IMG/VR virus record: IMGVR_UViG_3300030044_000012 | Reading direction: 5' to 3' (one strand) | Length of the DNA stretch: 64,000 nt | Source: an uncultured virus (IMG/VR IMGVR_UViG_3300030044_000012) | Taxonomy: Duplodnaviria; Heunggongvirae; Uroviricota; Caudoviricetes | Shown: one piece after another, positions 1 through 64,000 of the stretch | How positions within the stretch are numbered: the first letter of the stretch is position 1 | Layout of the letters: every line of letters starts with the position of its first letter | Notes under the pieces: generated by a model | The model's input: the letters and a program-made list of their open reading frames with translations, nothing else | What the model was told of the DNA's origin: nothing | The model's database searches: none | Position numbers and translations under genes: made by a program

Positions 1-328
1 CGGTCGGCTGGTCATGATTCACACCCTTGGAGCCCCACATGGCGACCAGTTTTGCGCGTTCCAGACCGAGTACGCGGACTTTCAACAGGTCAGCCTTGTC
101 GCCCGGTACTTCAATGTCTTCGAGGCTGTCGATGAGGGTGGTGGTCTTGGGCGTGTCGTCCAATTCATCGACAGCCTCATCCTCCTTATTGCAACACGCG
201 CACCCAGAATAGCCGACGACACCACCAAAGAGGTCGTCATCTTCCCGCTTGGTTGCGAAGGCACCCAAGGCTAATCCGGTCAGAAACGCAAAAAGCCCAA
301 ACCCCGCTACATGCTTCGAAGTTGCCAC
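1..328 (-). CDS. hypothetical protein, runs off the left edge
   Basis: GTG at 328 after an AGGAG SD. Open frame (MATSKHVAGFGLFAFLTG...) to the window edge. Confidence 0.55.
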   Translation of the reverse strand, partial: MATSKHVAGFGLFAFLTGLALGAFATKREDDDLFGGVVGYSGCACCNKEDEAVDELDDTPKTTTLIDSLEDIEVPGDKADLLKVRVLGLERAKLVAMWGSKGVNHDQPT

Positions 329-615
329 GATGATTCTCCTTATTTCCAATTGACTGTGTTGCAAAGTGTGATAAGGGTAATGGTCAACATGACCATCCTC
401 CTCAATGTGTGGCGTGAATAGCCTCTAATGCGTCATTGAAGTTGGTGTAATGGACAGGCTCCGTTGCAATGGGTCAACCACTTGTTTGGCTTCATCAATG
501 GCTCCAAAAGGACGCCAAAGCAGCTTCCCTTCCACCCGTGCCATCACGTTAAACATAGGTCTCCTATGCGAACCTTGCCGGGGCTTGTCGGCCCCGGCCT
601 CAGGCCCGTCTCGGG

Positions 616-1587
616 TTAAGCTGCTGCGGCCTTCGCCTTTGCGGCTTTCTTCGCCTTCTTGGCGGTTACAGCAGGGGCGTTCAGCGAAGCAGCCAGAACA
701 CTCATGATGTCCGTCTTGGGGTCGGCGACCGGGGCAGCAATGGGTGCTGTGAGAGCCGTCACCTTACCTTCAATCTTGTCATTGACGAGACCCTTGAGGG
801 TGCGGATGTAACCATCGCTGTACTCAGTGGGGTCGAAGGTGTCCGTCAGGGCGTCGATGAGCATCCCGGCGATTTCGACTTCCTTGTCATTGAGGGTAGT
901 CGTCGCCCACTTGTCGAAATCACGGACTTCATTGTCGAAGTACATGTAGTGAGCGGTGATGCCATTCTTGCCGTAGGGGCGGAGAATCAGAGTCTGTTCG
1001 CGGCCACGTTGATTGGACTTGGCGATGGCGACCACACCACGGGCAATCATACCACGCCGGAGCAGGTCGAACGGCTTGTCGAAGCCCTTGTCGGCTGCGA
1101 CGTATTCGGCGGAGGCGAAGTAGATGGGGTCGATTTCGCTGACCTTGACAAACTCGACAATCTCCATTCGCTTGTCGGAGCCGACCATGCAGGACTTCTT
1201 CTCCTCATCGGAGATGACAACAAACTCATCTTCGGTGACCTTGTAGCCTGACAGAATCAAGTCGGCAGCGATTGCCTTATTCTCGGCGTCAACCATGCCA
1301 CCCTGCTTCAACTGGGCGTACTTGGGTGCCGCACCCTTCGTGACTTCCTCAGGGTTGGTAACGTAAACGCGATTGAAGGAGACCTTCTCTTCGTCGGTAG
1401 CTTTGAACGTTTTGATACCCAACGTCACCAGACCGAATGTTAGGACGCCCGTCCAATTGGCACGGTCAGCGAACTTCTTCTCGGTGGGGGCGGTACTCAG
1501 TTTCGGCTTCGCGGCGGTCTGTCCCATGAGTTGAGCGGAGAGGGCGGCGACAGCGGCGGCATCGGGAGCGGATTTCTTAATAGCCAT
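616..1587 (-). CDS. ku: Ku-like DNA end-binding protein
   Basis: RANWTGVLTFGLV and IVEFVKVSEIDPIYF match prokaryotic Ku. Basic Ala/Lys tail. Confidence 0.9.
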   Translation of the reverse strand: MAIKKSAPDAAAVAALSAQLMGQTAAKPKLSTAPTEKKFADRANWTGVLTFGLVTLGIKTFKATDEEKVSFNRVYVTNPEEVTKGAAPKYAQLKQGGMVDAENKAIAADLILSGYKVTEDEFVVISDEEKKSCMVGSDKRMEIVEFVKVSEIDPIYFASAEYVAADKGFDKPFDLLRRGMIARGVVAIAKSNQRGREQTLILRPYGKNGITAHYMYFDNEVRDFDKWATTTLNDKEVEIAGMLIDALTDTFDPTEYSDGYIRTLKGLVNDKIEGKVTALTAPIAAPVADPKTDIMSVLAASLNAPAVTAKKAKKAAKAKAAAA

Positions 1588-1620
1588 ACCGTTAGTATAC
1601 CTGCGAACCTTCGTTTTTGG
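1588..1620 (-). promoter_or_regulatory. phage promoter CCAAA-N14-GG-TATACT, leaderless
   Basis: TATACT lies 6 nt before the Ku ATG and 16 nt after CCAAA. The same geometry occurs at three other sites. Confidence 0.75.
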
Positions 1621-1717
1621 ATACTTTTTTCAAAAACTTTTTGAGAAATTTCGGGGGAGCCATTTAGGTTCCCCCGATTAAGGGAGTGTTTGGTGATTAA
1701 GCGGGAGCTTACACCCC

Positions 1718-2941
1718 TTAGAAGTCGTCTTCCTCATCGTCCCAGTCGTCGTCAAAGTTCGAAGAGTAAGAGGAGGAGGCGTAGGCCGGTACGGCTCCGG
1801 GCTCCGGGTAGGTGACGCCTTGAGCCTTGGCAATGGCTGTCAGAACCTTGTCGATGTCTTCCTGCGTGGGATGCAAGCTCCGCTCCACGTTGTAAACATC
1901 CTTGAGTTCCATACCTGAGGCCGCACGTACCTGACCCAAGGTAAGCCCTGCCGCTTCACGAGCGAACCGCAGCGGGTTGTCAAACAACTTGGATTTTGCC
2001 GGAGCAATATCCAACCGCGAGAACTTGCGGAGCCAGCCCGTCAACCGTTCGGTCGAAGCCTTGGTGAAGCTGGCCTCAGTCATAACCCCCCGCTTGAGGA
2101 GACGCTTCACAGTCGGCAGAGCCTTGACCTGCTTGATGAGAGCATAGCGTTCGGCGGCGACCTCGACAATAGGCTGCATCATGACCATGGTATCAGTCCT
2201 GCCTTCAATCATCTCATCCGGCTGAACCTCCCGTATCACTTCATACCGCCACGTCCGCCCCTTGGAGTAGTTGTAGTCAATCGGAATCGCGACCACATCA
2301 GCCGGGTTGATTTTAACTTCCATGATGCGGCACTTACCCCTCTCCCAGCCACCACCATAGTGAGGCAGATAGCTCCTTGAGCAGAAGTGAAGACCCTGAG
2401 AGCAAGTGTTGCGACGGTCAGGGTTAACAGCAGACCGGGGCATAACAACAGGAGGGCAACCCGGACGGTTGTTAAAGGTGCGGGTATAGATGTCTTTGTA
2501 GTCCCTGCCCACCTTCTTGTACGCGAGGAAGCAGCCATCGTCGGTCAGAGCGAAGCGGCCAGAGTTCAGCCATTCGTAAATCTCGTTGACCGTAGCCATA
2601 TCCGGCTGCTGATACAGGTTGTCCATGAAGCGGAGCCAACCGGCGACGGACTTGCCGTGTTCGATGAGTTCCTGAATCTTGGCCGACAGGGTGTTGTCCA
2701 CCTTCTGCCCCTTGTAGAAGACACCATCAGCGGTGATTGCAACCTTGCCATGCGACTGCTCCGCTAGTTGAGCGCTGAGCGTCACCAGCTTGGGAATACG
2801 CGACCACTGGCGACGTTCCAAGGCTTGGTGAAGCTTCTTGAAAGTCGGCTGGCCTTTGGATGCCTGATGCGGTTTTCCATTTACCACCACGCACACGTAA
2901 TTCGGTTGAAGGACATGTGGCATTGCTGCACTAGTAGACAT
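1718..2941 (-). CDS. rIIB: rIIB-like protein with C-terminal XRE-type HTH
   Basis: FMDNL, LTDDGCFLAYKKV, CSQGLH and VKINPADVVAIP.DYN..KGR motifs. Follows rIIA. Confidence 0.85.
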   Translation of the reverse strand: MSTSAAMPHVLQPNYVCVVVNGKPHQASKGQPTFKKLHQALERRQWSRIPKLVTLSAQLAEQSHGKVAITADGVFYKGQKVDNTLSAKIQELIEHGKSVAGWLRFMDNLYQQPDMATVNEIYEWLNSGRFALTDDGCFLAYKKVGRDYKDIYTRTFNNRPGCPPVVMPRSAVNPDRRNTCSQGLHFCSRSYLPHYGGGWERGKCRIMEVKINPADVVAIPIDYNYSKGRTWRYEVIREVQPDEMIEGRTDTMVMMQPIVEVAAERYALIKQVKALPTVKRLLKRGVMTEASFTKASTERLTGWLRKFSRLDIAPAKSKLFDNPLRFAREAAGLTLGQVRAASGMELKDVYNVERSLHPTQEDIDKVLTAIAKAQGVTYPEPGAVPAYASSSYSSNFDDDWDDEEDDF

Positions 2942-5381
2942 TGACAGTCTCCTCTTCCTCTTCGGTTTCTTCGGTAGCTATTTGCACATCGGCCAAAACC
3001 AACCGCTTGTTCCGTTCGTCGGTCGTCCGAATATAGTCTACCACAACAGTCTTCTCTTCTATTGTACCTGAACCATAGTTACTTTTGGAGCAAACTTTTA
3101 GCATGGGGTAGTTCCGATTCACTACCTTTATCCACGCCTGATTATAGTCGGCGGTGTTGCTGATGTTTATGTCGAGTTCGGAAGCGAGGTTGGCCAGACT
3201 CCTATGCCCAGTTCGGTCGGCTTTCTCCGCCTTATCCAGAGCCAGAGCGAACTGGCGGAAGGGGCTGTCCACAGAGAGTAAATGCGGATGCTCCGCCACA
3301 TACCCCATAGCGAACTTCCAAGTAGAGATGAACGGCTTTACAATCAGGCTGAGTTCCATCTCCTTGGCCGGAGTCAATATGCTCTTAATCCGCGATTCCA
3401 CAAAGGGCATGATGCTGATGAAGGAAGGGTCGGATATCAATTTGGAGTCCACCCTGACACCGAACACCGGAGTTGACGCAGTTATTTCCGGGAAAATGTC
3501 CGACTCACGAACCCGACTCAAAAACCTAATGAAGTTTCCGGCGTCTTCGCTGAACCGCGAAGGCAACCCTGCCACATTCGCTCCACCCTTCTCCACGAGT
3601 ACATAGAACTTGAGCGACGTGGGGTCATTAAGGGTAGCATTATCGTCCCCTTTTTCCCACTGCTTCTTCCAGCCATTACCCCGGCGAAAGTGGGTGGTAT
3701 AGGTTGGCAGTACACGCACGTTAGACCGTTCGCGTTTAACTACTTCCAGAGTCTTTTCGGCCTTCATCATAGGCTCATACTTTGCCTTGAGGTCAGATGC
3801 CTTGACTACGGGCGGGTTTCCAAGGTGGTCAAGCAGAGCGAGGGCTTCATCCCCAGCTTGATGCATGGGGATAGTTCGCTCACGCCGGGTAATCACCAGA
3901 GCGCGATTGTACTTGGTAGACTCCAGTGAATACTGGAGCATGTAGTGAACGTACCTATCGGCCACCGTTTTGAGGTCGTTAATCACGAAGATGACCCGGT
4001 TCTCCACATCCACTTTGATGTCAAAATCAGCCTTCTTTGCGACGTTCGACGCCACGTCACGATAGGCAATCGCCCTTTTGGCGGGGGTGGCGTTTTCGAA
4101 CAGGGGCTCCTTCTTAGCCCTTTTGGCCGACTTCCGTTCAGCGGTGCGGAAAGCCACCACTTCTACATGCTGGTAGTCCAGTTCGTTGAGGGTGACCTTT
4201 GCACTACCGAGGGTGAAATTGGAGTATCCCCCCAATAGCAACCCGCGATTATAGGCGTCGTTGACCAAAGTGCCCATCCCGGATTGCATGGACAACTCAT
4301 GAATTTTGAGACGAGCCTCCCACCCCGTATTGCAAGCATCAATCTGCTTCTTGATTTCTTCCAGCAACTTGCTTTGCACAACATCCAACCGCTTCAGGAT
4401 GTTATCGATGGTGTCACCGATAAGGCTCAAAGCCTCGCGGGATGCAGCCGGTTGTAATTCACCCACGTTGAAGAATAAGTCAATGGGCATCCCGAACAGC
4501 TTCTTTTGAGTCTCAGACAAACGGCTGCTGTCGATGTTGCCAACTGCGTACTGTACACAACCCATGATTGCCCGGAGGCCGTCCCCTTGTTCGGTGTCGG
4601 CATAGTCACCTTGCCGCATACCCCAAAGAGGGGTTCGAACCGAGTATTGCGGTGTATTGATGTTGACCGGCTTGTTCAGCTTCGGTCGCGGTTCGAAGAA
4701 CTCGAACACCGAAGCTGCTTTGTTTTCAAACTCCCAAATGTTCTGAGGGTTGACAGGGAAACTGACCGTCACACCGTTTAAAGCATCAGGGGTATCCATC
4801 GGCTCACCCATCATGACCAACTCCGGTAGCCCCTCTTCGCCAACAAAGGCATTGTAGAGGAAGGTCTGGCCGTTGTAACGATTGGTGACCACAAACCCCC
4901 CTGTGACACCACTGCTGTTCAGATAGGCAAATGGCGACTTGGAGCCGAGGCCGAAGCCCCCGATGGCATCATTGGATTGCTGCTTGTCGCTGGCGAAGTA
5001 GGTGGAGTGAAGCCGCTTCACAGCGTCGTAGTCGCCGGTAGCATCGCACTCATAGCATAGAGAGTCACCAGTCATGCCGGTACCATGGCAAGCCTCACAC
5101 CCACCCTTGGTAAACCGCATCCCAGTACCATAGTCGGTGACACTGAAGAATGGTTCAAATTGAGTAGGAAGGTGGATTTCGAAAGGGAGGTTATGCTTAA
5201 ACGCCGCCGTGTGAGAGTCTTTGGCGTTGCAACTCAGTTCGCGAATGACAGCGCGAATCTTGTCGTTGTACAGGTTGTCAGACATGGTTCTAAACAGGAC
5301 AGGGGAGGTTCTAACTTTGAAGCCGGATGGTTTGGACGTTCCTGAAACCTTGGTCACTGTTCCCGCTGTTTCCAATAGCAT
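2931..5381 (-). CDS. rIIA: rIIA-like protein (GHKL ATPase N-terminus)
   Basis: LY.DKIRAVIRELSCNA.DSH, DYGTGM and IGGFGLGSKSPFAY motifs. Confidence 0.88.
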   Translation of the reverse strand: MLLETAGTVTKVSGTSKPSGFKVRTSPVLFRTMSDNLYNDKIRAVIRELSCNAKDSHTAAFKHNLPFEIHLPTQFEPFFSVTDYGTGMRFTKGGCEACHGTGMTGDSLCYECDATGDYDAVKRLHSTYFASDKQQSNDAIGGFGLGSKSPFAYLNSSGVTGGFVVTNRYNGQTFLYNAFVGEEGLPELVMMGEPMDTPDALNGVTVSFPVNPQNIWEFENKAASVFEFFEPRPKLNKPVNINTPQYSVRTPLWGMRQGDYADTEQGDGLRAIMGCVQYAVGNIDSSRLSETQKKLFGMPIDLFFNVGELQPAASREALSLIGDTIDNILKRLDVVQSKLLEEIKKQIDACNTGWEARLKIHELSMQSGMGTLVNDAYNRGLLLGGYSNFTLGSAKVTLNELDYQHVEVVAFRTAERKSAKRAKKEPLFENATPAKRAIAYRDVASNVAKKADFDIKVDVENRVIFVINDLKTVADRYVHYMLQYSLESTKYNRALVITRRERTIPMHQAGDEALALLDHLGNPPVVKASDLKAKYEPMMKAEKTLEVVKRERSNVRVLPTYTTHFRRGNGWKKQWEKGDDNATLNDPTSLKFYVLVEKGGANVAGLPSRFSEDAGNFIRFLSRVRESDIFPEITASTPVFGVRVDSKLISDPSFISIMPFVESRIKSILTPAKEMELSLIVKPFISTWKFAMGYVAEHPHLLSVDSPFRQFALALDKAEKADRTGHRSLANLASELDINISNTADYNQAWIKVVNRNYPMLKVCSKSNYGSGTIEEKTVVVDYIRTTDERNKRLVLADVQIATEETEEEEETVNVY

Positions 5382-5685
5382 GAGTTTTTCTCTCCTGCCA
5401 TCAGTATACCGGATATACCAAGGTTCCAGCTAGTAAATTAAGAAATTTTTTCAGTTTGAAGGTTTTTCAGCGAATCCCGGAGTGCCTTTTGAGCCCGATG
5501 CACCAGAACCCCATACAACAGGGTGGCCGCAAGTCCTACTATCGAAGAAAGAAGCGGGTAGACCAACAGTATCGCTGGATTGAAGAGGTGGGCGATAACG
5601 AGAAGGATGGTTGCGATTGCAGCAGCCAGTCTAACCCCATGTGTATACCCGAGACCCATTGCCAACTTTTGAGACACGACAAGTT

Positions 5686-6108
5686 TCACTTTCCTGCTCT
5701 CCTCGGTACAGCCTTCATGGGTCGTTTTTCCTTCTTCACTTTGGGTACCTTGGGCTTCACGAAGAAGATGCTTGGGTACTCTGTCATGTGGAATTGGTTC
5801 AGGTCGGATATGGGGTGAGTACCCCACCCCGGAAGAGGCTCTGGACCCTTCCAAACAGCCATGATGCCGAGGGCTATGCATTCCAATGACCCCGGCCAGA
5901 ATCCTGTCCACCGTGCGAAGGCAGGGTCATGTGACCGGCAACTGCATTGAAGCCGTTGTCCACCACAGGCGGAGCAGCGTTGCACATCGCAATTGACGCT
6001 GTGGATACTTCCCGGCTTAACTCCACAATCAGGACAATCTCTCAACTTTGGTTCAATGCCAAACTTGACCAGCACCTTTTTTAACTCATCGAACTCTGCC
6101 CAAGGCAT
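5686..6108 (-). CDS. hypothetical Cys-rich protein
   Basis: CPDC, CSAC and CSC motifs. Fits the gene tiling. Confidence 0.6.
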   Translation of the reverse strand: MPWAEFDELKKVLVKFGIEPKLRDCPDCGVKPGSIHSVNCDVQRCSACGGQRLQCSCRSHDPAFARWTGFWPGSLECIALGIMAVWKGPEPLPGWGTHPISDLNQFHMTEYPSIFFVKPKVPKVKKEKRPMKAVPRRAGK

Positions 6109-6794
6109 AGACTACCCTTTCGCTACCGGCTCTTGATTAAGCACCCTGATTTTAACAGTCCGTAACCACTCTATGTCAGCGGCTGTGAACCTGCACTTGT
6201 GTAGTTCTACAACATTCCATGGAGCGGACACCATAGCTAAGCCGCACTTCTGGCATACTTCCTGAGGTTGCTCCACAATCTGCTCCTTATCCGCTGACAC
6301 ACGCACAAGTACAATGTACCCAACCGCGATGACAAAAATCGGCCAAAGGTTTAAGACGTTGTCCACAAACATTAGTATACCTCAAATCAGGGAGGATGCG
6401 TACCCTTTGCAAATGTCACCCCATCGTTCAATGTCGCCACGATAGCCTAATTTTTTTGCGGTAACGAAAGAAGATTCAAGCACCTCCGTCCAATCTGATG
6501 TTCTCACCAATTGGACACCAATCCACCGAAATTTAGGTTTAGCTTTTGTGTACTTAGTAGCATACTCTTTTGCGGTGGCCTCGGCCAGCTTGATGATCCC
6601 CATCAAATCCCCCAAGTAATCTAGGCTCTCTGGGGCTTCAGGTAGAGAATCAACAAACTCCTGACTGGCAAAGTCTATTCCGCAGGACTTGCAGATACCC
6701 TCATCGGTAATGTCAATGTGTTTGCATTCCATATTTTCTAAATACTGAGTTCTTAGGTATACGGGGAGCACCCCCATCACAGAAAAGAGAACAC

Positions 6795-7799
6795 ATGAAA
6801 GAACTGAACGTAATCGAGTTCGCTGAGCGCGAACTTGGCATGGTTTCTGGTCTAACGTTGTACCCCATCCAGCAAACTCTTCTGAAAATCATCTTCGGTG
6901 TCCCACTCGACTTCCAACCTCAAACCATTGAAGTATGGGACGACCTCCATGAAACTAAACTGTACACTCTGTCCGAACCCGACTACTTGAAGATGTGCTT
7001 CGAGGAGCAGAAGTGCAACTATGGCGACTGGCAAACACTCCCCGCCAAAGGCTTCAATGAGGCGCATCTATTCCAAGGACGCCGGGGTGGAAAGTCTACT
7101 CTACTCATGGTCTCCATCGCATATAAACTTTACCGTACTCTACTCCTTGGTGACCCACAGCGATTCTTCAATCTTTGTCCGGGCAGCGTGATCGACCTGA
7201 GTCTCGTCGGTATGGATAGCGATGGTGTTCGCCGGATGCATAAATCCCTGCATGATTACTACATCAATCGCACCGAAATCTTCGCATCGTATCTGGCAGC
7301 TTACACCCCCGGCAGGAGCATTGGGTTTTTCACAGAAGCCGACCGGCTCCGCAAGAACAGCTACCCTTCAGTTAATATTGGAGCGTACCCCTGCACAGCC
7401 AACGTCATGAGAGGACCGGCCAGCATTGGTTTGTTCTATGATGAGTTTGCCCACTACACCAAGGCCAATGATTTGTATTGTGCCTCGACTCCGGCCACGA
7501 TGAACTACCGCAATGAGAGTGGTGACCATTCGCTCATCATGTCGGTGTCTTCCCCATGGCACACAAACGGAAAGATGTTCGATCTACACGACATGGCATT
7601 TAGCCTTCGCAGCATTTTCACGCACAACGAGACTACAGCCACGTTGAACCCCGGAGTCGCCCCGTACATGCATCTGCGTCAGCAGAAGGAAAAGGGCAAC
7701 CACTATTTTGATTGTGAGTTTGGTGGGAAGTTCCTTCACAAAAACAAGACGATGACGCTGAAGGAATACCGGGAGGATATTGGGAAGGGCTCGTTGTGA
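6795..7799 (+). CDS. terminase large-subunit-like ATPase domain (no nuclease domain)
   Basis: LYPIQ Q-motif, Walker A GRRGGKS, Walker B LFYDEFAH, motif III SVSSP, and a terminal CEFGG.F. Confidence 0.75.
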   Translation: MKELNVIEFAERELGMVSGLTLYPIQQTLLKIIFGVPLDFQPQTIEVWDDLHETKLYTLSEPDYLKMCFEEQKCNYGDWQTLPAKGFNEAHLFQGRRGGKSTLLMVSIAYKLYRTLLLGDPQRFFNLCPGSVIDLSLVGMDSDGVRRMHKSLHDYYINRTEIFASYLAAYTPGRSIGFFTEADRLRKNSYPSVNIGAYPCTANVMRGPASIGLFYDEFAHYTKANDLYCASTPATMNYRNESGDHSLIMSVSSPWHTNGKMFDLHDMAFSLRSIFTHNETTATLNPGVAPYMHLRQQKEKGNHYFDCEFGGKFLHKNKTMTLKEYREDIGKGSL

Positions 7800-7810
7800 G
7801 CCCTTCTTTT
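7784..7810 (+). terminator. intrinsic terminator
   Basis: GAAGGGCTC-GTTGT-GAGCCCTTC followed by TTTT at the end of the plus-strand gene. Confidence 0.75.
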
Positions 7811-7815
7811 ACAGC

Positions 7816-9279
7816 TTAGTCTTCCTCATCGAAGGTGCCGTGGTACTCACCTTCAACTTCAGTAGTACCCACCGTAAACAACCCGAGGTTCTCAGCTTCG
7901 GCGGCATACTCGGCATACTTGTACTCGTTTATTGCAAAATCAGGGTCGGTGAAGACCGGGGTTAGGATAGAGTACAACCGATGCATATTAAGCCGGTCGG
8001 TATTGTCCTTGTTGTCATCATTGGAGCGACGTTCCGCTTCAGCCCACCACATGAACAACTCCTGCTTGAGTGGGTTCTTCAGAATGGTCTGCATCATCTC
8101 CGCGTGTGAATCCATTTGAACATCAACTTCGGGCTCAGTAAACTGGTTGATAATCTGGTCTTCACCAGCTTCCAGCCTGAGGAATTTCTCGTGGGCTACT
8201 TCCGAAGCACGAGAGAGTTGCTCACGTTCACGCACTTCTACTGGCTTTCCACTTTCCTTGATGTTCAACAAAAACTCAATGATTTCACCCTTCACGATGT
8301 TGAGATAACCATACCAACTAGTGCCGGGGTCATACACTACATCCCCGATCCTCTTTGGGCTATAGACTACTCTCAGCAACTCATCGCGTTCAATATCCGT
8401 CAGCTTGATTTCATTGTTGAACATATCGCGAAGAATGGTTTGGAATCCAAGCTGGCGGAGAATCTTTGCGGCGGTCGCACGCAGAACTGCACGCTGTGTG
8501 AGAGCACGTTCGAGGATGTCCACTTCAAGGAATACGTGAGGCGGTGCAGCCCCCGTCTCCTCGTACGCAGTCTTGCCTAGCACATCTCCTGTGTCGAGTT
8601 CAATGTAGACATCAGAGATAGGCGTGATAGCGTAGTCGGCAATGAGACCAAGCAGGTCTGCCCGGAATAGATCGAACAAGCGGATGGCAACCCCGTTTGG
8701 AGTTCCAACCTGATTGAAATAATTGGGGCATTCTTCCTTGATTAACTTCCACAAGTCTTCATCGGGCCAATTCTTTACTTCACGAGCGTCCTGAGCCACG
8801 AGAGAGCACTCACACTGCAAGTCAGTATGAGCGGTTGGGATTTCGAGACCCTCCTTATGCACCATATCAGGGAAGATGCGAAGGTACCAATTGCGTAGGG
8901 GACAGAGTTTATCCGGGTGTGAAATAAGCGTGTAGAAGTAGCGGCCTTCGCCGAGGGTCTCGGCGTACTGCTCCAAATCTGCAATGGTACTGGTAAAAGT
9001 GCCATCACTGGAGATGTACTGCTTACCCACCATAGCATCTCCGCCGAAAACGGCACGACGGTTGACAATAAAGGCGTTCTCAATTTTCACGAAGCGGGGG
9101 TCATGTATAAGTGCCCAAGTAGGACCGAGGGTCTCAACATACCCCCCTTCACCAAAGACTAGGGCATCCAGTAGCTGACAATACTCAAATTCTTCTTGTG
9201 TTACTTCCCCGGAAACAAAACGATACGTGCGTTTACCTTCGTCTTCTAAGCCCAAAAGACGCTTAAGTGTGATGTCCAT
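7816..9279 (-). CDS. hypothetical protein (487 aa, acidic)
   Basis: Long ORF with no recognised motif. Confidence 0.75.
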   Translation of the reverse strand: MDITLKRLLGLEDEGKRTYRFVSGEVTQEEFEYCQLLDALVFGEGGYVETLGPTWALIHDPRFVKIENAFIVNRRAVFGGDAMVGKQYISSDGTFTSTIADLEQYAETLGEGRYFYTLISHPDKLCPLRNWYLRIFPDMVHKEGLEIPTAHTDLQCECSLVAQDAREVKNWPDEDLWKLIKEECPNYFNQVGTPNGVAIRLFDLFRADLLGLIADYAITPISDVYIELDTGDVLGKTAYEETGAAPPHVFLEVDILERALTQRAVLRATAAKILRQLGFQTILRDMFNNEIKLTDIERDELLRVVYSPKRIGDVVYDPGTSWYGYLNIVKGEIIEFLLNIKESGKPVEVREREQLSRASEVAHEKFLRLEAGEDQIINQFTEPEVDVQMDSHAEMMQTILKNPLKQELFMWWAEAERRSNDDNKDNTDRLNMHRLYSILTPVFTDPDFAINEYKYAEYAAEAENLGLFTVGTTEVEGEYHGTFDEED

Positions 9280-9386
9280 TATTGACTAACCCTTTCGCTG
9301 GGAAATAGAAACTCCCAATACGGTGTTCTTATGTAAGGGGCCTTCGCTCCTATACAATCTAATACCCCACTAAGGAGGATTTGCTC

Positions 9387-9464
9387 ATGGACTTTTGTCT
9401 AAATCAAGCCTCAACCGCTGTACTAACCGTGTTGTATGACTTTGGAGATACTGCGACAACTTAG
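9387..9464 (+). CDS. small 25-aa ORF MDFCLNQASTAVLTVLYDFGDTATT
   Basis: Strong TAAGGAGG SD before the ATG. Followed by an anti-16S motif and a long hairpin. Confidence 0.45.
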   Translation: MDFCLNQASTAVLTVLYDFGDTATT

Positions 9465-9757
9465 AAAGGGGGTGATCTTATATCTACCGAACGCCCTCGG
9501 TAAGTTTGGTTGGAGTGAACCAAATTTTACTGAGGGCGTTTGTGTTTCACCAGATTGCGTCTTGCGTCCGTGACACCGATGAATCTATCAAGAGGCCCTT
9601 TCATGAGGATGATCTTTCATCCAATCCATAAGGTTGAAAATTGCGAACCCTAAGACCAAGATAAACAACCCCCACATGAAGCTGTGTTCTTTGATCCCGG
9701 AGATGACACCAAAGAACACAGCGAGGATGACATTTTTGTTTGCGTTGAATCTCCAAC

Positions 9758-10531
9758 TCATATCGTCACCGTCTTTTCAAAGTGGGCGGCAATCCCGCCT
9801 CCTTTGATTTTAATCGTCCAACCATTCATGTCGATGAATGTCTCACCACGATTAGTGGAGAACATGGGCTCGATGGCGATACGCATCCCCTTCGTGAGTT
9901 CCACAGGCGGAATGTCAGGCAATAGAAACGTCCCGGAGTTCCCCTCACGTTTCTCGGTGTGATAGGTCACCTCGTTTGGGATGAAGGGTTCCATGTGAAG
10001 TTCAGTACCGATGCCATGCCCACCATAACCATGGATGACTGTAATCTCGTACTGCTTCGCTACAGCCTCTATAGCAGCCGCGATGTCATTGGTGGTGGCT
10101 CCGGGCTTAGCCGCCGCTACACCGGCATCCAGAGCCTCATGGGTGGCCTTTATAAGGCGTCGTGCTGAGGCCGACCCCCTGCCAATGAGGACTGTGGTCG
10201 CCCCATCGTCATATTGACCCTCGGCGTCCTTAATGCCGCAGTCAATCTTCACCACATCGCCATCTTCGAATGGTCGTGCATCAGGAATGCCATGGATGAC
10301 TTCCCCATTGATGCTCACGCAGAGAATGTTTGGGTATGGCTCGTTGAAGCCCTTCGGCTGATACCCCTTGAAGGCAGGTTCGACCTTGTAAAGCTGCATA
10401 AGCAATTCAGCATATCGCTCAAGATCGTTGCCGGTACGGCCTTCGTACACAGACTCGGCGAGGGTGGCGAGAATCATCTCTAGTGCTGTCATTTCTTCCA
10501 TGGTTATTTCCAGTCCCTCCGATGCCATCAT
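9758..10531 (-). CDS. map: methionine aminopeptidase (M24A)
   Basis: CVSINGEVIHGIP, DGDVVKIDCG, GHGIG..LHMEP, AIEPM and AAHFEKTV motifs. Confidence 0.93.
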   Translation of the reverse strand: MMASEGLEITMEEMTALEMILATLAESVYEGRTGNDLERYAELLMQLYKVEPAFKGYQPKGFNEPYPNILCVSINGEVIHGIPDARPFEDGDVVKIDCGIKDAEGQYDDGATTVLIGRGSASARRLIKATHEALDAGVAAAKPGATTNDIAAAIEAVAKQYEITVIHGYGGHGIGTELHMEPFIPNEVTYHTEKREGNSGTFLLPDIPPVELTKGMRIAIEPMFSTNRGETFIDMNGWTIKIKGGGIAAHFEKTVTI

Positions 10532-10935
10532 TGAACCACCGGAGCCCGTTGAAAGTCTTCAATCTGCTCTTCCACTTGAGCAACGATGGCCGGAACATCA
10601 AGTGTGTTCTTTTTCCCTGCTGCAATAGCGGCCTTCAACTCCTGCTGAGAGATAATTCCAAGTTGACGTGCCCGGATCAGAGCGACCATGGAGCGAAGGT
10701 CTTCCTTACAAATGTACTTGTAAAGAATCCAGATATGAGAGCCGTAGATTTCCATGTCATCCAAGTGCAGCATCGGGCCGAAACCACCTAAGGCTGACTG
10801 TGGATCAATGGTGGCCCCTTGCCGTAAAAGTTCATTGAGAACAATTGCGGCTCCGATGATGCCCTCAGACATCTTAACCATCCCCGTCAAGGGGGAATCA
10901 TCTAACGCAACTCTTCCTACTGCGTACCTTCTCAT
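10528..10935 (-). CDS. hypothetical protein
   Basis: Coupled to map through a 4-nt overlap. Confidence 0.65.
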   Translation of the reverse strand: MRRYAVGRVALDDSPLTGMVKMSEGIIGAAIVLNELLRQGATIDPQSALGGFGPMLHLDDMEIYGSHIWILYKYICKEDLRSMVALIRARQLGIISQQELKAAIAAGKKNTLDVPAIVAQVEEQIEDFQRAPVVQ

Positions 10936-10938
10936 TCT

Positions 10939-11403
10939 TTACTCCTTGCATCCATCCAAGTCTTCGCGGAAATAATACGTTCCACAGTTTAGGCAGCGAA
11001 ATCGACCGGAGAACATCCCCATCCATTCCGTAATCTCCATATCCAAGTGGCACTCAGGACACTGCATATCTTTCTTGAATGCATATCCGCAGTCTGTGCA
11101 ATACCACTTAGATGGCACTTTATGCGTACCCCCACCTCCAACGGCGATGTTTTCCCAGTTCGATACTTCCCACTTTTTAGATGGATGCTTACAGGCGATG
11201 GGTTCCATGTGAAGCTTGTAACAGTCGCTGCACCGATGTATAGTGGTGGGAACTCCGGTCTCGTTGTCGTGACCGAATCCCCATGCTTTAGAGTCAGCAT
11301 GGTTACACAGCCATTGAGCCAACCAGCGGGGCCATAGAGAGATAGAAACGCTGATTTCTCGCTTCCACCACCGGCTGGGCTTCTGGTACTCGGCAATCAT
11401 CAT
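10939..11403 (-). CDS. hypothetical Zn-finger protein
   Basis: Several CxxC pairs. Confidence 0.6.
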   Translation of the reverse strand: MMIAEYQKPSRWWKREISVSISLWPRWLAQWLCNHADSKAWGFGHDNETGVPTTIHRCSDCYKLHMEPIACKHPSKKWEVSNWENIAVGGGGTHKVPSKWYCTDCGYAFKKDMQCPECHLDMEITEWMGMFSGRFRCLNCGTYYFREDLDGCKE

Positions 11404-11740
11404 AGCTCGTAAAGCCTCGCCAGCTTGATAAGAGCTAGTTCAACAGTGGATAGAGACAGGTCAGGGCTAATGTCATCCCTAAGCCAGATTAGGATGTCTT
11501 GTACCGGAAACTTCATAGGGATGGTGTCAAAGATAACACTCATCCCCAACACAGCGGCGGAATCCACACCCCATCCCCAAGTCTCAGGAATGGGGTCGGA
11601 TTTAGTCTCCTGAACCAATTCTCTCAAGTGATCCAATCTACGGTGGGAAGCATAAAACTCATACCGAGTATGGATGTCACTGTTAAGTATGGTCACTCGA
11701 CGTAGGGTATCGTCCTCAAGTTTTTTGTACATGGCACCTA

Positions 11741-12247
11741 TTACTTCTTTCTCACTAAAGAATGTCCCTTGATGTGGAGTTTTTTTGCCTTCAACAAAGT
11801 CTCCCATTGTTTGCGGGTGCCGATGTCCCCGCGTGACAAGAGCCCTAGCTCTTCTTCACTACGGCTGAGAGCTTTGAACATCCCGTACAAAGGGTAGTCC
11901 TCTGAAACAAGAGTTTCTTTGCGATGCAGAATCGGTTGGTTGGTTGTCTTCGTAAAATCTGAAATACAGCACTGCTTGCTTGGCAAAACTACCGTAACAC
12001 TATACTTCAGTGCCGGGTGTGGGTTGGTGTCAAAATCAGGGCAACTAAGGAGGCACACATGTAGTCTGTCAGGTGCCACTTTTACCACATCATAGTCAAA
12101 CTCCCCTGCTATTAAGAGAGCCCTCGCCACCAACACTCGCAAGTCTGTTGGGAGGTGGCAAATATTACTTTTGTGAGCATATAGAGGTGTGGATAACCAC
12201 GTCTCCGCCACGGGGCATTCAGGCAACTCAGCAGCTATTGCTTCCAT
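11741..12247 (-). CDS. stand-alone domain resembling DNA phosphorothioation-associated putative methyltransferase
   Basis: FDTNPHPAL..S, N.PILHRKET.V...YP.Y..F..L...EE..GLL and IGT...W..LL motifs. Confidence 0.65.
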   Translation of the reverse strand: MEAIAAELPECPVAETWLSTPLYAHKSNICHLPTDLRVLVARALLIAGEFDYDVVKVAPDRLHVCLLSCPDFDTNPHPALKYSVTVVLPSKQCCISDFTKTTNQPILHRKETLVSEDYPLYGMFKALSRSEEELGLLSRGDIGTRKQWETLLKAKKLHIKGHSLVRKK

Positions 12248-12971
12248 GGTGCGTCAGTCCTTGTGGTAACAAGGTACACACTTTTTCAGTGAGTATCTTT
12301 TTCAGATGTGTGTTCATCTCGGGGAGAGGATCAACCCCACCCAATTGTCGATACAGAGAATACAAATTCGTACGGCCAGTTTCATTGGTTACTGCTTTGC
12401 GAATTTTCTTCTCCACCTCCTCCGGAGTGTCATCTAAGAAGAGACAGCCATCCGGTTCGCTCTTGCTCATTTTTTTGGTCGGGTCGGTTAAACTCATGAC
12501 GCGACCGGCAGCGGGGTTGGCGATTGGTATTTTGACTTCCTCACCAAAGGTCTTGTTGTACCGGGCGAGGAGGTCACGGGCAAAGTTCAAGTGCTGGGAT
12601 TGGTCTTCCCCTACAATTACCTCATCGTATCCAGCCACGTCATGAACCATAAGCACTGGATAAACAAACAAATGAGCCGTCTTCTCATTACTGGCACGAA
12701 ACTGGGTCATCCGGTTCAGTTCGCCCGGATACGTCAGTGCCAACAGCCGAAAATATCGGGTGGCGTCAAAGGTGTTTTTCTGATGCTCTATATTCTTAAC
12801 ACCAAACTGCGACAAAGTAAATACCACAGAGGCAACCATTTTGTCTGAGCAAAAAGGAGCATGATATGTGGCAATTAAAACGGTCGCCCCGGATAGGGCT
12901 GGTTGAATACAAGCGAAGTAATGACCAAGGTGCAACCGCCCGGTTGGGCGGAGGCCGCAGAGAGATTTCAT
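12228..12971 (-). CDS. trpS: compact tryptophanyl-tRNA synthetase
   Basis: GLRPTGRLHLGHY (HIGH), YPVLM..D, VGEDQ.QHL..ARD and KMSKS. ATG at 12971 has a GGAG SD. Confidence 0.9.
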   Translation of the reverse strand: MKSLCGLRPTGRLHLGHYFACIQPALSGATVLIATYHAPFCSDKMVASVVFTLSQFGVKNIEHQKNTFDATRYFRLLALTYPGELNRMTQFRASNEKTAHLFVYPVLMVHDVAGYDEVIVGEDQSQHLNFARDLLARYNKTFGEEVKIPIANPAAGRVMSLTDPTKKMSKSEPDGCLFLDDTPEEVEKKIRKAVTNETGRTNLYSLYRQLGGVDPLPEMNTHLKKILTEKVCTLLPQGLTHHGSNSC

Positions 12972-12984
12972 AGCTGGCTCCGAT

Positions 12985-13554
12985 TTAATGGATGAGTTCG
13001 TCGTTGTAACGCAGATGTGGGTGTAGGTACTGGGGCGGTACTTCATCCACGAGCCAGACTCCATTGGGGGTTAGGTAAAAATGAATCCCGTTTTGATGCA
13101 TGTCGCCGGTCCTCACCGTTAACACCACCGGCTTACCATGTCGTTCACCGACCTTGAAGGCCGTCTGCAAATCCGCAGACAGGTGAACGTGGTGTCGGGA
13201 GCCCTTTATCAAACCTAATCTCAGGATGGAGCCAAGGAACCGTCTTGCGGTGCCGTGGTAGAGGAGCTTAGGTGGCTCCACAGGGTCATACTTAAGATCA
13301 ACCTTGATGCTGTGACCTTGAGATGCCCGGATTCGTTTGCCGTCGTCGGAGAACTCAAAACGCTTTTTGTCGTTCTCAGCTACAACCTCGTCAAGCTCTT
13401 CGCGGGTGATTTTATGCCCATGGGAAGCGCAACCCTGAAGGAGTTCTGCCACGGGGCACCAACCAGCCTCATCAAGGGTCAGGCCAGCTTCCTCGGGCTT
13501 GTGCCGCAAGATCAGGCTAAGGAACTTACTTGTACGTACGAGAGGGGTCGTCAT
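12985..13554 (-). CDS. kptA: RNA 2'-phosphotransferase (Tpt1/KptA)
   Basis: SKFLSLILRH, NDKKRF, IRASQGHS, LYHGT, RHHVHLS and NGVWL motifs. Confidence 0.95.
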   Translation of the reverse strand: MTTPLVRTSKFLSLILRHKPEEAGLTLDEAGWCPVAELLQGCASHGHKITREELDEVVAENDKKRFEFSDDGKRIRASQGHSIKVDLKYDPVEPPKLLYHGTARRFLGSILRLGLIKGSRHHVHLSADLQTAFKVGERHGKPVVLTVRTGDMHQNGIHFYLTPNGVWLVDEVPPQYLHPHLRYNDELIH

Positions 13555-13556
13555 AC

Positions 13557-13832
13557 TTACTCCGGTTGCGTGCTGCACACAGGGAGGTCGTGCTCGTCAA
13601 AAACATGTTCGGCCAGTGCGTAGGGAGGCCCATTCAACCAACCCTCTTCCTTGGCTTGGTCTTGGGATATAACCTTAATCCGGCAACCGTCTTGCGCGTG
13701 CAAGTCAACGCAAACAACTTCAATTTGGTCGATGCGAACGGCAACGACCACCCGAGTACCAATATCAGTACACTGATACTGCTTACCTGAGCACCAGAAG
13801 CGTTCACCAATTTTGAAATCTGAGAGTTTCAT
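13557..13832 (-). CDS. hypothetical protein (leaderless)
   Basis: GGTATAGT 6 nt before the ATG. Confidence 0.65.
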   Translation of the reverse strand: MKLSDFKIGERFWCSGKQYQCTDIGTRVVVAVRIDQIEVVCVDLHAQDGCRIKVISQDQAKEEGWLNGPPYALAEHVFDEHDLPVCSTQPE

Positions 13833-13865
13833 GGTTTAACTATACCATAGTTTAAGAATATTTTT

Positions 13866-13956
13866 TGGTGGGTGTGGAGGGATTTGAACCCCCACCATTA
13901 GCCCTCTCGGGTACGGATTAAAAGTCCGCTGTGCGACCAGATTACACTACACACCC
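13866..13956 (-). tRNA. tRNA-Lys(UUU) with long variable arm
   Basis: Acceptor GGGTGTG/CACACCC, loop CT-TTT-AA, 19-nt variable region with CCC-GAGA-GGG, CCA end. Confidence 0.88.
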
Positions 13957-13969
13957 ATGAAATAAATTT

Positions 13970-14044
13970 TGGTGGGTGCGGTCGGACTCGAACCGACATT
14001 TCGACGCTTAAAAGGCGAGTTTCCTGCCATTGAATGACGCACCC
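13970..14044 (-). tRNA. tRNA-Lys(UUU) with two anticodon-stem mismatches
   Basis: Cloverleaf with anticodon stem CTCGC/GCGTC and CCA end. Confidence 0.85.
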
Positions 14045-14058
14045 AAACACTTAAATTT

Positions 14059-14128
14059 TGGTGGGCGCGGAGGGAATCGAACCCTCGCCGAGTGGTTAAA
14101 AGCCACATGCTCGACCTTCGACACGCCC
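14059..14128 (-). tRNA. tRNA-Lys(UUU) with truncated D-arm (70 nt)
   Basis: D region is only TCGA-AGG-TCGA. Normal T arm and CCA end. Confidence 0.75.
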
Positions 14129-14161
14129 ATACAACAGTGTGGGCGCATAACCGAAAGGGAA

Positions 14162-14215
14162 CTAGACCCTTACGTTTATCCGACCACACTCGCGTTTTGT
14201 GCGTTTCAATGTCAT
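14162..14215 (-). CDS. putative leader peptide MTLKRTKRECGRINVRV before the Lys(UUU) trio
   Basis: Two AAA codons. The TAG stop sits in a hairpin loop. SD is weak. Confidence 0.35.
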   Translation of the reverse strand: MTLKRTKRECGRINVRV

Positions 14216-14389
14216 GTCTCAATCTCAGTCTGGACTACTTTACAGGCTGTCCACGAAGAACTTCTATTACACCGGGCTTCAGGCAGTTGCCACAAGCATT
14301 GGGTTTGATGACCACCGTCTTGTTCGGTGAAAAACAGCGGCACTGATTAAGCACCACCCCACACGAACATTTCTCAATAAAATGGTCAC

Positions 14390-14755
14390 TCATTTAGATG
14401 CCTTCTTGTCAAACTCAGCCTGAAGTTTTTCGTTCTCTTCAGGGGTGTTATCCTTATGATACACAGCTTCCCAACCAACAGCAACCATTAACTGATCGAA
14501 GTCCCCAGCGGCGTTAATCTTCTCGGTGAGCCCTATGACCCACTCACAGAAGCAGCCGGGGTATAAACTCGGAGTCCATTCCTCCTCGAAGCCATGTTCA
14601 TGACCACCCGCCTGAGCCTGTTTACGCTCTTCCTGACAGCCGGAGCACATCTGAGTAACAACGTAGGCTTCCGCTTCGTCCTCGGTCTTGAAGCCGCATC
14701 TGGAGGGGTCTTCAAAGCCCTCAGGCCGTGCCGGTAAATAAATAGCTGTGTACAT
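14390..14755 (-). CDS. hypothetical protein
   Basis: ORF fits the gene tiling. Confidence 0.6.
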   Translation of the reverse strand: MYTAIYLPARPEGFEDPSRCGFKTEDEAEAYVVTQMCSGCQEERKQAQAGGHEHGFEEEWTPSLYPGCFCEWVIGLTEKINAAGDFDQLMVAVGWEAVYHKDNTPEENEKLQAEFDKKASK

Positions 14756-15274
14756 CAGACCTCAATGAAACTGCTCGAATGGTATGCGGATTCAACAATG
14801 GTTTAAACTCGTCATATAAAGAACCCAAAGTTCCTTTATATGTTTTCGAGCGAACTTTGTGCTTACGCCAGTCAACTCCAGCTTGAGTTAACCGTATGGC
14901 TTTCAGTTGAGCCGAGGAGATAAGACAAGGAGTTGCAGTTGGGTCTTTACGACACTCTAGCAAATCCAAAACCAGTTCTCGCTTTGCTTCCCCTATTTCT
15001 CTTGCTGTGTACTCGGTGATGATACATAATCACCGCCCTCTGTCCACAACAGGAACCCCAGCAAGGCTTGCCGCCTTTAGTATGACATCGTAAGCTACGA
15101 TACCATACGCATCACCTAACCCACCAGCTACATGAGCAGCAATTTGAACCGCATCACAATCTAATACCCGATCTTTAATCAGCTTACGGGAGATTGCTGT
15201 GCTAAGTCCCTCTCGGCCTTCTTCTGTTTCCAGTCTTTGCTGGAGTCTTCGCCAATCCATTCAATCCTCAAATC

Positions 15275-15363
15275 TGGTGCCCCCGGCAGGATTCGAACCT
15301 GCGATTGAGATTTCTCTCGCGAGTTTAGGAAACTCGGGCCTTCGTCCGCTAGACTACGGGGGC
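15275..15363 (-). tRNA. tRNA-Arg(CCU) with long variable arm
   Basis: Loop TT-CCT-AA, V-arm GAGA-GAAA-TCTC, CCA end. Confidence 0.88.
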
Positions 15364-16409
15364 ATGAAACTTAAAACATAGAACGTTGGTACACCCGTTA
15401 GATTCATTATGGTTAGGACTTGCACACTGAACCATAAGGTGTAGCACTTGTTCAGTATCTCCACAAAAAGGGCACTTACTTTCGGTAGTGTACATGAAGC
15501 TACCACAATTCCCACAACAAAAACTTTGACCTTCTTCGCCATGGTACATAAAACTTCTGGCGGGACTACGGCTGAGACGAAGTTTTAGTTGTTCTTTGGC
15601 TTCCCTACTTGATGACATTCGTCACCTCTTTAGAGATGCGGTTCTGACGTTCCTTGTGCAATTGTCCACGCCAGTGCAATCCTAAAAATCCTACGAATGC
15701 GAAGAGCACAGTCTGTGCAGCACTGAGCCAAAGCAACTGGTTGACGAGTTCCTGATACGTCTCACAACTCATACGGACTCCGGGCTCCCAACTCTTTCAC
15801 TGTTTCGATGTCTTCAACTTTGAGCAACCGACGTTCCAACATGTGATTGAAGAAACGAGTTCGAGTGTTCATGAACTTCTTCAATCCCCGATTCTTCTGA
15901 GCGATGCCGTGCTTCCCGCATGTTGAATCCCATCCCCCACCATTCCGGCCTTGGCCGACGTATGCGGTGATTTTCTCAACAAAGCCGCGTTGGTGATTCG
16001 TCTTCACAATATTCCTTAAGCACAGCCTCGGTTACATCAAAGGGTTCAACGTCGATCATTGCTTTGACCTGTAACCCCGACTCGGGCATGTTCCTGCACC
16101 CTTCACAATTGGAATGCCACGTACACGGATGCTTCTCACACCCTATACCATAGTCACCATGCAAAGTCAACATACCTTACTCGCCTTGCTTTCAAATGCG
16201 TATCTTACCACAGACAACGGCCAAAATAGACACCAAAAAGTCAGGGCAGAGTAAAACACCCATTTTTGCTTCCGTGTGTATCTGGTGGTCGTATCCCCTA
16301 GAGGGAATGACATGACCAGCATAAACAGCCCGAGAGCGAGGCAAATATACGAGGTTAGACCGACTAAAAGCAGTAGCATATTAAGTCCTCAAACTGTGCT
16401 TGACAACCT

Positions 16410-16484
16410 TGGTGCCCCCGGCAGGAATCGAACCTGCTTCCTCGATTTAGAAGATCGGTGCCCTATCCATTGGACGACGAAGGC
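16410..16484 (-). tRNA. tRNA-Arg(UCU)
   Basis: Cloverleaf with loop CT-TCT-AA and CCA end. Confidence 0.9.
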
Positions 16485-17054
16485 AAAACTTGTTAGTACC
16501 CATCAGAGAGGTTCGCCAAACCCGGTTTGATTAGAACCCCCCATTTGTCGTAAACAGCTTCGGTCGAGTTGGGGTCGATGAACCCCATACAATACCAATC
16601 GCTTCGACCGTGAATCCACCTCGGTGCATGACACTTGAAGCATTCAACTTGCTCCAATTCTTTGATGTCAGGCATTGGTGTACCCCATCTTACAAAAGCC
16701 ACAGGTGCAGCCAGCTTCATGCACTGTGGAGCCCCGCTTTTCGGCTTCTACTCTAGCGGCCTCACCACAGTTGCCACAGTAGACTTCATTCATGTCGAAG
16801 TCACACCATACAACTTCATTTACAGCTACGCGACTGTCACAACCGCTACAATCAGCTTCGTTCTCCGCGTTTATCCAAGGCATATCACTGTACCGGACCG
16901 ACGAACGGATAACCGCGTGGCAAACAGTACATTCCAACCATCCAAAACAAGTGAACCTGTAGTCGTGACGAATACACATATTTCACTCCTAAAAAGGCTT
17001 CTCGCAATCCGTCCGGACGGACTCCCCTATCATCCTCTTAATTGAGGGTGATAG

Positions 17055-17624
17055 CTATTTTTCTAGTTCGATATTCCAATAAGCGTATGATGCCTTTTCC
17101 GCATACAACCAATTCTGCCACTCGACCCATTCCGGCCTGATGTGCTTGATGTGCAGCCGGAAGTTGAACCGAGGGTCATCGACCTTCGGTACGTAAGGCT
17201 GAGTACGAAGAGGCATATTTGCTTGCTTCGGGGTCATACCTGCCTTGGCCTTGTTGCACTTCTGGCAAGCTACAACCACGTTCATCCAAACAGTAACACC
17301 ACCCTGACAACGGGGGATGACGTGCTCAATCTGGAATTCTTCCGTCGAAACATGCTTACCGCAGTATTGACAGTTACCCTCGTCCCTGATGTAGATGTTA
17401 CGGCGAGAGCAAGGAACAGACATCTTCCTCTTCTTCGTCCAAGCGTTCTTCACTTGAATGACGCGGGGCATACCCATCTCAAAAGAGGTTGAGTGCAGCA
17501 TACGCCCACCCTCGTCTTCCTTGATGATGTTAGCGCGGTCTTCCCAGTAAAGCTTGACCGCATTCATCCAGTCGGTGAAACCGACAGGCTTCCAGTTCAT
17601 GTCGAGAACAAGAGTGTCATTCAT
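17055..17624 (-). CDS. HNH endonuclease
   Basis: RD...CQYCG, IEHVIPR..GG, N.V.AC..CN..K. Followed by a hairpin at about 17027-17054. Confidence 0.9.
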   Translation of the reverse strand: MNDTLVLDMNWKPVGFTDWMNAVKLYWEDRANIIKEDEGGRMLHSTSFEMGMPRVIQVKNAWTKKRKMSVPCSRRNIYIRDEGNCQYCGKHVSTEEFQIEHVIPRCQGGVTVWMNVVVACQKCNKAKAGMTPKQANMPLRTQPYVPKVDDPRFNFRLHIKHIRPEWVEWQNWLYAEKASYAYWNIELEK

Positions 17625-17799
17625 TGTGAACGCTCCTTACATACCTAGTGGTGATGCTTCATTGTCTCCCCTTGCACGGGTTGGATTTAGTTACTACTTC
17701 CCAACTCTTCGGAAAGTATAGCCGTCAGATAGCGGTGGTTTAGTGCTATTCCTTGAAGGGAGTATTTTTCATCTCCTCTCCTCACACTGGGGTGACCCA

Positions 17800-18240
17800 T
17801 CATCCCCGCTGGCTCAATCTCGTCATTGAAACCAAAGCTCCATGTTCGAAGATGGCGTCATACTCAAACCACTCAACCTCAGGTTTCGGAACAGGCTTCC
17901 CGTCCTCGCCCAACATTTCCACTTTGCCTTCTCCTTCAAAGGAAATCAAAAACAGATTTCCTGAATTCTCATCCCCGTAAAAGTTCAGGACTCCTGAAAA
18001 ATCTACAGGGTTCCAGCCCTTTGGAATCCTTGTACAGCTTCCGACCAAACGGGCAAATCCTTCGGCGCTTGGATCACTGCGGTCCTCGACATCATAGTCT
18101 TCAACCTCCAGCTTTCCTTCAACGGTAATGCGATAGTTGTCGAAGAAGGTCTCCAGACTCTTGGTCTGAAACTCAAACTTCGTCGGGTCATCCAAACCCG
18201 GCAACGGATACTCGCAATGTACGTAGTCGAACATGCCCAT
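17800..18240 (-). CDS. hypothetical phage protein (MGMFDYV...FQTK type)
   Basis: N-terminus typical of a recurrent phage family. Confidence 0.7.
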   Translation of the reverse strand: MGMFDYVHCEYPLPGLDDPTKFEFQTKSLETFFDNYRITVEGKLEVEDYDVEDRSDPSAEGFARLVGSCTRIPKGWNPVDFSGVLNFYGDENSGNLFLISFEGEGKVEMLGEDGKPVPKPEVEWFEYDAIFEHGALVSMTRLSQRG

Positions 18241-18416
18241 GTGATACCAAATTTCGTCGGCTTGTCTTTAATCACGTCGCAAGCAAGCCTGTTTGCAGTT
18301 ATCTCTGTCAATCGTTCATGTCTCAACTGTCTCAACTTAAAGGTGTTAAGCAACCTCATTGCACCAGTTTCGAATACTGAGAAGTTGGCGATGCCTTCAT
18401 TTAAGCCCTCAAATTT

Positions 18417-18492
18417 TGGTGCGTCGGGTGGGAGTCGAACCCACAACCTGTCGGTTAAGAGCCGAATGCTCTGCCAGTTGAGCTACCGACGC
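18417..18492 (-). tRNA. tRNA-Lys(CUU)
   Basis: Cloverleaf with loop CT-CTT-AA and CCA end. Confidence 0.93.
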
Positions 18493-19009
18493 ATGATCCC
18501 TTATTAAAGGGGTTAAAAGTTAAGGTTCACAGTGTGGTGCAGGAAGATGATTGCTGTCACTTCCACGACGACGTAGCTGACAAATACAAGAAACAGAATC
18601 CCAAAAATTGGGTTATCTTGCACGATGTCCAGAAGCTTATTCGCTAAATCCTTCACTATTTCCTCCGCTTATCTTCTTCACGCCATCGGTCGCGATATGC
18701 CTTCCAGCACTTGCGACAAACATTATGCTTCGACTCACCACGCATACGCTTATTGAGCGTCGTGCGAAAGATTGCCGGATACTTCCCACAATCCGAACAC
18801 GTCTGCGGCATGGGTAGCCGCCTTACTTCTGTACACATCCGGCATCGCTGAACCACTGAATGTTGATAACTGGCACTAACTCTTCGCTGGTGTCCGTCTC
18901 AACCCATTCATACGTGGCGGTCAGCTTGCTGGGCTTTGAATCGGTGGATTCCAGAATTACTTTGATGCTGTTCGTCAAAGCATTCGTAAGATTCACTTGA
19001 TCTGATGCA

Positions 19010-19879
19010 TCATACGACATTCAATCCCTCCAAGGCTCTAACTACGGCTCCCATATCGGAAGCGTAAAATCCAGAACTGTTCAAGGTGTTGATTTCTACC
19101 ACCTTGTACTCACCACCACAAAGTCCAATGTCCATCACGTATGCAGTGTCAATCGGCTCTGCATAGGTAGAGTCATAAGTGTCAGACTCTGAGCAATCCA
19201 CCGCCAGCATATCCTTCACGAACTCGACCATTGGATGAAACAATGGGTTGTTCGAATCTACCCTCTGGTACATTATCTGTCGCCCGAGAGTACGGTATGA
19301 ACTACCTGTTACTAGTGTACCATCAACTATGAAGAACCGTGCCTCAAGATCAATCTTTTTTGGCTCGGCGTACATCACGGGAGTCTCCGGGGTTAAGCTG
19401 ATGTACCCGTCGTTTGACAAATCCATTATCCGATTCTTCCACTCAGCCAGTGCCACCCCGTCAATGAGGGTGCCGCTGAACGACTTGGAATCATGCACCG
19501 GGCGAACGAACTTTGATCCTTCAAAATTCAGTTCACTGAACGGACAGAACTGAGCGTCATCATTGAGGAAGTGCGGACCAAACCGGGCCTTCAAGTACCT
19601 CATGTCGAACTTCTCGTTCTGAAACCGCCCCGGCTTCCAACCCTTCTCAACAGCGATGTGACCGAGGGTTGTCGCCCCCCAAACCATTACACTGCCCTCC
19701 AACTTCAACTCATGGGCGAACACAACGTCAGGGCCGAAGTTATGGTCGATAATGTCACCCTCTCTGGCATGAGCAAGAACCTTAACCACGGTGTACTGAC
19801 ACCCGTTTTCTTCGAGTGCGTCGAGCAAGGTCTTGAACCCAAACTCATTAAACAGGTTGTCTTGAACTATGTGGTGCAT
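19010..19879 (-). CDS. ATP-grasp protein (R2K/DUF4343-like)
   Basis: FVRP..D.KSFSG, E.RFFIVDG, YVMDIG and KVVEIN..NSSGFY motifs. Confidence 0.75.
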   Translation of the reverse strand: MHHIVQDNLFNEFGFKTLLDALEENGCQYTVVKVLAHAREGDIIDHNFGPDVVFAHELKLEGSVMVWGATTLGHIAVEKGWKPGRFQNEKFDMRYLKARFGPHFLNDDAQFCPFSELNFEGSKFVRPVHDSKSFSGTLIDGVALAEWKNRIMDLSNDGYISLTPETPVMYAEPKKIDLEARFFIVDGTLVTGSSYRTLGRQIMYQRVDSNNPLFHPMVEFVKDMLAVDCSESDTYDSTYAEPIDTAYVMDIGLCGGEYKVVEINTLNSSGFYASDMGAVVRALEGLNVV

Positions 19880-20163
19880 CTTCGTCGCTTTCTATCAACT
19901 CGGTTGAACAGTTGTCTTCGACTACACGAACATCCAGCCCGTCAACGTACGCCTTGATAGTGGGAACAAACTCCCATTCCTTGTAACGATCCCACGGGTC
20001 TTCAATCTCAAGAACCACTCGGAATCTTCTCAATCATCCACCCTGTTGAAATTCCCGTGGGTGTCGGAGACTACCTTAACTTCAACTTCCATCTTAAGTA
20101 TACCTCAGTGCTAATTGCACAAAAGGCTAATACTCGGAAACTTGGCTCACCCGAAAGGGACGC

Positions 20164-20259
20164 TTTGCGGTGCTAGTCGGTGTTCTCACCGGACAAGCTT
20201 GGGACATCCAATGTATCGCACTGGGGAGACCCTAGCTGGTGTTGTAACCACACCGCAAA
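20164..20259 (-). ncRNA. putative multibranched structured RNA
   Basis: Closing stems TTTGCGGTG/CACCGCAAA and GCTAG/CTAGC with internal hairpins. Intergenic. Confidence 0.4.
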
Positions 20260-20602
20260 CTTGTTACTTGCTGTACTTGTCTTTTAACTTTCCAGCTTCC
20301 GCCGCCTTCGTGGTGTAATACTCATATAGGTTCTTCGCCGAGTCGGCTGGTCTCGGGTACTTAGCGTATAGACTGACAGGTGCGTTCTTGCTACGCTCTA
20401 ACCACAGCGCCTTGGCCGCAGCAGCCTTCTGTTGATACTTTACTTGCAGGTTAGCATAATAAGCTGCGGTCTTCGGTGATTGAGCGTTTGCAAAACACGA
20501 CAGTAGAATGATGCTTACGAATAATGCTTTCATAAAATTACCTCCACTTATATAAGACTGGGGTAACCCATGAAGAATTTGGCAATTATTCATAAAACTT
20601 TT

Positions 20603-20676
20603 TGGCTCGGCGTCAGAGATTCGAACTCCGGTTAACTGGGTCAGAGCCAGTCGTCCTACCGCTGAACGAACGCCGA
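20603..20676 (-). tRNA. tRNA-Gln(CUG)
   Basis: Loop CT-CTG-AC, T1-A72 pair, G73, CCA end. Confidence 0.9.
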
Positions 20677-20677
20677 A

Positions 20678-21833
20678 CTATACTTCCTTAAGCACTTTCA
20701 TGCCAAGGAGGACCATACACTGTTGTAATACGCCAACTGCATAATGAAGGGCGTAAACGAACCCGGCATCACCATGCTGAATCGACTTCTTACCATACAC
20801 CTCTGACAGCTTCTTCGCCAGAGACAGAGCAAACTGTGCGATGTACGTAGGCTCCTTTTGGTCGATAGCCTTTTGCCAGTAGTATTGCAAGTAGCTGGCA
20901 AACCCACAAAGCTGGGCATCTTCCAGAGATAGAACATCCGGGTCACCTTCAATCGCAAAAGATAAAGCCTTGCTGACCTTTGCATTAGTGTGGGAGATGT
21001 AGATTCCGGGGCTTGTAATGTTGCACCAGTTCTTCACATCGCACACAGTGTCCTTACCTACTGACGTGGAGTTAAACTGCCACGCCAGCACGTTCCAAGC
21101 TAAATCGAAAGGGTGTGGCGTGGGTTTTAATACCGCAAGGGTCTCATTGATGAGTTCGTCGGCCAACATTAGGTTGACGTTCTCACCTTCCAACTTTACT
21201 GTACTCCGCATCTTTTTCTTATCGAGGCCGAGGACAAGCCCCATGGACAAATGTTTGTTGCCCACACCTAACGACTGAAAGTGTGAATGTTGTTCCTGAC
21301 CTGTAAGATAGAAATCAGGCTTCACAACTTCGGCGAAACTCAAGTCGTGTGCGGCGTAGGTTGCCGCTCCTGTAGACTTGTAGATCACCACGCTGCCCAG
21401 CATCTTGCATCCAGCGTACCCACCCTCACCTTCAGTGAGAAGCACGGTTGGGGCCGGTAGCTCATTGTCGAGATACATGACCGGACTGTATCCGGCGACT
21501 TGGCACCATGCCTTATACTTGGCAAGAGCACCCTCTACAACCCCATTGGCGGCTCCCAGCATCGCCACGGGTTTGGCTCCAGTGATGTTGGCAATCGCAG
21601 CCGCAATGCAAAGGTTTTTCAAATGCCCAACGTGAAGGTCTTTGTTCAGGTTAGGTGAAAACCCATCAAATATGATGCCTGATGGTACGGCCTTCGTCGG
21701 CCATTCCCAAGCTTGTGGGGTGACATGGTAGTTGTGAAATATTCCCGTGGGCTTATAATCAAACCCGACGAAGATACTCCAGTGAAGTCGAAGATGTAAT
21801 TCCGACTCCGATGTTCTCAGGCATTGGTTTCAT
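20678..21833 (-). CDS. argS: arginyl-tRNA synthetase split by a +1 frameshift near 21771
   Basis: FSPNLNKDLHVGH (HIGH, upstream of the TTG used by the ORF track), KSTG..TY...DL, GLV..DKKKMRS and EP..IA.F...LA...Y. The ATG at 21833 has an AGGAG SD but is in another frame. Confidence 0.82.
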
Positions 21834-22252
21834 GATGCGTCTCCTAAAATTACTCCAAAGGTGTGCCTCTCGGCCAAAGACTCTAAGGGCTGGCATGGTC
21901 GTCTCAGTACAGGGGTAAGGATGTCTTAATTCCCCGTTCCCAATCAGACCCACAGTTCCTCTCGTAATGTGTGGGCAAAACCATGTCTTGCTACTAGTTT
22001 GCCAAGTTGGCCGATGTAGGAGGATACTGACCCCGTTACCGGGGGGCTAAAGCCTACTGTCGAACCACTCAGGTACTCCATTCACATTCCCTGCGGTTAT
22101 ACGCTGGACTTTAGTGCATCCCCAAAACATTGTCCAGACCCTTGGCCTCGGTCGCGCTAGACCTACTACCCTCCGCTCGTCACTCCTTAGAAGATGGGAT
22201 TCTAACCCGACCTCCCTTTGGAACTTGTGTGGCCGAATGTCAGGCCACGAAG

Positions 22253-22325
22253 CTGGAACGGAAGGACTCGAACCTTCAACCTTGGGATTCAGAATCCCCT
22301 GCACTGCCAATTGTGCTACGTTCCA
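22253..22325 (-). tRNA. tRNA-Gln(CUG), CCA not encoded
   Basis: Acceptor TGGAACG/CGTTCCA and loop TT-CTG-AA. Confidence 0.88.
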
Positions 22326-22331
22326 AAAACT

Positions 22332-22408
22332 TGGTACCTCAGAGTGGATTCGAACCACTGAATGCGGCCTTATGAGAGCCGTGTCTTAGACCACTTGACG
22401 ACTGAGGC
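22332..22408 (-). tRNA. tRNA-Met/Ile2(CAU)
   Basis: Loop CT-CAT-AA and CCA end. Confidence 0.88.
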
Positions 22409-22745
22409 ATCTTTCTTTGTGGTGCCGACGTAAATGGCAGTTCGCACAAAGCATGATACACTTTTCAATTTCCACAATCAGTCTGGTGAGTGACCAACCA
22501 AGAACCCGACTGTCTGATACATTGGAATCCTTATCCCCTTGATGATGAAACTGGAGTACCACAATGTCGGTCTCCCCACAATCGAGGCAAGGATGTGATT
22601 CCTTGTACGTTTTGATGTATGCCCGGTTCCTCACCGTTGCAACTTCCGTGGTGTACTTCTTAGCCCTTGCCTTAACAGCTTCCTTGTTTGCTTCGTAATG
22701 GCGTTTCGCTGACCTAGCTTGTGCTTCTTTGTTCCTGTTACTCAT
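22386..22745 (-). CDS. HNH endonuclease (homing-type) ending inside a tRNA
   Basis: CLDCGE...LQFHH...LCANCH motifs. Probable start MSNRNK. Confidence 0.8.
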   Translation of the reverse strand: MSNRNKEAQARSAKRHYEANKEAVKARAKKYTTEVATVRNRAYIKTYKESHPCLDCGETDIVVLQFHHQGDKDSNVSDSRVLGWSLTRLIVEIEKCIMLCANCHLRRHHKERCLSRQVV

Positions 22746-22788
22746 ACAATAGACCTCTATGTATGAGTTAGGAAGTCGAATTTTAAAT

Positions 22789-22898
22789 TGGCTCGGGGGA
22801 CGAGATTCGAACTCGTGATAACCTCCAGCTTCGACTTCCCGGCGCATCCGGTCGGCCTTTATTACGCTGGCGCTTTGCCACGCCTAAGCTATCCCCTG
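22789..22898 (-). ncRNA. tRNA-like RNA with a 36-nt expanded anticodon loop
   Basis: D arm, CCAGC/GCTGG stem, ACGAG-TTCGAAT-CTCGT and CCA. The acceptor is only partly paired. Confidence 0.6.
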
Positions 22899-23294
22899 TA
22901 CTCAAGGGTCAATCTAATGTCTGTTCCGGCGATGTTTGGCACGAAAGGGACAATATATTAACTCTTCATTGAAAGTGAAGTAACCGTGGCGTACACCGCG
23001 ATGAGTAAATTGTCAAAGAACAAACTAACTCGGGCCTGAGCCCCTAAACTTCCACTTCTTCAACTTCGCTGGAGCCACATGCAGGGCATGTAATCCAGAA
23101 CTTCGTGTCGGGATGGTAAGCATCGCCAACCGCAATCTTTGCACTTGACCTGCTCTTCCATCACGTCATCCATGAGTGCAGTCCTTAATGTGGCTTGACC
23201 CATAGGGGCCACTAACACGAACCCACCCTCTTCCATAACAACGCTTGCAAAATAAGGAAGCAAACCAACGTCGAATCATTACATCTCCCAAACT

Positions 23295-23347
23295 TGGGGA
23301 GGGTTGATTTTCGCCAAGGTTATGACCCTTGTAGCGGACAACCCTCC
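23295..23347 (-). ncRNA. armless tRNA-like RNA with CAT loop
   Basis: GGAGGGTTG/CAACCCTCC plus CCA, and CAAGG-GTCATAA-CCTTG. Confidence 0.5.
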
Positions 23348-23457
23348 TTTGCCGCCTTCCGCGTTACCAGATGCACGACAAACTCAGCGGACGTGGGAAG
23401 CTGTTTCCCTTCTAAGTAGGACTTACTCACACGGCCTACACGTCCTAAACTATGTTA

Positions 23458-23548
23458 TGGCTCCGAGGGTAGGATTCGAACCTACAGGGAAGGATAAACC
23501 AACACGCATTAACAGTGCGTTCCGTTGCCAATTACGGTTTACCTCGGA
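23458..23548 (-). tRNA. tRNA-Asn(GUU) with 18-nt variable region
   Basis: Loop CT-GTT-AA, G73, CCA end. Confidence 0.85.
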
Positions 23549-23555
23549 ACAACTT

Positions 23556-23630
23556 TGGCTCACTCGGAGAGATTCGAACTCCCGACCCGCTGGTTAACGG
23601 CCAGCCGCTCTGCCACTGAGCTACGAGTGA
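23556..23630 (-). tRNA. tRNA-Asn(GUU) with C33
   Basis: Loop CC-GTT-AA and CCA end. Confidence 0.88.
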
Positions 23631-23650
23631 ACAACTTGTACATCTAAACT

Positions 23651-23739
23651 TGGCTCAAGGGAAGAGACTCGAACTCTCAGAGGGCTTTCACCCACTTGCT
23701 TAACAGGCAAGTACGCTACCAGTTACGTTTTACCCTTGA
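23651..23739 (-). tRNA. tRNA-Asn(GUU) with long variable arm
   Basis: V-arm GGGT-GAAA-GCCC and CCA end. Confidence 0.86.
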
Positions 23740-23761
23740 ACAACTTGTGCTTCTAAACCTT

Positions 23762-23836
23762 TGGCAGGGGCGGAGGGATTCGAACCCCCAAGTTCGGTTT
23801 TGGAGACCGACAGTTTGCCGTTGAGCTTACGCCCCT
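23762..23836 (-). tRNA. tRNA-Trp(CCA)
   Basis: Loop CT-CCA-AA, G73, CCA end. Confidence 0.9.
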
Positions 23837-23842
23837 GTAACT

Positions 23843-23949
23843 TAGACGACGGGCGTCCTTCCGTTGAACGACGCGATGCTCTATGCATCTGGTAGAGGAC
23901 TTACTAACGGCCTTGACCAGATGGGATTCGAACCCATACAGCCCGTCTA
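23843..23949 (-). ncRNA. circularly permuted tRNA-like RNA (YrlA-like order)
   Basis: T arm precedes D arm, closed by GACGGGC/GCCCGTC. Confidence 0.5.
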
Positions 23950-23967
23950 CTTGTTGGGCAAACTTCT

Positions 23968-24041
23968 TGCCCGAATAGTAGGACTCGAACCTACACTGTG
24001 TCTCGTTCGTAGCGAGATTGACTATCCATTGCCGATGGGGC
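23968..24041 (-). pseudogene. degenerate tRNA-Arg(ACG)
   Basis: Intact anticodon and T arms. Broken acceptor stem and no CCA. Confidence 0.6.
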
Positions 24042-24271
24042 CACATGTCACCGTTCGATTACTTTTCGGCATGTCACCGAACGGGTACAAACTTGAGCCG
24101 GGGCTTACCCGGAACAGCGGACTTACTCCGACCGCCGCCCGTGGGCTCGGTCACTGCGTCTGCCAGAGGATTTACTCACTCGACCTCTGCTACACTTCGA
24201 AAGAGGCAACATATTACCTATTACACGGTCAAATCGCACATAACCGGCAATATGTTGCCTTTTATCCAACT

Positions 24272-24360
24272 TGGTGTACCCGGAGGGACTCGAACCCCCG
24301 TGGAGAACTTTCGTTCAACAGATTCGTAGTCTGGTGCCTCATCCGCTAGGCTACGGGTAC
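24272..24360 (-). tRNA. tRNA-Arg(ACG) with long variable arm
   Basis: V-arm GAAC-GAAA-GTTC and CCA end. Confidence 0.88.
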
Positions 24361-24452
24361 ATGGTGAAACTAAATCCGCCCCCTTTGCCATTTGTTGTCG
24401 CGAACAACGCCGCTTACGCGGGAACCGATTTGAACGGTCTCAGGGATGGTAC

Positions 24453-24528
24453 TGGGGCACCCGGTGAGAATCGAACTCACGACCTACTCCTTCGGAGGGA
24501 GCCGCTCTATCCACTGAGCTACGGGTGC
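24453..24528 (-). tRNA. tRNA-Arg(CCG)
   Basis: Loop CT-CCG-AA and CCA end. Confidence 0.92.
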
Positions 24529-24757
24529 AAAACTTAAGCCGGGTCTCTCCAGCCGGGGGTCACTCCACTTCGACTTGCCATTCAACCTAACTTCGGACAT
24601 CCCGAAGGTCTATTGACTGTCTTCACCGCCGAGTGGCGGAACGTCACGCAAGGTGTCGCGTTCTCGACGTAGATTCTAGCGGTGGATTTCCTTCAGGGTT
24701 TCCCCTTACTGGTATTACATCCCTTTCGGGTACCGCACTGTCCACGTCGAAACTTAT

Positions 24758-24833
24758 TGGGGCGGCTGGAGAGATTCGAACTCTCGACTACCTGAGCCAC
24801 AGTCAGGCGTTCTACCGCTGAACTACAGCCGCC
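24758..24833 (-). tRNA. tRNA-His(GUG), G-1 encoded
   Basis: Loop CT-GTG-GC, G-1:C73 pair, CCA end. Confidence 0.92.
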
Positions 24834-24847
24834 ATAAAAACAAAACT

Positions 24848-24928
24848 TGGGGCGAATGGTGGGAATTGAACCCACGAGACCACGGTTTCACAGACCGGAG
24901 GCACATACCAACACTGCCGACAAACGCC
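24848..24928 (-). tRNA. tRNA-His(GUG) variant, G-1 encoded
   Basis: Loop CT-GTG-AA, two T.T acceptor mismatches, CCA end. Confidence 0.8.
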
Positions 24929-25046
24929 ATAAACTTTGGGGTCTCTCCCTCCCGTCAAGCCGACACGTCTGGCTTTCGACCTATTACGCTCATGTTGTCA
25001 AACATCATCTCGATTTGACCTGAGTCAATCGGAATATCGTACATCT

Positions 25047-25134
25047 TGGCAGGGGTGGAGGGGGTCGAACCCTCAGTGAGCGTTACGCTCGGCGGTTTTG
25101 GAGACCGCTGCATTTCCAACAATGCTTCACCCCT
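25047..25134 (-). tRNA. tRNA-Trp(CCA) with long variable arm
   Basis: V-arm GAGCG-TAA-CGCTC, G73, CCA end. Confidence 0.88.
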
Positions 25135-25166
25135 AAAAACAAAAAGCCCTAGCCGGTGGCTAGGGT
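25135..25166 (-). terminator. attenuator terminator 1
   Basis: ACCCTAGCC-ACC-GGCTAGGGC plus TTTTTGTTTTT, abutting tRNA-Trp. Confidence 0.88.
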
Positions 25167-25195
25167 CATGTGAATCCAATCTGGCGGCTTAGGAG

Positions 25196-25297
25196 TTAAT
25201 CATCCCAACCCTCCACGACGGAGCACAGACCCATAGCATGGCGCTGATTTCGCTTTTGCCACTGGTGCCGCATCGGATTGGACTGTTTCATCGTCAT
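25196..25297 (-). CDS. attenuator leader peptide 1 (MTMKQSNPMRHQWQKRNQRHAMGLCSVVEGWDD)
   Basis: TAAGGA SD. Codons match the downstream tRNA set. The 3' half forms the antiterminator. Confidence 0.82.
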   Translation of the reverse strand: MTMKQSNPMRHQWQKRNQRHAMGLCSVVEGWDD

Positions 25298-25466
25298 GGT
25301 GATTCCTTATGCGAGGCGTCTTCACAACCTCACTTACTTATAGTACCCGAAGTCGAGATATTTACAACACTATTTTTTGATTTATTTTCGAAAATCTGTG
25401 GAAAACCCTAAATTTGACAATTTCAGCCATTTCCGTTAAAACTCTTCTTGCGTCGAAAGGAGCGTC

Positions 25467-25859
25467 ATGCCTACCGCCACATACCAATGTGACAAGTGCG
25501 ACCATCAGCCATTCAAGGCCCCCACTGCTCTTGGGAGGCACAAACTATCAGCCCACGGAATTCCCGGCAACTCTTCTTCATCAATTGCCTACCGCAAGGC
25601 CAAGGAGGCTAATGCCCTTACTTCAAAAAGATCACTCGCAGCAACGAAACCCCCGCAAACGCATCAAGCTACAAATCGTCTCCCGAAACCCGAGAGCCAC
25701 CAAGCTGGCTACCAAAACCAAATCCCCGAAGGTGCCCTCGCCGTTGCCTTCGGGCGCTTCCAAGAACTTTGCCGCAGCTTTGCATTTGAATATGACTTAC
25801 CTCCAAAGCTGTTTACCTCCCGGCTCTCTCAACTTATATCAGCCTCGGCGGTACGGTAA
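25467..25859 (+). CDS. C2H2 zinc-finger protein, divergent from leader 1
   Basis: CDKC...F.....LGRH...AH motif, AAGGAG SD, TTGACA at 25414. Confidence 0.75.
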   Translation: MPTATYQCDKCDHQPFKAPTALGRHKLSAHGIPGNSSSSIAYRKAKEANALTSKRSLAATKPPQTHQATNRLPKPESHQAGYQNQIPEGALAVAFGRFQELCRSFAFEYDLPPKLFTSRLSQLISASAVR

Positions 25860-26336
25860 CCGTCTTGGGGTTCCCTGCGTGTGTCAGCAGTGTGGCGACC
25901 GGCCACCCAACTACATTCGACCTTGGAATCGTTGGCGGTGGATGAACTTTCACATGTTCGTTCGTCATACGCTTAAGCAGGTTCCGATGGTGACGGACTA
26001 ACCGCGTACCTGAGTGCTTCAAGCACTTGTTCTGCGAGGGTCTTATCGGCACCGTCGATACTTGATGTGTGTCTTCCGTACCTATCTGGGGCGGTAAGTT
26101 CTACGTAAGCAGAACCCCGCTCCACTGTAATGGAGATGTTGCAGTCATCGGGTAGGTCTCGGGCTGCTTCTTGAATGGCATCCTGCAACGTGGGTGCGGT
26201 TGCCCTCAACTCAACCCGCCCACCGAGACAGAGAGCTTCAACCTGTCTATCTACGAAGTCTCGTTTAAGGGCATCTTCCAGACTGGAGTAGTCACACTCC
26301 CACATCTCTTGAGACACTGAATCACGTAGCTCCATG

Positions 26337-26603
26337 CTAACCTCGTTTCCAGTTGTGAAGCTCTTTACCCACATGGGGTCGTTTCTGAATCCACGCTATC
26401 CAAGTTTGAACATCTGGATGCGCCTTGAGTAAATCAATCGTGTTGAACTCGCGTTCTAACTGCTTCTCAGTGAAGAGCCGGTGAATCTGGCTATGACAGG
26501 GGCGACAAATCCACTCCGTCTTATTGCGGTCGATACCCAGTTCCCGCTTCACTTTTTTGTTATGACGCGCCTTCGGGATGATGTGGTGCCTCGTCAGCCT
26601 CAA
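26337..26603 (-). CDS. small HNH-like protein (YisB-like)
   Basis: LTRHHIIP...ICRPCHSQIH motif. Confidence 0.7.
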   Translation of the reverse strand: MRLTRHHIIPKARHNKKVKRELGIDRNKTEWICRPCHSQIHRLFTEKQLEREFNTIDLLKAHPDVQTWIAWIQKRPHVGKELHNWKRG

Positions 26604-26927
26604 CTCATCCCGTTCGCATACTTAAGTCCCTACTTACCTTCGGGGCGTTTGTCCAAACCTTTTTCGGCGAGAACTTCCGCCACGTCGTCAACATGCAAGC
26701 AATCACACATACAGGCGTAGTCATTCGGTGGCTGAATCGCGGCGATATTGCCATTGCAGTAGTCGTTCCCCGGCGTCGCGCTATGCAGAACACCGAAAGA
26801 CACTACCTTTCCGTCCTGTAGCTTGATGATCTTGTCGCCATTCTTTGCTTCACGTCCATTGCGATAGTGCATGTCATTCTCCTTTGCTCCCGAGGGAGTC
26901 AAATAGTTTGCATATTCCTGTCATGGC

Positions 26928-27452
26928 TTAGTCGTGACTGTATCCTTCAGTTTCAATCTTGACGCCATTATCCTTCTTGGTAACGATGACGCTAACGTGG
27001 TCACCGAACATGGCCTCGTAATCGTCGCTGCAAAAAAGGCCAAGGAATTCACCGAGGGCCTTATGAGCCGCGTGCTTCGAACTCTCTTCCTCGGTGACCT
27101 GCCTCTTGACCCACTTATACTTCGTCTGTTTGACAGTCCGACCACGCCAGTCGGTTACTTCTTCCTCCCCATCACACACCCGGTCAGAGTCCCTGAAGTG
27201 GTATTCATTCAAATCCTCTTCATCACCAAACTGGATGTAGGGATCATCGGTGTGTGCGCTGAAAGTACACGCATCGCCATCATTGAAATACGGAGTGTAC
27301 TGCGTCCAACTGAAGGCCACCAACTTTGGGTGCTCTTCAAAAATGGTTTCAACGGCCTCTTTGAAAAGCCGCTTGCCAGTATCCTTGATTTCCTTCTCAA
27401 GCTCCTCACGCCGCTTGCGGAAGGACTTTAACTGCTCAATTGCGTCTGCCAC
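26928..27452 (-). CDS. conserved phage protein
   Basis: WTQYTPYFNDGDAC.F motif. Confidence 0.7.
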   Translation of the reverse strand: MADAIEQLKSFRKRREELEKEIKDTGKRLFKEAVETIFEEHPKLVAFSWTQYTPYFNDGDACTFSAHTDDPYIQFGDEEDLNEYHFRDSDRVCDGEEEVTDWRGRTVKQTKYKWVKRQVTEEESSKHAAHKALGEFLGLFCSDDYEAMFGDHVSVIVTKKDNGVKIETEGYSHD

Positions 27453-27453
27453 C

Positions 27454-27843
27454 CTAGACCTCTTTCCTGATCGGTTTGTGTTTTACAACTTTTGCAAAAG
27501 ATGGTGGGGCTCCCATGCCTTTGACCATCCATTCCTTCATATCTATTTCTTGAAGGAAGTCCTGTGCCGAGGGGATGTATCGGCCACCGTAGTCTTCTAA
27601 TACGTGCTGCTCGCCAACATCACGAACAGAAACTAATCGACCATCGCTGTTTGTAATGTTGTGCCCGAAAATCTTCTCCAGAATCACAGAGAGAAACCAA
27701 GCATTGTGAGTTAGGGCTCGATGGCGACTATCTGCTATTTGTCCTTTTGAAGAATCAAGCAAGTCATGGATGGGGAGGTAGTCTTCCGGTTTACCTCCCC
27801 ACTTCTTTACAGAAGATTGGGCATGGATGTAGGGCTTAGCCAT
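27454..27843 (-). CDS. DUF6915-like protein
   Basis: HA.SS.KKWGG..EDY..IH...DSSK...D.RHRALTH motif. Confidence 0.75.
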   Translation of the reverse strand: MAKPYIHAQSSVKKWGGKPEDYLPIHDLLDSSKGQIADSRHRALTHNAWFLSVILEKIFGHNITNSDGRLVSVRDVGEQHVLEDYGGRYIPSAQDFLQEIDMKEWMVKGMGAPPSFAKVVKHKPIRKEV

Positions 27844-28010
27844 TATCCCTCATGTTTCAACTTAAAAACCTGCTTCGCCACATCGCTGATGACGCTGCCG
27901 CAGTCGGGGCAATATTTCGTGATAAACAACCGCGACACACGAGCCACTGGGACCACGATGTGATGGCAGCTAGAGCAACGTTCATGTACACAACCAGTGG
28001 TACGCATGGT

Positions 28011-28670
28011 TTACTTCCAGCGGGTAGGGTTGTAGTCAGCGGCGTCCCGTTCTTTCTGCTTTGCTTCTTCAGCTATCTTAGCCATTTCAAAATCAGCAAC
28101 CGCCTTTTTGAACATACGATTGGAGATTGACTGCAAGGATTCAGCAATCTGAGTGTAGATGGTGCGAAACACCCTGCGGACAGGGTCATTGATGAGTGTC
28201 CACAGACCGGAGAACGGCCAATAGGTCATCCACATCATGATGTCACTTTTATGTGACCCAGCCTGTGGGGGTAGTTGGTACCCGTGTTCAAATGTTTCTT
28301 TGAACCTCAAAGCTTGTTCCGGGGTCTCAATAGCTTTGAGTCCTTGATGCTGAAGCCAGACGGTTTTCTTCTCGTTGTGCTTTTCAAGCTCCCGGTTGAC
28401 GTAAAGGAACCATTTGATGATGCCCCAGACTGTGCCAATGACGAAGTAGCTGACAATCAGCCCCATAGTTTTTCCCTCATTGTCAGTAACCCAATGAAGG
28501 GCTTCCCGGAAATCAGCCCCGGTCAAAACGATGAGAGTTGCGATGAGAGTGAGGAAGGCAAAGAACCCCTTACTGTTCTCTACCAAGGCAGTGATGATTA
28601 TGATGGCCGCGATGAAGATGACCCATCCCCACAACGTGCCAAACGCTAATGCTGCAAAGAGTGTAAACAT
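28011..28670 (-). CDS. membrane protein
   Basis: Several hydrophobic segments and a WMTYWPFS motif. Confidence 0.7.
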   Translation of the reverse strand: MFTLFAALAFGTLWGWVIFIAAIIIITALVENSKGFFAFLTLIATLIVLTGADFREALHWVTDNEGKTMGLIVSYFVIGTVWGIIKWFLYVNRELEKHNEKKTVWLQHQGLKAIETPEQALRFKETFEHGYQLPPQAGSHKSDIMMWMTYWPFSGLWTLINDPVRRVFRTIYTQIAESLQSISNRMFKKAVADFEMAKIAEEAKQKERDAADYNPTRWK

Positions 28671-30164
28671 AGTTACCAACTCACTTTCAAAATAACGTCG
28701 GTAGTCCAGTAAGGCTCCGAGGAGCCACACTCACCCCCGCTGTTCATGTACGCTGCTGTTTCATCAACCTCGTACGAAGTTGTCGTCAAGATAGCCGTGT
28801 AGCCATCCCTCTTCAAACGTCGGATGACCAACTTCATGTCATTCTTATATTCAAAGAGGTTCTCGTAGGATTTGAGGCTTGAATAGTTCTGAATGCCAAT
28901 TCGACACTCAGTCTTTCCATTCCTCACGGCATAGTTTATGTTTGCGTGGACTTCCGCTTCAAAGTCCTCTCTCCACTTCTTGCGCTTGGTGTGTTCAAGA
29001 GCCTTCTTCTCAGCGGCCTGTTTTGCCTTCGCAGCGCGTTCCGCACATGCCACGATTGGCGCGTTTTCCTCCGCCAATTTCCGTGCTTCCGTCGCCTTCA
29101 TTTATTCTCCTCGACTGGCTTGTACAGCTTCCTGACAGTTACAGATGAGTCTTTTGCAAGAAGATCAGCAGCATCATCGGCCTTACGTAGAGTATCGAAC
29201 GATGCAGTTGTTGTACTGGAAGACACACCAGCGATTCCGCCTCGCCGATAAGACCCGTACCCCACTTCAATTTGGTGATACATTGTTACGGTTGTGGTAA
29301 TCAGAAGCTGATAGCTCATTCGACTACCTCAATCGTGACTCGAATCTGTCTACCAGCAAACTCACGAGCGATGCTGTGGGCTGGTGACTTTCTTTTGTCC
29401 CAGTCTTCATGGGATTGCAGGACGACGTTGAAAGCTCGATCAACCTGAGGGTCGGACAAGTGGTAGCGCAAAGTGAAACCATTGTCCTCCCTCGAATATT
29501 TGATGGGCTCCCGGCTTAACAGCACAATCTTTGGTGGAGCTACCGTTTCACTCAAGGCTAATCTCCCGCCGTTGCTGCTTTTGAAGATTCCCAATCCAAC
29601 ACCACATCTTCCTTGTGAAGAGGCTGTGTGACCCTCCACGAATTGGTATTGGTGATGATGCGGTCCCAATTGTTGCACCGCATGTTGCTGAGAAGGATTG
29701 AATCATCCTTGGTTGCACGGGCTTCGACCTCGGCAAACGTCTCCACCTTGCCACCGAGATAGTACGTGGGGCTGGTTGCCGACACTTTGGAATCAAGGTC
29801 TTCAGAGTTACGAGAACGGGTGGTGAAGTAGAAAGCAAACGGTGTGGCATTATGCCGCTCCTTGATGCCACGAGCCATCTGTTTCGCCTTCTCTACATCC
29901 CACGAATCAATCTCTTTCGAGGTCTCTTCATGGGAAAAAGTACCGGGGCTGAGAAACGTCACAAAGTGTTTTTTCATGTTTAGTGCCACCATCCAAACCA
30001 AATCCCCCAACCATGAACAACAGCGATGGGGAAGAAGATTGCACCCGCAATAAGAAACCCCCACAGATGCTCATTGAAGCATGTGTAAATGTGCTGACAC
30101 CATCCAGCAAAGGTAACGGCAAAGATTGCCAGAGTAAACAGGCAACCACCGATAGATGCGTTTC

Positions 30165-32126
30165 TCATAGATGTCCTTCCTTCTTCCAGTGGTAAAGCAT
30201 CGCCTCTACTACAATCTTGTTGATGGCCCCACGATCACACAGGGGTGGCAATGGAGACACCTTCTCCGCTTCAACCACAGCTTCGCGAAGTCGGTTGTAC
30301 TCACTCGTAACACGCTCGATGTTCCACCCACCGTTACGGATTTCGAGGAGTGTCGATACATTCGGACGAGGGAAGGTCATAGTTCCGGTCTGCAACAGTT
30401 CAAGGCATTCATCCATAGAGCGAACCATGTGCATCGCGGCCTTGCAGTTTCCTTGAAATGCGGGACGACCTTGACTGCGAGTGACCAGTGTGCCCAACGG
30501 CATTTCAAAGCAGACAACCCGGTGATTTTCCACTTTGATTTCCTTGATGGGGTAACCATACTTCTGCTTCGGCTCCTCTCCTGCCCTCAGGATTCCACTT
30601 TTGAAGTTGACACAACGAAACTGACTTTGGTCAGCGGGGCGGTACACCTGATACATCGGAATGTTTCCTAATTTGGTTTCATCTCGGTCGTATTCATAAG
30701 GACCGTTGACCACACAAATATGCCCTGAAGACACCATCATTGCTTGAACATCATCGGCCAATTTCTTAACCGATGTATAAAGGAGGGTGCCTTGCCCATC
30801 CTTTCTTTCTTTCTTGGTACGATAACCATCACCCAAGCAAAGACTGTTCCATAAAATCCACGCCTGTTCGTAGCCCAATTGGAAACACCAATCAGGTAAA
30901 TGCTTAGCCTTGTGGTGACCGAAGTCCTCGTATAGCTTGTACGCCAGCTTCCTTGGGAAGGTCCAAACTGTCTCATATTCGACGTGTTCGCGTGGATAAT
31001 CATAGCGGTGCCCATGGAAAATTGTACGCAGCCTATCTGCGTACTGGTAATACTCTTCTTTGCCTTCGGGTGTTTGCACAACCCTAACGCTCTTCACCCT
31101 CCCCTCGCGAAAAGAGATGCTGCCCTCTGACAGGTATAACCCAGCCAGTGACAGGTATTCATCCATCACATCGTATTGATAGATGCGTGGTGAGGCCGAA
31201 CGAGGAGTATGGTACATCGAGCGTACAACTCGGGCTTTAACCCCGCCCATGAGGTCTGACAATTGAACGAGACGCCAATCGGCTTTACCGGGGTAATATT
31301 TTGTGCTGAATCCTAATTTAGGGTTTCTGGACGCAGGGGATGCCACCATATTGTGGTTGGGAGTCACAACACAGCGAGTGAGTTGAGGTTCAACAACGTA
31401 CATGAAACCCGAATGATATTTATCAATCCTCCGCAGCGGAGTGTCAAATCGCACAGCATCAAACCGCACGCCGGATGTCTGTCCCTTAATGAAGTCAAAC
31501 GTGGCTAGTTTGTCCGAATCAAGCACATCATCAAATCGCTTCCAACCGTGGTCAGTGAGAAACTCTGTTTCAGAATCAAGGTAGCAATCGTACCCATGGG
31601 CAGCTATCAAATCATCCCTCTGACCATGTTTCCCGGCTCCCTGTAGCCCCAACAAGCGGTTGTACTGGCTCTTCCCTAGTCCGAGGAAGGCCGCAGTGTG
31701 TCCAGAGGCAAGGAAGAGGCTCCTGTGAGGTAGAATGTAGGTGTCCCATACGCTCGGGTGAGTCACATGACTATCCTTGATGGGTTCGGGAGCGAATAGG
31801 TAGCTGAGGATGGTAGGGTTACCCTTCATGGCGAGTCCCGCCCAGCGCCTGAGAGTGTAAGCTTTAAGATCGGTGTCATCAGCCGTGTTCTTTTCGTATT
31901 GGTCGGACGTTCCCTGTGTGATGTGTCCCTTCTGTCGAGGGTCTTCATTTCCGAGGGCGAGTTCGAACACAGGGTCGCCGATGTACACACCGGCCACATC
32001 GAGGTCGGACTTCCCTTCGATACGGGCTCCGTGCATTGAAGAGCCTGACGCGAAGGCAAGAATCACCTGATCCAACCTCAGCATCGGATTTCTCAACAAC
32101 ACATTAACCAATTCACCGTTAAGCAC
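30165..32126 (-). CDS. DNA polymerase-beta-superfamily nucleotidyltransferase (RlaP/YcgL-like) with intein
   Basis: GS..HG.....SDLD..GVY, KGNP..L..LF, GYD|..|CKAAMH..R motifs. Confidence 0.85.
   Translation of the reverse strand: MLNGELVNVLLRNPMLRLDQVILAFASGSSMHGARIEGKSDLDVAGVYIGDPVFELALGNEDPRQKGHITQGTSDQYEKNTADDTDLKAYTLRRWAGLAMKGNPTILSYLFAPEPIKDSHVTHPSVWDTYILPHRSLFLASGHTAAFLGLGKSQYNRLLGLQGAGKHGQRDDLIAAHGYDCYLDSETEFLTDHGWKRFDDVLDSDKLATFDFIKGQTSGVRFDAVRFDTPLRRIDKYHSGFMYVVEPQLTRCVVTPNHNMVASPASRNPKLGFSTKYYPGKADWRLVQLSDLMGGVKARVVRSMYHTPRSASPRIYQYDVMDEYLSLAGLYLSEGSISFREGRVKSVRVVQTPEGKEEYYQYADRLRTIFHGHRYDYPREHVEYETVWTFPRKLAYKLYEDFGHHKAKHLPDWCFQLGYEQAWILWNSLCLGDGYRTKKERKDGQGTLLYTSVKKLADDVQAMMVSSGHICVVNGPYEYDRDETKLGNIPMYQVYRPADQSQFRCVNFKSGILRAGEEPKQKYGYPIKEIKVENHRVVCFEMPLGTLVTRSQGRPAFQGNCKAAMHMVRSMDECLELLQTGTMTFPRPNVSTLLEIRNGGWNIERVTSEYNRLREAVVEAEKVSPLPPLCDRGAINKIVVEAMLYHWKKEGHL
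30447..31586 (-). mobile_element. intein with LAGLIDADG endonuclease (380 aa)
   Basis: Starts CYLDSETEFLT..GWK, block B VTPNH, LAGLYLSEG and LCLGDG, ends FQGN|C. Confidence 0.9.
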
Positions 32127-32744
32127 AACTACCCCCCAGTGATCCTAACCAAGTCGGGGCAGAATTCGCCCAAGATGGAGAGAAGAATCAATTCTTCAAC
32201 GCTGTGGAGAGTTCCGTCATTGGCAACCCTCGGCCCGTTAGCGATAATGGCCGAGATTGAATCCTTAGCCCATTTTCGCATTTCAACAGTCAGCCTTTGT
32301 CTACTTCAATCCAAACAATGGGCATCATCCACCTCGTTATTGACCATTAACCATGTTGCCAATGTCGCTTGGGGTCAAGACCGCAATCTGTTCTGTCGGC
32401 ACACCAGCAAACAAATTCCACAACAGAGTTAACCGCTCCGCACGAGGACCGTACATTGAATATGTCGCTCCGTCATCGGCGAGTATCTGTGCTGCTCCGC
32501 CGTGATACTCCGTACCCGACATGTCCACTGTCCAATTCTGATTGATGTTCATGACGCTCACTTCCCTTCACTTGGGGGTGTTGTAATATGCCGCGTACCC
32601 ACTACCCGGCACTGACCAATATGCCGTTTTCCGTTCAGGATACCGGGCGTGAGAATACGCAATACAGTCTCCGATTACAAACAACCCCCACAAAACAACC
32701 CAAAGTGTTAACAGGTGTACTCTTGCCATGAACTCCCGGATTTC

Positions 32745-33491
32745 TTACAGCGTGTGTTCGTATTCCTTCTCGTCCCACACTTCGATGTAGTAGGACTCTT
32801 TATCAACGCTACGTCCGTTATATGTGGACAGTGAGACAATCAGGAAAGGGTCCGGGTCGCGTTGAACGATGGTCTGTTCGCGCTCGACCACCAGTTGGTC
32901 AATCTGGAACTCCGCCTCGGGCAGCAATGCTTTGATTTGTAGTGCCTTTGACAGAACAAACTCAGGAACCGCGCCGGGGTAGCCTTTCAGTGAATACGTT
33001 TGCCACTTCTTGTTCTTACGCCAGCCGCGCAGGTCGCCATTGAACGTATAAACCCATGCGGCGATTTGGAAACAAACAATACCGGCAATGGATAGAACAT
33101 TGAACACGTCACCCACAACGCCCCAAAAGCTGAAATCAGGGTAGTTGTGTGAGACAGGGAGGGAGCAGCTAAGAATTAAGGCAAGCGCAAAGCACAAGCC
33201 GAAGTGGAACACCGCCCATTTGTGACCAGACCAGACACCAAACTTTTCCTTGCTCAGCTTGTAGGCTTCGACCTTCGATGTCACCAACGGAGGAATCTCC
33301 AATTTACAGAGAGCCCCACGCAGAGTGCTACCTGTTGCCTTGAGCAGCTTGTTATAACCCAAGACACTGGAAGCCTGTTCCCCCAGTAGTTGAGTCGTCT
33401 CATCTGTGCGAAACTGCACCCGTTCAATTTCAGAAGGCTTCGTCATTAAACTCAGCATTGTTGTTCTCCATACAACTGTTTTTCGTTCCAT
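32745..33491 (-). CDS. membrane protein
   Basis: Two TM segments. GGTACACT 6 nt before the ATG at 33491. Confidence 0.7.
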   Translation of the reverse strand: MERKTVVWRTTMLSLMTKPSEIERVQFRTDETTQLLGEQASSVLGYNKLLKATGSTLRGALCKLEIPPLVTSKVEAYKLSKEKFGVWSGHKWAVFHFGLCFALALILSCSLPVSHNYPDFSFWGVVGDVFNVLSIAGIVCFQIAAWVYTFNGDLRGWRKNKKWQTYSLKGYPGAVPEFVLSKALQIKALLPEAEFQIDQLVVEREQTIVQRDPDPFLIVSLSTYNGRSVDKESYYIEVWDEKEYEHTL

Positions 33492-34478
33492 GTGAGCAGT
33501 GTACCTCATTTCGAGTAGGTTGAGAAGAGTTTAGTTGATTATCTTGTCATCGCACGAATATAGTAACGCAAGCAACCACCAATACTACAAAAACCCAAAT
33601 CATCGCGATTGCGGTGCCGAAGTATTTCCATGTGGCTTCGTAGAAAGGCATGTATTCATCAAACGCTTTACTGTACTCGCTGAATGATATTTTACCTTCT
33701 CTGTGTAGGATTTCGTACTTGGTTAAGCGCCGTGAGGCTTCCATATACTCCTTGCCAGCACGTATATAGTAAATCGGACTTAACACAAACTCTTTGATTG
33801 TCATGCCCCTTAGTTCCTTTCAATCGTACAAAGTGACCGTAGTCTTGGCGGTCATCGGGTGTACATGAATCGCCCGTACTGGAGTGCTCATGAACCCTTT
33901 GGTACTGAGAAGTTCCTTGGCAAAAGCAGCTTCAAACTCTTCCTTGTTTAAGTATGCTATGTACTCAATGTAATGCTCAGTGGAAGCCGGATACCCATGC
34001 CCCGGTGCCCACTCCCCCACCGATTCTGTGGTGTAGGAGGAGCCTTTGATAATCACCCAGTGTTCACAGGCCGGTACCTGCTCCGGATTGCGAACGTAGA
34101 TTACAGTTGTTGGATAGGGCATACATTTTCCTTTGGGGGTTTGTTCAGAGTGCGAATGCGTTGCAGCATCTGGTTGTGAATGGTGCGAAGCCGGGACACG
34201 CTGTCATTGAACTGAATTCGTTGCTCATAGGAGGCGTCTGGTTTGGGCTCAAACTGATGCATCGAACTCATGGATATTTTGAAGACAGCCTCAGCGGAGT
34301 ACAGCAAAGCACCCCGGACGGCCTTTGCGTGTTCTTTGTGGCGGACGTGAACTGCTTTAAGGATAACGTTCATGACGTTCTGATAGCTCTCCACGTTATG
34401 GAGAACCTTCGCTCGTGGGTGGTGCCCCTTGGTAGGACTCACCTTGGGAGAACTGTGTCTGTAGGGCACTTACACACC

Positions 34479-35528
34479 TCAAATGAGAATCATGTTTCCC
34501 TGTTGGTGGTAGACGAAGTTGGCATCCAGCATTTTCATCCACTCTTCTTTAGTCGCCCGAAAATCATCAAAGGTGGTTGCATTGACAGCACACCACTCAC
34601 ACAAGGCTTCAAGCGTCTTGAACACCGGGCTGGTAGGCTCTCCCTCATTCGTGGTGCTCCAAAGCTGGAACCCAATACCCTTGGGTGGTTCCTTCTTTTT
34701 CCAAGAGTCGCACCTCTTCTTATGTGCTGGGGTAAACCAGACAGAGCCACTGCCCTTGCAGTGAGCACACTTCGTGGTGCCCAGCTTCTCCCGCTTCATC
34801 CGTGCTCTGATACACGTCCACGCTGAACCTCCACCGATAAGCGCATCGATGCTCCAGTCATTGACTTCCTGCGGAGTGGGCACACGACCGTTGTGAAAAG
34901 TCTTCCATGGTTGCCAGTTCTTCCTGCCCTTCCAGTTGGCTGCACTACGCCGTTCCCGCTCCTCATTATTGAACTTCTCGACAGCGTCGAACTCAACCTT
35001 TTGCTCCTCGTTGAGTGGATGCCGGGTGAGATGCCGGGTGAAGTCTGTTAACTGATTATCATCAAGAAGAGCTTTGACATCAGCTTCATTCAGATGATGC
35101 ATCCAGCGACAGTTGAAAAGTTCGGCGAGACGGTTTCCTTCTCGTTGGATACTCCCTTCAAGCCACTCATACCCCGCGAGGTAGGCGTCGATGCCCTTCT
35201 CGTTCCACAATTTCCAATACACCTCAACGCCCTGCATGTACCCTTCCCTACCCGGTGCCGCTAGATGAGTCATCAGGACGTTCTTTATTGCGAAGGAGCG
35301 TACGACGGGAGAGTCAGCAGTGTAGGGAGTAGAGCCGTTATCTTCTGGCTGGAATGTGGTCTTCCCATACCACATATCCGACAGCCGTTTGGCCTCAGGA
35401 CTCTCACCTGATCCTTCGCAGAAGGGGCAGTTCTTGTGATCCTTGTAGTAGGGGTTGATGTACCCCTTCCAAATTTTGCCAATAGGGGCATTGAACTTCA
35501 ATGGCACCCGTTTCAGTTCACGTCCCAT
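34479..35528 (-). CDS. conserved phage protein with DnaJ-like CxxCxGxG motifs
   Basis: MGRELKRVP, CPFCEGSG, CAHCKGSG and EPP.G.G.QLW.TT.EG motifs. Confidence 0.75.
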   Translation of the reverse strand: MGRELKRVPLKFNAPIGKIWKGYINPYYKDHKNCPFCEGSGESPEAKRLSDMWYGKTTFQPEDNGSTPYTADSPVVRSFAIKNVLMTHLAAPGREGYMQGVEVYWKLWNEKGIDAYLAGYEWLEGSIQREGNRLAELFNCRWMHHLNEADVKALLDDNQLTDFTRHLTRHPLNEEQKVEFDAVEKFNNEERERRSAANWKGRKNWQPWKTFHNGRVPTPQEVNDWSIDALIGGGSAWTCIRARMKREKLGTTKCAHCKGSGSVWFTPAHKKRCDSWKKKEPPKGIGFQLWSTTNEGEPTSPVFKTLEALCEWCAVNATTFDDFRATKEEWMKMLDANFVYHQQGNMILI

Positions 35529-35888
35529 CGCTTATTTCCTTTCAGGGTCGGTACAATACGACGAGCAAGGTTGGAGAACGTTCCAACCCCGCTTATCGCC
35601 TCCGACACTATGTTACTCGGGCACAGGCTCATTTGTATCCGAGAGCCTCACGCTCTTGAGGATTCAGTTTGTTGAGAGCCTGTTCACGCAGCTTGTTCTC
35701 TTGCTCCCCCTTGTATTCTTCGTAGGTATCAAAAATGATAAGTTCAACGGCACGAACAGTTCCGTCGGCACCCCACCAACCTGTGCCTTTGGTGGCTCTG
35801 GTGCCATCGGCAGCGTTAACAAAATAACCCACGTGTGCGTCACTACGTTCGTCTTGAGGGACTCGGGCTTCAAATGCACTGATACGTT

Positions 35889-36305
35889 TCATGCGGCTTT
35901 CCTCAATTCTCTGATGGTCTCCCACACGTAGGTGTCGGGTACCCACATCCATCTTGGCCCAGCCATCTGGTTCTGGTCGATATGGATGGCAAACTTCACG
36001 AGATAGTAGTTACCTCTTCTCGGTTCACGGTGGTACCCTTCAATGGTGGCTTGATAGAATGCCCCATTATCGTTAACCCACACGTTGGTGTCGTTGACGA
36101 GGATGCGATTGTCGTTGATATGAGATGGGGCACGCCGGGGACGAATCACAGCGACGACTTTACTGTCAGGAAGAGTGTGTAGAATCAACCACTCCAACGC
36201 GGTTCGAGCGGCCTGAGGGGCAAGTCGAACCCACACAATGAACAGAGTGGTTGAGAGGATTTCAACTACAGCCACGCCAAGGAGGACACTGATGAAGTAA
36301 CCCAT
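35889..36305 (-). CDS. hypothetical membrane-anchored protein
   Basis: First gene after a promoter motif, with an N-terminal TM segment. Confidence 0.65.
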   Translation of the reverse strand: MGYFISVLLGVAVVEILSTTLFIVWVRLAPQAARTALEWLILHTLPDSKVVAVIRPRRAPSHINDNRILVNDTNVWVNDNGAFYQATIEGYHREPRRGNYYLVKFAIHIDQNQMAGPRWMWVPDTYVWETIRELRKAA

Positions 36306-36338
36306 GCTCCTAGTATACCTGTACTCGGGGTGTTTTGG
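36306..36338 (-). promoter_or_regulatory. phage promoter CCAAA-N14-GG-TATACT
   Basis: Exact spacing, 6 nt before the ATG. Confidence 0.75.
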
Positions 36339-36920
36339 TTACAAATTTCAGAAACTTTTTACAACCTGTACTTAGGGTGCTTATCCGGCTCAGTAATTCC
36401 CATGCTTTTTAGGATGTTACGCAGCTTCCGTGCCTCAAGATTGCGGACAGAGTAGCCGGTACCGCAGGGGCAGGAATCACACCCCGGCTTGCCGCAACCA
36501 AGGCATACTTCAACCTCAACGCAGCCAAGTTTTTCGGCCTGTTCCTTGAAATTTTCAAGGTGTTTGATCTGTGCTGATAGATTCATCTGGTCTCCTTAGA
36601 AGATGGGCAGCGAGCCATCCAACGGGTAGATGGGTTTGGGTGGGTGGGTGGAGGGTGTTGGTGTGTCTTGTTTTCTCATCTTCCCACTTTTTCATAAGGG
36701 TTTTCCTGTGCCGAGTGAATGGTGACTACACCTTCTTTGTTGTTTCTTTCCACTTCACAGTAATCGCACCACTCGCAGACAATGTGTCCCATGACCGAGT
36801 AAGTACCGTCGCCGTTGTCCAATAGATGCCTCAGCGTATTTGACGGCCTCTTATAAACCTCGGTCGCTGTTTCGAGGTTGAAGCGTTCGCGTTCAATGAA
36901 GTTCATTTCCCCTACTGGAC

Positions 36921-37334
36921 TCATAGCTCTTTCACTTTCTGAATGGCGGAATGGTCGTCCTGTTCCAGAATCTTGCGTTCGGAATCGAGATCACGCTTCA
37001 ACGCACGGGCGGCTGAGAACTTATCACCATAACGTGCTCTCAGTTTGGCGATGTTGGTGCCCATGAGTTCTTCGAAGCTGGCATCAAGTTCATGGATGGC
37101 AATAGCGAAGTACCATAGGGAGTCGCCGATTTCTTCCTTGAAGTTTACTTCATCAACGGTCTTACCATAGAAGAGCGCCTTTTTGATAGCGTCGAGCAAC
37201 TCACCGGCCTCGGTTGCGGCACCAATGGCAGCGTGGAGGAGTTGAATGTTGCGGTTGGTCAGTCGAGCACGGATGGCGTCGAAGTCTTGACTATTGGTTA
37301 CTATGGCATTTTCGATGTATTCGGTAGGGTTCAT
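36921..37334 (-). CDS. MazG-like NTP pyrophosphohydrolase
   Basis: G.ATEAGELLD..KK, EEIGD.LWY and NIAKLRARY motifs. Confidence 0.88.
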   Translation of the reverse strand: MNPTEYIENAIVTNSQDFDAIRARLTNRNIQLLHAAIGAATEAGELLDAIKKALFYGKTVDEVNFKEEIGDSLWYFAIAIHELDASFEELMGTNIAKLRARYGDKFSAARALKRDLDSERKILEQDDHSAIQKVKEL

Positions 37335-37725
37335 GCATAACTAATACTGCATTTAGGAAACTGTCGGGGAGAAGATGTAGCCGTGCTGCTTCCCCCATTC
37401 AATCCAAATTTTGCAGAGCGGGTCGAGACGGCCTCTAACTTCCTCCGGGAAATGGGGACACTGCTCCTGAACAATGGTGCCAAGCAGAGCCATCGCCGCC
37501 CATGGGTCAAAGACACCAAGGGTGGAGCTATCTTCCCCTACATTGTGGTAGTAGTCATGCAGGTCATAAATCAGGTGAGGAATGACCTCGGTGTTCATGT
37601 TAAGCATCGCTTGGAAAGCGGGGTGCTTCCACACAGTCATGGACATGACAGCAGTCTCGTCGGAGTAGACGGCCATGTACTCACGATATTGTTCGTAGGA
37701 TGTCATGGGGGAATTGTACACTAGT

Positions 37726-37819
37726 TGGTGGTGGATGAGGGAGTCGAACCCGTCCCGGCACGCCAATCTAGCGTTTATCAGGGTGTATAAATCCCCGCCG
37801 CACACCGATGCTATCCACC
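37726..37819 (-). tRNA. atypical tRNA with UAU anticodon (Ile or allo-tRNA-like)
   Basis: Acceptor GGTGGAT/ATCCACC, loop TT-TAT-AC, long V-arm, bulged T stem, CCA end. Confidence 0.65.
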
Positions 37820-38331
37820 ATTTTCATTTTGTCTTTATATTTCTTTGTGTTCTTCCCCTTATACGTTGGGGTTAATGTATGACAATTTGGACAAATGAAT
37901 CTCAAGTTTTCTATTCGATTATCTTTCTTATCACCGTTTACATGGTCTAACTCAATGGGAATAGGGTGATTTTCCCACATTGTTCTCCGGCATTCTTCAC
38001 AACGATGCTCTTTAATCCCCTCTGATATTAGCCTCCTCTTCAAGCTATTGAGGTTTTTATAAGTGGAGTCTTTAACAAGGATAGAGGATAGAGGTGCCCT
38101 GCGCCCCCAGTTGCGGGTATGGTTAACCATCTTTAACCCATGGTTCCACCCCTGTCCTTTCATGTGGGATACATCTACACTTAGTCGTTTTGCGGACAGC
38201 ATTAACGAGTAATGTGTGTTTCCCTTGGCTTGCTTCCCTAACACCTTAGCCACTTCACGCCATGAAAAACTTATACGTACAGCTTCTATAAATTGTTCAT
38301 CAGTCCAACTTCTACTTCTTCCCATACCCAT
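37768..38331 (-). CDS. HNH endonuclease ending inside a tRNA
   Basis: CEEC, LDHVNGD..DNRIENLRFICPNCH motifs. Confidence 0.88.
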   Translation of the reverse strand: MGMGRSRSWTDEQFIEAVRISFSWREVAKVLGKQAKGNTHYSLMLSAKRLSVDVSHMKGQGWNHGLKMVNHTRNWGRRAPLSSILVKDSTYKNLNSLKRRLISEGIKEHRCEECRRTMWENHPIPIELDHVNGDKKDNRIENLRFICPNCHTLTPTYKGKNTKKYKDKMKMVDSIGVRRGFIHPDKR

Positions 38332-38393
38332 TGCTCCTAACTAACAATGGATTCGGAAGTTGTAAAATAAACTGGTGCGTGTTAACTTATTTG

Positions 38394-38481
38394 TGGTAGG
38401 GCTGGTGGGACTCGAACCCACACCGTGCGAAACGGACCATCAGATTTTAAGTCTGCGTGATATGCCATTCTCTACAGCCCC
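38394..38481 (-). tRNA. tRNA-Leu(UAA)
   Basis: Loop CT-TAA-AA, V-arm, A73, CCA end. Confidence 0.9.
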
Positions 38482-39211
38482 AAATTTTACTTCTTAAATC
38501 CCTTGATACGTTCTTGTGAGAGCGTAGCCACCGACCTTGGCTGCGGCGGATGTTCAATTACTTCCCTGAGGCGCTCGGTGAACACTCGCCCGTATTCAGC
38601 ATCGGCCTGTTGAACCGCCTCAAACAACTCCGGGGTGCGATTCTTCACGTACGCAGTTGAAGCTTGAAGCAGATGGGCTCTTGCAAGTTTGACGGGCTCG
38701 TAGCTATTCAACTGGTCTACTTGCTCATCGGATAGTGTCTTGGTGTCTTCAGCCATACCTACCTAATACTCAAATTCCATACGATTGGCGTCATCCAGCT
38801 TAACCCAAAAGCGACAACCTTTCACCTTCTTACCAGAAATACGACTGGCGTTAAACGTCACCGAATCAAAATCCTTCGAGCCGTTCCGGATGTAAATCCG
38901 ATGTAGCTTAAGGACTGTACCCTTTGGCAGAGTTACCTTGGTAGCTGCCATCTCCTTCCGCCAATCGTTCACACACTTGAGCCCGAAGTGTTCAAACATC
39001 CCCCAATTACGAGACTCATGGTACAGGAGGAACGTCCAATCGCTGGCAGTCGTGAACTCCGTCCCCAAAGCGGGAATAGACATCCGTTGCTTCTTCATCG
39101 CTCACCCCAACTCATCTTGCTACGCATCGCTTCAAAAAACCCACTGCTATGGAGCCGCACTAGATTCACCGTGTGCTCGGAACGGCATTGACCTCGGTAC
39201 TGCACTTAAAC

Positions 39212-39299
39212 TGGCGGAGGCGGACGGAGTTGAACCCCCAAGTCCTTTCGGTACGTCCCGTTTCGAGCGGGGTGGGCTTGCCACATGCCCAACGCCTCC
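39212..39299 (-). tRNA. tRNA-Ser(CGA)
   Basis: Loop CT-CGA-AA, V-arm, G73. Confidence 0.9.
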
Positions 39300-39451
39300 A
39301 TTTTACAACTACCCTATATCGTTCTCAAACTTTCCTTAAATTTTGGTGGGGGTACGCAGTACGCAGCTTGGCTCTATCCACTTCAGGCTTGGCATAGGCT
39401 GCTTTGTAGCGTTCCAATGCCTCATTAACCTACATTATACCTCCAATATCA

Positions 39452-39538
39452 TGGCGGAGAGCCGAGAACACGATTCCCAAACCCGAAGGTTCCATCTGTT
39501 TAGCAAACAGCGCCGTCAGCCCCAACGGTTGACTCTCC
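39452..39538 (-). tRNA. tRNA-Ser(GCU), 8/4-type fold
   Basis: GGAGAGTC/GGCTCTCC, 4-bp T stem, T loop ATCGTGT. Confidence 0.8.
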
Positions 39539-39542
39539 ATTT

Positions 39543-39617
39543 TGGTCGGGCCAGAAGGATTCGAACCTTCAACCTAGAAATTATGAGTTTCGTGCTCTAC
39601 CCTTGAGCTATAGCCCG
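39543..39617 (-). tRNA. tRNA-Ile2/Met(CAU)
   Basis: Loop CT-CAT-AA and CCA end. Confidence 0.88.
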
Positions 39618-40166
39618 ATTTGTTCTTCCAGTCCAGCCTTCGAATGCCCCCGCTTGCCTAGCTGCTCTAAGTCCATCTAACAAAAACAACCATGCAGCGT
39701 AGGGTACTGACCCCCGAAAGTAATTGCACCGAATGCAAGCCGCTTTCACATTGTCCTTTGTGTGCCCCCTTGTGTTGTCAATCCGGTCGAGAGTCATCCG
39801 AAGTTCGGTCTCTCCACAGTAAAAACACCCATCAGCAATCACAGCACTAACCCAATTACGGTCGAGGTCATTATCTCTCCTTTTCAATTTATCACTTCTC
39901 TTACTGTCGTTAGTGATAAACTTTCCCGTGTATTTTGGGTCTTTTCGGTACTCCCTTACTCTCTTGTTTGTTCTCTGTTTATACAGAGGGTCGGCGGCGC
40001 ATCTGGAAAGATAAGTCTGTTTCTTCCGAGTGTTCCGTTTTTTGTTATCACAGGTTCTGCAAACTTTCTTGATGTACTCACTACCACCAGTCCGGTTTGT
40101 GTAGAACTCGTCCCTGTGTTTAGGCATCTCGCATCGCTTACAAATGATAATAATTTCAGTGTCCAT
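39597..40166 (-). CDS. HNH-like endonuclease ending inside a tRNA
   Basis: CFYCG....TLDRIDN..GH..DNV..AC..CN motif with N-terminal CxxC pairs. Confidence 0.82.
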   Translation of the reverse strand: MDTEIIIICKRCEMPKHRDEFYTNRTGGSEYIKKVCRTCDNKKRNTRKKQTYLSRCAADPLYKQRTNKRVREYRKDPKYTGKFITNDSKRSDKLKRRDNDLDRNWVSAVIADGCFYCGETELRMTLDRIDNTRGHTKDNVKAACIRCNYFRGSVPYAAWLFLLDGLRAARQAGAFEGWTGRTNRAIAQG

Positions 40167-40206
40167 ACCAATGACACTGATAGTTCATTTTGGCGGAATG
40201 CAAGTT

Positions 40207-40294
40207 TGGCGGAGAGTAATTGCATCGAACAATTATCCATCACTGGATACTATGGTTTTCAAGACCATTCGGGGAGCCAACCCCAGTACCCTCC
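40207..40294 (-). tRNA. tRNA-Ser(UGA)
   Basis: Loop CT-TGA-AA, V-arm, G73. Can fold 8/4 or 7/5. Confidence 0.82.
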
Positions 40295-40983
40295 AAATTT
40301 ATTTGGGCGACTCGGGACACCATCCGGTATACAGTTGGTGAGGTATCCCTCGCGTTTCGCACGATAGTCCACCGAATACCCGGTCACCTAGACTTACCGC
40401 TCCACCCTTCGCTAATACTTTCCCTGTGCAGGATTTGAACCTGCGGTTCCCCGGTTCTTTAGGGCGCGGTGACCGCTCCCGAGGAATCTATGTCACCGTC
40501 AGCATTAAACCACTCTGCCAACAGGAAAACTTATCTTTCCCACGCCACCAGCGGAATCTCAAACGGCGGGATTTCCACTTTGCAGTATGGCTTGTACTCA
40601 TCAAACTTGTGCTGACCGGGCAACGCTTCAACCCAGTAGCAAATCTCTTCTGCGAACACATCACTGAACTTCTGACGCCAATACACGAACCACTGCTTAT
40701 CTGCGTTCCACCGGGCGATACTCGCATTCCGGCAGCTTCCAAGATAGTAGGCTCCGTGTTCCAAATCTTCGAAGGCTACCATACCTTTCTTGTGCTTCTC
40801 AGGTGTCGGGCACTCACTGTATAGTTCACGTCGGAAGTATTGTTCTGCTTCTTCTCGTGATGTGCCTCGTGCCATGGAACTGGCTACACATCGTTCAAAC
40901 TCGGCACCGTAAATTTTGTTGCTCCCACAAAAGCAACACAGCATATCTACCGCGTTGAAGTCAATCATAGCACCCTTTCAAAC

Positions 40984-41071
40984 TGGCGGAGTCGGAGAGA
41001 TTCGAACTCTCGATACCTTTCGGTATGCACGTTTTCCAAACGTGTGACATAGACCACTCGACCACGACTCC
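40984..41071 (-). tRNA. tRNA-Ser(GGA)
   Basis: Loop TT-GGA-AA, V-arm ATACC-GAAA-GGTAT, G73. Confidence 0.92.
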
Positions 41072-41075
41072 GTGT

Positions 41076-41107
41076 AAAACAAAAAAGCCACCCGATTTGG
41101 GTGGCTT
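41076..41107 (-). terminator. attenuator terminator 2
   Basis: AAGCCACCC-AAATC-GGGTGGCTT plus TTTTGTTTT, 4 nt before tRNA-Ser. Confidence 0.88.
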
Positions 41108-41130
41108 CTGGAAACTTGTTGAAGACTTGT

Positions 41131-41223
41131 TCAATCCCAAGTATCAACACTTCCGCCACCACCGCGTCCAGTTGAACTGGACGAGCTAGATGAGGAGGTC
41201 GATATGGATAACGTGTTCTTCAT
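41131..41223 (-). CDS. attenuator leader peptide 2 (MKNTLSISTSSSSSSSSTGRGGGGSVDTWD)
   Basis: Eight consecutive Ser codons using all six synonyms, plus TTA and ATA. The 3' half forms the antiterminator. Confidence 0.85.
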   Translation of the reverse strand: MKNTLSISTSSSSSSSSTGRGGGGSVDTWD

Positions 41224-41966
41224 GACTGTATACATAATACGCCGAAAGTTGAGAAACCTGCAAACTATTTTTGAATTTTTTCGTGCCAGTCTTCTGGGTA
41301 GGGTGTAAGCTCTCCATTTTCAATAACTTGCTCGTACAAACTTCTCGCTTGATAATTCGTATAACTTACCGTGGAGTCCTTTCTACCCTTGCCCCCATGT
41401 CCCATATGGATTTTTTCGCACCATCTACATAGATAGAACTCCATCTTGTCACGGTGCCGGTGTGGGATGTCTTCGAGTGTGAGAGCACGGGCGTATGCCT
41501 CGGCGACCGAAGAGTGACACAGCTTACCAGCGTTGCCGTTGCCAATACACTCATGTCGATGAGCGTGTCCTCCGACCACCGCCACACGTGGAGAGGGAAC
41601 CGGCTTTCTGTTCACTGAAAAAGTGAAGCCGCAGCCGACGCAGACAACATATGCCCCCTTCTTCTCCGGGCTAACGATCCCGGCGCAAAGAGGACAGAAC
41701 TTGATGTCTTTCTTTTTGAGGTGGTCACCCATCTGATTTTGGGACGCACAGATGTTCAGCGATACGTTCAAGGGCGATGGCGATTCGCTCTTGCGTAGAA
41801 CTGCCTTGGGCAAGTTCGACTCTCTTTAACAGTCGTTGTGCAAGCCGCGTCTTTCCATCCCTAACCCCTCGGGCATACGTGTCTTCGTAGCTGTCTGGAA
41901 ACTCTGCTCCCACGGCCAGAATCGTATCACTAGCTACCAACCTTAGAAACTCTTCTTCAGCAGTAT

Positions 41967-42827
41967 TCATTGCTCTTCCTCCGCGTACATCTTCTCACCA
42001 CCGTAGTGGTGGTTCCAACCTAAGTACCGAGGTGGACGCTTAGGAAGTCCAGACTTCACATCATAGAAATCATGCAAAGTATGACTTCCGGACTCGGTGT
42101 AAAACTCCTGCGGCTTATCCGGGTCAACAACACCACTGCCCTCCTCTTCCGGCTTTGGAGCCAGCGAGTGAACCCACTCGACCATGCGATGCAACTGAGG
42201 CTGGTCAGATACGTGTGCTGCATAATCATCCTCGCCTCGGCGAGTAAGCACAGCGACCGGCTTACCATCAAACCATAGAGTAGCCAGCACCCACGATTCG
42301 TCAGAGTCCATGTTGACACGGACGATGTAACGGAACTGAATGCGACCTTCCTTCTCCACTTCAGCTTCAAACTTGTGATAACCACTTCCAAATCCCGCCT
42401 CATAGAGGTTGAGGTTGAAGGGCTCCTTCAACCAATAATTGAGCAGGTCGTACAGGACACTCTCTGTAGTCACCATGACCGGAGTCATTACGTAGAGTTG
42501 GTTGGGGGAGTAGATGGGGATATCCGCATCTTCTTTCATCTCTCGCAAGTATTGAGCGAAGTCATTCTCTGTGGCGACGAATTTGCATCGGCCACGCACC
42601 GGATGTGTGAAGGCTCCGCACCAAAACTCGTCAATGTGACTCCGCCCTTCTCCTTTGAAATGCATCTTGGCGAAGTCATAGGTGTCCAATTGCTCAAGAG
42701 CAAAAGTACGAGCGGTATCGAAGGCGTTGTCCCTTTGGGTGCCCTCATACTTCAGGCTGTTGAACGACTTGACCAGCGTGGCATCCGCATTGGAACTGCC
42801 TACGTAAACCTCTGCAATATATTCCAT
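41967..42827 (-). CDS. hypothetical protein
   Basis: 286-aa ORF with GAGG SD. Confidence 0.7.
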   Translation of the reverse strand: MEYIAEVYVGSSNADATLVKSFNSLKYEGTQRDNAFDTARTFALEQLDTYDFAKMHFKGEGRSHIDEFWCGAFTHPVRGRCKFVATENDFAQYLREMKEDADIPIYSPNQLYVMTPVMVTTESVLYDLLNYWLKEPFNLNLYEAGFGSGYHKFEAEVEKEGRIQFRYIVRVNMDSDESWVLATLWFDGKPVAVLTRRGEDDYAAHVSDQPQLHRMVEWVHSLAPKPEEEGSGVVDPDKPQEFYTESGSHTLHDFYDVKSGLPKRPPRYLGWNHHYGGEKMYAEEEQ

Positions 42828-44850
42828 GACTTCCTCTGCTTACATCGTTGGGCCGTGACCTACGACGAAACGCTGCTTCCTTCCGCATGATGGGCAAGTG
42901 TGCTCATAGATACCGGGTTGAGGGCACCAATGAGTTGGTGGGTTGTGCTCTGGGTCGCGACAAATTCGCGGCTCTTTCAGGTCATCTATTTTTCGTGTTG
43001 GCATATCTTACCTCGCGTCGTCTATGCGGCAATTCCAGCAAATGCTGTACTCGTGCTTGCCGTATGTGTTCTTGAGCATCTGAATTTCATCATCCTCGAT
43101 AGGTTTTCCGCAGTCTGTGCAGTGAATCTTGGAACGGTCTTCAATGTCAGCCAAGAACGCCTTGGCATCGGCATCGCCTTGCTCTTTCAACCACATTAGA
43201 GTGCGCTCACAGAGAGCATCCATACCCATACGGATATGATGGTCATGATGTCCGATAAGGTCGAGCATTCTTGCCGCTCTGAGCATCTGACTGGTAGATT
43301 CAATGATAAGTTGTTGAGCCTCTGAAGCCCCAGACAAGAGCTTCGCGTTGGCTTCTCCGGTGTAGACAGACTCCACCAATTCACCATCACTGCCATGAAT
43401 CAGAAAAGCTGCATCAAATTGACTCAGCGTCCACGGTCCGGGTGTAGATTTTTGGTCTGCCATACTCACCGCCTAAACACTGGGATTTTCTCAACTCGGT
43501 CCTGAGTATCGAACGTGTATTCCACGTCACCACACTCGGAGCACACTCGTTTCCAGCGTGCCCTCTCGTGTTTTGGTACATAGCACGGGCCACGAAAGTC
43601 CACACCCATCGTACCGGGAGGGTCGCCGGGGTCGGTGTAGGCCGGTGTTACGATGGGGTCATACACAACAGCACTCCACTTATGCCGACAATCCCGCCTG
43701 AGAGCTTTCAGCTTCAACTGAAGCCCCTCAGCCTTCTGACTGGCTGTACAGAACTCATCCTCTATCCTGCGAATGTCAGGGTTCATTTGATTTCACTGTG
43801 CCGGGATATCGCTCCCGGCTGGCGGTTTGGCAGGACAGATTCAACGCCTCCATCTTGTACCAGCCTCTTAAGCGACTGGCGGATGTTCAATCGGCTCCGC
43901 TGCTTCTCCTGCGGCCTTGCGGCGGGTTACCGGGCACCCACACCCGGCGATAAGCGTTTACGTTCGACATGCTCTCGTGTTGCCATGATACTGTGCAGCA
44001 GCGTTTCAAATGGCTTTAGTGTTTCCAGTTCTTTCGTCGCCCAAGCTTCACCCGCTTCATCACTGCAATGATGGAGGAAGCCGGTACGAGCCGTCAGTTT
44101 GCGGTGGATGTTGAGCAGTCGTGGTGTGCTCATCTTCCTGAGTTGTTCCTCAGGAAGAAGCTTAATCAGATGCCCTCGGGCTCCTAATGCCTTACTCATC
44201 AGATTATCCTCCTTTACGATTTTCATATTTTGAGAACCTTCATGCGTTGACTCCATGACACTGACATTCACACGCAAGGCTAGTGCAACCCTTATGCCGC
44301 TTAGCAGTGCAGTTACCCGAGACCCAGCCGGGTAGGTGAACCCCCCGTGCTCGACCTTGCACATGGCTGTTTGGCGTCGGCTCATGTAGCAGAACCGGAC
44401 GTTTACCGTGTCTCAACGATATGTAAACCCTACGAGCACGACCACTCATGTTTACACTTAAAGTTTCATGCAAGCATCAGAAGAAGTTCTTCCGCCCCGA
44501 ATACCTTGTGTTCGCCGCAATCTTCACACTCATAGTTCCGGGCGTCAGGCTCAACTCCATCTGTCTCTGCCCCACAGGCAATGCAGAAGCCAGCATTGTC
44601 TCCAGCCTCGACTGCTTCCATCACTTGCTCAATGGTGACCTTCACTTTGTTCGTTGCCATCACTGTTTCTCCAATGTGTACTTAAGCCAGACACCCGCCA
44701 ACCAATCGGAAAACCAACCCAAGTCACGGTCTCCAATACAGTCTTCGATGAAATCAATGAAAACCACAATTACCCATTGGTAAAAGGGCAACTCGATCAC
44801 TTTGCAGGGACGCAACAAATACCGCATCTAACCCCCTTTGTTCGGTCTCA

Positions 44851-47028
44851 TTAGACTTCCTCCACCGCAACACTAGTGTTTACCATCCCCATACCAGCAG
44901 CGTCCAGCGTGGCAATGAGCCAGTCCTTACCAACCTTCTGAGTCTTGGCTCCTTTGGCAACCAAGTCATCAAACTTGCTCAACTTGGTGGCTCCAGCATC
45001 ATCCCCCACAATCAGATAAGTCAGCTTCGCCGAGACTCCCGACTTTGCTACCCCACCGAGACTCTCCAGTTTAGCCGTCAACTTCTCACGGTCTTCATCG
45101 AAGGTGCCTGTAATGAGGAAGGTTGTTCCGGCGAGGGGCTGTCCCACGCCGTCTGCAAGCTTCGTGACCGTAGGCTTGGGACGAACGCCAGCATTGAACA
45201 AGGTCAGGCACATATCACGGTTCACCGGGTCAAGCGACCAATTCTTGAGGATGTCACTCTTGACATCGCCCAAGCTGTCAATGTTCCGGCCAGTGGCGGC
45301 TTCCATTTTCGCACAAAGGTTGGGCATGTCGTCGGCTTCAAGCTTTAACTCCTTCGCCAACAACTTACCGAGAGTGCGGCCAACCATAGGAATGCCAAGG
45401 GCAGCAATCCACTTATCCCATGGTGCCGTCTTCGCGTTCTCGATGGACTTAAGCATACGCAGGATGAGTACACTGAAGCCCTGCTTTGCCATGCGAGTCG
45501 CAAACTCATCTTCACCCTGTGCATCGCCATACTTCGCCTTCAACTTGCGAAGGTTTTCAAGGGCGTCAACTTGGAACTGGAATAACTCGCCAAGGTTCCG
45601 AGCATACTGATTCTTCACCAGCTTTGACGCCATGTCGTCGGCCAGACCGTCGATTTCAAGAATGTCGCGACCACCAATGTAGCTCAAGGTTTTCGCTATG
45701 CGACCGGGGCACCCCGCTGCATTTTCACAGGAACGGCTTGTGATACCACTGCTCTTGTCCGTCCACACCACGATGATGGAACCACACTCAGGACACTCTG
45801 TGGGCGGCACAATCGGGTCGCCTGTGTCATCCAACACCTTCACAATTTGGGGGATGACATCGCCAGAGCGAAGCATCTCAACCTTGGCTCCAATGGTTAG
45901 CCCCATGGTGGCAATCCAAGTCTCGTTGTTAAGCGTTGCACGAGTCACTGAGGCTCCGGCAAGGAAAACCGGGTCACACGTCGCCACGGGCGTCAGAGCG
46001 CCTTGACGACCTACCTGCCATGTGATGGAGCGAAGGTAAGTGGTGCCGGTTGCCGACTGCGGCTTGAAGCAGGTCATCCAGTTGGTGAATTTCGAAGCCA
46101 CACCGAGTTCCCTGCGGAGCTTGTGAGAGTCAACCTTGATAACCACGCCATCAGCCCTGATTTCAGACTTCGCATTCAAGGCCAAAATGTCGTCAATCGC
46201 TTTCACTACGCCGTCTGAACTGGTAACGAGAATGCCCTCGTACTTAGAGAATCCAGCCCTTTCTAGTAGCTGCATACGCTCGTAGTTGGAGTCAGGGAGA
46301 GCAGCATCGTTTGAAGGGGAATACACATCCCACGGCATGAGAAGAATTTCACGCGAAGCAACCACAGCGAGGTCTTTCTGTTTTAGAGTTCCCGCCGTGA
46401 GATTGCGAGTGGAGGCGTATGTCTTGAGCCCCTTGGCTGTTGCGTCAGCGTTGATGCGGTCAAGTTCACCGTCACGCATGACAAGTTCACCCCGGATGTT
46501 AATGTCGGGTGCCACATCCAGAAGAGGAGCGTGAACGAGGAACTGAGGGACACTCTTGAGAGCCTTGACCTGTGCGGTCTGGTCTTCCCCCTCGTCGCCT
46601 TTGCCCCGAGTCAGGGAGAACGTCAATGAACCATTGAGATAACGGTTTTCATTTGAAGTTCCATCCCGCTTGGGCTCCACGCATACTGCGGTGCCCGTGG
46701 GAAGGGTGAGATACCACGCCACCACATCTTCACGTTTGTACTGGTTCTCGATGGAGAGCATGGGACGAATGTGCTTGACGCGACCTGTGCCGTTGCGACC
46801 ATCAACTACAGCTACGGTAGTAGTGACGGCTGTATCACTGCCGACTTCAGTCAACGCCGGAGCGAACTCAGTCAGTGAGGGGTTCGCATCAATGATACCC
46901 CGAAGTTGAGCCTCCAAAATATCGTACTCGGCATCGGTGATAATCGGCTCAGCCAGAATGTAGTAGGCGTGTTGAGCCGCTTTCAGTCGCCCATTCATTT
47001 CGCGAACTACAGTTTCAAGAATTCCCAT
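44851..47028 (-). CDS. ligA: NAD-dependent DNA ligase
   Basis: YY....P.I.DAEYD, H..PMLS, EPKRDG (KxDG), RGE, DGVVIK, Zn finger, HhH and BRCT. Confidence 0.95.
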   Translation of the reverse strand: MGILETVVREMNGRLKAAQHAYYILAEPIITDAEYDILEAQLRGIIDANPSLTEFAPALTEVGSDTAVTTTVAVVDGRNGTGRVKHIRPMLSIENQYKREDVVAWYLTLPTGTAVCVEPKRDGTSNENRYLNGSLTFSLTRGKGDEGEDQTAQVKALKSVPQFLVHAPLLDVAPDINIRGELVMRDGELDRINADATAKGLKTYASTRNLTAGTLKQKDLAVVASREILLMPWDVYSPSNDAALPDSNYERMQLLERAGFSKYEGILVTSSDGVVKAIDDILALNAKSEIRADGVVIKVDSHKLRRELGVASKFTNWMTCFKPQSATGTTYLRSITWQVGRQGALTPVATCDPVFLAGASVTRATLNNETWIATMGLTIGAKVEMLRSGDVIPQIVKVLDDTGDPIVPPTECPECGSIIVVWTDKSSGITSRSCENAAGCPGRIAKTLSYIGGRDILEIDGLADDMASKLVKNQYARNLGELFQFQVDALENLRKLKAKYGDAQGEDEFATRMAKQGFSVLILRMLKSIENAKTAPWDKWIAALGIPMVGRTLGKLLAKELKLEADDMPNLCAKMEAATGRNIDSLGDVKSDILKNWSLDPVNRDMCLTLFNAGVRPKPTVTKLADGVGQPLAGTTFLITGTFDEDREKLTAKLESLGGVAKSGVSAKLTYLIVGDDAGATKLSKFDDLVAKGAKTQKVGKDWLIATLDAAGMGMVNTSVAVEEV

Positions 47029-47061
47029 ACTCGTAGTATACCTCGTACCTGACGGGTTTGG
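47029..47061 (-). promoter_or_regulatory. phage promoter CCAAA-N14-GG-TATACT
   Basis: Exact spacing, 6 nt before the ligA ATG. Confidence 0.75.
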
Positions 47062-47077
47062 ACACGTTTTTGGGAAT

Positions 47078-47509
47078 TTATTCTGTCATCGGCCTTTGAA
47101 CGGCGTTCTCAGCCCCCGGAATCCTCGGCTTGGGGCTGACGCCATCCCACACGAACCGGCCACTCTCAAACCCGATGCCCAGCCGCAGCAACATAGAGTC
47201 TCCACTGAGGAACCCCCATAGATGGTACTGGTTGGAGCTATCCACCAATAGACTATCCTTTGGATAGACCTCAACCATCTCAGCCTCAAGTCCGACAATC
47301 TCGTTCTTGATACGCTGGAACTCCCGCCAATCGTGCTTGGACGAGCGGTCGTTGTTCCGGATGGAAAGATGGAACACGTCGGGGTTGCCATTTTTCCCTT
47401 CGTACTTGCGAAGAATGACGTGGTAACGATTGTTGTGATAGAGCACGCCGCTGCCATCAGGCATGGCTTGCTGCTCGAACGTGCTCCACGGTTTCTTAAA
47501 CTTGGACAT
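47078..47509 (-). CDS. conserved hypothetical protein
   Basis: HLSIR...DWREFQRIKNE..G.E...VEVYP....LVD..N.YHLW motif. Confidence 0.75.
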   Translation of the reverse strand: MSKFKKPWSTFEQQAMPDGSGVLYHNNRYHVILRKYEGKNGNPDVFHLSIRNNDRSSKHDWREFQRIKNEIVGLEAEMVEVYPKDSLLVDSSNQYHLWGFLSGDSMLLRLGIGFESGRFVWDGVSPKPRIPGAENAVQRPMTE

Positions 47510-47743
47510 GAACTCGCTCTAATATTTCGTGGAGTGCATGGAACACTTCCAACTCGGTCATGGCATGTTGCACCGGGTTGGTCTCATCATTCCAGTACAG
47601 CGAGAAGCGGGTGCTCGGTGTACGACCGGCCACATCGTATAGGCTCAGCACACGACCGTTAATAACGAAGTCTGTAATTGGACGCAGCACTTCGTTTGCA
47701 TGTGGATACACCCCCCAAGGGTAGTCTGCTCTCGTAAACTTCA

Positions 47744-48679
47744 TCATCTCACCGCCTTAAAGATTGTTCGCCCAAAAGGTTTCAAGGGCTTAGCGTCCGG
47801 GCCTTTGACGTAAGCTTCGATAAATATCCACTTGTAGTCGCCGAGGGTCTGGTAAGGTTGAAGCCGCCAGTGACCACGCACAACCCATTGCCACTGCCAG
47901 TCCACAAGTCGGCTTATGCCTTCTGACTGCCGCTCCTGCTCCATACGTCGAAGACTGACTATCCGTAACTCCGGGTTGAGCAGCAAATTCTTACGCATTG
48001 CCATACTGCGAACCAGACTGCTGGTCTTCTCCTTGGACATTGAAGTCAACCGCTGGTTCATCATGTGCAGAGCCGTGAACACCCAACGTATCTCGTGGTT
48101 GAGTTCCATGTGCCGACCGGCAACATAGGTACCCTCATCCTTGAAGGTACGCTCAAACAAATGGAGACGTTCCAGAACCCTGTCTCCGGTTCTAATAACG
48201 AAGTGTGACCATGGCATGAACCCTTCACCCCCATAGTCGGCCCCGTTCTGGTAGCACATGAAGTAGTACCCACCAGTGGAGGTCTTCGCCCACGATACAG
48301 CAGTGATTCGCATCTTGCCCCTCATCCGCTCTTGCATCGACCTCAGGGCGTAAGAGTCATTGCCCCAATGAGCCGAATCGAGCACGGGGTCGGGCACCTT
48401 AAATGGTTCTTCAAGGAACAAGAAACCAACCGGCGTGAACATCCAATCCTCTTCGAATGCCAACTCATCTGGAACTGAGATACGAGCGTAGTCCACCAAG
48501 TCGCAGAAATTGCGATTCATGAAAATTGTCTCTGCGTTTTGAAGGACCGCCGTGTAGCTGACAAAGGCATCTTGAAAGTTTTTATCAGCGTACATCACTC
48601 GCGGGGAGGGTTGATGTCGTCGTCCCCACTCGTACCAGTGAGCCTGAGTCTCCAAGGCTTTGATGTAGGAGACCCTCAT
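47744..48679 (-). CDS. conserved phage protein
   Basis: C-terminal W.VRGHWR.Q.Y...I..YVKGP motif. Confidence 0.75.
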   Translation of the reverse strand: MRVSYIKALETQAHWYEWGRRHQPSPRVMYADKNFQDAFVSYTAVLQNAETIFMNRNFCDLVDYARISVPDELAFEEDWMFTPVGFLFLEEPFKVPDPVLDSAHWGNDSYALRSMQERMRGKMRITAVSWAKTSTGGYYFMCYQNGADYGGEGFMPWSHFVIRTGDRVLERLHLFERTFKDEGTYVAGRHMELNHEIRWVFTALHMMNQRLTSMSKEKTSSLVRSMAMRKNLLLNPELRIVSLRRMEQERQSEGISRLVDWQWQWVVRGHWRLQPYQTLGDYKWIFIEAYVKGPDAKPLKPFGRTIFKAVR

Positions 48680-49571
48680 GACTCAATACACCTCAGCTTT
48701 TTTAGCTTTTTCAGCTTCCAGCTTCTGCATCTGCTGGTTGTCAATGAGCCCCGGTTTGACACCTGATTCCCAAAGCTGCTCGGCGTCCTTGAGAGGAAGG
48801 AGCATCATGCCCCCAGACACATTGCGGACGTGAACACCACGCGGCTCACCTTCCAGATACTGCTGTATTTCCTCGATGCTCAGCCTGAGGATGGAAGGCC
48901 GGAAAGAGATGGCGTTGATACAAGCCGACATGGATGCTTCATAGCTGCGACGATGAGCCCGGTTGTACGAGTCTTCAAAGTAGTGAAGCCCTTCCGCCAG
49001 CGTCTCGAAGCCATGGATGCTGTACCTCTGTTGCCCATGCGCTTTGGTCAGCATCAATCCAGTGATGCCTTGTGCCTGTACTAGGCAAACGTATGCATTA
49101 TCCACAGAACACCTCCGATACTGCTTCTTCACTTCCACAAACACACATCTCAGACTCCTTTACCGCATAGCGTTGAATAAGGAAAAACCCTCCACCGTAA
49201 CAGCAGCTACAACCGCAATGTGACCGTGTATGGTGCGGAAGAACGTCGTTGCCAACAAGGTTTGCTCCACCACTCCCAACATATCTCCGGCGTGATGGCA
49301 CCTCATCACAGTGTTAAAACGTTCCCTAATGACACAAGCAAGAGAAGGCCAATTCAACATGCGACTGCCCGGTAGTTTATGCAGTAGCTGTTCCTGCTCA
49401 TGGAAGAAGTCAGCAATCAACTTCCCCTCTTCGGTGAGTGGAAATATCTCGTCGTTAAAGTTGCCGTAACTGCGGAAGAACTCACTGACAAGGCCAAAGA
49501 CACGACCCTTCGTCATATCAGTGATGGTCTTCTCCTCATACTCGTGGAGGACTTTGTCTCCAACTTTCCAC

Positions 49572-50525
49572 TTAAATTCCTGCTGCGTGACTGTGAGCAT
49601 TTTCATTCTCCAAGACTGAAGTCGAGAACACCGACTCACCCTGCTGCTCCCCGGCGAGGAGGTTGTTGAGGTAGATGGTCTGAACGTCAATGAATTTTTG
49701 CAAGCAGGTACGGCACCTACGACGCCGCTGAGCGAACCTGTCTTTTTTATCTCCCCGTTCGATATGGGGCCGACGCAGCCCTTGGTACCGATAAGCAAAC
49801 TTGCAAGTAAGGGGTGTGGTAGTTTTCAACAGATTCTTCGCCCATTGCAGTTGTTTACGAATGCGAACGATTGTATTCCGCGTTGCCCTATGCTCACGAT
49901 GAAACTTCTCCTGAGTTTCCTTGCGCTTGGGGTGGCACTTATCACAGTAACGATGGCGATTGGGGATTTGAATGTCCTCTTTGCACAGAGCGCAAGGCTT
50001 CACAGACCGCTTCTTTAGGCACTCATCACAAATGCGCTTGTAGCGGTCTACCTCGTTCTTACCACAATCATGGCAAAGCCGGTCAGGCTGTTCAGACTTG
50101 TGGCTGCTATACCACTTATTGCGGTCTTCCGGCGTTATAAAAACGTAACTGATTTTTTCAGGGATGGGAGCAACACTTGTTAAATCCTGAATCTCGACCG
50201 CACCCCGCTTCTGCAAGGACCGCGCTGTCGCCTGCTTGTAAGGAGGTTTGAGTTCAAGCCAATCGGCCTCATTCAGGGCTTGCAAAAGTTCTTTCTGAGC
50301 AGAAGTCCATGGAGTCGTCGCTTGTTGACCATGAATCAGTCGAACCAAAAAAGAGCCGGAGGTCACAGGTTTGTAGCCACTGCGTACCACCAAATCGTCG
50401 TCTCCCTTCTTGATAACTATGGCCTGTGCATCTTCGACTGATTTAGCTTCGATATCTACCATGTACCGAGGGGCACGGCCAGCCACGATTTCAGACTTTC
50501 GATAAAACGAGACGCGATATTTCAT
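49572..50525 (-). CDS. hypothetical Zn-finger protein
   Basis: Multiple CxxC pairs. Confidence 0.65.
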   Translation of the reverse strand: MKYRVSFYRKSEIVAGRAPRYMVDIEAKSVEDAQAIVIKKGDDDLVVRSGYKPVTSGSFLVRLIHGQQATTPWTSAQKELLQALNEADWLELKPPYKQATARSLQKRGAVEIQDLTSVAPIPEKISYVFITPEDRNKWYSSHKSEQPDRLCHDCGKNEVDRYKRICDECLKKRSVKPCALCKEDIQIPNRHRYCDKCHPKRKETQEKFHREHRATRNTIVRIRKQLQWAKNLLKTTTPLTCKFAYRYQGLRRPHIERGDKKDRFAQRRRRCRTCLQKFIDVQTIYLNNLLAGEQQGESVFSTSVLENENAHSHAAGI

Positions 50526-50528
50526 GGG

Positions 50529-51095
50529 TTACTTCTCCAGTAAAAACCAAAAATCGGCAGCATCGAGACGGGCAAGAGCCCTCTCATACCGCCGCTTGAT
50601 GGACTGCTCAAAGGTCTTGTTGTACCGGGCGAGGAGGTCACGGGCAAAGTTCAAGTGTTGAGACTGGTCTTCCCCTACAATTACCTCATCGTATCCAGCG
50701 ATAGGTAGCACATGAATGCGACCCAAGTTGTGGTGGATGTCAAGGATTTTCAATAGTCGAGAGCCGGTGTCTTCGTTGGCTCGGGCAATGAAGTCCATAT
50801 ATACTTCACCCTTCCTGCGTGTCACCCCATCAACCATCCGATGAACATTTTCACCGAATTCAGCTAGGATGTAGGAAAGGGGGTACTTCTCAGGATGGTC
50901 CTCAGGTACGTCATGAAGAACCGCAGCGGCCATGAACTCTTCAAGAGACACGCCCGGAACTGGTTTGACGTTGTATGCCCTCTCCGCTGCAAACATCACA
51001 GCGAGAGGGTGTAGGACGTACGGTCGTCCAGCCTTGTCCACTTGACCCGTGTGGGCTTCGACAGCTAACCGGATTGCTTTCTCTAGCAGGTTCAT
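50529..51095 (-). CDS. HD-domain hydrolase (RelA/SpoT-HD-like) with a 30-aa TrpRS-derived insert
   Basis: AH.GQVDKAG.PYVLHP, AAVLHDV.ED and K..D..HN motifs. Start MNLLEK follows the promoter motif. Confidence 0.85.
   Translation of the reverse strand: MNLLEKAIRLAVEAHTGQVDKAGRPYVLHPLAVMFAAERAYNVKPVPGVSLEEFMAAAVLHDVPEDHPEKYPLSYILAEFGENVHRMVDGVTRRKGEVYMDFIARANEDTGSRLLKILDIHHNLGRIHVLPIAGYDEVIVGEDQSQHLNFARDLLARYNKTFEQSIKRRYERALARLDAADFWFLLEK
50609..50699. repeat. 91-bp copy of trpS segment 12545-12635
   Basis: 88 of 91 bases identical by direct comparison. Confidence 0.92.
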
Positions 51096-51129
51096 CACCC
51101 ATAGTATACCCAAAACCACCTGTATTTGG
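51096..51129 (-). promoter_or_regulatory. phage promoter CCAAA-N14-GG-TATACT
   Basis: Exact spacing, 7 nt before the ATG. Confidence 0.72.
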
Positions 51130-51218
51130 CTATCAAATTTGGGGTGAATTTTTAAGTCATTTATTTTCAACGTATAGGAGAGTTGACTTTTAGATAGGGC
51201 TTAATTAAATTAGTAAAT

Positions 51219-51905
51219 ATGGCAGATGTAGAAACAACCATGACTCGCGAGGAACAAGTCACTCGGGATTTCGAGGACATGTTTACTCCAGCGGAGTTGC
51301 ACTCTGATTTAGCCTTATATCTGACCACGGGTGAGCCATTCTCCATGTTACGTCACCCACTGGTATTCGGGGTACCCTACTCCGAGGAGATGAACAACTT
51401 TTACAACAAACGGTATGCTTTGATGTCAGAGGAAATTGAAAAAGCCATCAACGAAGGAGCAATCCACCGCTACGTGTTTATGCACGAACGACCGTACAGG
51501 TTGGATGCCTTTGTTAAGTGTATTGCAAATCGGGTGGTGTCGGATACCGACTACTGGGAATTGCTAGGGTCGGCGTGGATTGACTCTGAAAACATCTGGC
51601 AGAACCAGACTATCTGGCGGCGTTTACTCAAGTCACCGCGTCCCCATAAACACACATTCATGGATGAAGACGACAGGAAGGCTTTCAAAGCGTTGCCGTC
51701 GCAACTCACAGTGTACCGTGGATGCAGACCCGGCCAAAATGAGGCTGGGATGTCGTGGACACTGGATAGAGATAAAGCAGTGTGGTTCTCCATCAGGTAC
51801 AAATCGAAGGGAACGAGCCCACACGTCCTCGAAAGAACTATCAGCAAGCGCAAAGCATTCGCCTACTTAGGTGGTCGCAACGAAAGTGAAATCATTATTC
51901 TTTGA
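51219..51905 (+). CDS. hypothetical protein, possible ADP-ribosyltransferase fold
   Basis: VYRG, SWT and ESEII give an R-S-E pattern. TTGACT-17-TAAATT lies 7 nt before the ATG. Confidence 0.6.
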   Translation: MADVETTMTREEQVTRDFEDMFTPAELHSDLALYLTTGEPFSMLRHPLVFGVPYSEEMNNFYNKRYALMSEEIEKAINEGAIHRYVFMHERPYRLDAFVKCIANRVVSDTDYWELLGSAWIDSENIWQNQTIWRRLLKSPRPHKHTFMDEDDRKAFKALPSQLTVYRGCRPGQNEAGMSWTLDRDKAVWFSIRYKSKGTSPHVLERTISKRKAFAYLGGRNESEIIIL

Positions 51906-53214
51906 TGGTACCGCTTAGTCGGAAGTCTGGAAGTTGAGCTATCAGCTTTGCAGCCGCCGTCAATGAAAAAGTCTTGGCCTTCCTTCGGTCGGCGGTAAAC
52001 TTCATCTTCTCCACTTTAATTCCGACGTACTCTACCCCGGAGATGAAGGTGGCAGAACTCCGCTTGTGAGCGCTGGCATTTACTTGAATGACGCACTTCT
52101 TCGATGCAGCCTTGGCGTCAGCATCGAAGTAGGAGCGAAGCAAGTCCTGAATTCTCTTCAGGTATTCCTCCTGCGTAGCCTCCATGGTTTCGTTTTCGAT
52201 GTGATCGAGAGCCGCCCAAAAATGGTTAGCTTCATCCCCCTGTAGGGGCTTGGTAGCGTTAGCTGGAGAAATGAGAACAACCCCATTATTACTGTTGGCC
52301 TCGTAATCATACTTACGTTCCGCCTGAGGATCAAAATCAAAAGCCAATTTAGGTAGCCTCTTGTCGAGTAGTTTACTTTTCTTATGGGAAGTAATACCCA
52401 TCTCTCGCAAGGTATTTTGGTCGTTCTCATTGAATTCTCGGTCGTGATGAATTGATTGACGATCCATCTCGGGCAGGTTACTTAAAGTGTCCCACAAAAC
52501 CTCAGGGTCAGTGTCCTGAATGACCACTTCACCATTTAACTTGATAACATAGTAGGACTCACCCGACTCATGTAAAGTAACTTGAGCATCGGGGAGGTTG
52601 GGGTTTATATAAAGAGAGTCTTCCCATGGGGTTTCGGTGGATTGGTCAACCACATACCCCTTCTTCTGGAGGATGTCTTCCCATTGTTCTTCAACATAGA
52701 GAGCCGTCTTTGCACTGCCAGTGATGCCAATGCCCTTCATAAACTCTTTATCCTCATCTGTGGGGGTAAACTCTTCACGCGGAGGGACTGCATCCCCTGT
52801 TTCCGTACCGCCCTGATAGATATAGCCATCATCACCGACGTACAGGTTAGCTTCTCCAAACTTCTTCGCGGCCAGTGTAAGCGTCTTACCGTTCTCCGGC
52901 CAGTCACCATCCCAGAACCCGGCACCATGGCCGTTACGGGTCAACCAGAAGTCATGTCCACCCTGAATGCTACTCTTCTCCTGAAGGGCTTCAGCATTTT
53001 GCTGCTGAAACTGTTGGCAGTCACTAACCATAGCATTGAGGCTGGAAGGGGCAATATCCTCGATGTCGTATTCACGTTCTAATGGGATACCTTCATCTTG
53101 AGTGGATGTAAAAAGGGCGGTTTCTATATAAGAACGAGTGAAATCATCCAGAGCACTGACGGCTGCTGAAATAAACAACCAATCAGCCCTTTTTAACCAA
53201 TTAGCCTTTTTCAT
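51895..53214 (-). CDS. hypothetical multidomain acidic protein
   Basis: GHDFWLTRNGHGAGFWDGDW motif and a repeated linker EF...D...L/M..[IM]GIT. Confidence 0.7.
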   Translation of the reverse strand: MKKANWLKRADWLFISAAVSALDDFTRSYIETALFTSTQDEGIPLEREYDIEDIAPSSLNAMVSDCQQFQQQNAEALQEKSSIQGGHDFWLTRNGHGAGFWDGDWPENGKTLTLAAKKFGEANLYVGDDGYIYQGGTETGDAVPPREEFTPTDEDKEFMKGIGITGSAKTALYVEEQWEDILQKKGYVVDQSTETPWEDSLYINPNLPDAQVTLHESGESYYVIKLNGEVVIQDTDPEVLWDTLSNLPEMDRQSIHHDREFNENDQNTLREMGITSHKKSKLLDKRLPKLAFDFDPQAERKYDYEANSNNGVVLISPANATKPLQGDEANHFWAALDHIENETMEATQEEYLKRIQDLLRSYFDADAKAASKKCVIQVNASAHKRSSATFISGVEYVGIKVEKMKFTADRRKAKTFSLTAAAKLIAQLPDFRLSGTIKE

Positions 53215-53610
53215 TAGTGGGGAACTCCCTTTAGGAAATACTGACTCTAATAGGGAGTTCCGAAAATGGTTTGTTAGCGGTTAACATCCTTGACTAAGTA
53301 ACTGTCAACAACGTGTCAACAACGTAGTAACATCTCTTCTTCTCATCCCACTTAAACGACAGATTTACCGTTTGCAGAGAGATAAAGGGCTGGGGGGAGT
53401 CTTCACATAAGGTGTAGTCAACTATTTGACCATCGTCGGAATACACGACCTCCACATAAGGTCTGTCGTCAACCCCTTTAGCCCAGTCATGAGTTCGAAT
53501 CGGCCCGACGCCCGACAGTGGGTGCGCCGTGGGCGCTGGGTGGCTGCAAGCCGTCAGGAAAAGCAGAGACATTGCTAAAATGAAGATAGATTTAAAGTTC
53601 ATTCTTGGCC

Positions 53611-54210
53611 TCACTCACCCTCAAACCATTTCATGAACGGCTTGTTTGCCAACGCGAAGTTGGTCATAAATTCTCCAAGGTGGTATACGCCCGGATGATC
53701 GTCTGCGGTTGGATTTTCTGAGTTCCACCATGTATCCCCACCATGAAGACAGTCTCCAGCGTGGAATATCTCGTGCATTAGCGAATTCCTTAGCGCCTGA
53801 CCGCTTTGGTGGTCGATGTAGGTAATTGTCTTATTCCGGCAGAACGTCTTCGCTAGTGAGTCGGATGGCTTATCCTTTTGATCCTTACCTATATCCTCCG
53901 CGAACATCTTCACTTTGACGATATCCCATTGTTCACCGTTTACGTTTATTTCGGTGGGAACGCCATCTTCTGTGACTGCTGAGTGTGTGACATATGTTTC
54001 TCCGCTCGTGGTGAACGCCGCCCATGTGGGCCAGTTCCTAGCTTTAGCGTCCTCCCTTTGCTTATATGCGAAATAAATATTCGATACGACCAAAGCAGCA
54101 AAACAACCGACTGCGACGATAGTAATCCCCAGCAGGAGACGCTTTTTCCGACGTTGGCGGATACGCGATAGAACAGTTTCGTTAAATCCTTTTCTTATCT
54201 TAAATTTCAT
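53611..54210 (-). CDS. membrane-anchored HExxH protein
   Basis: N-terminal TM segment and LMHEIFHA. Confidence 0.6.
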   Translation of the reverse strand: MKFKIRKGFNETVLSRIRQRRKKRLLLGITIVAVGCFAALVVSNIYFAYKQREDAKARNWPTWAAFTTSGETYVTHSAVTEDGVPTEINVNGEQWDIVKVKMFAEDIGKDQKDKPSDSLAKTFCRNKTITYIDHQSGQALRNSLMHEIFHAGDCLHGGDTWWNSENPTADDHPGVYHLGEFMTNFALANKPFMKWFEGE

Positions 54211-54583
54211 TCTTGGCCTCAATTTTAGGTGGGAACGTCCCGAGAATAGCGCCCAGCATTATCTGCTGACGGAGGGACTCACCCTTCATGAGCAAGTCCA
54301 CATTGTCAGAGTTACGCTTCCTCTCCGCTTTCAACTCTAACTCCAACTGCAAGACACGCTTGCGGAGCCAGTGGTTGTCTTCATTCAGGGTCAGGTAATC
54401 CATCATCGTCCTCTTTATTAAGTGCTTCAGGATCAGGAAGAGTATACTGAGTCAGTTTCTTCCAATGTGCCACCACAGCCGGGTGGGCACCACCATCGGT
54501 TTCAGCTTCAGCCAACTTCTTCATCGCTTCATCCCTAAGCCAAGTTCCAATACTTCTACTTCAATGTTAGTTTGCACGAGCCC

Positions 54584-55834
54584 TCACTTTCCTTTCGAAA
54601 GCAAATCGAACGACACCAGCTTCAGCTTCACCCGACCAAGAGCGCGGTCGTGCCGCTCAACCACCGGGCACACTACAATACCTTCCTTCATGTGGTTGGC
54701 GAAGGTAGAATTTCCGAGGCTGAGTTCCTTTAACTTCTCTGCGTCCCACGGTCCTCGGTAAATTACCGGAGCCCGGTACTGTTCCGGGAGGATGGCTTCA
54801 AGTTCCAAGTAATCAGCGAACCTATCAACTTTCAGCACATCGAAAATGCGGATGTGGTTAGGCTGATTCGGCTTCACGCCGTACTTCAGCTTCTGCACGT
54901 TGCCAAATGTCTCACCGTAAACAATCCAGTCTGGGTGCTCCTGACAAAACTTCGCCAGCCATGGGTGAGCACGGAACGCCCTCCACCACAGGTTGGCAGG
55001 AGAATCCAACCAGAACGCTTCCCTGCTACCGCAGAACTGCCGGTATTCACCTGTAACCCTGTCCTTGGCATAGACGAAGCGGCTGTTGGCACCATCAAGC
55101 TTCTCGGTCGCCACAACCTCTTCACCCGGCAAGAACACGTTAGGCCAGTTGTAGTAGTTTTCCACGTCGTACTCATGGAGCCACGGTAGGTCAGGACCGA
55201 TTTCACGCTCCCCTTCGGAACCTGCCGGGAGGGTTGGCTCGTAACGCTTCAGAGACATAGTGTCCCACACGTCGTCACCAACCTCGGCGGTCAAAAGGCA
55301 AGGCAGTTCGCGAAGTTCGTCGGTCGTTTCAAGGACGCTCTCAAGTCCGTTAATGTGGACGTTCTTACCGTTATCGCTGGTCATAAGAATCCAGCCCTTT
55401 TTGCACAGAGGGCACTCGGTGGTAGGCCAGAGCATACCGAACGACTGTACCCCCCTTAGACGACGAGCAGTGATACGTAGATTCTTGGTGTTGGCCTTTT
55501 CGCCGTCTTCGATGTGCTGGAGGCGAATGTTGTATTCATCTCTAATCGAAGAGGGAACGCCAACATTTCCCGGTATTCCGATGGGGTGAGTGAACTCCTT
55601 GGCTAGTTCGGCACGAGCGGAGTTGTTCCGCTTCAGAAAAGCGAAGTCTTCGGTATCTGGAACTACCGTATCAGGCTGAATGTAGACGGCCTTGGTGACG
55701 CCCTGCCAGTCTTCAGTGGCTACAACGCACGTGTAGGCATTCACACGGACAATCGAGAGACGAGTCGTCTCCGGGTCGGGGTGAGGTTCTAGTACAACGG
55801 GTACTACGTATGCATGGTGGTTACTGTCTGCCAT
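54584..55834 (-). CDS. RNA ligase, DRB0094/Rnl5-like
   Basis: N-terminal OB-like domain (PHP...RL, LRGVQS.G), TEKLDGAN, YGE.FG, FDV, EGIVV and KLK. Confidence 0.85.
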   Translation of the reverse strand: MADSNHHAYVVPVVLEPHPDPETTRLSIVRVNAYTCVVATEDWQGVTKAVYIQPDTVVPDTEDFAFLKRNNSARAELAKEFTHPIGIPGNVGVPSSIRDEYNIRLQHIEDGEKANTKNLRITARRLRGVQSFGMLWPTTECPLCKKGWILMTSDNGKNVHINGLESVLETTDELRELPCLLTAEVGDDVWDTMSLKRYEPTLPAGSEGEREIGPDLPWLHEYDVENYYNWPNVFLPGEEVVATEKLDGANSRFVYAKDRVTGEYRQFCGSREAFWLDSPANLWWRAFRAHPWLAKFCQEHPDWIVYGETFGNVQKLKYGVKPNQPNHIRIFDVLKVDRFADYLELEAILPEQYRAPVIYRGPWDAEKLKELSLGNSTFANHMKEGIVVCPVVERHDRALGRVKLKLVSFDLLSKGK

Positions 55835-56410
55835 GTGTCCCTTTCATCCAACAATAACACCCCCCCACATCGAGGTGTGGGGTTATCGCGGTTATGATTT
55901 CATCCAATAGGTCTGAAGTGTTTTTACGCAGGTAGTCAGGAGCAAACCCATGGTACCTTTCCAAAATAGGCTGTAACTTGTCTCTGACGGCCTGTTGCTG
56001 CTCTTCTCGTCTGGACTTACCGGGGTCAGCCCAATACTGTCGTTGACGTTCAACCTCAGCGACCTTGGTCTGGTCACACACATGGTCAACATCGCGGTTT
56101 AACCACTCATCACAGGCTGCACAATAGGCTGGCCTGAATAATTCAGGACGATGTATGCGCTGGAGTTCTTCCAACCTCTGGCGGTCAACTGGCATGGCCG
56201 TCCCCAAACACATCCCGAATATAGGAGCAATCCAAGTCAACTTGGGTATCAGTGCCAACACATTTGGAGGCTACGGTTAATATTCTTCGAGCCGCTTCGC
56301 TCTCGTTGCGACCATGTTTCTGCTTCAGGTACTTGCAAGCGGAAAATAGTGAAGTTTTGATTTCCTCGATTTGCACGAGTCCCATCTCTAGTACCTCGAA
56401 CTCAAGTGTA

Positions 56411-57631
56411 CTACAGTACATCCAATTCGTCATCATCCAATTCAATAAAATGAGTGTGTTTTTCCTCAGGCGAGGTCGGTTCAACTGCCGGTGGGGCGAC
56501 CTTAGCCATGCACCCCGCTGGGACGGGGCTATTCAACGACCACTGACTGCCGCGCCCAAGGCCGATGGAAACAACCCCGAGACGAGCCTTCGCCCGTTTG
56601 AGTGCGTCTTTTGATATCCCTTGTGCATGGGCTTCCTTAAGAAGATCACTAAGAGCCTTCGTTTTACTATCTAAAGCCACTTTCAAAAAGGCTTCTGCCG
56701 ATGATCGTGCTTGTATCCACATGTCTTTAGCCGATGTTAAATCAAGAGAGGCACCGCCCTCTTTTTGCCCTTTCCTATTCAAAAAGTTAATCTCAGCTTT
56801 CAATTCACTCAGAGCACTGATCCCTTGGTCCTTAGAAAGAAACCCCTCTTCTATAGTTGTTTTTACCATGAACAAGGCAGAGATTAAATCCGCCTGACGC
56901 TTCTTAATTAAGAGGTGAGGAGAAATACGCTTTACAACTTCGATTGCAGCATAACCATTCCAATTAAGCACATAGGACGCTCCCTGTTTTTCAGTGGACT
57001 CACGAGCGCAATTCACGCGGCCATTAGGAAAATGGGTCATTAGTTTTTGTAGTAGCTTTGATGAATTATTGTACACACGGATAGTTGGATAAAACCCCTT
57101 GGTTTCGCTCCCAACTATGGATATAGTCCCCTCTCCATCTATAATTCCGGCGAGGTATTTATCATCAACATGGATGGAGTCTGGAGTCAACCCCATTGAG
57201 TTTAACCACTCAATTTCTTTGTGAGACAGAGGGCATGGGGATTCCATATCGGGGTACCAAAACCCACGATGGTCTTCTAGGTTGTTTAAAGATTTGGGTC
57301 GTGAACCCATCCAAATCCAAATAGAGGTCTGAAGAGCATTCAGGAGGTTCCAAAGTGCCTGAGAAAGATGGGGTTCACTTCGATCCCCGGCTTTATATCG
57401 AGACAGATGTCGCAAAGCACTATCAAGGAGGTCTTCAAGAGGCATACCGAACTCCCAGTTACGCCACCCTCGTCCAAGGTTTCCCTCTTCATAAACATGC
57501 GAAAGCAGGTCTATAGCATCTGAAGGGAGCCATTTTTGTGCTCCCTTCCCTCGGCGATAATCTCTTTTAGCTCCAGTACCATAGTCCGTTTCTTGGTCAG
57601 AAGCTTTTTTGAAGTTCACATCATTATCCAT
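56411..57631 (-). CDS. dATP/dGTP diphosphohydrolase-N (DUF5664-like) fused to a LAGLIDADG endonuclease
   Basis: TGAKRD...GKG, RNWE.G.P...DSALRHL...G...E.HL..A.WN, then YLAGIIDGEGTI. Confidence 0.75.
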   Translation of the reverse strand: MDNDVNFKKASDQETDYGTGAKRDYRRGKGAQKWLPSDAIDLLSHVYEEGNLGRGWRNWEFGMPLEDLLDSALRHLSRYKAGDRSEPHLSQALWNLLNALQTSIWIWMGSRPKSLNNLEDHRGFWYPDMESPCPLSHKEIEWLNSMGLTPDSIHVDDKYLAGIIDGEGTISIVGSETKGFYPTIRVYNNSSKLLQKLMTHFPNGRVNCARESTEKQGASYVLNWNGYAAIEVVKRISPHLLIKKRQADLISALFMVKTTIEEGFLSKDQGISALSELKAEINFLNRKGQKEGGASLDLTSAKDMWIQARSSAEAFLKVALDSKTKALSDLLKEAHAQGISKDALKRAKARLGVVSIGLGRGSQWSLNSPVPAGCMAKVAPPAVEPTSPEEKHTHFIELDDDELDVL

Positions 57632-57934
57632 ATACCCCTTAAATACCCTCTTCAGGGATATTCATGGCAAAATGTTCCCATGGTTTCTTGAGATTCTTTC
57701 GAGCCTTCTTGCTCTTGACCTCCTTGTAGATGCGCTCAGCTTGCACACGCGACGACCAAGCTGGGCCGTCATGGCTCCTCATCATGAGTTCAACGAGGAT
57801 GGCTTCGATGGCGAGGACTTTAGCGAGAGTTTTCTTTTTCATTGACAGACCTGCCGTTTCATCTCCAACAACGTTGGAGCAATGCGAGGAACATCACTCG
57901 GTGCCACAAGCTTGGCCTCAAATGCGTTCCGCAT

Positions 57935-58546
57935 TTACTTGTCGCCGTGCCAGCCTTCAACCATGAGGTCAGGTAGCTTGTATGGAAAGACCGCAATGTC
58001 TTCTTCCTGATAGGTCACATCTGGCTTGCCCGTCTTGGGGTCTTTGCAGAGATTCCATGTACCCTTCGCGTCGTCTGGAATGAATAGCCCATTAGGCTCC
58101 GGCTGGGGCACAACAGCGTGGTCTCCCCACACCCTGTTGCCTTGGTCGTCTTGGTAGTATTGACCGCTGCCAGAATAGACTGCTCCCGTTCTCGTGGTTA
58201 GAAATTCGTAATGCACGGGGTTGTTGGCGCGGGTGTTGTATGGCAGACCATAGCCGACCGACTCACACACGAAGGTGTACTTTCCATCCATGTTCTTCGT
58301 GTAAGTCCACGTCGCCAAATCCGGCGTGTCCCGCTTTTCTTGGATGAGTTTCGCCATCCGCTTCTCATTCCAGTTCACGATGGACGGCGGTGGTACTTGT
58401 GCATCACCCTCAGCCTGTTGCTGCTCTTGCTGCTGAGCAATCTTTGAGTCGTTGCTCTGGTGCGTTGTGTAGTTGCACCCCACCAAGACAGGCACGAGGG
58501 CAAACATCAACACGAAAGCAAACGTCATAACTGTTTTGCGAATCAT
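57935..58546 (-). CDS. lipoprotein
   Basis: Signal peptide with LVGC lipobox and an S.GYGLPY...EPNGLF motif. Confidence 0.7.
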   Translation of the reverse strand: MIRKTVMTFAFVLMFALVPVLVGCNYTTHQSNDSKIAQQQEQQQAEGDAQVPPPSIVNWNEKRMAKLIQEKRDTPDLATWTYTKNMDGKYTFVCESVGYGLPYNTRANNPVHYEFLTTRTGAVYSGSGQYYQDDQGNRVWGDHAVVPQPEPNGLFIPDDAKGTWNLCKDPKTGKPDVTYQEEDIAVFPYKLPDLMVEGWHGDK

Positions 58547-58578
58547 AATCTTTCTCCTGAGTGAAAGGTTGGTAAGAG

Positions 58579-58950
58579 CTACCGTCGTGCGGTCGCCAAA
58601 CACGAACGCAGGTAATCCGGCACATCGTCTGTGCTCCACTCCGCGAACTCATGGTTGATGACATCGTAAATCATGGGTTTGTGGTCGTCATCCGTCGTGG
58701 AGACCTGAGAGCAGAGGGTATTCAGCCGTTGAATTGAGCCCTGCTTGTAGGACTTAGTCTGCTCGTATACCTGCCGACGAACAGCCTCCTGCTTTGGTGC
58801 CCAAAATTTGTAGCTGATGAAGTTGAAGGAGTCAGAGAGGAGAGTGAAGCCAAAACCCACCACAGTCAACACGAGCAGGGCGACAATGCCACGCATCAGC
58901 GTCCAGTATCCCTCACGTTCTACCGTCCTGAAATCGTCACGATAGGTCAT
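58579..58950 (-). CDS. membrane protein
   Basis: One TM segment and a P..EAVRRQVYEQTKSY motif. Confidence 0.7.
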   Translation of the reverse strand: MTYRDDFRTVEREGYWTLMRGIVALLVLTVVGFGFTLLSDSFNFISYKFWAPKQEAVRRQVYEQTKSYKQGSIQRLNTLCSQVSTTDDDHKPMIYDVINHEFAEWSTDDVPDYLRSCLATARR

Positions 58951-59007
58951 AGATTATTCCTTTGATTTTTGAGGGGCTTTTAACCCCTCAAGGGTTGTGA
59001 GTTGCAG

Positions 59008-59664
59008 TTACAGCGAAGCCAGAAGGTCGGTTGCGGCTGCGCTCTGAAGTGGGTCGGCCAGCGGCTTGAACCCTGCCGCCGTGCGGTCGAATTCGGCTTG
59101 AGCAGTGACGTTGCGCTCGTGGATGCGATTGGCGATGTTGTCCACGTTCGGACCATCCACCGATGTGGTGAGGTCCGCAGCCAGCTTCAACCCGGCGTTG
59201 GCCGCTTCCAGCGTGTGGGCCGACTGTGCTTCTGCTTCGAGGCTGTGAAGGTTGCTCATGAGGGCATCGTGACGAGCCGTCACTGCCGCCGCCGCTTCGT
59301 TCATGTGTTGGGCGTTCGTCTTGGCATTCGTAAGCTGCTGGGTGGCCGAATCCAAATGTGCCTTGGCGTCAACAACCTTCTGAGCGTATGCGGTCGCCGT
59401 GGGGATGTCTCCGGTCGCCTTTGCAGCCTTGGCTTCGGCGGTGTTGTGGTCAATTTCCAGTTGAATGGAAGCAAGCTGATTGACCAAGATGGTCACACTT
59501 GCATCGGCTGCTGCGGCAAAATGGTTAACTTCGCTCTGCTTGACTTCGAGTTCGCGGAGTTCCTGCTTGACAACCGGAATGGATTGATGGTCAATGGCCT
59601 TGTCAACCGCCTCGTTGGCACCGGCGCTGACCAGCGTGGTCAGTTTGTGAAAGAAGCTGCTCAT
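59008..59664 (-). CDS. PspA/IM30-family coiled-coil protein
   Basis: Amphipathic N-terminus MSSFFHKL and an Ala-rich coiled coil of 218 aa. Confidence 0.7.
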   Translation of the reverse strand: MSSFFHKLTTLVSAGANEAVDKAIDHQSIPVVKQELRELEVKQSEVNHFAAAADASVTILVNQLASIQLEIDHNTAEAKAAKATGDIPTATAYAQKVVDAKAHLDSATQQLTNAKTNAQHMNEAAAAVTARHDALMSNLHSLEAEAQSAHTLEAANAGLKLAADLTTSVDGPNVDNIANRIHERNVTAQAEFDRTAAGFKPLADPLQSAAATDLLASL

Positions 59665-59720
59665 AGATTTCTCCTGTGACTTTGGTTGAGGTTGAGGGGC
59701 GGTGACCCGCCCCAGCCTAG

Positions 59721-61094
59721 TTAAAAGTCGGTACCGCCGCTGTCGCCGCCCGAGTAGTCGCTTCCACCGCTGTTATCGCTGCTGTCATCGAAGCTGACGG
59801 AACCACTGTCTCCACCGCTGTTATCGCTGCTGTCATCGAAGCTGACGGAACCACTTCCACGGGCGTCATCGTCATTGCGCGAAGGAGCCTCGTAACGAGG
59901 GGCTTGATACTCAGGCTCACGATACCGTTCGTTGTTGCTGGCAATCGCTTCGCCGAGGAGTACGCCGGTCAGCATGTCATTACCGTTGTCGTACCGGGTG
60001 TTGTCCACATAAGTGGTGGTGTGGTGAACTTCACGAACCACGGTCTGCGGATGTGAAGAGTAGTAGTCCGGGTGGCTCTGGTTAGGGCTGTATGACGGAG
60101 CCGAAGGGGCGACAGGAGCCTGAGGAGCAAACGGAGCCGCAGATGCTGCCGCTGCATAAGCGCGAGGGGGTTCCGGGTCGCGGGGAGTCTCCACATGAAT
60201 AGCTGAACGAATCTCATTGGAGAGACTATCCCATTCACGCGCCATGACAGTGTACTGACCCGCTGACAGGCCAGTCGTATTCGGGTCATAGCTGACTGAG
60301 TTCGTCAGAGTCTGATATTCCCCTGACAACTCAAGGTAAAGGGGATTGTCAGCCGGTAGCGACCGAAACAACCTTGTCGTCGCCTGAAGAGCAGCCTGAG
60401 CACTCTGCCGGGCGCTATCAGCCGTCGAACGGTCTTCATTGCGCTTGCTGAAGATGCGATACAGAACATACGCAACAATCGCGAGGAAGAGTAGGAAGAA
60501 GAACCACTTGAATATGGACGCAGTGGACTCCGCCGACTTCTTCTTGGCCTCAGCTTGAATGGCTGCGGTTCTCGGGTCTACCGCCTGATTGATGACAGTA
60601 CGTTGGACTGGATGCATGGCTTGGTCGTTGTAAGACGCGATAGCCCCGGCATAGTTCTTGAACGTCGCACCAACACCTTCGCCGAACTGCTTCGACTTGA
60701 AGAAAGGTACAGCCGTCTTCGCCAAGATGTTGGCTGCTCTTCCTTTACCCAGCGCACCGTCATAGGCACCACCATAGAAAGACTCGACAGCTTGAGGCGC
60801 AATGACGATGACCAGCAGGTTCGCATTGCGACTACCATTAGCCGTTGCCCAGTTGCGGCAATTGTGCAGATAGGAGTTCAACACACCCCCTGCATTCCCG
60901 CCGTAGTTCGCCAGATTGGCGACGGTGATGACGTGGGGGTCAACTCCTTGGCTGGAGAGAGCCGAAGCTCCCTGTGTGACTGCCGCCGTGTTAGAAATCC
61001 TTCCGGCTTCGTCGCTGATGATGCCGCAGCTTTGGGAGTGTGCCAAAGACGCGAACAACACAAATACACTGAAAATCGAAAATATGTGTTTCAT
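59721..61094 (-). CDS. TPM-domain membrane protein with Gly/Ser/Asp tail
   Basis: Signal peptide, I.DEAG.I, P.FK..QF..G, TM segment and low-complexity tail. Confidence 0.75.
   Translation of the reverse strand: MKHIFSIFSVFVLFASLAHSQSCGIISDEAGRISNTAAVTQGASALSSQGVDPHVITVANLANYGGNAGGVLNSYLHNCRNWATANGSRNANLLVIVIAPQAVESFYGGAYDGALGKGRAANILAKTAVPFFKSKQFGEGVGATFKNYAGAIASYNDQAMHPVQRTVINQAVDPRTAAIQAEAKKKSAESTASIFKWFFFLLFLAIVAYVLYRIFSKRNEDRSTADSARQSAQAALQATTRLFRSLPADNPLYLELSGEYQTLTNSVSYDPNTTGLSAGQYTVMAREWDSLSNEIRSAIHVETPRDPEPPRAYAAAASAAPFAPQAPVAPSAPSYSPNQSHPDYYSSHPQTVVREVHHTTTYVDNTRYDNGNDMLTGVLLGEAIASNNERYREPEYQAPRYEAPSRNDDDARGSGSVSFDDSSDNSGGDSGSVSFDDSSDNSGGSDYSGGDSGGTDF
59763..59855. repeat. 45-bp direct repeat x2 (period 48), in frame
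   Basis: Encodes SGSVSFDDSSDNSGG twice. Confidence 0.9.
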
Positions 61095-61123
61095 ACCTAA
61101 ATCCTTTCAAACCTTGTTATTTG

Positions 61124-61705
61124 TTAGCACGAGCATGAGAAGTAGGTTGGGGGTTGGAAGAACCTCTTGCCTGTGACAATTTCGACGTGTGTCCAAAACT
61201 CGGGTGGAATCTCTCCGTGGGCATCGCTGCCATTGAAGTGAATGTACTCACCGTCGATGTAACTACTGCCATACCTGCCCTTGGTGATGACCTCCATCAC
61301 GTCGTCGTATCCGGGGCAGTCAGCATTGGCACAGAAATCCCGCAACCATGCTTCAGATGCTGCCTTGCTGCTCGGGCTGATTGTTGCAACCTCCGCCTCA
61401 GGAAAGTCCGGGTGTGACCACACGTGACGGAGTGAGGTAATCTGGCGAGGATACACGACCAACCAGAACCACGAGCCCTTGAGAACCTTGTTGTTCAAAA
61501 AGGGGTCCACAATACCCAGCGGCTTTTTGACCACCCCTGCTTTCCCGTCTATCAAACCAACGTGCTGGCCGGGGTAAAGGTCGATGGCCGCTTGTACCGG
61601 CTCCACCGCCAAGTGAATGGCATCGCGGCCTTGTCCGGGCTGGATGATAGTACCCAATGTTTCGAGTGCGTCGGTCGATACCGAACGCTTGTCTCCGTTG
61701 CTCAT
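61124..61705 (-). CDS. conserved phage protein
   Basis: RDAIHLAV, GIVDPFL, P..ITSLRHVW.HP and a terminal FSCSC. Confidence 0.75.
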   Translation of the reverse strand: MSNGDKRSVSTDALETLGTIIQPGQGRDAIHLAVEPVQAAIDLYPGQHVGLIDGKAGVVKKPLGIVDPFLNNKVLKGSWFWLVVYPRQITSLRHVWSHPDFPEAEVATISPSSKAASEAWLRDFCANADCPGYDDVMEVITKGRYGSSYIDGEYIHFNGSDAHGEIPPEFWTHVEIVTGKRFFQPPTYFSCSC

Positions 61706-62562
61706 GCAGTCACCCCTTTTGCTTTTAGTGTGTTGTCATCACCTTCCCAGTGACGAGGAATCATGTTTCGGAGGTAATCACGGTTGCGGGTGAAGGTCGG
61801 CGTGGATTCATCGAGAGCCCACTCGCCACGACGAGCGATGGAGAGGGCGAGCGCCTCATCACTAAGCACAGGGGTGTGCTTACGAATAACCCCACCATGC
61901 TTGAATCGTACAGGATGCTTCGCCCAGTTGTCTCCAGCCTCATGAATGATTTCGTGGCGCTCCGGGGTACTCTTACCCTGCAACTTCTTATGCGAAGCGT
62001 AGGCGGAGGCAAGTTGCGTCACTGAGTTGCGTGCTGCGTCCTGCTGCCGCCAGATGAAATAGTTTTCGACCTCGATGTAATCGGGGATGGTGAAAGCACG
62101 AGCATCGAATACAGCATCGGGAGTTTTACCAAACCACGGGGCTTCCTTCATTGAGTCAGACCATGATGCAGTTTTACTGAAGTGGGCTACGATGCGGTTG
62201 AAGCTCATGGTAGCGATAGAAGCAGCTACAGAAACCCACTTCTGGAGGTTACCGTCGAACCATGATTGTGAGCCCTCGTCAGCGAAGTCGGTCGCCAGCA
62301 CAGAAATTTCATCGCTCTGGACATAGGCGAAACGAGCCCCGGCGATTTCCTTGCAGAGAGCGATGGCCGCAGCATCCATGCAAGACATGAATTTGGTATC
62401 ATAAGGCTTTGTGAGCCCCTTTGTCCATGTATGGAAGGCGCGACCATCTACACGAAGAATAGTGTAGGTGCGACGGGGCAGGAAGAACCGACTGCGGTCT
62501 TCATACTGACCCTTCATTCTGTCTCCGAGTTTGTCGTTCTTTGGCTGGTTGCCCATGGTCAT
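61702..62562 (-). CDS. thg1: tRNA-His guanylyltransferase Thg1-like protein
   Basis: RVDGRAFH, YVQSDEIS, FDAR and NYFIWRQQDA.RNS motifs. Confidence 0.93.
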   Translation of the reverse strand: MTMGNQPKNDKLGDRMKGQYEDRSRFFLPRRTYTILRVDGRAFHTWTKGLTKPYDTKFMSCMDAAAIALCKEIAGARFAYVQSDEISVLATDFADEGSQSWFDGNLQKWVSVAASIATMSFNRIVAHFSKTASWSDSMKEAPWFGKTPDAVFDARAFTIPDYIEVENYFIWRQQDAARNSVTQLASAYASHKKLQGKSTPERHEIIHEAGDNWAKHPVRFKHGGVIRKHTPVLSDEALALSIARRGEWALDESTPTFTRNRDYLRNMIPRHWEGDDNTLKAKGVTA

Positions 62563-62870
62563 CTTTCGTTGTAAAGAGCGGAGATAACTTCATTGGAGGG
62601 GAGAATCGGTTCGATGGAGTCGGTCACGTAAGGCAGGTCGTGCTCACCTTCACAGCACAGCCAAGAACCGTCCGTAAACACGATGCGAAGCAGCTTGAAT
62701 GTCACGTCCCCAAACTCTGCGGTAAACCGACCTTCTACATCTGCAATTTCTCTTCCGCAGAGTTTAGACACTAGTATGCTCTGGAGTCCTGCACTCAGGA
62801 TTTCCGGGCACAGACTCCCATTCGATTAAGCCTGCTTGGTCAGCTAACTCCAAAACCCTTTTAAACAGGA

Positions 62871-63746
62871 TCATAGGCTCCTGAACTCCTGCTTAACCTG
62901 AGCTACAAACGCCATGAAGTCCGGGCGAAGTACAATGTCAGGTTGCCACGCCAGATTAAGGTCAATCAGGTTGTAGCTCTTGACGATGTAAGAACCATCT
63001 ACCGTGGCTCCAGAAGCGTCGTGGTCGCGTCCAAGCATCCAGATGTGGTCAGCGACCGCACAAGCGGCGGTAACGTCGTGTGTGACAACGATAACCGTGT
63101 TCAGGTCGTCCATGTTGGCTACCTGCTGGATCAGATGAGCCGTCTTTTCGAGGTTGATTGGATCAAGGCCGGAGAAAGGCTCGTCCATCAGGATGTAATG
63201 TGAAGAGCAGAGAATCTGTTGGATGATAGCGATGCGCTGACGCTGACCCCCCGACAAATCTTTCGGGTAAGCTAACAACTTGTCGGCCAGACCGAACTCT
63301 GTGAGGTACGCCATGATTTTGTCCATAGCGACTGATTTTGACTTCTCGACCTGCATCGCGGCCAGCATCAAGTTGCCCTTGATGGTGCGATGATAGAAGA
63401 GAGGGTAGCTCTGTGCGACCACACCAACATCCCCGGCATGGACTTCACATTTATCTTGTGTACAACCCTCGCGGCCACAATGACAGTTGTTGATGTAGAC
63501 GTGTCCGCTGGTGGCTTTTTTAAGACCGGCAATGATGCGGAACAACTGCGTCTTACCGATGCCCGAGGGGCCAAGGAAACCAACGACTTGCCCCTTCACA
63601 ATGCGGTTGCCTTGAGCGTCCGCACGATCAACTACAATGTCCTGAATCTGAGCGTTGACGTTCTTCAGGACTTGACGGTCGTAGCTGAGACAAACGTTGT
63701 CGATGGTAAGCAGTGCTTGCCCGAGATGGTATTCCATGGTTGCCAT
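62871..63746 (-). CDS. ABC transporter ATP-binding protein (TauB/NrtD-like)
   Basis: GPSGIGKT, LSGGQRQR, LMDEPFSGLD and VTHD motifs. Confidence 0.92.
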   Translation of the reverse strand: MATMEYHLGQALLTIDNVCLSYDRQVLKNVNAQIQDIVVDRADAQGNRIVKGQVVGFLGPSGIGKTQLFRIIAGLKKATSGHVYINNCHCGREGCTQDKCEVHAGDVGVVAQSYPLFYHRTIKGNLMLAAMQVEKSKSVAMDKIMAYLTEFGLADKLLAYPKDLSGGQRQRIAIIQQILCSSHYILMDEPFSGLDPINLEKTAHLIQQVANMDDLNTVIVVTHDVTAACAVADHIWMLGRDHDASGATVDGSYIVKSYNLIDLNLAWQPDIVLRPDFMAFVAQVKQEFRSL

Positions 63747-64000
63747 TATCGTTTCCCTTTCAGAACGGCCCACGATGAACCGCATGGGGCCGTATCAAAC
63801 CCACAACTTCGGAGTTGACCAGCCACCCACTCAGCTACCTGTTCCCTTGTCTGTGTTTTGAAGTGGTCGCTGTGGCTGTGCATAGTCAACGCCATCTCGA
63901 ACATGATGTCAATCAGCTTCTGTTCCACGACGACGCCGCTCCACTCTTACATGAACTCGATGATAAATCGGTTCCGACTTCAGGGTTAAAACCCCATCAA

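What the first reader, a model, noticed from the sequence alone, without database searches (positions are those of the whole stretch)
13866..25134. Long variable arms on normally class I tRNAs
Lys(UUU) 13866, Arg(CCU) 15275, Asn 23458 and 23651, Arg(ACG) 24272 and Trp 25047 have 16-19 nt variable regions, mostly stems capped by GNRA-type loops. In bacteria, long V-arms belong to Ser, Leu, Tyr and Sec tRNAs. Each of these amino acids also has a short-arm tRNA here. Inference: the arms may block nucleases or toxins, pair with the phage's compact TrpRS and ArgRS, or cause SerRS/LeuRS mischarging.
Basis: partly seen in the sequence, partly recalled or inferred. Interest (0 to 1): 0.78.

Follow-up and report, generated by a model that had tools for sequence, protein, structure and literature searches.

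The report
Phage tRNAs with an extra arm
A very large uncultured phage carries lysine, arginine, asparagine and tryptophan tRNAs with an extra hairpin arm that textbooks reserve for other tRNAs; such tRNAs turn out to be common in big phages, and the arm may shield them from host enzymes that cut tRNAs.

Summary
Six minus-strand tRNA genes with class-I anticodons carry 16-19 nt variable regions: Lys-UUU 13866, Arg-CCU 15275, Asn 23458 and 23651, Arg-ACG 24272, Trp 25047. Five form clear hairpins. The arm of Asn 23458 is weak.

They keep the recognition marks of their own amino acids. Their arm geometry differs from Ser and Leu tRNAs: short stem, 3-8 unpaired bases on the 3' side. The codons they read make up about 12% of the phage's codons. 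Cognate charging is therefore far more likely than mischarging.

The arms are not tied to the phage's compact TrpRS or ArgRS:
- 0 of 10 large phage records with a long-arm Trp tRNA encode a TrpRS.
- Trp tRNAs beside compact TrpRS genes are short.
- 25 of 26 Arg tRNAs beside compact ArgRS genes are short.

Long-arm class-I tRNAs are widespread in large uncultured phages and in bacterial tRNA arrays (93 of 754 sampled). Stems change while pairing is kept.

My best reading is that these are working tRNAs whose added arm hinders host nucleases that grip the anticodon stem (PARIS/OLD type). That step is inferred, not shown.

This scan had already noted the same phenomenon on other phage DNA. I found no paper describing it.

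The parts
13866..13956 (-). tRNA-Lys(UUU), long arm, 91 nt. Variable region 13894-13912: A CCC-GAGA-GGG CUAAUGGU.
   Evidence: ARAGORN; Rfam 61.4 bits. The orthologue in G001 keeps the arm as CUC-GAAA-GAG with the same 8-nt tail.
13970..14044 (-). tRNA-Lys(UUU), short arm, 75 nt. Anticodon stem has only 3 pairs.
   Evidence: Rfam 45.6 bits.
14059..14128 (-). Third tRNA-Lys(UUU), with a reduced D arm (3-bp stem, 3-nt loop, no GG).
   Evidence: Found by Rfam only, 43.9 bits; sequence. One RNA-library contig has 4 more bases (AGCT) behind 14120, which would restore a 4-bp D stem.
15275..15363 (-). tRNA-Arg(CCU), long arm, 89 nt. Variable region 15303-15319: C GAGA-GAAA-UCUC AAUC. A20 present.
   Evidence: Rfam 51.8 bits; shuffle p = 0.004. 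No counterpart in G001.
16410..16484 (-). tRNA-Arg(UCU), short arm. Nearest relative of Arg(CCU)-long within the window.
   Evidence: 0.75 identity over 48 core positions.
23458..23548 (-). tRNA-Asn(GUU), long variable region of 18 nt (23486-23503) with only a weak GG/CC hairpin.
   Evidence: Rfam 36.8 bits; missed by ARAGORN; shuffle p = 0.152. The tRNA-Asn in G001 with the same acceptor stem (UCCGAGG) has a 5-nt variable loop.
23556..23630 (-). tRNA-Asn(GUU), short arm, 75 nt.
   Evidence: Rfam 63 bits.
23651..23739 (-). tRNA-Asn(GUU), long arm, 89 nt. Variable region 23679-23694: U GGGU-GAAA-GCCC UCU. 3-bp D stem.
   Evidence: Rfam 39.2 bits; shuffle p = 0.011.
23762..23836 (-). tRNA-Trp(CCA), short arm, 75 nt.
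   Evidence: Contigs at least 90% alike lie on it at high depth in DNA and RNA runs and run on into unlike flanks, so it resembles cellular Trp tRNAs of the same community.
24272..24360 (-). tRNA-Arg(ACG), long arm, 89 nt. Variable region 24300-24317: U GAAC-GAAA-GUUC UCCAC. A20 present; C27-U43 mismatch.
   Evidence: Rfam 52.8 bits; shuffle p = 0.020. G001 has a different, short Arg(ACG).
24453..24528 (-). tRNA-Arg(CCG), short arm.
   Evidence: Rfam 68.5 bits.
24848..24927 (-). tRNA-His(GUG), 80 nt, with an 11-nt D loop and two acceptor mismatches, beside a normal tRNA-His at 24758-24832.
   Evidence: Rfam 29.0 bits, exactly at the gathering score.
25047..25134 (-). tRNA-Trp(CCA), long arm, 88 nt. 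Variable region 25075-25091: C GAGCG-UAA-CGCUC ACU. A1-U72, G2-C71, G3-C70, G73.
   Evidence: Rfam 48.9 bits; shuffle p = 0.008. The G001 orthologue has GUC-UUCG-GAC with the same ACU tail. A variant contig changes A-U to G-C in the stem.
12228..13064 (-). Compact TrpRS-like gene. Relatives are about 230-260 aa, so the true start is probably near residue 32-35 of this ORF.
   Evidence: Pfam PF00579, E = 1.1e-33. The family occurs on contigs up to 669 kb. HLGH and KMSKS are kept. The domain alignment printed covers query residues 105-231 (chain residues 92-228 of 329). Only 77 residues follow KMSKS to the end of the ORF.
20678..21829 (-). Compact ArgRS-like gene, given as the open frame. The listed ORF starts at 21622, but the HVGH motif lies upstream in the same frame.
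   Evidence: Translation. Relatives of 350-400 aa carry PF00750 and PF05746. No homologue in G001.
30165..32126 (-). RlaP-type RNA-repair nucleotidyltransferase (context).
   Evidence: Pfam PF10127, E = 9.6e-15; PHROG 388.
54584..55834 (-). RNA ligase (context: tRNA repair).
   Evidence: Pfam PF09414, E = 3.1e-20; PHROG 968.
61702..62562 (-). Thg1-like tRNA-His guanylyltransferase / 3'-5' polymerase (context: tRNA 5'-end repair).
   Evidence: Pfam PF04446, E = 7.8e-27; PHROG 4717, E = 7.1e-77.

Best explanation
These are working phage tRNAs that still carry their normal amino acids (Lys, Arg, Asn, Trp). A short hairpin has been added in the variable region, between the anticodon stem and the T stem. 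That gives them a class-II-like shape whose arm geometry is closest to tRNA-Tyr and unlike tRNA-Ser or tRNA-Leu.

The host's ordinary synthetases most likely charge them, because the anticodon, discriminator base, acceptor pairs and A20 are all kept.

The arm is maintained by selection. [quoted passage not shown] The examples are Toprim nucleases of the PARIS AriB and P2 OLD type. The arm projects from the core between those two contact sites.

The phage keeps a short-arm copy beside the long-arm one, carries other remodelled copies, and encodes RNA-repair enzymes. This fits a layered answer to tRNA attack.

Shown: the genes, the arms, their conservation, their wide spread in large phages, their independence from phage synthetases.
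Inferred: cognate charging, and above all the shielding role.
For: Structure and identity:
- All six score as tRNA, with the extra bases in the variable region.
- U33, purine 37, G18G19, the T loop and an encoded CCA are present.
- Lys has UUU and A73. Both Arg tRNAs have C35 and A20. Both Asn tRNAs have GUU and G73. Trp has CCA, G73 and A1-U72/G2-C71/G3-C70. The identity rules are recalled.
- The nearest non-orthologous tRNA is the short copy for the same amino acid for Trp (0.83), Arg-CCU (0.75) and Asn 23651 (0.67).

Selection on the arm:
- In the syntenic relative G001 (70-95% nucleotide identity), the Lys arm changes from CCC/GGG to CUC/GAG and the Trp arm from GAGCG/CGCUC to GUC/GAC. The tails are unchanged.
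- A variant contig changes A-U to G-C in the Trp stem.
- Across sampled phage loci the variable regions beat their own shuffles at p <= 0.05 in 66% of 89 Trp and 44% of 68 other class-I long arms. The figures for Tyr, Ser and Leu are 38%, 71% and 83%; 5% is expected by chance.

Spread:
- Pooled, 93 of 754 distinct class-I tRNAs have a variable region of 10 nt or more.
- Short plus long twins of Lys-UUU, Lys-CUU and Asn stand side by side in distant relatives.
- In complete 310-405 kb phages the long-arm gene is sometimes the only phage copy found for Asn, Cys, Trp or Val in the tRNA clusters I fetched.
- In 185,579 cellular genomes only 79 pattern hits occur. Of these, 37 are real long-arm Trp tRNAs, and 23 of those lie in dense tRNA arrays.

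Nuclease link:
- AriB cuts between positions 40 and 41, and in the authors' AlphaFold3 model its second site faces D-loop U16-U17. Its targets are Lys-UUU, Thr-UGU, Asn-GUU and Thr-CGU (bioRxiv 10.1101/2025.02.04.636281, passages read).
- P2 OLD cuts at 28/29 and 40/41, and phage tRNAs resist it by a shorter anticodon stem (PMC12445682, passages read).
- In my sample those four AriB targets are long-armed in 32 of 136 cases against 59 of 599 for other class-I tRNAs, Trp left out. Odds ratio 2.8, p = 4e-5, post hoc.
- The window also holds an RNA ligase, a RlaP nucleotidyltransferase and a Thg1-like enzyme.
- Several tRNAs have shortened anticodon stems.
Against: - No cleavage, charging or expression test exists.
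- The host and its defence systems are unknown.
- Long arms also occur on tRNAs not known to be nuclease targets (Cys 8 of 28, Met 7 of 58, Gln 5 of 47, Pro 6 of 54). The window's own Trp and Arg-ACG are not on the AriB list.
- Arg is rarely long-armed elsewhere (2 of 73).
- The enrichment test was chosen after seeing the data. The loci were picked by a long-arm Trp pattern or by compact synthetase genes, and related phages are counted separately.
- Arms come and go between close relatives. Asn 23458 has an 18-nt region where its G001 counterpart has 5 nt, and G001 lacks three of the six long-arm genes.
- A closer ArgRS relative, L246, has an all-short array.
- The Asn 23458 arm barely pairs. 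This fits weak or no selection in some cases.
- Published phage escape from AriB and OLD works through point changes in the anticodon stem and D loop, not through an added arm.
Confidence: 0.45

Rival explanations
1. The arm has no job of its own. The variable loop tolerates insertions wherever the cognate synthetase does not touch it. In fast-rearranging phage tRNA arrays, hairpins are gained and lost, or class-II genes are remodelled to new anticodons. Stable hairpins survive because floppy insertions would harm folding.
For: - Arms are gained or lost between the window and G001: Asn 23458 against a 75-nt orthologue, and three long-arm genes absent from G001.
- The Asn 23458 arm is nearly unpaired.
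- Long arms occur on at least 15 amino-acid families.
- The reverse also happens: only 63 of 92 phage Leu tRNAs have a long arm, and Gemmata-type arrays hold Leu tRNAs with 4-5 nt loops.
- Four HNH and endonuclease VII genes lie among the tRNA genes at 17055-17624, 22386-22847, 37768-38331 and 39597-40166 (a fifth HNH-bearing ORF stands outside the tRNA regions at 56411-57631).
- GNRA loops are about as common in true Ser, Leu and Tyr arms.
Against: - Short plus long twins of the same anticodon are kept side by side in phages whose TrpRS is only 50-58% identical to the window's.
- Pairing is kept through changes on both strands in the Lys and Trp arms.
- The frequency is very uneven: Lys 31%, Cys 29%, His 28%, Asn 26%, against Arg 3%, Gly 2%, Ala 0%.
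- The long-arm gene is the only copy found in the fetched tRNA clusters of some complete phages.
Confidence: 0.25
2. The arms are handles for phage enzymes other than synthetases, such as the RNA ligase, RlaP nucleotidyltransferase or Thg1-like repair set, or a modification enzyme. Alternatively they prevent host modification of positions 46 and 47. Either way phage tRNAs would be marked as 'self' for repair or protected from host marking.
For: - Repair genes lie in the same 64-kb window.
- The insertion lies at the 5' side of the variable loop and leaves a 3-8 nt tail where positions 46-48 would be.
- The tails are conserved between the window and G001: ACU for Trp and CUAAUGGU for Lys.
Against: - Only some of the phage's tRNAs have the arm.
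- Long-arm tRNAs occur in many unrelated phage contigs whose repair gene content I did not examine.
- I made no co-occurrence test.
Confidence: 0.1
3. The arms make private pairs with the phage's compact TrpRS and ArgRS. These enzymes have lost parts of their tRNA-binding domains and would use the arm instead.
For: - The window encodes a TrpRS-like protein with only 77 residues after KMSKS to the end of the ORF, where I recall about 130 in a typical bacterial TrpRS (the ORF translation is; the solved chains are 322-388 aa). It also encodes an ArgRS-like protein of about 354 aa; a typical ArgRS has about 577 (recalled).
- The relative G001 lacks the ArgRS-like gene and both long-arm Arg tRNAs in the syntenic stretch.
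- Long-arm Arg tRNAs are rare elsewhere (2 of 73), yet the window has two.
Against: - 0 of 10 large viral records with a long-arm Trp tRNA have a TrpRS homologue. PF00579 matches 0 of 5 complete ones, with 14 of 14 controls positive.
- tblastn with the TrpRS against the stored DNA of the 121 long-arm Trp loci gave no hit. Up to 3 kb of flank was held for 80 of them and less for the others.
- Trp tRNAs beside compact TrpRS genes are short in 4 of 4 loci, 3 distinct sequences.
- 25 of 26 Arg tRNAs within 10 kb of compact ArgRS genes are short, including all three in L246, the closest relative that has tRNAs.
- Lys and Asn long-arm tRNAs have no phage synthetase in the window.
Confidence: 0.07
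4. SerRS, LeuRS or TyrRS charge the long-arm tRNAs, so Lys, Arg, Asn and Trp codons are partly read as another amino acid. This would be deliberate mistranslation or recoding, as in nematode nev-tRNAs or allo-tRNAs.
For: - SerRS and LeuRS largely ignore the anticodon (recalled).
- Asn and Trp long-arm tRNAs have G73 like tRNA-Ser. Lys and Arg have A73 like tRNA-Leu and tRNA-Tyr.
- Lys-long is 0.75-0.83 identical to Leu(UAA) over 48 core positions.
- The arm geometry resembles tRNA-Tyr.
Against: - The window's arms have 3-5 bp stems and 3-8 unpaired 3' bases. Ser has 5-7 bp and 1 base, and Leu has 2 bases.
- The acceptor stems are not the GGAG type of the phage's own Ser tRNAs.
- TyrRS needs a GUA anticodon and A73 (recalled).
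- The cognate anticodon and discriminator sets are complete.
- The affected codons are 12.2% of the phage's own codons, so mischarging would damage its proteome.
- Long-arm genes are the only copy found for their amino acid in the fetched tRNA clusters of some complete phages.
Confidence: 0.05

Closest known systems
Nuclease-resistant phage tRNAs: T5 tRNA-Lys(UUU), Thr(UGU) and Asn(GUU) that neutralise PARIS AriB (PMC11464382, listing only; bioRxiv 10.1101/2025.02.04.636281, passages read). Also phage tRNA-Thr that resists P2 OLD (PMC12445682, passages read).
   Same: These are phage-encoded copies of the tRNAs a host nuclease attacks. They are kept although the host has its own, and they differ from host tRNAs near the nuclease contact sites (anticodon stem 39-41, D loop 16, anticodon stem length). 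The amino-acid overlap is with Lys-UUU and Asn-GUU here, and with Thr-UGU in relatives.
   Different: The published variants escape by a few base substitutions or a shorter anticodon stem. None has an added variable arm. No resistance has been measured for the tRNAs here. Trp and Arg-ACG are not listed AriB targets.
Bacterial class II tRNAs, in particular tRNA-Tyr
   Same: The variable region is 10 nt or more and forms a stem-loop. Several members have 3-bp D stems. The arm geometry is a short 3-5 bp stem with about 3 unpaired bases on the 3' side. That was the commonest form for phage Tyr (10 of 13) and for long-arm Trp (45 of 79).
   Different: The anticodons, discriminators and acceptor stems are those of Lys, Arg, Asn and Trp. 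The Lys arm has an 8-nt tail and the Arg-ACG arm a 5-nt tail.
Class-II-bodied tRNAs with class-I anticodons that change the code: nematode nev-tRNAs (recalled, not read) and allo-tRNAs (PMC5389517, abstract seen in the listing).
   Same: A long variable arm is combined with an anticodon for an amino acid that normally uses class I tRNAs.
   Different: Those tRNAs keep Leu or Ser identity and are charged with Leu or Ser. Allo-tRNAs also have 8/4 or 9/3 acceptor/T stems. The tRNAs here have 7/5 stems and complete cognate identity sets.
Earlier notes of this scan on other phage DNA (e1-5364918, e1-4046269, e1-1068258)
   Same: They describe class-I anticodons on long-arm bodies, often beside a normal copy, with cognate recognition marks kept.
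   Different: They concern other genomes and other members (nine tRNAs in a 344-kb phage; a single Asn; Ile-UAU). They are unchecked AI notes. Here I add the survey, the synthetase tests and the nuclease argument.

Membership tests
tRNA (Rfam RF00005) | Covariance-model score at or above the gathering score of 29 bits, with full-length cloverleaf | tested here: met
   The six genes score 61.4, 51.8, 39.2, 36.8, 52.8 and 48.9 bits, all covering model positions 1-71. ARAGORN finds five of the six.
Class II (long-variable-arm) tRNA architecture | Variable region of 10 nt or more that forms a stem-loop | tested here: met
   The regions are 16-19 nt. Hairpins of 3-5 bp occur in five of six, with p <= 0.02 in four. 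Asn 23458 forms only 2 bp.
Class II (long-variable-arm) tRNA architecture | Belongs to Ser, Leu, Tyr or Sec in bacteria | tested here: not met
   The anticodons are UUU, CCU, GUU (twice), ACG and CCA, with matching discriminators.
SerRS substrates (tRNA-Ser, tRNA-Sec, allo-tRNA) | Long arm with a stem of about 5-7 bp and at most about 1 unpaired base before the T stem; G73; GGAG-type acceptor stem (rules recalled; geometry measured on phage Ser tRNAs) | tested here: not met
   Phage Ser tRNAs have a 1-nt tail in 24 of 28 and stems of 5-7 bp in 25 of 28. The window's arms have 3-8 nt tails and 3-5 bp stems. G73 occurs only in Asn and Trp. No acceptor stem starts GGAG.
Cognate identity sets of LysRS, ArgRS, AsnRS and TrpRS (E. 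coli rules, recalled) | Lys: U35 and A73. Arg: C35 and A20. Asn: GUU and G73. Trp: CCA, G73 and A1-U72/G2-C71/G3-C70. | tested here: met
   Read from the sequences. Actual charging is not testable with these tools.
Nuclease-resistant phage tRNA (anti-PARIS / anti-OLD type) | Phage-encoded isoacceptor of a tRNA cut by a host nuclease | tested here: inconclusive
   Lys-UUU and Asn-GUU are AriB targets. Trp, Arg-ACG and Arg-CCU are not on that list, though OLD's list includes Arg. The host and its nucleases are unknown.
Nuclease-resistant phage tRNA (anti-PARIS / anti-OLD type) | Not cleaved by the nuclease, and rescues infection | not testable with these tools
   Needs cleavage and plaque assays.
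Private synthetase-tRNA pair | The long-arm tRNA co-occurs with the compact synthetase across genomes | tested here: not met
   TrpRS is found in 0 of 10 large records that carry a long-arm Trp tRNA. Trp tRNAs are short beside compact TrpRS in 4 of 4 loci. 25 of 26 Arg tRNAs are short beside compact ArgRS.

The most novel reading that the evidence does not exclude
Large phages and mobile tRNA arrays carry a widespread, so far undescribed class of tRNAs: ordinary class-I tRNAs refitted with a Tyr-like extra arm. The arm acts as a steric shield against defence nucleases that clamp the anticodon stem and D loop (PARIS AriB, OLD-family Toprim enzymes and their like). If so, tRNA architecture itself, and not only point mutations, is a battleground of phage-host conflict. 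The textbook class I / class II split would then be a property of cellular core genomes only.
Probability: 0.3. Interest if true: 0.85.

Novelty: new variant of a known kind. Interest (0 to 1): 0.68.

Why it matters
Textbooks state that in bacteria only Ser, Leu, Tyr and Sec tRNAs have a long variable arm. Here that rule fails for six genes in one phage. In my sample it fails for about one in eight class-I tRNAs of large uncultured phages (93 of 754).

If the arm protects tRNAs from defence nucleases, it is a new kind of counter-defence. It can be tested directly with existing PARIS and OLD assays.

If the arm is neutral, it still shows which synthetases and ribosome steps tolerate an extra arm. 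That is useful for engineering orthogonal or tagged tRNAs.

The natural short and long twins in this window are ready-made matched pairs for such tests.

Seven full-text searches and three papers read in passages turned up no description of this class. Subscription journals are not covered by that library.

Tried and rejected
- Megablast of 13500-25500 against named phages found no match.
- No whole genome is held for the window.
- A single-protein locus search with the ArgRS-like ORF gave only 24-residue matches.
- tblastn of the TrpRS, rIIA-like and RlaP proteins against named phages found only relatives at 35% identity or less, so no named close relative exists there.
- This scan has no notes for this genome.
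- A pattern specific for the Lys long-arm tRNA found only G001 in viral contigs. The other four long-arm genes therefore have no second orthologue for a covariation count.
- Reads: all four runs are kept as contigs. Two RNA libraries hold scattered pieces of the stretch, one over the Trp long-arm gene. DNA can be present in such libraries, and contigs show neither ends nor levels, so expression is neither shown nor excluded. Stretches without RNA cover say nothing.
- Joints between distant tRNA genes in table 5 have sides of 20-26 letters. I take them for assembly cross-joins through similar T arms.
- I considered that long arms mark the tRNAs that read A-starting codons. The counts do not support it: Cys, His and Gln are also frequent, and Thr-GGU and Thr-CGU are never long.
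- I could not decide whether the window's long-arm genes descend from one long-arm ancestor or from their short twins. Core identity favours the short twins for Trp, Arg-CCU and Asn 23651, and is ambiguous for Lys and Arg-ACG.
- Complex prediction was not used, because it does not take RNA.

Full report
WHAT IS THERE

The window is part of a very large uncultured phage. Its ArgRS-like protein occurs on a contig of 310 kb. The DNA is held by many peat metagenome runs. rIIA- and rIIB-like genes, Ku, an NAD ligase and many HNH endonuclease genes are present. No named phage is close.

ARAGORN finds 21 tRNA genes, all on the minus strand. Rfam finds 21 matches to RF00005, two of which ARAGORN misses.

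Six genes with class-I anticodons are 88-91 nt long:
- Lys(UUU) 13866-13956
- Arg(CCU) 15275-15363
- Asn(GUU) 23458-23548
- Asn(GUU) 23651-23739
- Arg(ACG) 24272-24360
- Trp(CCA) 25047-25134

The Rfam covariance model places the extra 13-16 bases as a single insertion in the variable region in all four long genes of 23400-25200. Unconstrained folding gives a hairpin there in all six, though only two pairs in Asn 23458.

Against 1000 shuffles the six variable regions give p = 0.100, 0.004, 0.152, 0.011, 0.020 and 0.008, in the order listed above. Four loops are GNRA (GAGA and three GAAA). The Trp arm has a UAA triloop on five pairs.

- Asn 23458 is a weak case.
- Not all loops are GNRA.
- Short copies with the same anticodon exist in the window only for Lys-UUU, Asn and Trp.

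WHAT AMINO ACID THEY CARRY

All six have U33, a purine at 37, G18G19, a normal T loop, 7/5 acceptor/T stems and an encoded CCA.

Their identity nucleotides are those of their anticodon's amino acid (E. coli rules, recalled):
- Lys: UUU and A73.
- Both Arg: C35 and A20.
- Both Asn: GUU, G73 and U1-A72.
- Trp: CCA, G73, A1-U72, G2-C71 and G3-C70.

Over 48 core positions the nearest non-orthologous tRNA is the short copy for the same amino acid for Trp (0.83), Arg-CCU (0.75) and Asn 23651 (0.67). Lys and Arg-ACG are ambiguous, with Leu-UAA at 0.73-0.83.

The arms are built differently from Ser and Leu arms. I compared distinct phage tRNAs from 121 loci:
- Ser arms have one unpaired base before the T stem in 24 of 28, and stems of 5-7 bp.
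- Leu arms have two unpaired bases in 29 of 33.
- Tyr arms have three in 10 of 13.
- Long-arm Trp tRNAs have three in 45 of 79.
- Other long-arm class-I tRNAs have three or four in 21 of 30.
- The window's arms have 3, 3, 4, 5 and 8, with stems of 3-5 bp.

The codons read by the six genes make up 122 per thousand codons in 62 window ORFs. Mischarging would therefore hit the phage's own proteins hard. I conclude that cognate charging is by far the likeliest. It is not shown.

RELATIVES

ARAGORN of the 122 Trp tRNAs there at 80 nt or more. Of 92 distinct ones, 89 have a variable region of 10 nt or more.

One hit, G001, is a 42.5-kb contig syntenic with the window at 70-95% nucleotide identity.

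G001 keeps the Lys and Trp long-arm genes:
- The Lys stem changes from CCC/GGG to CUC/GAG and the loop from GAGA to GAAA. The 8-nt tail is identical.
- The Trp arm changes from GAGCG-UAA-CGCUC to GUC-UUCG-GAC, with the same ACU tail.

A contig from an RNA library that covers 25048-25182 differs from the window at five places, all inside the arm. Two of them turn the A-U pair into G-C.

G001 also shows turnover:
- Its Asn gene with the same acceptor stem as Asn 23458 has a 5-nt loop.
- Its Arg-ACG is short and unrelated.
- Asn 23651, Arg-CCU and the ArgRS-like gene have no counterpart.

More distant phages, found through the compact TrpRS at 44-58% identity, again carry twins side by side:
- Lys-UUU of 74 and 86 nt
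- Lys-CUU of 74 and 84 nt
- Asn of 74 and 91 nt
- a long Thr-UGU

HOW COMMON

I pooled all distinct tRNAs from the sampled loci, leaving out the Trp genes that were selected for. Of 754 class-I tRNAs, 93 have a variable region of 10 nt or more:

| Amino acid | Long / total |
|---|---|
| Lys | 18 / 58 |
| Cys | 8 / 28 |
| His | 9 / 32 |
| Asn | 14 / 53 |
| Thr | 7 / 57 (all Thr-UGU) |
| Met | 7 / 58 |
| Arg | 2 / 73 |
| Gly | 1 / 54 |
| Ala | 0 / 28 |

Only 63 of 92 Leu tRNAs are long.

In four complete phages of 310-405 kb the long-arm gene is sometimes the only phage copy found in the tRNA clusters I fetched. This holds for Asn, Cys, Trp and Val in G002.

The variable regions are more stable than their own shuffles at p <= 0.05 in 66% of 89 Trp and 44% of 68 other long-arm class-I tRNAs. 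That is like Tyr (38%) and somewhat below Ser (71%) and Leu (83%).

In one genome for each of 185,579 prokaryote species the same pattern hits only 79 places. Of these, 37 are real long-arm Trp tRNAs. Of those, 23 lie in dense tRNA arrays, for example of Gemmata and other Planctomycetes, and 12 stand alone.

The sample is biased. Loci were chosen by the Trp pattern or by compact synthetase genes, and related phages are counted separately.

THE SYNTHETASE IDEA

The TrpRS-like ORF keeps HLGH and KMSKS, but only 77 residues follow KMSKS to the end of the ORF; I recall about 130 in a typical bacterial TrpRS (translation; PDB comparison). Its relatives are 230-260 aa and lie on contigs up to 669 kb.

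The ArgRS-like frame keeps HVGH, MRST and a DALR domain in about 354 aa.

The arms do not follow these enzymes:
- 0 of 10 large viral records with a long-arm Trp tRNA have a TrpRS homologue. PF00579 matches 0 of 5 complete ones, while 14 of 14 control genomes ring.
- tblastn with the TrpRS against the stored DNA of the 121 long-arm Trp loci gave no hit. Up to 3 kb of flank was held for 80 of them, and less for the others.
- Beside compact TrpRS genes the Trp tRNA is short in 4 of 4 loci, 3 distinct sequences.
- Of 26 Arg tRNAs within 10 kb of a compact ArgRS gene, 25 are short.

The joint absence of ArgRS and both long-arm Arg genes from G001 is the one observation in favour.

WHY THE ARM

The window invests in tRNA damage control. 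It encodes an RNA ligase, a RlaP-type nucleotidyltransferase and a Thg1-like enzyme. It also holds other remodelled copies:
- a Lys-UUU with a reduced D arm
- a Lys-UUU with a 3-pair anticodon stem
- a His with an 11-nt D loop
- several anticodon stems with a 27-43 mismatch

Published work shows that PARIS AriB cuts between positions 40 and 41 of tRNA-Lys(UUU), Thr(UGU), Asn(GUU) and Thr(CGU). In the authors' AlphaFold3 model the second subunit faces D-loop U16-U17, and T5 escapes by substitutions at 39, 41 and 16 (bioRxiv 10.1101/2025.02.04.636281, passages read).

P2 OLD cuts at 28/29 and 40/41, and phage tRNAs resist it by a shorter anticodon stem together with altered bases (PMC12445682, passages read).

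The variable region starts three bases after the 40/41 cut and packs against the D stem. From general tRNA geometry, a hairpin projecting there lies between the two contact areas of such a dimer. That is my inference.

The three tandem Lys-UUU genes each alter one of these regions: the anticodon stem, the D arm, or the variable region.

In my sample the four AriB targets are long-armed in 32 of 136 cases against 59 of 599 for other class-I tRNAs, Trp left out. The odds ratio is 2.8 and p = 4e-5, but the test was chosen after seeing the data.

Several points count against this reading:
- Cys, Met, Gln and Pro also carry arms.
- Trp and Arg-ACG are not listed AriB targets.
- The host is unknown.
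- Arms are gained and lost quickly.
- The Asn 23458 arm barely pairs.

A neutral or merely stabilising insertion therefore remains a serious rival.

KNOWN OR NEW

- A review of non-canonical tRNAs does not contain the word phage and defines class II as Ser, Leu and Tyr (PMC7609411, passages).
- The paper on phage tRNA escape by anticodon-loop mutations never uses the word variable (PMC10264068, passages).
- Full-text searches for combinations of variable arm or loop, class or type II, and phage or viral tRNA found nothing on this.
- The library lacks most subscription journals, and I read no supplements.
- This scan's earlier notes describe the same phenomenon in other phages. I tested their main claims here only on my own data.

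VERDICT

The feature is real and is not an artefact of one gene finder. It belongs to a widespread but apparently undescribed variant of phage tRNA.

My confidence by step:
- Cognate function: about 0.75.
- The arm is under selection in most members: about 0.7.
- The nuclease-shield role: about 0.35.

Noticed in passing
window 22794-22902 (-); G001 34662-34767 (+): A conserved tRNA-like RNA of about 106-109 nt. It has acceptor, D and T arms, but the anticodon loop is replaced by a 38-nt insert containing its own CCGG hairpin. Its outer anticodon-stem pair changes from C-G to U-A between the window and G001. In G001 it scores 30.5 bits as tRNA, and nothing in the window. It overlaps the start of an HNH endonuclease ORF (22386-22847). 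It resembles the anticodon-less tRNA mimics noted earlier by this scan.
   Followed up: partly
window 14059-14128 (-): The Lys(UUU) gene with a reduced D arm differs from a contig in an RNA library by four bases (AGCT behind 14120). Those bases would restore a normal 4-bp D stem. Two DNA runs match the window's shorter form. It may be a strain-specific deletion allele.
   Followed up: partly
window 23840-24270 and other tRNA spacers; G001 33100-33700: The spacers between tRNA genes hold repeated short motifs of the GAGUAAGUCC type inside small hairpins, an AAGUUU motif just upstream of many tRNAs, and orphan T-arm-like and anticodon-arm-like pieces. One example is a CUACGAA loop with a GTAGG-TTCGAGT-CCTAC T arm near 24000-24060. 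These may be processing signals or remnants of broken tRNA genes.
   Followed up: no
window 17055-17624, 22386-22847, 37768-38331, 39597-40166, 56411-57631 (-): Five HNH or endonuclease VII genes are scattered through the window, four of them (17055-17624, 22386-22847, 37768-38331, 39597-40166) among the tRNA genes and one (56411-57631) outside the tRNA regions. They are probably homing elements, and they may drive the gene gain, loss and reshuffling seen against G001.
   Followed up: no
window 12228-13064 and 20678-21829 (-): The compact TrpRS (about 237 aa) and compact ArgRS (about 354 aa) belong to large families found on contigs of hundreds of kb. The ArgRS frame has no ATG, GTG or TTG upstream of its HVGH motif, so its start codon is unclear.
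   Followed up: partly
loci L293, L296, L300, L308, L310, L312, L338, L351 (Gemmata and other Planctomycetes): Dense bacterial arrays of 16-20 tRNA genes in 5 kb combine a long-arm Trp tRNA with Leu tRNAs that have only 4-5 nt variable loops. Here the class rule is broken in both directions.
   Followed up: no
window 23762-23836 and 18417-18492 (-): The short Trp and Lys(CUU) genes are matched at 90% identity or more by high-depth contigs that continue into unrelated flanks, in both DNA and RNA runs from peat. These short copies therefore closely resemble cellular tRNAs of the same community, possibly the host's.
   Followed up: no
window 19010-19879 (-): An ATP-grasp enzyme of the R2K clade (Pfam PF14243 and PF18299) sits inside the tRNA region between Lys(CUU) and Gln(CUG). 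G001 has a homologue at 72% nucleotide identity.
   Followed up: no

Follow-up and report, generated by a model that had tools for sequence, protein, structure and literature searches.

A short upstream frame and a candidate +1 frameshift at an arginine codon in a phage gene for a putative mini arginyl-tRNA synthetase

Sequence inspection of the window, the whole 64-kb stretch of viral DNA analysed here, placed an argS-like gene, a short upstream open reading frame (denoted ORF0) and a candidate shift site on the minus strand. ORF0 is led by a Shine-Dalgarno (SD) sequence, and the ArgRS-like frame lies in +1 relative to it, open from 21829 to 20681 (Table 1). In this +1 frame the HIGH motif, present as HVGH, occupies 21634-21623. 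Reading 5' to 3', an ATG, GTG or TTG first occurs with a TTG at 21622, right behind HVGH, and therefore no canonical start retains the motif. Together, 21 codons of ORF0 and 363 codons of the +1 frame amount to 384 amino acids. Both zero-frame stops hinge on the +1 frame using TTT and TAT rather than their synonyms. The initial annotation had described an SD-led short ORF ending in GGAG-TAT-CTT-CGT-CGG-GTT-TGA, an ArgRS frame in +1 without ATG, GTG or TTG ahead of its HIGH motif, and a full product of about 384 residues. We found the short ORF as described, on the minus strand; frame inspection confirmed the second statement, and the codon count agrees with the third. Its placement of the gene within a tRNA array also stands, as the window holds 21 tRNA genes, including Arg-ACG, Arg-CCG, Arg-CCT and Arg-TCT. 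An RNA-repair set adjoins the argS-like gene.

Table 1. Positions of the features at the argS-like locus and of two tRNA-Arg genes in the window (L008, a relative of the window's gene)
Feature	Position	Strand	Remarks
Shine-Dalgarno sequence AGGAG	21841..21845	(-)	7 nt before the ORF0 ATG at 21833-21831
ORF0, 24 codons plus TGA	21759..21833	(-)	open-reading-frame translation MKPMPENIGVGITSSTSLEYLRRV*
Internal SD-like GGAG	21777..21780	(-)	3 nt (TAT) before CTT; kept in L008 with spacer TAC
Proposed shift heptamer CUU_CGU_C	21767..21773	(-)	CTT 21773-21771, A-site CGT 21770-21768 (CGC in L008); slip itself inferred
Tandem zero-frame Arg codons CGT CGG	21765..21770	(-)	right behind CTT; CGG identical in L008
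Predicted hairpin CGU-c-GGGUUUG-AUUA-UAAGCCC-ACG	21746..21770	(-)	begins at the A-site codon; presumed role
Zero-frame stops	21753..21761	(-)	TGA 21761-21759 and TAA 21755-21753; would terminate unshifted ribosomes
Putative mini-ArgRS body, 363 codons from GTC	20678..21769	(-)	+1 frame; stop 20680-20678
tRNA-Arg(ACG), 89 nt	24272..24360	(-)	matches the zero-frame CGT codon
tRNA-Arg(CCG), reads CGG	24453..24528	(-)	matches the zero-frame CGG codon

Profile searches with the window protein gave 26.8 bits for PF00750 (cut-off 23.3) and 20.8 bits for PF05746, the DALR anticodon-binding domain, which is under its cut-off of 22.3; the argS equivalog TIGR00456 was not reached (38.7 bits vs a cut-off of 261.65). 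All 12 PDB profile matches were ArgRS (12/12), and H67, G69 and H70 were invariant in 85 sequences. The fold was examined on P0010, an unshifted homologue 64% identical to the window protein. We folded P0010 instead of the joined protein because a four-letter step (CTTC=L) would rebreak the frame, CTT-C recurring in frame before HVGH. In the AlphaFold model of P0010 (pLDDT 96.6), strands 11-14, 25-29 and 32-36 form one confident N-terminal unit across the position of the junction. The model aligned with the ArgRS 1bs2 from residue 1 (Z 28.5, rmsd 3.2, 367 residues aligned), and CysRS and MetRS chains aligned to it only from about residue 44-51. Against canonical ArgRS structures (1bs2, 4oby, 6ao8) the fold match reached Z 27-28.5 over 367-373 residues. 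HVGH and a DALR-type anticodon-binding domain are common to the window protein and canonical ArgRS, whereas the canonical chains run to 564-607 residues and the window protein, with about 384, is without most of the N-terminal additional domain and some insertions. These comparisons identify the product as a putative phage-type mini arginyl-tRNA synthetase of class Ia; the label 'arginyl-tRNA synthetase' on its relatives is the source's automatic annotation. The window also has a Trp/Tyr-type synthetase gene at 12231-12960; with its ordinary start and unbroken frame it was rejected as another frameshifted synthetase.

The single-frame homologues P0010/L001 and P0014/L002 start with MKPMPEHIGVGIT...GSFKHESIGIYHNY, the same N-terminal peptide encoded in one frame, and the joined window protein has the length of P0010 and aligns with it gap-free. 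Among 80 full-length homologues the residues that ORF0 encodes are nearly invariant at four positions (P3 80/80, P5 77/80, G9 80/80 and G11 80/80), and those encoded by GGG TTT in the +1 frame are G23 in 59/80 and Y/F24 in 76/80. To judge from this alignment, ORF0 and the +1 body are two halves of one protein, the first 21 codons of ORF0 apparently being the N-terminus of the enzyme proper, and homology bounds the junction between ...SLEY and GFDYK. Gene calls starting downstream of the junction were found in 12 of the 13 nearest clusters (P0001-13, minus P0010), vs 8/107 others. None of the 25 members of the 10 nearest clusters exceeds 357 residues, and pipelines differ in the start that they chose for the same gene; P0009, which is the L008 gene, was called from a TTG. 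A quick tree grouped 10 N-terminally truncated rows, including the window and L008, with an SH-aLRT of 96; apart from window/L007 and L008/L009, the shifted state of the relatives lacking the N-terminus is taken from gene calls alone. L012, a distant relative, has a frame break too.

Such calls could also mean that no ribosome shifts: ORF0 would be a separate leader peptide, and an enzyme minus its first 27-29 residues would arise by re-initiation or from a weak start. Several relatives do have start-like codons just 3' of the junction and in frame, a GTG at position 28 (L008, P0006) or an ATG at position 30 (P0002, P0004), where the window has ACG/ATA, and the ORF0 stop lies 9-15 nt ahead of them. 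The window, however, offers no ATG, GTG or TTG before HVGH, and the only call for P0123 begins with a GTG at position 37, which shows that the downstream start is not conserved. Further points against this explanation are the four near-invariant family residues held by ORF0, the retention of GFDYKP in the +1 frame through a synonymous change, and the single confident unit that the N-terminal strands form in the P0010 model. We regard it as quite improbable.

We examined whether the break is an error of sequence or assembly. The DNA contigs X6 record 10 (21108-21984) and X8 record 20 (21679-21916) showed 0 differences and 0 gaps over the site, as did the RNA-library contig X22 record 5 (21640-21848), which has a depth of 2.2 and might be carried-over DNA. 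No indel at the site was listed in any of 4 runs. The RNA runs X21 and X22 left parts of the stretch uncovered and were uninformative on expression. L007, from a separate assembly, is 100% identical to the window.

Alignment of homologues, proposed at the outset as a way to look for a conserved split, revealed a relative, L008/L009, that is split identically. It shares 278/364 residues with the window protein (76% protein identity), with pS 0.69 and dN/dS 0.086, and its gene sits in a tRNA order unlike the window's. L008 has a GTG start with AGGAG + 7 nt ahead of it, then a 24-codon ORF0 and stop as in the window, with CTG GAG TAC CTT CGC CGG GTT TGA CTA TAA at the site, so that the consensus of both lineages is GGAG-TAY-CTT-CGY-CGG-GTT-TGA. 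Synonymous sites of L008 are nearly saturated relative to the window, yet split and motif are kept. Frame 0 is preserved 5' of the junction and the +1 frame 3' of it: within ORF0, frame 0 differs by 6 synonymous and 8 non-synonymous changes, and GFDYKP downstream is retained as noted above. Across ORF0 the +1 frame of L008 contains TAG at codon 7 and TAA at codon 12, and therefore ORF0 must be read in frame 0 in this relative. That a distant relative is laid out identically points to a built-in switch, not to gene breakage.

Metagenome assemblies often contain broken frames, and the L012 gene is broken as well; a decaying pseudogene, or an assembly or sequencing error, would nevertheless have to account for independent contigs free of indels and for an identical break, with frame 0 and then the +1 frame preserved, at the divergence given above. 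This makes either highly improbable. The DNA-level comparison covers two shifted lineages, one made up of the window and L007, the other of L008 and L009. A protein search of viral contigs found only L001 and L002, both unshifted, and the metagenome search gave L007-L012; genome-contig searches and a site-pattern search of viral contigs returned no further relatives' DNA, and the phage collection held only two distant relatives, at 31-35% identity. The 64-aa extended ORF0, used as a query against called short ORFs in relatives, gave no candidate.

We consider it probable that a programmed +1 ribosomal frameshift at CUU_CGY_C yields the 384-aa mini-ArgRS and is the sole route to the full enzyme. 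Translation would initiate at the AGGAG-led ATG at 21833 and stay in frame 0 for 21 codons. At that point, with CUU (21773-21771) paired to peptidyl-tRNA-Leu and CGU in the A site, the tRNA would re-pair one base forward on UUC and decoding would resume with GUC-GGG-UUU, giving ...SLEYL-VGFDYKPTG..., and unshifted ribosomes would read CGU-CGG-GUU, meet the UGA and release a 24-aa peptide. Likely stimulators are the GGAG 3 nt before CUU, which is the prfB arrangement, and the hairpin starting at the A-site codon. The elements on which the initial annotation had built its proposal (TAT-CTT, the 3-nt SD spacing, a possible CUU to UUC re-pairing and an A-site Arg codon) are all present. That CUU is the exact slip codon is inferred; reasoning from the anticodon (GAG/UAG), among UAU, CUU and CGU only CUU would re-pair in +1, on UUC. 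A Ty3-like slip, in which CGY would occupy the P site and CGG the A site to give LRGF, is a possible alternative.

Two routes other than ribosomal shifting were considered and rejected. Transcriptional slippage finds no homopolymer longer than 3 nt at the site, and the RNA-library contig is without an indel; translational bypass (hopping) is at odds with the gap-free agreement in length between the joined protein and P0010, and there is no matching landing codon. The shift might instead occur three codons later, at GUU_UGA, which would be literally prfB-like and sense RF2, with the product ...LRRV-DYKP.... GUU-UGA-Y does resemble CUU-UGA-C, and CGG GTT TGA is identical in both lineages, the upstream differences TAT/TAC and CGT/CGC being synonymous in frame 0. 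In such a product, however, R and V would replace family positions 23 and 24, at which the +1 frame encodes G-F; tRNA-Val on UUU would, by reasoning, have a first-position mismatch; and no SD-like element lies 3 nt before GUU. We therefore consider a shift at GUU_UGA very improbable.

The frame could also be restored by a phage tRNA whose enlarged anticodon loop reads a four-base codon (e.g. CUUC or CGUC). The phage has many unusual tRNAs, several of 80-91 nt, and its genome measures at least 310 kb, of which the window represents 64 kb, but a four-base anticodon was reported for 0/21 of the window tRNAs and both inspected tRNA-Arg genes have 7-nt anticodon loops, and such a tRNA appears to us extremely improbable.

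Returning to a slip from CUU, we asked how unusual the site is. The pattern GGAGNNNCTTCG occurs in 2 copies in 64 kb, both strands counted, vs 0.65 expected, the second copy being antisense to a local gene, and the site pattern exceeds chance. In 39 ORFs there are 16 other in-frame CTT-CGN pairs, indicating that the heptamer by itself cannot be very shifty; GGAG stands 3 nt upstream in 0/16 of them. Coding DNA shows no depletion of GGAG (4.8 per kb vs 5.0 expected). GGAG is also not specific to the shifted clade, since unshifted L001 carries it as well (TTG GAG TGC TTA), which indicates that GGAG predates the shift. Conserved Leu-Glu residues fix GGAG to a large extent and explain it in part. 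At the site, 8/10 codons are identical between the window and L008 (background 0.47, P about 0.04). The site is not the gene's most conserved stretch: the LAWNVLAWQF region has 28/30 nt identical vs 27/30 at the shift site.

The predicted hairpin, which the earlier note did not contain, has a 7-bp core that is invariant in L008, with a dG of -8.7 kcal/mol in the window (4/200 shuffles as good) and -9.2 in L008 (5/200). No equivalent hairpin is present in unshifted L001 and L002. One pair appeared 'compensatory', but it is register-dependent, the minimum-energy fold of L008 having its C-G one position over, and with n=2 lineages any covariation is ambiguous. Longer stretches around the site did not fold significantly (z -0.7 to -2.05). 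An extended outer stem pairing GGAG with downstream sequence was predicted in both lineages in different registers, is not conserved and was rejected. An Rfam search at the site and the 5' leader gave no match, and a promoter/terminator scan stayed at chance level. With CUU in the P site the hairpin would be unwound, unless it refolded in the A site.

From the folding predictions, the hairpin could drive a shift or pause without any sensing of Arg. The shift may thus run at a fixed rate, with hairpin and GGAG setting its efficiency, or an old 1-nt insertion may have been tolerated by way of slippage at a low level, the Arg codon being non-sensing in either case. We think this unlikely. The two A-site codons are common (among the 636 Arg codons of 39 ORFs, 27% are CGT and 22% CGC, the two highest shares) and hence are not slow by themselves, and the hairpin is conserved in the two shifted lineages and confined to them. 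As described in PMC5009743, Listeria phage PSA shifts +1 on a sense codon adjoining a 3' structure, and frameshifting can act as a translational 'correction' of 'savior' indels. Set against a fixed rate are the tandem Arg codons after CUU in an ArgRS gene, and the retention of Arg in the A site (CGT to CGC, synonymous in frame 0) though the +1 codon turns from Val to Ala, a single substitution and hence a weak point.

At the E. coli prfB site, AGGGGG-TAT-CTT-TGA, the P-site tRNA-Leu slips +1. PMC5009743 describes for prfB a shift at CUU_U, a short ORF1 and an SD on the 5' side, the in-frame UGA being codon 26 in E. coli. The argS-like locus likewise has a short AUG-led ORF1 (24 codons here), its main body in +1 and unshifted ribosomes that would release a short peptide, together with a CUU shift codon and an SD-like element 3 nt upstream (spacer UAU here). 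The logic may also be alike, the gene product governing the decoding speed of the A-site codon (PMC5009743). The two differ in that the A site here holds a sense Arg codon, CGT (CGC in L008), and not UGA; the slip would be CUU to UUC, vs CUU to UUU in prfB; the product is ArgRS-like and not RF2; and here a hairpin begins at the A-site codon, with the zero-frame stop three codons further. The term 'prfB-like' used in the initial annotation is apt for a possible mode of action and does not denote family membership.

Other systems share single features with the site. Ty1, with a slow Arg codon in CUU_AGG_C, shifts with 40% efficiency, and in Ty1 and ABP140, according to PMC5009743, tRNA-Leu slips from CUU with an Arg codon waiting, in the heptamer form CUU_xGx_C found here. 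The Arg codon of Ty1, however, is rare and its tRNA scarce, whereas CGU/CGC are the commonest Arg codons here; the present system is bacterial/phage with an SD-like stimulator, and its shifted product is the enzyme that would charge the tRNA of the A-site codon. In the capsid and tail genes of phage PSA, the +1 shift lies just 5' of a pseudoknot (PMC5009743), and both cases concern a +1 shift in a phage gene, on a sense codon that an RNA structure or stop directly follows. PSA uses a Pro codon near the 3' end and makes an extended second product, whereas here the shift would come early and be obligatory for any functional product. Charged-tRNA supply controls synthetase genes through T-box leaders and leader-peptide attenuation. 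These resemble the present proposal in sensing, within the 5' part of the mRNA, how much cognate tRNA is charged, via the cognate codon or the tRNA, and differ in that they act on transcription termination or initiation via alternative RNA folds, whereas the control here would act via the reading frame in the coding sequence.

A shortage of charged tRNA-Arg may raise the rate of shifting, in which case the enzyme would control its own synthesis; we favour this as a tentative proposal, with the balance somewhat against it. The initial annotation had named low Arg-tRNA as the trigger, and the part of its interpretation that finds support here is the need for a +1 change of frame. It is likewise conceivable, and we place it slightly lower still, that the locus is the prfB switch transposed to a sense codon, a phage ArgRS gated by a +1 shift at its own cognate codon. 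The phage encodes tRNAs for both zero-frame Arg codons, and its tRNA-Arg(ACG) presumably reads CGU/CGC following A34-to-I editing.

Few +1 frameshift sensors are known, RF2 and antizyme being the textbook cases, and in the literature searched none was described for an aminoacyl-tRNA synthetase. The gene was mis-annotated by every pipeline seen, with calls of 295-357 residues frequently without the HIGH motif, and with calls so shortened, too few synthetases are counted in huge phages. At about 60 nt, the cassette is convenient for reporter work. If the proposed sensing is true, the ribosome would directly gauge charged tRNA-Arg and the enzyme would be made when charged tRNA-Arg runs short, a response useful, for example, under host starvation or when the host cleaves tRNA-Arg as a defence, and the phage would have found a new answer to the matching of synthetase level with demand.

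The argS gene on the minus strand is divided between two reading frames. A short AGGAG-led frame (ORF0) ends in the codons CTG-GAG-TAT-CTT-CGT-CGG-GTT-TGA, and the long frame encoding the ArgRS-like body lies at +1 relative to it. The initial annotation had described a Shine-Dalgarno-led ORF ending in this way, with an ArgRS frame at +1 that lacks ATG, GTG or TTG before its HIGH motif, and every described detail was found in the minus-strand sequence. The earliest such codon in the +1 frame is a TTG at 21622, immediately past the HVGH version of the motif, and none precedes it; therefore no canonical start yields an enzyme with the ATP-binding signature. Joining 21 codons of frame 0 to 363 codons of frame +1 gives 384 residues, the size that had been proposed for the full product.

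Features of the argS recoding region and of the tRNA genes in the window
Feature	Position	Strand	Remark
Shine-Dalgarno AGGAG	21845-21841	-	7 nt before ATG
ATG start of ORF0	21833-21831	-	
ORF0, 24 codons, MKPMPENIGVGITSSTSLEYLRRV	21833 to TGA 21761-21759	-	
GGAG, SD-like	21780-21777	-	3 nt upstream of CTT
CTT, proposed shift codon	21773-21771	-	
CGT, Arg, A-site codon	21770-21768	-	
Predicted hairpin CGU-c-GGGUUUG-AUUA-UAAGCCC-ACG	21770-21746	-	begins at A-site codon
Long frame, +1 relative to ORF0	open 21829 to 20681	-	
HVGH	21634-21623	-	in +1 frame
Short/long tRNA gene stretches	13866-14044, 23556-23739, 24758-24927, 23762-25134		

Profile searches with the +1-frame protein gave weak but ArgRS-specific scores: 26.8 bits against PF00750 (cut-off 23.3), 20.8 bits against DALR_1, below the cut-off of 22.3, and 38.7 bits against TIGR00456, far below the cut-off of 261.65. 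A protein search of 5.8 billion clusters detected 222 relatives among 5211 candidates, and the 120 listed of these measure 253-460 aa. When the PDB was searched with a profile of 85 relatives, all 12 matches were ArgRS chains (best 5jld_A, 3e-21). The structure model of P0010, a single-frame relative 64% identical to the window protein, is confident (pLDDT 96.6, pTM 0.93); ArgRS fills the top 17 rows of its Foldseek search, and it aligns with yeast ArgRS over 367 of 385 residues (Z 28.5, rmsd 3.2). Sequence and model together indicate that the window protein belongs to a 'mini' ArgRS family of about 385-400 aa, predicted to charge tRNA-Arg, whereas solved ArgRS chains have 564-607 aa.

The window stretch is present in 24 peat-metagenome runs, four of which were inspected for indels. 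Contigs of two DNA runs not flagged as a possible source cross the site with no differences and no gaps (X6 record 10, 21108-21984; X8 record 20, 21679-21916), and an RNA-library contig (X22 record 5, 21640-21848; depth 2.2, possible DNA carry-over) also crosses it without difference or gap. An indel, for which the initial annotation had suggested looking, was not seen in any of the four runs, a comparison of assembled contigs, not raw reads, in which rare variants would escape. L007, a separate assembly, is identical to the window. We conclude that the frame break is real.

The same break was found in L008 and L009, contigs of a relative from two samples that do not differ from each other (0 differences in 1,400 bases compared) and whose tRNA order around the gene differs from the window's. 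They share 278 of 364 residues with the window; synonymous sites are near saturation (window versus L008, pS 0.69) and dN/dS is 0.086, indicating strongly purifying selection. Both this ratio and the contigs across the site argue against a sequencing or assembly error or a pseudogene, which we regard as highly improbable. In L008, AGGAG is followed after 7 nt by GTG and 24 codons (VKPMPEVVGVGVTSIAPLEYLRRV) with TGA at the matching place, and the site reads CTG-GAG-TAC-CTT-CGC-CGG-GTT-TGA-CTA-TAA, so that the 3-nt spacing from GGAG to CTT with an Arg codon next, first pointed out in the window, is seen in both. Upstream of the site the two sequences differ in a coding-like manner in frame 0 (6 synonymous and 8 mostly conservative changes), and the L008 +1 frame contains TAG and TAA; downstream it is the +1 frame that is coding-like. 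The three differences inside the site are synonymous, TAT/TAC and CGT/CGC in frame 0 and GAT/GAC in +1. A conserved split among homologues had been put forward as a check, and L008/L009 do share split and anatomy, while the more distant L001 (P0010; MKPMPEHIGVGITAMTSLECLGSFKHESIGIYHNYF) and L002 (P0014; MHPIPEQVGVGVTSLTPLDLKGFRYESVGIYHNYH) have one continuous frame. These comparisons indicate that the break is conserved.

Near-invariant residues in 80 full-length homologues are P3 (80), P5 (77), G9 (80) and G11 (80), and all four lie in ORF0 in both the window and L008. The conserved motif that comes next, G23 (59/80) and Y/F24 (76/80), corresponds to GGG-TTT of the +1 frame. The frame change therefore falls after ...SLEY and before GF, and, judged by this alignment, the P-site codon would have to be TAT, CTT or CGT. 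A shift at GUU-UGA, which would put R-V at the positions where the family has G-[Y/F], is very unlikely. The joined product and P0010 are exactly equal in length, and in the P0010 model a confident N-terminal unit made up of strands 11-14, 25-29 and 32-36 spans the junction. ArgRS chains align with this model from residue 1, and CysRS and MetRS only from about residue 44-51, so the N-terminal segment is a portion of the fold specific to ArgRS rather than a spare leader. Separately, the single-frame gene of L002 ends early at ~3990-4011 (…AQFTLRLNDGRCPTDR, stop) and P0014 goes on for ~55 residues, which may reflect an insertion or intron near the 3' end.

The break was seen in the DNA of two lineages (window/L007 and L008/L009), and other close relatives were judged from gene calls. 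The N-terminal peptide is absent from the calls of 12 of the 13 nearest clusters (the exception is P0010; the window's own call is one of the 12) and from 8 of the remaining 107 listed. Lengths in the ten nearest clusters (25 members) are 154-357 aa. The start codon varies by pipeline, giving 296 or 314 aa for the window gene, 295, 320 or 357 aa for L008's cluster and 317, 348, 353 or 354 aa for P0004's cluster, as expected if the true start sits in the other frame; P0009 corresponds exactly to the L008 gene, with a TTG ahead of HVGH taken as its start. For a quick tree, sequences were trimmed at the HIGH motif and 71 rows were used: 69 matches from the top 70 (P0003, the window's own call, was omitted), the window itself and L008; the fragment P0071, rank 71, lies outside the set. 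Ten truncated rows, with the window and L008 among them, grouped at SH-aLRT 96, and P0010 and P0014 fell just outside. Re-initiation at a downstream start could use GTG28 in L008 and P0006 or ATG30 in P0002 and P0004, but the window has no such start codon, the only call for P0123 starts at position 37, and the conservation of ORF0 and of GFDYKP would be left without explanation; we consider it unlikely. Outside the shifted clade, the N-terminal peptide is likewise missing from the calls of P0026 (on a 232,892-nt contig), P0031, P0033 and P0036, and P0031 and P0033 begin right before the G-Y motif; the mini ArgRS family may have acquired frame breaks repeatedly. L012 is a soil contig, GC-rich and from a distant clade (52% identity). 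At 660-720 its N-terminal CRFADLPPGYHY and KGIYHNYHF lie in different frames, the latter at -1 (context …GCC CCA AGG G…), representing either an assembly error or a second, different frame break at nearly this position.

Our favored reading, which we hold to be probable, is that the gene depends on conserved +1 recoding, most likely through slippage of the ribosome on CUU with CGY next. CUU is proposed because it is the sole re-pairing option: tRNA-Leu (anticodon GAG or UAG) could re-pair with UUC, whereas UAU to AUC and CGU to GUC would fail. The predicted product reads ...SLEYL-VGFDYKPTG..., and unshifted ribosomes would end at the zero-frame UGA two codons past the second Arg codon, with a back-up UAA. 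In prfB the optimal Shine-Dalgarno spacing is 3 nt, and the E. coli spacer is UAU. With GGAG 3 nt before CUU, both lineages would reproduce this stimulating arrangement. Coding DNA shows no avoidance of GGAG (4.8 per kb versus 5.0 expected), and GGAG is already present in unshifted L001 and therefore predates the shift. According to parts of a 2016 recoding review, prfB and Ty1 both shift on CUU, prfB has a 5' Shine-Dalgarno stimulator, and phage PSA shifts +1 immediately 5' of a structure (PMC5009743). The predicted hairpin is a feature absent from the initial annotation, and its 7-bp core is identical in L008; its dG is -8.7 in the window and -9.2 in L008, only 4-5 of 200 shuffles fold as well in each, and no counterpart was found in unshifted L001 and L002. 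To act so close to the shift codon, it would need to re-form within the A site or beside it. A 'compensatory' pair from the alignment fold is register-dependent. Codon conservation at the site is modest (8/10 identical versus a background of 0.47, P ~0.04), and another stretch of the gene is more conserved. Restoration of the frame by a four-base-decoding tRNA is exceedingly improbable, with no support among 21 tRNAs (64 kb seen of at least 310 kb).

In both lineages the proposed A site holds an Arg codon, and another Arg codon comes next. The initial annotation proposed that low Arg-tRNA triggers the shift, and we regard this autoregulatory reading as attractive and putative, at somewhat less than an even chance. 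CGT (27%) and CGC (22%) are the commonest Arg codons in 39 ORFs, and therefore the A-site codon would not be slow alone; starvation, tRNA damage or the hairpin would be needed. In-frame CTT-CGN pairs occur 16 times elsewhere in these ORFs. The presence of GGAG in L001, the modest codon conservation and the register-dependent hairpin pair weaken the proposal as well. The A site kept Arg while the +1 codon changed from Val to Ala, a single substitution (n=1). A +1 shift at a fixed rate, driven by GGAG and the hairpin, matches all data equally well, except that two Arg codons in an ArgRS gene are left as coincidence.

The likeness to prfB holds for the layout (short ORF1, SD-like element, CUU and +1 body) and stops short of membership, as the phage gene has no UGA in the A site and its product is not RF2. 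Ty1 likewise has CUU before an Arg codon, but the Arg codon of phage argS is not rare. By this comparison the phage gene would be a member of neither type. We found no description of a frameshift in a synthetase gene in the literature searched (titles and opening abstract lines); the parts of PMC5009743 cited above make no mention of one, and the term 'aminoacyl-tRNA synthetase' is absent from the first 300,000 of its 449,034 characters.

The setting of the gene is a huge phage; contigs carrying the window's own protein reach 310,335 nt, a close cluster is represented on a 435,156-nt contig, and IMG/VR viral contigs carry two relatives. The ~390 nt from the argS start to tRNA-Gln (22252-22325) hold no ORF, tRNA or Rfam match (21860-22250). 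RNA-library contigs reach a summed depth of 27-33 over 21883-22000, versus 2.2 at the argS start, and relatives ~86% identical over this stretch occur in the same runs; the stretch may encode a stable RNA of unknown type or form a structured leader. The window carries 21 tRNA genes, including all four tRNA-Arg types, and same-anticodon tRNAs occur in short and long forms (Lys-ttt 75/91 nt, Asn-gtt 75/89, His-gtg 75/80, Trp-cca 75/88). tRNA-Arg(ACG), at 24272-24360, has 89 nt and an apparent long extra arm, and Rfam reports an extra tRNA (23463-23546, minus strand, 36.8 bits) unreported by ARAGORN. Within 12231-13578 (minus strand), a small Trp/Tyr-type class I synthetase (PF00579, 1e-33) has an ordinary start, MKSLCGLRPTG, with the Tpt1/KptA RNA 2'-phosphotransferase gene directly upstream. 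The longest ORF in its frame extends to 13064, beyond the Tpt1 stop (12985-12987); if translation begins at MKSLCGLRPTG, near 12960, no overlap between the two genes is required. Ku, NAD-dependent DNA ligase, RNA ligase, Tpt1, Thg1, RlaP and HNH nucleases are also encoded. An RNA-repair and tRNA-maturation set (Tpt1, RlaP, RNA ligase, Thg1; 12988-13578, 30168-32126, 54587-55834, 61705-62562) surrounds the tRNA arrays together with three HNH nucleases, and this set fits a phage repairing or replacing damaged tRNAs.

Follow-up and report, generated by a model that had tools for sequence, protein, structure and literature searches.

Two probable leader-peptide attenuators at the heads of tRNA gene blocks in an uncultured phage

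Two minus-strand units, at 25376-25135 (unit 1) and 41271-41072 (unit 2), were found in the window, the 64-kb stretch of phage DNA that was analysed. We consider that both are probably transcription attenuators of the ribosome-mediated (leader-peptide) type, paralogous to one another and each placed at the head of a phage tRNA block. The elements are real, and their function is probably ribosome-mediated attenuation. Since a leader written in matching codons and a switchable stop stand before each tRNA block, production of these tRNAs is probably restricted to times when the ribosomes lack them. The attenuator reading came through all the in silico tests that were run, which concerned array-specific codons, the abutting terminator, the exclusive hairpin and comparison with shuffled sequences.

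The order of parts is common to both units: a promoter-like motif, an ORF (33 codons in unit 1, 30 in unit 2), a hairpin, an intrinsic terminator and then a tRNA gene. In units 1 and 2 alike, the stop codon of the leader lies in the apical loop of the long hairpin, and TTGGGAT stands immediately 5′ of this stop. This anatomy was observed in silico, and all the parts that the initial annotation had described as heading both minus-strand arrays are present in the sequence. The same annotation regarded the leaders as unrelated beyond a Trp-Asp end; the units have a promoter-like motif of about 45 nt in common, so they are not wholly unrelated.

The promoter-like motif of unit 1 (25340..25376, minus strand) consists of AAAATAGT and then TTGTAA-N16-TACTAT (25367-25340), with a TCTCGAC-TTCGG core. 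That of unit 2 (41234..41271, minus strand) consists of AAAATAGT and then TTGCAG-N18-TATTAT (41263-41234), with a TCTCAAC-TTTCGG core, and the TAG stop of an upstream ORF falls within it. Through a pattern search for TTCGG-N(1-3)-TANTAT, we found two matches only in the 64-kb window, and these are units 1 and 2. Both promoters are below the 9-of-12 cut-off and absent from the consensus-scan lists; that of unit 1 was not listed because it scored only 8/12 against the sigma-70 consensus. A 5′ stem-loop is located in unit 1 between the promoter-like motif and an AAGGA sequence.

tRNA block 1 (13866..25134, minus strand) was defined by ARAGORN, Rfam and relaxed ARAGORN, and small ORFs lie between its tRNAs. 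It contains Trp, His (two), Arg(ccg), Arg(acg), Trp, Asn (two), a questionable Leu(taa), Met(cat), Gln(ctg) (two), Lys(ctt), Arg(tct), Arg(cct) and Lys(ttt) (three); the tRNA-Trp at its head begins at 25134. Both arrays had been assigned to 25047..41260 in the initial annotation, and array 1 lies mostly outside that span. tRNA block 2 (38394..41071, minus strand), also with ORFs between the tRNAs, contains Ser(gga), which begins at 41071, Ser(tga), tRNA(cat), Ser(gct), Ser(cga) and Leu(taa). The tRNA-Ser(gct) gene (39452-39538) was called at the relaxed ARAGORN threshold only, and an endonuclease-VII-like gene (39597-40166) is located between tRNAs of this block. The tRNA genes are dispersed among ORFs over 11 kb in block 1 and 2.7 kb in block 2, and therefore internal promoters may bypass the gate.

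Leader ORF 1 (25297-25196, minus strand) comprises 33 codons and a TAA stop, encodes the peptide MTMKQSNPMRHQWQKRNQRHAMGLCSVVEGWDD and is preceded by AAGGA at 25308-25304, 6 nt 5′ of the ATG. Leader ORF 2 (41223-41131, minus strand) comprises 30 codons and a TGA stop and encodes the peptide MKNTLSISTSSSSSSSSTGRGGGGSVDTWD; its ATG has no Shine-Dalgarno sequence, and a 5′ UTR of no more than about 4-6 nt is predicted. We infer that both leader ORFs are translated.

The codon match between leaders and arrays is beyond chance. In leader 1, array-1 tRNAs can read 18 of the 33 codons (background 0.252; binomial 3e-4) and 15 of 19 in the control region, codons 2-20 (25294-25238, minus strand), the control codons being those for Met, Lys, Gln, Asn, Arg, His and Trp. 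In leader 2, array-2 tRNAs can read 14 of the 30 codons (background 0.113; binomial 1.3e-6). Its control codons 5-17 (41211-41173, minus strand) are TTA TCC ATA TCG ACC TCC TCA TCT AGC TCG TCC AGT TCA, 12 of 13 readable by array 2, and they include all six Ser codons together with TTA and ATA. Matches of each leader with the other array were not significant (6/33 and 5/30), and the earlier claim that each leader lists the codons of its own array is upheld. Within the genome, the control regions of units 1 and 2 differ in step with their arrays.

A codon-density scan was performed on about 128,000 six-frame windows across the whole 64-kb stretch. At least 15/19 array-1 codons were reached by leader 1 and one stop-containing repeat only, and at least 12/13 array-2 codons by leader 2 only. 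Each leader is therefore the maximum for the codons of its own array among the stop-free six-frame windows, and each lies less than 150 nt from the head of the matching array. When whole ORFs were ranked by array-codon fraction among the 848 small ORFs (20-60 codons) of the window, leader 1 was third and leader 2 about fourth, and similar fractions were reached by Arg/His/Trp-rich off-frame ORFs.

Nine of the 11 anticodons of array 1 are represented in leader 1 and all six of array 2 in leader 2. AGA and AGG are absent from leader 1, although both tRNA-Arg(tct) and tRNA-Arg(cct) belong to array 1. Leader 1 also includes CAA, for which array 1 has no tRNA(ttg), and 4 of the 19 codons in its control region are foreign to the array. 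Leader 2 has a single codon for Leu, TTA (6% of phage Leu codons), and a single one for Ile, ATA (12% of those for Ile), each the rarest of its kind in the phage; opposite them, array 2 holds tRNA-Leu(taa) and a tRNA(cat). From this choice of TTA and ATA, the match of leader 2 works at the codon level; the putative ATA match requires the tRNA(cat) of array 2 to be of the Ile2 type.

Intrinsic terminator 1 (25135..25165, minus strand) is a stem-loop at 25165-25147 with an 8-bp stem (6 GC), a 3-nt loop and the U-tract tail CTTTTTGTTTTT, and ends 12 nt 5′ of tRNA-Trp. Its hairpin (-13.4 kcal/mol) ranked first of 34 terminator-like sites in 13000-32000. Intrinsic terminator 2 (41072..41109, minus strand), a stem-loop at 41109-41083 with an 11-bp stem, a 5-nt loop and the tail TTTTTTGTTTT, ends 11 nt 5′ of tRNA-Ser(gga), and its hairpin (-17.9 kcal/mol) ranked first of 17 such sites in 32000-50000. 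Both are likely to be working terminators.

Pairings alternative to the terminators were found in silico in both units. Predicted antiterminator 1 (25158..25237, minus strand) would form a long hairpin that carries the TAA in its apical loop, and the 3′ side of its base includes the terminator 5′ arm. Predicted antiterminator 2 (41099..41163, minus strand) is a hairpin with the TGA in its loop, and its base GGUGGU/GCCACC captures the terminator 5′ arm. The stabilisation by antiterminator 1 was -12.3 kcal/mol, compared with -3.5 ± 2.6 for shuffled sequences (2 of 500 shuffles as good). For antiterminator 2 it was -10.7 kcal/mol, compared with -5.3 ± 2.8 (22 of 500 as good), so that it beats the shuffles marginally. 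As wholes, both leaders also folded more stably than their shuffles, with z values of -2.68 (leader 1) and -5.18 (leader 2).

The free RNA of both units folds into the terminator; in unit 2, the Ser-codon run (41211-41173) pairs in the free RNA with the Gly-codon run, forming a predicted anti-antiterminator. In constrained folds, a ribosome footprint on codons 1-16 of leader 1 or 1-17 of leader 2 left 6-7 nt of the terminator 5′ arm in the antiterminator, and a footprint on later sense codons left this arm free in both leaders. With the footprint on the last codon or the stop (codons 33-34 of leader 1 and 28-31 of leader 2), the 5′ arm was still predicted to pair across the masked stretch, a pairing which we consider sterically improbable.

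Folding with ribosome constraints had been proposed earlier as a check, and here the two leaders differed: leader 1 is predicted to switch even at equilibrium, whereas leader 2 would switch kinetically and not at equilibrium. In leader 1, the equilibrium probability of the terminator was 0.99; a ribosome at codons 8-16 lowered it to 0.23-0.65, but one at codon 5 left it at 0.97. In leader 2 it was at least 0.98 at every ribosome position, without an equilibrium switch. Antiterminator 2 was seen in the transcript cut before the terminator 3′ arm, with the ribosome at codons 1-17, and the switch of leader 2 would thus be confined only to the kinetic window before this arm exists.

On the attenuator reading, transcription would begin at the phage promoter common to both units, and the short leader ORF would be translated while RNA polymerase advances toward the intrinsic terminator 11-12 nt before the first tRNA. 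A ribosome passing the control codons would unwind the 5′ arm of the long hairpin that carries the stop codon in its loop; the terminator would then form and no tRNA would be made. A shortage of a cognate charged tRNA would stall the ribosome in the control codons and let the antiterminator hairpin form, holding the terminator 5′ arm, and the polymerase would continue into the tRNA genes. The tRNA set would be produced on demand, and its products would close the switch again.

As to the physiological trigger, we might tentatively speculate that the phage runs a tRNA-integrity surveillance. The leaders would be test-codon panels reporting depletion or anticodon-nuclease cleavage of host tRNAs, and only then would the matching replacement tRNAs be transcribed; odd duplicates with a long variable arm among them may escape the nucleases, and enzymes of RNA repair from nearby genes may work alongside. 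The anticodon-nuclease part of this proposal draws on context, namely the genes for an RNA ligase, Thg1 and a RlaP-family nucleotidyltransferase in the window. Plain demand or feedback regulation of the tRNA supply would look the same as such polling, and so would amino-acid starvation. The interpretation given in the initial annotation is supported in part.

The units could also be general translation-capacity sensors, in which any slowing of ribosomes (starvation, host shut-off, ribosome shortage) opens the gate and the codons tune the sensitivity. The predicted switch follows the position of the ribosome and not the cause of the stall, and classical attenuators answer to charged-tRNA supply, which drops in starvation too. 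A general sensor, however, would need neither two leaders with non-overlapping codon sets that match their own arrays nor the rare test codons TTA and ATA, and we consider it unlikely.

The source of both units is an uncultured peat jumbo phage with a genome of at least 310 kb. No close kin was found in GenBank phages, IMG/VR or GTDB genomes; the search for relatives found only three short contigs, which do not contain the regions of units 1 and 2. A scan of other phage tRNA arrays, suggested in the initial annotation, consisted of 29 tests at array heads from 4 GenBank phages and gave no convincing leader-terminator analogue. With the units here this pipeline reached p = 5e-5 and 1.3e-4, and since it yielded no convincing case in those 29 tests, the signal of units 1 and 2 is not a by-product of the method. 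Through cmscan (gathering scores over the whole window, E ≤ 1 over 13000-42000), no match was found to the Rfam leader families (His, Trp, Thr, Leu etc.) or to the T-box; the output comprised only tRNA and tmRNA-like matches, plus sub-threshold ones overlying tRNA genes.

That the likeness to attenuators arose by chance seems quite unlikely to us. The hairpins would then be ordinary terminators or insulators, or tRNA-processing leaders, after small untranslated ORFs, and the tRNAs would come from partial read-through or other promoters. Small ORFs are plentiful (the 848 mentioned above), both promoters are sub-threshold, leader 2 has no ribosome-binding site, and the conservation search yielded no further copy of these regions. 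Against this, two window-wide maxima, each array-specific and so near the head of its own array, would be very unlikely, the antiterminator pairings exceed those of shuffles, and it is hard to see what ordinary role a terminator would have between a promoter and a tRNA that follows 11-12 nt further on. It is very improbable that the leader ORFs serve to encode functional micro-peptides, one a basic 33-mer and the other a 30-mer rich in Ser and Gly, with hairpins that stabilise or process the transcript and an incidental or yield-tuning codon match: both peptides end in W-D(D), from the common TTGGGAT, and a gene for the exact leader-1 peptide has been called on 10 contigs, but the 90% cluster of this peptide has no homologue other than the peptide itself, TTGGGAT in the hairpin loop could equally be an RNA-level signal, and the array-specific codon sets and the terminator/antiterminator overlap would be left unexplained.

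Multivalent leader-peptide attenuators are known in enterobacteria, including ilvGMEDA (Ile/Leu/Val) and thr (Thr/Ile), with further leaders in trp, his, leu and pheA. As in the ilvGMEDA and thr type, the units here have a short ORF close to the promoter-like motif with clustered regulatory codons of several kinds, an antiterminator overlapping the intrinsic terminator, and an upstream segment that is predicted to mask the antiterminator unless a ribosome stalls. Of the two structures the terminator is also the more stable, and therefore the choice would be kinetic, as it is in that type. Unlike that type, the units would regulate tRNA genes, that is, the molecules sensed, and not biosynthetic enzymes. 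Unit 1 would sample up to 7 amino acids or 9 anticodons, and unit 2 would sample one amino acid through its full set of six codons, together with two rare codons. The units are also phage-borne, have the stop codon in the antiterminator loop, and show no sequence or Rfam match to known leader families.

In E. coli, attenuation of pheST works through a leader peptide that controls an aminoacyl-tRNA synthetase operon. The likeness is ribosome-mediated attenuation of a component of the translation apparatus by the supply of cognate charged tRNA; pheST has a synthetase target and one codon type, whereas the units here would control tRNA genes and sample many codon types. T-box riboswitches likewise have a leader RNA whose terminator/antiterminator choice reports the state of a specific tRNA, but they bind uncharged tRNA directly and have no translated ORF, and the units match no T-box or other Rfam cis-regulatory family.

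Phage-encoded tRNAs that counter the tRNA-cleaving defences of hosts are the subject of two reports (eLife 2023, PMC10264068; Nature 2024, PMC11464382), and the phage tRNA genes here could similarly replace scarce or destroyed host tRNAs. Both reportedly treat what the tRNAs do, and our literature search found no sensor gating their transcription. The search also found no description of leader-peptide attenuation gating tRNA genes, in agreement with the initial annotation, whose author knew of no description of multi-tRNA attenuators of phage tRNA arrays.

If the attenuator reading is true, a translated sensor built from exactly those codons that the downstream tRNAs serve would mean that the phage measures decoding capacity and supplies tRNAs on demand with built-in feedback. 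Leader-peptide attenuation would reach beyond amino-acid biosynthesis to include tRNA genes as its targets, and the units would provide a compact, portable part reporting the in vivo availability of chosen tRNAs. Phage tRNA genes have long been debated as a means of codon compensation or of replacing tRNAs destroyed by host defence; this debate would become testable, by asking which stress opens which gate. If the surveillance proposal is also true, phage tRNA arrays would be inducible counter-defence modules.

All tRNA genes of the window are located on the minus strand. ARAGORN predicted 21 of them, Rfam also 21 with a slightly different list, and ARAGORN at a relaxed threshold 25. They form two arrays: array 1 (13866–25134), with the anticodons CCA, GTG, CCG, ACG, GTT, CAT, CTG, CTT, TCT, CCT and TTT, and array 2 (38394–41071), with GGA, TGA, CAT, CGA and TAA, and GCT at the relaxed threshold. 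Both arrays open with an identical order of parts on the minus strand, here called unit 1 and unit 2.

Unit 1 starts with a promoter-like motif (25376–25340) composed of AAAATAGT followed by TTGTAA-N16-TACTAT. Then come a 5′ stem-loop, an AAGGA sequence 6 nt upstream of the ATG, leader ORF 1 of 33 codons (25297–25196), and a terminator stem-loop (25165–25147) with the tail CTTTTTGTTTTT; tRNA-Trp, the first gene of array 1, begins at 25134. In unit 2 the promoter-like motif (41271–41234) is again AAAATAGT, followed by TTGCAG-N18-TATTAT. Its ATG lies about 4–6 nt past the expected start site, without a Shine-Dalgarno sequence, and leader ORF 2 of 30 codons (41223–41131) is followed by a terminator (41109–41083) with the tail TTTTTTGTTTT and by tRNA-Ser(gga), which begins at 41071. 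The two terminators ranked first among the terminator-like sites of their own regions (34 sites for unit 1 and 17 for unit 2).

The two promoters match the sigma-70 consensus at 8 of 12 positions and are absent from the consensus-scan lists. They have a motif of about 45 nt in common. The pattern TTCGG-N(1-3)-TANTAT occurs at two sites in the whole window, which are the two units only; AAAATAGT occurs at four sites and TCTC[GA]AC (one mismatch allowed) followed by TTCGG at six, both units being included each time. The initial annotation held the leaders to be unrelated apart from a shared end. The shared TTGGGAT end was found, but the units are not otherwise unrelated, since the promoter motif is common to both, and we read them as putative paralogues with a common promoter. 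The heptamer TTGGGAT is positioned at 25201–25207 and 41134–41140 (minus strand), at the stop codon or immediately preceding it. It sits in the apical part of the long leader hairpin, and the predicted peptides end with GWDD and TWD before the stop. It may have been retained from a common ancestor, or it may signal pausing or release.

The codons of each leader were compared with the array it precedes under standard wobble rules; the background codon usage was taken from 40 long ORFs (11,966 codons). Array 1 tRNAs can read 18 of the 33 codons of leader 1, where the background is 0.252 (binomial 3e-4), and within its control codons 2–20 the match rises to 15 of 19 (1.4e-6). For leader 2 and array 2 the count is 14 of 30, the background being 0.113 (1.3e-6), with 12 of 13 in control codons 5–17 (5e-11). 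The cross-comparison was flat (leader 1 against array 2, 6/33; leader 2 against array 1, 5/30). Nine of the eleven array 1 anticodons are sampled by leader 1, AGA and AGG codons being missing, and all six array 2 anticodons are represented in leader 2.

Among 848 ORFs of 20–60 codons in six frames, leader 1 ranked third and leader 2 about fourth by whole-ORF match, so comparable fractions at that level are also reached by off-frame ORFs rich in Arg/His/Trp or Ser/Leu. A six-frame sliding scan of the entire window (about 128,000 windows) was the sharper test. At least 15 array 1 codons in 19 were found only in leader 1 and in one tandem repeat (59859–59758) that contains stop codons, and at least 12 array 2 codons in 13 only in leader 2. 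Among the stop-free stretches of the window, each leader thus has the highest count of codons read by the array that follows it, and both are located within 150 nt of the head of that array. The earlier observation that each leader lists the codons of its own array is therefore confirmed, and neither the layout of the units nor the codon match is due to chance. The tandem repeat itself (59728–59865, minus strand) encodes QRWRQWFRQLR with stop codons, off frame, inside an ORF (59721–61094) with a TPM-domain match.

The sole Leu codon of leader 2 is TTA (64 of 1,011 Leu codons, 6%) and its sole Ile codon is ATA (68 of 587 Ile codons, 12%). Downstream, array 2 contains tRNA-Leu(taa) and a tRNA(cat) (39543–39617), and the latter would decode ATA provided that it is a tRNA-Ile2 of the lysidine type. 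When the tRNA(cat) genes were compared with phages by blastn for Met or Ile2 identity, the matches were mostly T4-like tRNA-Arg. At the relaxed ARAGORN threshold there is a weak Ile(tat) call (37726–37819, minus strand) that overlaps ORFs and, if real, would likewise read ATA. Another weak call at that threshold, Leu(taa) at 23458–23548 (minus strand), lies inside array 1 and has an Rfam tRNA match of 36.8 bits.

Compared with dinucleotide shuffles, leader 1 folded with z = −2.68 (2 of 200 shuffles as good) and leader 2 with z = −5.18 (0 of 200). The free full-length RNA forms the terminator in both units (P 0.99 in unit 1 and 0.98 in unit 2), with hairpins of −13.4 and −17.9 kcal/mol, respectively. 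To represent the ribosome, a footprint of 30 nt around the A-site codon was kept unpaired, and the decision state was modelled as the transcript ending just before the 3′ arm of the terminator. With the ribosome at codons 1–16 of leader 1, 7 of 8 nt of the terminator 5′ arm are paired into the long upstream hairpin, and with the ribosome at codons 1–17 of leader 2, 6–7 of 11 nt are paired upstream. The arm becomes free with the ribosome at codons 18–32 (leader 1) or 19–26 (leader 2). Folding with and without the footprint thus agrees with the proposed attenuation: in the cut transcripts the long hairpin, whose loop contains the stop codon, behaves as an antiterminator, and in these models it is functionally one. 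When the footprint covers the last codon or the stop codon, the predicted fold still joins the two arms over the masked bases; we consider such pairing sterically implausible in the model, and a ribosome at the stop codon must already have melted the 5′ arm of the antiterminator.

The upstream pairing of the terminator 5′ arm was stronger than in 500 shuffles of the intervening segment: −12.3 vs −3.5 ± 2.6 kcal/mol in leader 1 (2 of 500 as good) and −10.7 vs −5.3 ± 2.8 kcal/mol in leader 2 (22 of 500). At equilibrium, P(terminator) of leader 1 is 0.97 with the ribosome at codon 5 and 0.23–0.65 at codons 8–16; in leader 2 it is at least 0.98 at every ribosome position, and its switch must therefore be kinetic. 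The same holds for the trp attenuator, where the choice is kinetic and the terminator is likewise the helix of higher stability. Free leader 2 RNA brings the Ser-codon and Gly-codon runs together in the classical 1:2 pairing of attenuators.

We applied the identical scoring procedure to Sinorhizobium phage Phosso, Synechococcus phage S-CRM01, Escherichia phage PBECO4 and Mycobacterium phage Catera, taking segments of 40 kb or 24 kb that surround their tRNA arrays. Units 1 and 2 scored p = 5e-5 and 1.3e-4, and the 29 array-head tests in these four GenBank phages revealed no convincing analogue (lowest p 1e-4, 2.2e-4 and 3.7e-4). The first of these cases is a single tRNA(tat) for which the wobble rule wrongly counts ATG, and the second lies inside an annotated 120-aa CDS. 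The element is thus neither a pipeline artefact nor universal, and the tracking of arrays by leader codons, which the initial annotation had suggested looking for in other phages, gave no convincing case in these four. Rfam contained no leader family or T-box match, and full-text searches of the literature open without subscription yielded no description of leader-peptide attenuation of tRNA genes. One paper combined 'tRNA operon', 'leader peptide' and 'attenuator', with the tRNA operon in another context.

Both leader regions gave no match, or tRNA-Ser only, by blastn against GenBank phages. In tblastn, a 653-aa nucleotidyltransferase and rIIA showed identities all below 60% (25–36% among the matches listed). 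Scans of IMG/VR with three proteins, the promoter pattern and two tRNA 20-mers found no relative, the sole match being an unrelated array cut at the contig end; an alignment-based IMG/VR scan gave four loci of 27–28% identity with 0–1 tRNAs each, and a GTDB genome scan no relative. A JGI metagenome scan found three short contigs of a relative, without tRNAs or leaders, whose nucleotidyltransferase is 78–85% identical in the best segment of the scan and 83–86% in alignments. By exact look-up, the leader 1 peptide has been called as a gene on 10 contigs and is alone in its cluster, and the leader 2 peptide, in both versions, is not on record. The longest of these contigs is 310,335 nt, so the uncultured phage is a jumbo phage and the 64-kb window only part of its genome. 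The source DNA is listed for 24 public runs; every one carries the label peat metagenome, and one is an RNA library. These runs are available as contigs, from which RNA ends, strand and level are not readable, and cover of the region by an RNA-library contig is no sign of transcription. One contig of this RNA-library run (X24, depth 12.1) matches about 25093–25231, a stretch that takes in the last part of leader 1, the terminator and tRNA-Trp up to the end of its 5′ half. Substitutions and indels are numerous at 25183–25212, the tRNA 3′ part that follows is a different one, and the contig may come from a related phage.

Taken as a whole, it is probable that units 1 and 2 are ribosome-mediated attenuators gating the phage tRNA blocks by decoding shortage. 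The layout, the codon statistics and the alternative pairings are established in silico; we infer that the leader ORFs are translated, that the terminators are efficient and what the trigger is. The gate would be off by default, with no ribosome or with one running through. Stalling of a ribosome at the control codons would expose the antiterminator, and polymerase would then go on into the tRNA genes with their interspersed ORFs, until the tRNAs so produced end the stalling and the gate shuts again. Shortage of any single sampled species should be enough, as in multivalent attenuation.

The window encodes rIIA/rIIB and a cluster of nucleic-acid repair genes: an RNA ligase (54584–55834), a Thg1-like tRNA-His guanylyltransferase (61702–62562), an RlaP-family (RNA-repair) nucleotidyltransferase (30165–32126), an NAD-dependent DNA ligase (44851–47028) and a Ku-like protein (616–1587). 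The nucleotidyltransferase is the 653-aa protein (minus strand); its Pfam RlaP match is confined to residues 20–159, and the remainder resembles an intein insertion, in which a candidate motif of LAGLIDADG type (LAGLYLSEGS) and the ending GN|C can be seen. HNH and endonuclease-VII-like genes (37768–38331, 39597–40166 and 56411–57631), among or adjoining the tRNA genes, are probably homing endonucleases. Several normally class I tRNAs of array 1 (minus strand) have a long variable arm or extra length: tRNA-Trp (25047–25134, 88 nt), tRNA-Asn (23651–23739, 89 nt), tRNA-Lys(ttt) (13866–13956, 91 nt), tRNA-Arg(acg) (24272–24360, 89 nt), tRNA-Arg(cct) (15275–15363, 89 nt) and tRNA-His (24848–24927, 80 nt). 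For Trp, Asn, Lys and His, array 1 also contains a second tRNA of ordinary form and 75 nt, and the CCA end is encoded in all tRNAs inspected. The long-armed duplicates may be nuclease-evading or otherwise specialised.

The repair-gene cluster suggests that damaged tRNA is repaired by the phage as well as replaced. Host tRNA cleavage as the trigger would fit these RNA-repair genes; codon-supply feedback or amino-acid starvation would serve equally. The two units would apply the classical attenuation logic to a new target, the tRNA genes, with a test panel of multiple tRNAs.

Follow-up and report, generated by a model that had tools for sequence, protein, structure and literature searches.

The window analysed here, a 64,000-nt stretch of DNA from an uncultured virus, is phage-like by its sequence and carries nearly all of its genes on the minus strand. 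ARAGORN and Rfam together located 21 tRNA genes in two clusters, and the encoded proteins include Ku, an NAD-dependent ligase, a TrpRS-like protein and HNH endonucleases. A putative tRNA repair kit is also present, consisting of a Tpt1/KptA 2′-phosphotransferase, an RlaP-like nucleotidyltransferase, an ATP-dependent RNA ligase and a Thg1-like enzyme (12985-13578, 30165-32126, 54584-55834 and 61702-62562), genes that would fit a phage expecting tRNA damage. Matches to the INPHARED phages were tRNA-sized and covered at most 3% of the query. Of the DNA runs labelled peat metagenome, 23 contained the segment 23500-26500, and 12 of these had at least half of its sampled words.

One of the tRNA arrays is headed, on the minus strand, by a tightly spaced series of elements in the order promoter-like site, Shine-Dalgarno sequence, 33-codon ORF, terminator, T-tract and tRNA-Trp, referred to below as the Trp unit. 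Its features, in the direction of transcription, are:

25340-25376, minus strand: promoter-like region, with an A-rich AAAATAG (25376-25370), TTGTAA (25367-25362), a 16-nt spacer that contains CTCGACTTCGGG, and TACTAT (25345-25340)
25304-25308, minus strand: Shine-Dalgarno-like AAGGA, 6 nt 5′ of the ATG
25196-25297, minus strand: leader ORF of 33 codons plus TAA (ATG at 25297, TAA at 25196), encoding the basic peptide MTMKQSNPMRHQWQKRNQRHAMGLCSVVEGWDD
25257-25283, minus strand: region 1, the predicted anti-antiterminator, in which codons 5-14 pair with the antiterminator 5′ arm and the spacer when the ribosome is absent
25273-25238, minus strand: control codons 9-20
25203-25237, minus strand: region 2, the predicted antiterminator 5′ arm (codons 21-32)
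25195-25202, minus strand: predicted antiterminator apical loop UGAUUAAC, holding the stop codon UAA (25198-25196)
25158-25194, minus strand: region 3, the predicted antiterminator 3′ arm, whose last 8 nt (25165-25158, CCCUAGCC) are the terminator left arm
25135-25165, minus strand: intrinsic terminator with stem CCCUAGCC/GGCUAGGG (25165-25158 and 25154-25147), loop ACC and tract CUUUUUGUUUUU (25146-25135)
25047-25134, minus strand: tRNA-Trp(CCA), 88 nt with a long variable arm (Rfam, 48.9 bits), the first gene past the terminator
13866-25046, minus strand: remainder of the array, with His (two), Arg(CCG), Arg(ACG), Trp, Asn (two), CAU, Gln (two), Lys(CTT), Arg(TCT), Arg(CCT) and Lys(TTT) (two)

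A 30-nt spacer separates the leader ORF from the terminator, and tRNA-Trp begins at the base right after the T-tract. Since the upstream neighbour (25467-25859) lies on the other strand, the transcription unit must begin in the divergent intergenic region. The promoter-like sequences were compared by aligning four upstream regions, and they were also sought in a related viral contig of 42.5 kb from a peat phage, G001, which is described below. The motif [AG]ACTT[TC]-N2-9-TA[TC][TA]AT has two sites in the 64-kb window and two in G001, and in both sequences 2 of 2 stand before leaders; no reverse-strand match to the motif was found in G001, and none to a backwards control pattern. At the equivalent place in the Trp-type leader of G001 the Shine-Dalgarno sequence reads AAAGGA, and a core of this kind accompanies 21 of the 36 long ORFs of the window.

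A reading made from the sequence alone had proposed that the leader lists exactly the amino acids carried by the downstream tRNAs. Direct reading of codons 9-20 confirmed them as ATG CGG CAC CAG TGG CAA AAG CGA AAT CAG CGC CAT; all 12 specify Met, Arg, His, Gln, Trp, Lys or Asn, and each of the seven is present. The same reading had counted 18 of the first 22 leader codons in this set, which also stands and corresponds to a binomial P of 8.6e-8 given a six-frame background of 0.263; after codon 20, the set accounts for 2 of 13 codons. No other run of the set in the six-frame translation of the 64 kb is as long as these 12 codons, the next being two runs of nine. The array itself, from 25134 to 13866, is as limited as had been claimed, with 16 of 16 ARAGORN predictions falling within Trp, His, Arg, Asn, CAU, Gln and Lys. 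Rfam adds two tRNA-like matches, one (14062-14128) being Lys(TTT) at the ARAGORN low threshold and the other (23463-23546) being called poorly as Leu(TAA)-like and having an odd anticodon loop. Anticodons of the array can read 11 of the 12 control codons if standard wobble rules apply; CAA has no reading anticodon there, CTG being the only Gln anticodon. The leader contains neither AGA nor AGG, codons for which the array does have tRNAs.

The array extends over 11 kb and has HNH, ATP-grasp and ArgRS-C-terminal-like ORFs scattered through it, as well as several weak terminator-like sites. Long variable arms are normally confined to Ser, Leu and Tyr tRNAs. Long-arm, class-II-like tRNAs of 88-91 nt were found here for Trp(CCA), Arg(ACG), Asn(GTT), Arg(CCT) and Lys(TTT), and one His tRNA measures 80 nt (25134-25047, 24360-24272, 23739-23651, 15363-15275, 13956-13866 and 24927-24848, all on the minus strand). 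For most of these (Trp, Asn, Lys and His) a tRNA of normal length with the same anticodon lies nearby, and the variable stem of the Trp tRNA is preserved with a different sequence both in G001 and in a variant from a sequencing run (A-U to G-C). In or beside the array lie a diverged, short TrpRS-like ORF and an ORF with weak likeness to the C-terminal part of ArgRS (12228-13064 and 20678-21622). The former matches TIGR00233 with an E of 6e-33, yet scores below the curated cut-off; the latter, provisionally called argS, weakly matches ArgRS in its C-terminal, anticodon-binding half only (TIGR00456, E 3.3e-4; DALR, E 2.9e-4). The long-arm Trp and Arg tRNAs belong to this array, and the two ORFs may be dedicated partners of them.

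Two further kinds of sequence were seen between or near the tRNA genes. The spacer between tRNA-His and tRNA-Arg (24529-24757, minus strand) is 229 nt long and structured, with GNRA-type hairpins (z -2.1); it matched no Rfam family, and an identical 157-nt piece of it occurs in RNA library X24. At 23840-24270 and 40400-40520 (minus strand) are T-arm-like or acceptor-like fragments (GGTTCGAGTCCTAC, GGGTTCGAATCCCAT and GGTTCAAATCCTGC) that ARAGORN did not call and that may represent tRNA genes which are degraded, split or interrupted.

The terminator (CCCTAGCC-acc-GGCTAGGG, then CTTTTTGTTTTT) has eight pairs, six of them G-C, around a loop of three, and its stem (25165-25147) is the top-ranked terminator-like site of the region 13000-27000. 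The sequence-only reading had also paired the 3′ half of the leader with the spacer. All of the following pairings from it were recovered in the minimum-energy fold of 25158-25237: GCTA/TAGC, GGGTC/GACCC, TGTG/CACA, TGG/CCA and TTGGGA/TCCTAA. This predicted antiterminator hairpin has a free energy of -38.9 kcal/mol (z -4.93), with none of 200 shuffles as stable, and its base takes up CCCUAGC, in agreement with the proposal that the hairpin sequesters the terminator left arm. The ribosome-free minimum-energy fold of the whole of 25135-25310 (-61 kcal/mol, z -2.70, again 0/200 shuffles as stable) leaves the terminator intact.

The effect of ribosome position was investigated at equilibrium with a model in which folding was allowed only for RNA 3′ of the ribosome edge. 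An alternative measure, the pairing of the left arm with upstream sequence in truncated transcripts, was dropped, being high at most positions and permitting pairs that span the ribosome. The modelled probability that the terminator forms, P(terminator), varied with the codon in the A site as follows:

no ribosome: 0.99
A site on codons 1-7: 0.94-0.99
A site on codons 10-16: 0.08-0.17
A site on codons 17-18: about 0.73
A site on codon 19 to the stop codon: 0.92-0.99

It had been predicted that a ribosome at TAA would melt the hairpin, whereas one stalled early in the control codons would leave most of it free. This holds in the folding model, in which only an A site on codons 9-16 leads to loss of the terminator. 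As to the control run being the stall site, the prediction stands for codons 9-16, while codons 17-20 fall outside the predicted effective window. Placing the 3′ footprint edge at +9, +12 or +15 shifted the stall window by no more than one codon, and between 0 and 4 of 300 dinucleotide shuffles of the upstream part competed with the terminator as well. Taken together, the scan, the footprint and the shuffle results place the modelled stall-sensitive window on the first eight control codons.

A second unit built on the same plan lies in front of the tRNA-Ser genes of the window:

41087-41271, minus strand: second unit, with the same promoter motif and a leader ORF (41223-41131) encoding MKNTLSISTSSSSSSSSTGRGGGGSVDTWD
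41105-41087, minus strand: terminator GCCACCC-aaatc-GGGTGGC, then a T-tract
41071-40984, minus strand: tRNA-Ser(GGA), followed by Ser(TGA), CAU, Ser(CGA) and Leu(TAA)

The leader of this Ser unit contains a run of eight Ser codons, the longest Ser run in the six frames of the window (the next has six), and 10 of its codons 6-17 are Ser (P 4.4e-9). It also contains Thr and Gly codons and the Ser codons AGC and AGT, for which the window has no tRNA. Codons 21-23 (GGU GGU GGC) mimic the terminator right arm and would close an antiterminator hairpin (-27.8 kcal/mol, z -4.03) whose loop contains UGA. In the ribosome model P(terminator) falls only to 0.57-0.84 for this unit. Ser-type leaders lack a Shine-Dalgarno sequence, and the distance from the -10 box to the ATG is about 10 nt. 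Elsewhere in the window, GGTATACTA stands 5-6 nt 5′ of the ATG in three genes (starts 1587, 36305 and 47028, minus strand), which suggests that it is a -10 box giving leaderless mRNAs, as implied for the Ser-type leaders too, and that such mRNAs are normal here.

The contig G001 was reached through its ATP-grasp gene (74% identity); it is syntenic with the window and keeps both the Trp-type and the Ser-type unit. Its Trp-type leader encodes MTMKQTNSMRQWQKRNHRRATGLCSVMRDIKW, in which the first 27 residues of the window peptide are largely conserved. In the control run the two leaders differ by a Gln to His change, a His to Arg change and a one-codon deletion, all within the seven-amino-acid set, and the 14 tRNAs of the G001 array likewise all carry one of the same seven identities. 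A 16-nt block of region 2, GGGTCTGTGCTCCGTC, is identical in the two sequences and its flanks differ, as does the terminator stem of the G001 Trp unit (CCCTCGG/CCGAGGG). The Ser-type leader of G001 encodes MKNMISISSSSSSSSTSGWDGMGVCA, within which GGGACGGC mimics the terminator right arm. Peptide tails and hairpin apices differ between the window and G001, and both G001 units still fold into long hairpins; with RNAalifold, the apices of the two Trp-unit orthologues did not align. Antiterminator z values were -4.03 for the window Ser unit and -2.93 and -3.51 for the two G001 units, all three have intrinsic terminators, and the stop codon falls in the apical loop in four of four units, being UAA in both from G001. 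An HNH-like ORF (L088 4909-5240) sits between the G001 attenuator terminator and tRNA-Trp, and HNH genes interrupt the window arrays too.

In the ribosome model P(terminator) for the G001 Ser unit was 0.02-0.06 with the A site on codons 9-15 and rose to 0.98 from codon 16 onwards. For the G001 Trp unit the value fell only to 0.56-0.87, and 17-35 of 300 shuffles did as well. A clear equilibrium switch was thus obtained for two of the four units, the window Trp unit and the G001 Ser unit. In the window Ser and G001 Trp units, as modelled, the antiterminator would have to take kinetic precedence. Since the stability of the terminator also exceeds that of the antiterminator in the classical trp system, such precedence may suffice in these weaker units.

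Natural variation was also followed in contigs assembled from sequencing runs, which are of low depth. A 287-nt contig from DNA run X18 is a third variant of 25136-25372 and shares the one-codon deletion of G001, so that the leader frame is kept in both through a 3-nt indel. X18 further differs by nine substitutions and five more indels, all inside 25183-25212, the hairpin apex. Two apical-stem pairs change from U-A to A-U while the C-terminus of the peptide changes; three other substitutions break pairs when read position for position, a reading in which the five nearby indels make the register uncertain. Metatranscriptome library X24 yielded a 163-nt contig of another variant that spans the spacer, the terminator and tRNA-Trp (25182-25048). 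Both A25161 and U25151, partners in the terminator stem, are lost in it, and a 7-bp stem remains. This contig could be a read-through precursor or DNA carried into the library; the RNA run held 9% of the sampled words, and its contigs leave 25217-26226 uncovered.

Further cases were sought by several routes. An unbiased scan of the window and 81 related loci for an ORF, a terminator and a tRNA in succession yielded no codon-matched leader other than those of the window and G001. Among viral contigs the tRNA-Trp 24-mer was found in G001 only, and a leader 21-mer matched three loci in metagenome contigs, all identical to the window or to G001, leaving two full sequence variants in the collections searched. 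Two routes to relatives in viral contigs were abandoned: the RlaP-like protein gave six pattern matches, none confirmed, and the promoter pattern gave seven loci, all unrelated chance matches with no tRNA. Among 80 loci neighbouring DUF6915 no other codon-matched leader was seen, and in the closest of them (L008-L010 and L015) tRNA-His directly follows a protein gene, with no leader. A distant DUF6915-bearing viral contig (L011, 7838-8117) has two tRNAs with a CTA anticodon, amber suppressors, beside tRNA-Glu, which hints at stop-codon recoding in that phage.

The anatomy of the locus, the match of codons to tRNAs, the alternative folds, the paralogue and the orthologues, all read from sequence, suggest that the Trp unit is probably a multivalent, ribosome-mediated leader-peptide transcription attenuator that heads a phage tRNA operon. 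It has the parts expected of one, namely an ORF with start signals, a cognate codon run, a terminator, and a competing antiterminator with a region 1, although the competition between antiterminator and terminator is weaker in two of the four units. The putative targets differ from the classical ones, amino-acid biosynthesis or aminoacyl-tRNA synthetase genes; the first putatively regulated gene is tRNA-Trp, followed by at least 15 tRNAs. That the leader is translated, that ribosomes stall on it and that read-through is regulated in this way is what we infer from the arrangement.

As proposed, a transcript would start at the dedicated promoter and a ribosome would translate the 33-codon leader. 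Shortage of usable tRNA for any of the seven amino acids would stall it on the control codons, effectively within about codons 9-16 (Met Arg His Gln Trp Gln Lys Arg), where the stalled ribosome would cover region 1. Region 2 (codons 21-32), once freed, would pair with the spacer, and the resulting antiterminator would bury the terminator left arm, letting RNA polymerase read into tRNA-Trp and the later tRNA genes. With smooth decoding the ribosome would instead unwind region 2 and halt at the UAA in the apical loop; the left arm would be released, the terminator would form, and transcription would stop 1 nt 5′ of the tRNA. If the leader were not translated at all, region 1 would hold region 2 and the terminator would be expected to form too. 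Since the output would be the very tRNAs whose shortage is sensed, such a circuit would act as a supply-on-demand feedback loop.

Three other explanations were weighed; an attenuator accounts better than any of them for the codon statistics, the paralogue and the pattern of variants. The terminator might simply be leaky and constitutive, setting a fixed low level of tRNA, with an ORF that has no regulatory effect and a codon composition that has no function. The equilibrium result, in which the terminator wins at every ribosome position in two of the four units, would be expected from such an element. We nevertheless consider it unlikely, as the longest run of its kind in six frames would then lie by chance exactly before the matching tRNAs, the same logic would recur with Ser codons before tRNA-Ser genes and again in G001, substitutions inside the control run would have stayed within the amino-acid set, and both the placing of the stop codon in the antiterminator loop in four of four units and the coincidence of the modelled stall window with the control codons would be left without an explanation.

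The ORF could alternatively encode a small basic peptide with a function and a terminator of its own, the tRNAs being transcribed from a separate promoter. The basic character of the peptide and the extent to which its first 27 residues are retained in G001 are in keeping with this, and yet it seems very unlikely. No promoter-like site was found by a scan of the minus strand of 25135-25330, and the T-tract abuts the first base of tRNA-Trp, so that there is no room for a separate promoter. The C-terminal part of the peptide varies among the variants while RNA pairing is kept, a search of the protein collection with the 61-aa G001 leader frame returned no homologue, and the contig from the RNA library bridges the terminator and the tRNA. 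Least probable of all is a switch set by protein or tRNA binding to the leader RNA, of T-box or TRAP type and with an incidental ORF, for although the leader RNA is highly structured and the phage TrpRS-like and ArgRS-C-terminal-like proteins could bind RNA, Rfam at gathering score matched only tRNAs across the whole window (no leader family, no T-box) and at E up to 10 gave two chance-level matches in 25100-25420, the leader RNA has no specifier-loop or T-box motif, and translation is indicated by the Shine-Dalgarno sequence, by a 3-nt indel that keeps the frame and by substitutions that stay within the set.

If attenuation by the leader peptide is accepted as the more probable reading, a role for it can be suggested tentatively. 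According to PMC12409363, bacterial immune systems widely target tRNAs, and the tRNAs that some viruses encode serve to counter this. Both attenuators might be counter-defence sensors, each acting as an OR gate over its codon set, with which the phage would switch on replacement tRNAs. The trigger would be host immunity directed at tRNA (anticodon nucleases and the like) or depletion driven by infection. Loss of any host Met, Arg, His, Gln, Trp, Lys or Asn tRNA would stall the first leader, and the second gate would answer to Ser, Leu and Ile tRNAs. The replacements would include the parallel set with long variable arms, which may escape the nucleases, and the synthetase-like and repair genes embedded in the array would be switched on as well. 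Were this so, only a host that attacks tRNA would trigger the supply of tRNAs.

Phage tRNA genes are usually seen as constitutive helpers in codon usage or as spares against tRNA-cleaving defences, and to our knowledge the control of their expression is essentially undescribed. Full-text searches, judged from titles and the opening lines of abstracts, returned no published case in which tRNA genes, whether of phages or of cells, are controlled by leader-peptide attenuation. A leader-peptide attenuator with the sensed tRNA as its output would, if confirmed, be a new use of a textbook mechanism, one in which decoding capacity is measured directly rather than through amino-acid supply, and would provide a compact, natural, seven-input sensor of translation stress. 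The element, at about 200 nt, is transferable to a reporter, and the model is directly testable. The signature of a codon-matched leader, a terminator and a tRNA could also serve in the annotation of phage tRNA operons.

Among known systems the closest in plan are the enterobacterial attenuators of amino-acid operons, with trpL and hisL as the classic examples and with multivalent leaders in thr (Thr and Ile codons) and ilvGMEDA (Leu, Val and Ile codons). The Trp unit resembles them in its short putatively translated leader and, for the multivalent members, in a run of codons for more than one amino acid; in a predicted four-region RNA with 1:2, 2:3 and 3:4 pairings; in an intrinsic terminator directly before the regulated genes; and in a stop codon placed so that a finishing ribosome would block the antiterminator. 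It differs in that the targets are tRNA genes rather than biosynthetic enzymes and the signal would be a shortage of tRNA rather than of amino acid, in having seven amino acids in one run, in being encoded by a phage, and in lacking any relation to them in sequence or in Rfam. The E. coli pheST attenuator, with its pheM leader, shares a target in the translation apparatus and leader codons that match the amino acid served, but there the target is a synthetase and the amino acid a single one, whereas here the tRNAs themselves, for seven amino acids, would be controlled. T-box riboswitches likewise sense a specific tRNA pool and place a terminator/antiterminator switch before translation-related genes; they do so, however, by binding uncharged tRNA without an ORF, whereas in the Trp unit an ORF with a Shine-Dalgarno sequence and a codon run is the proposed sensor.
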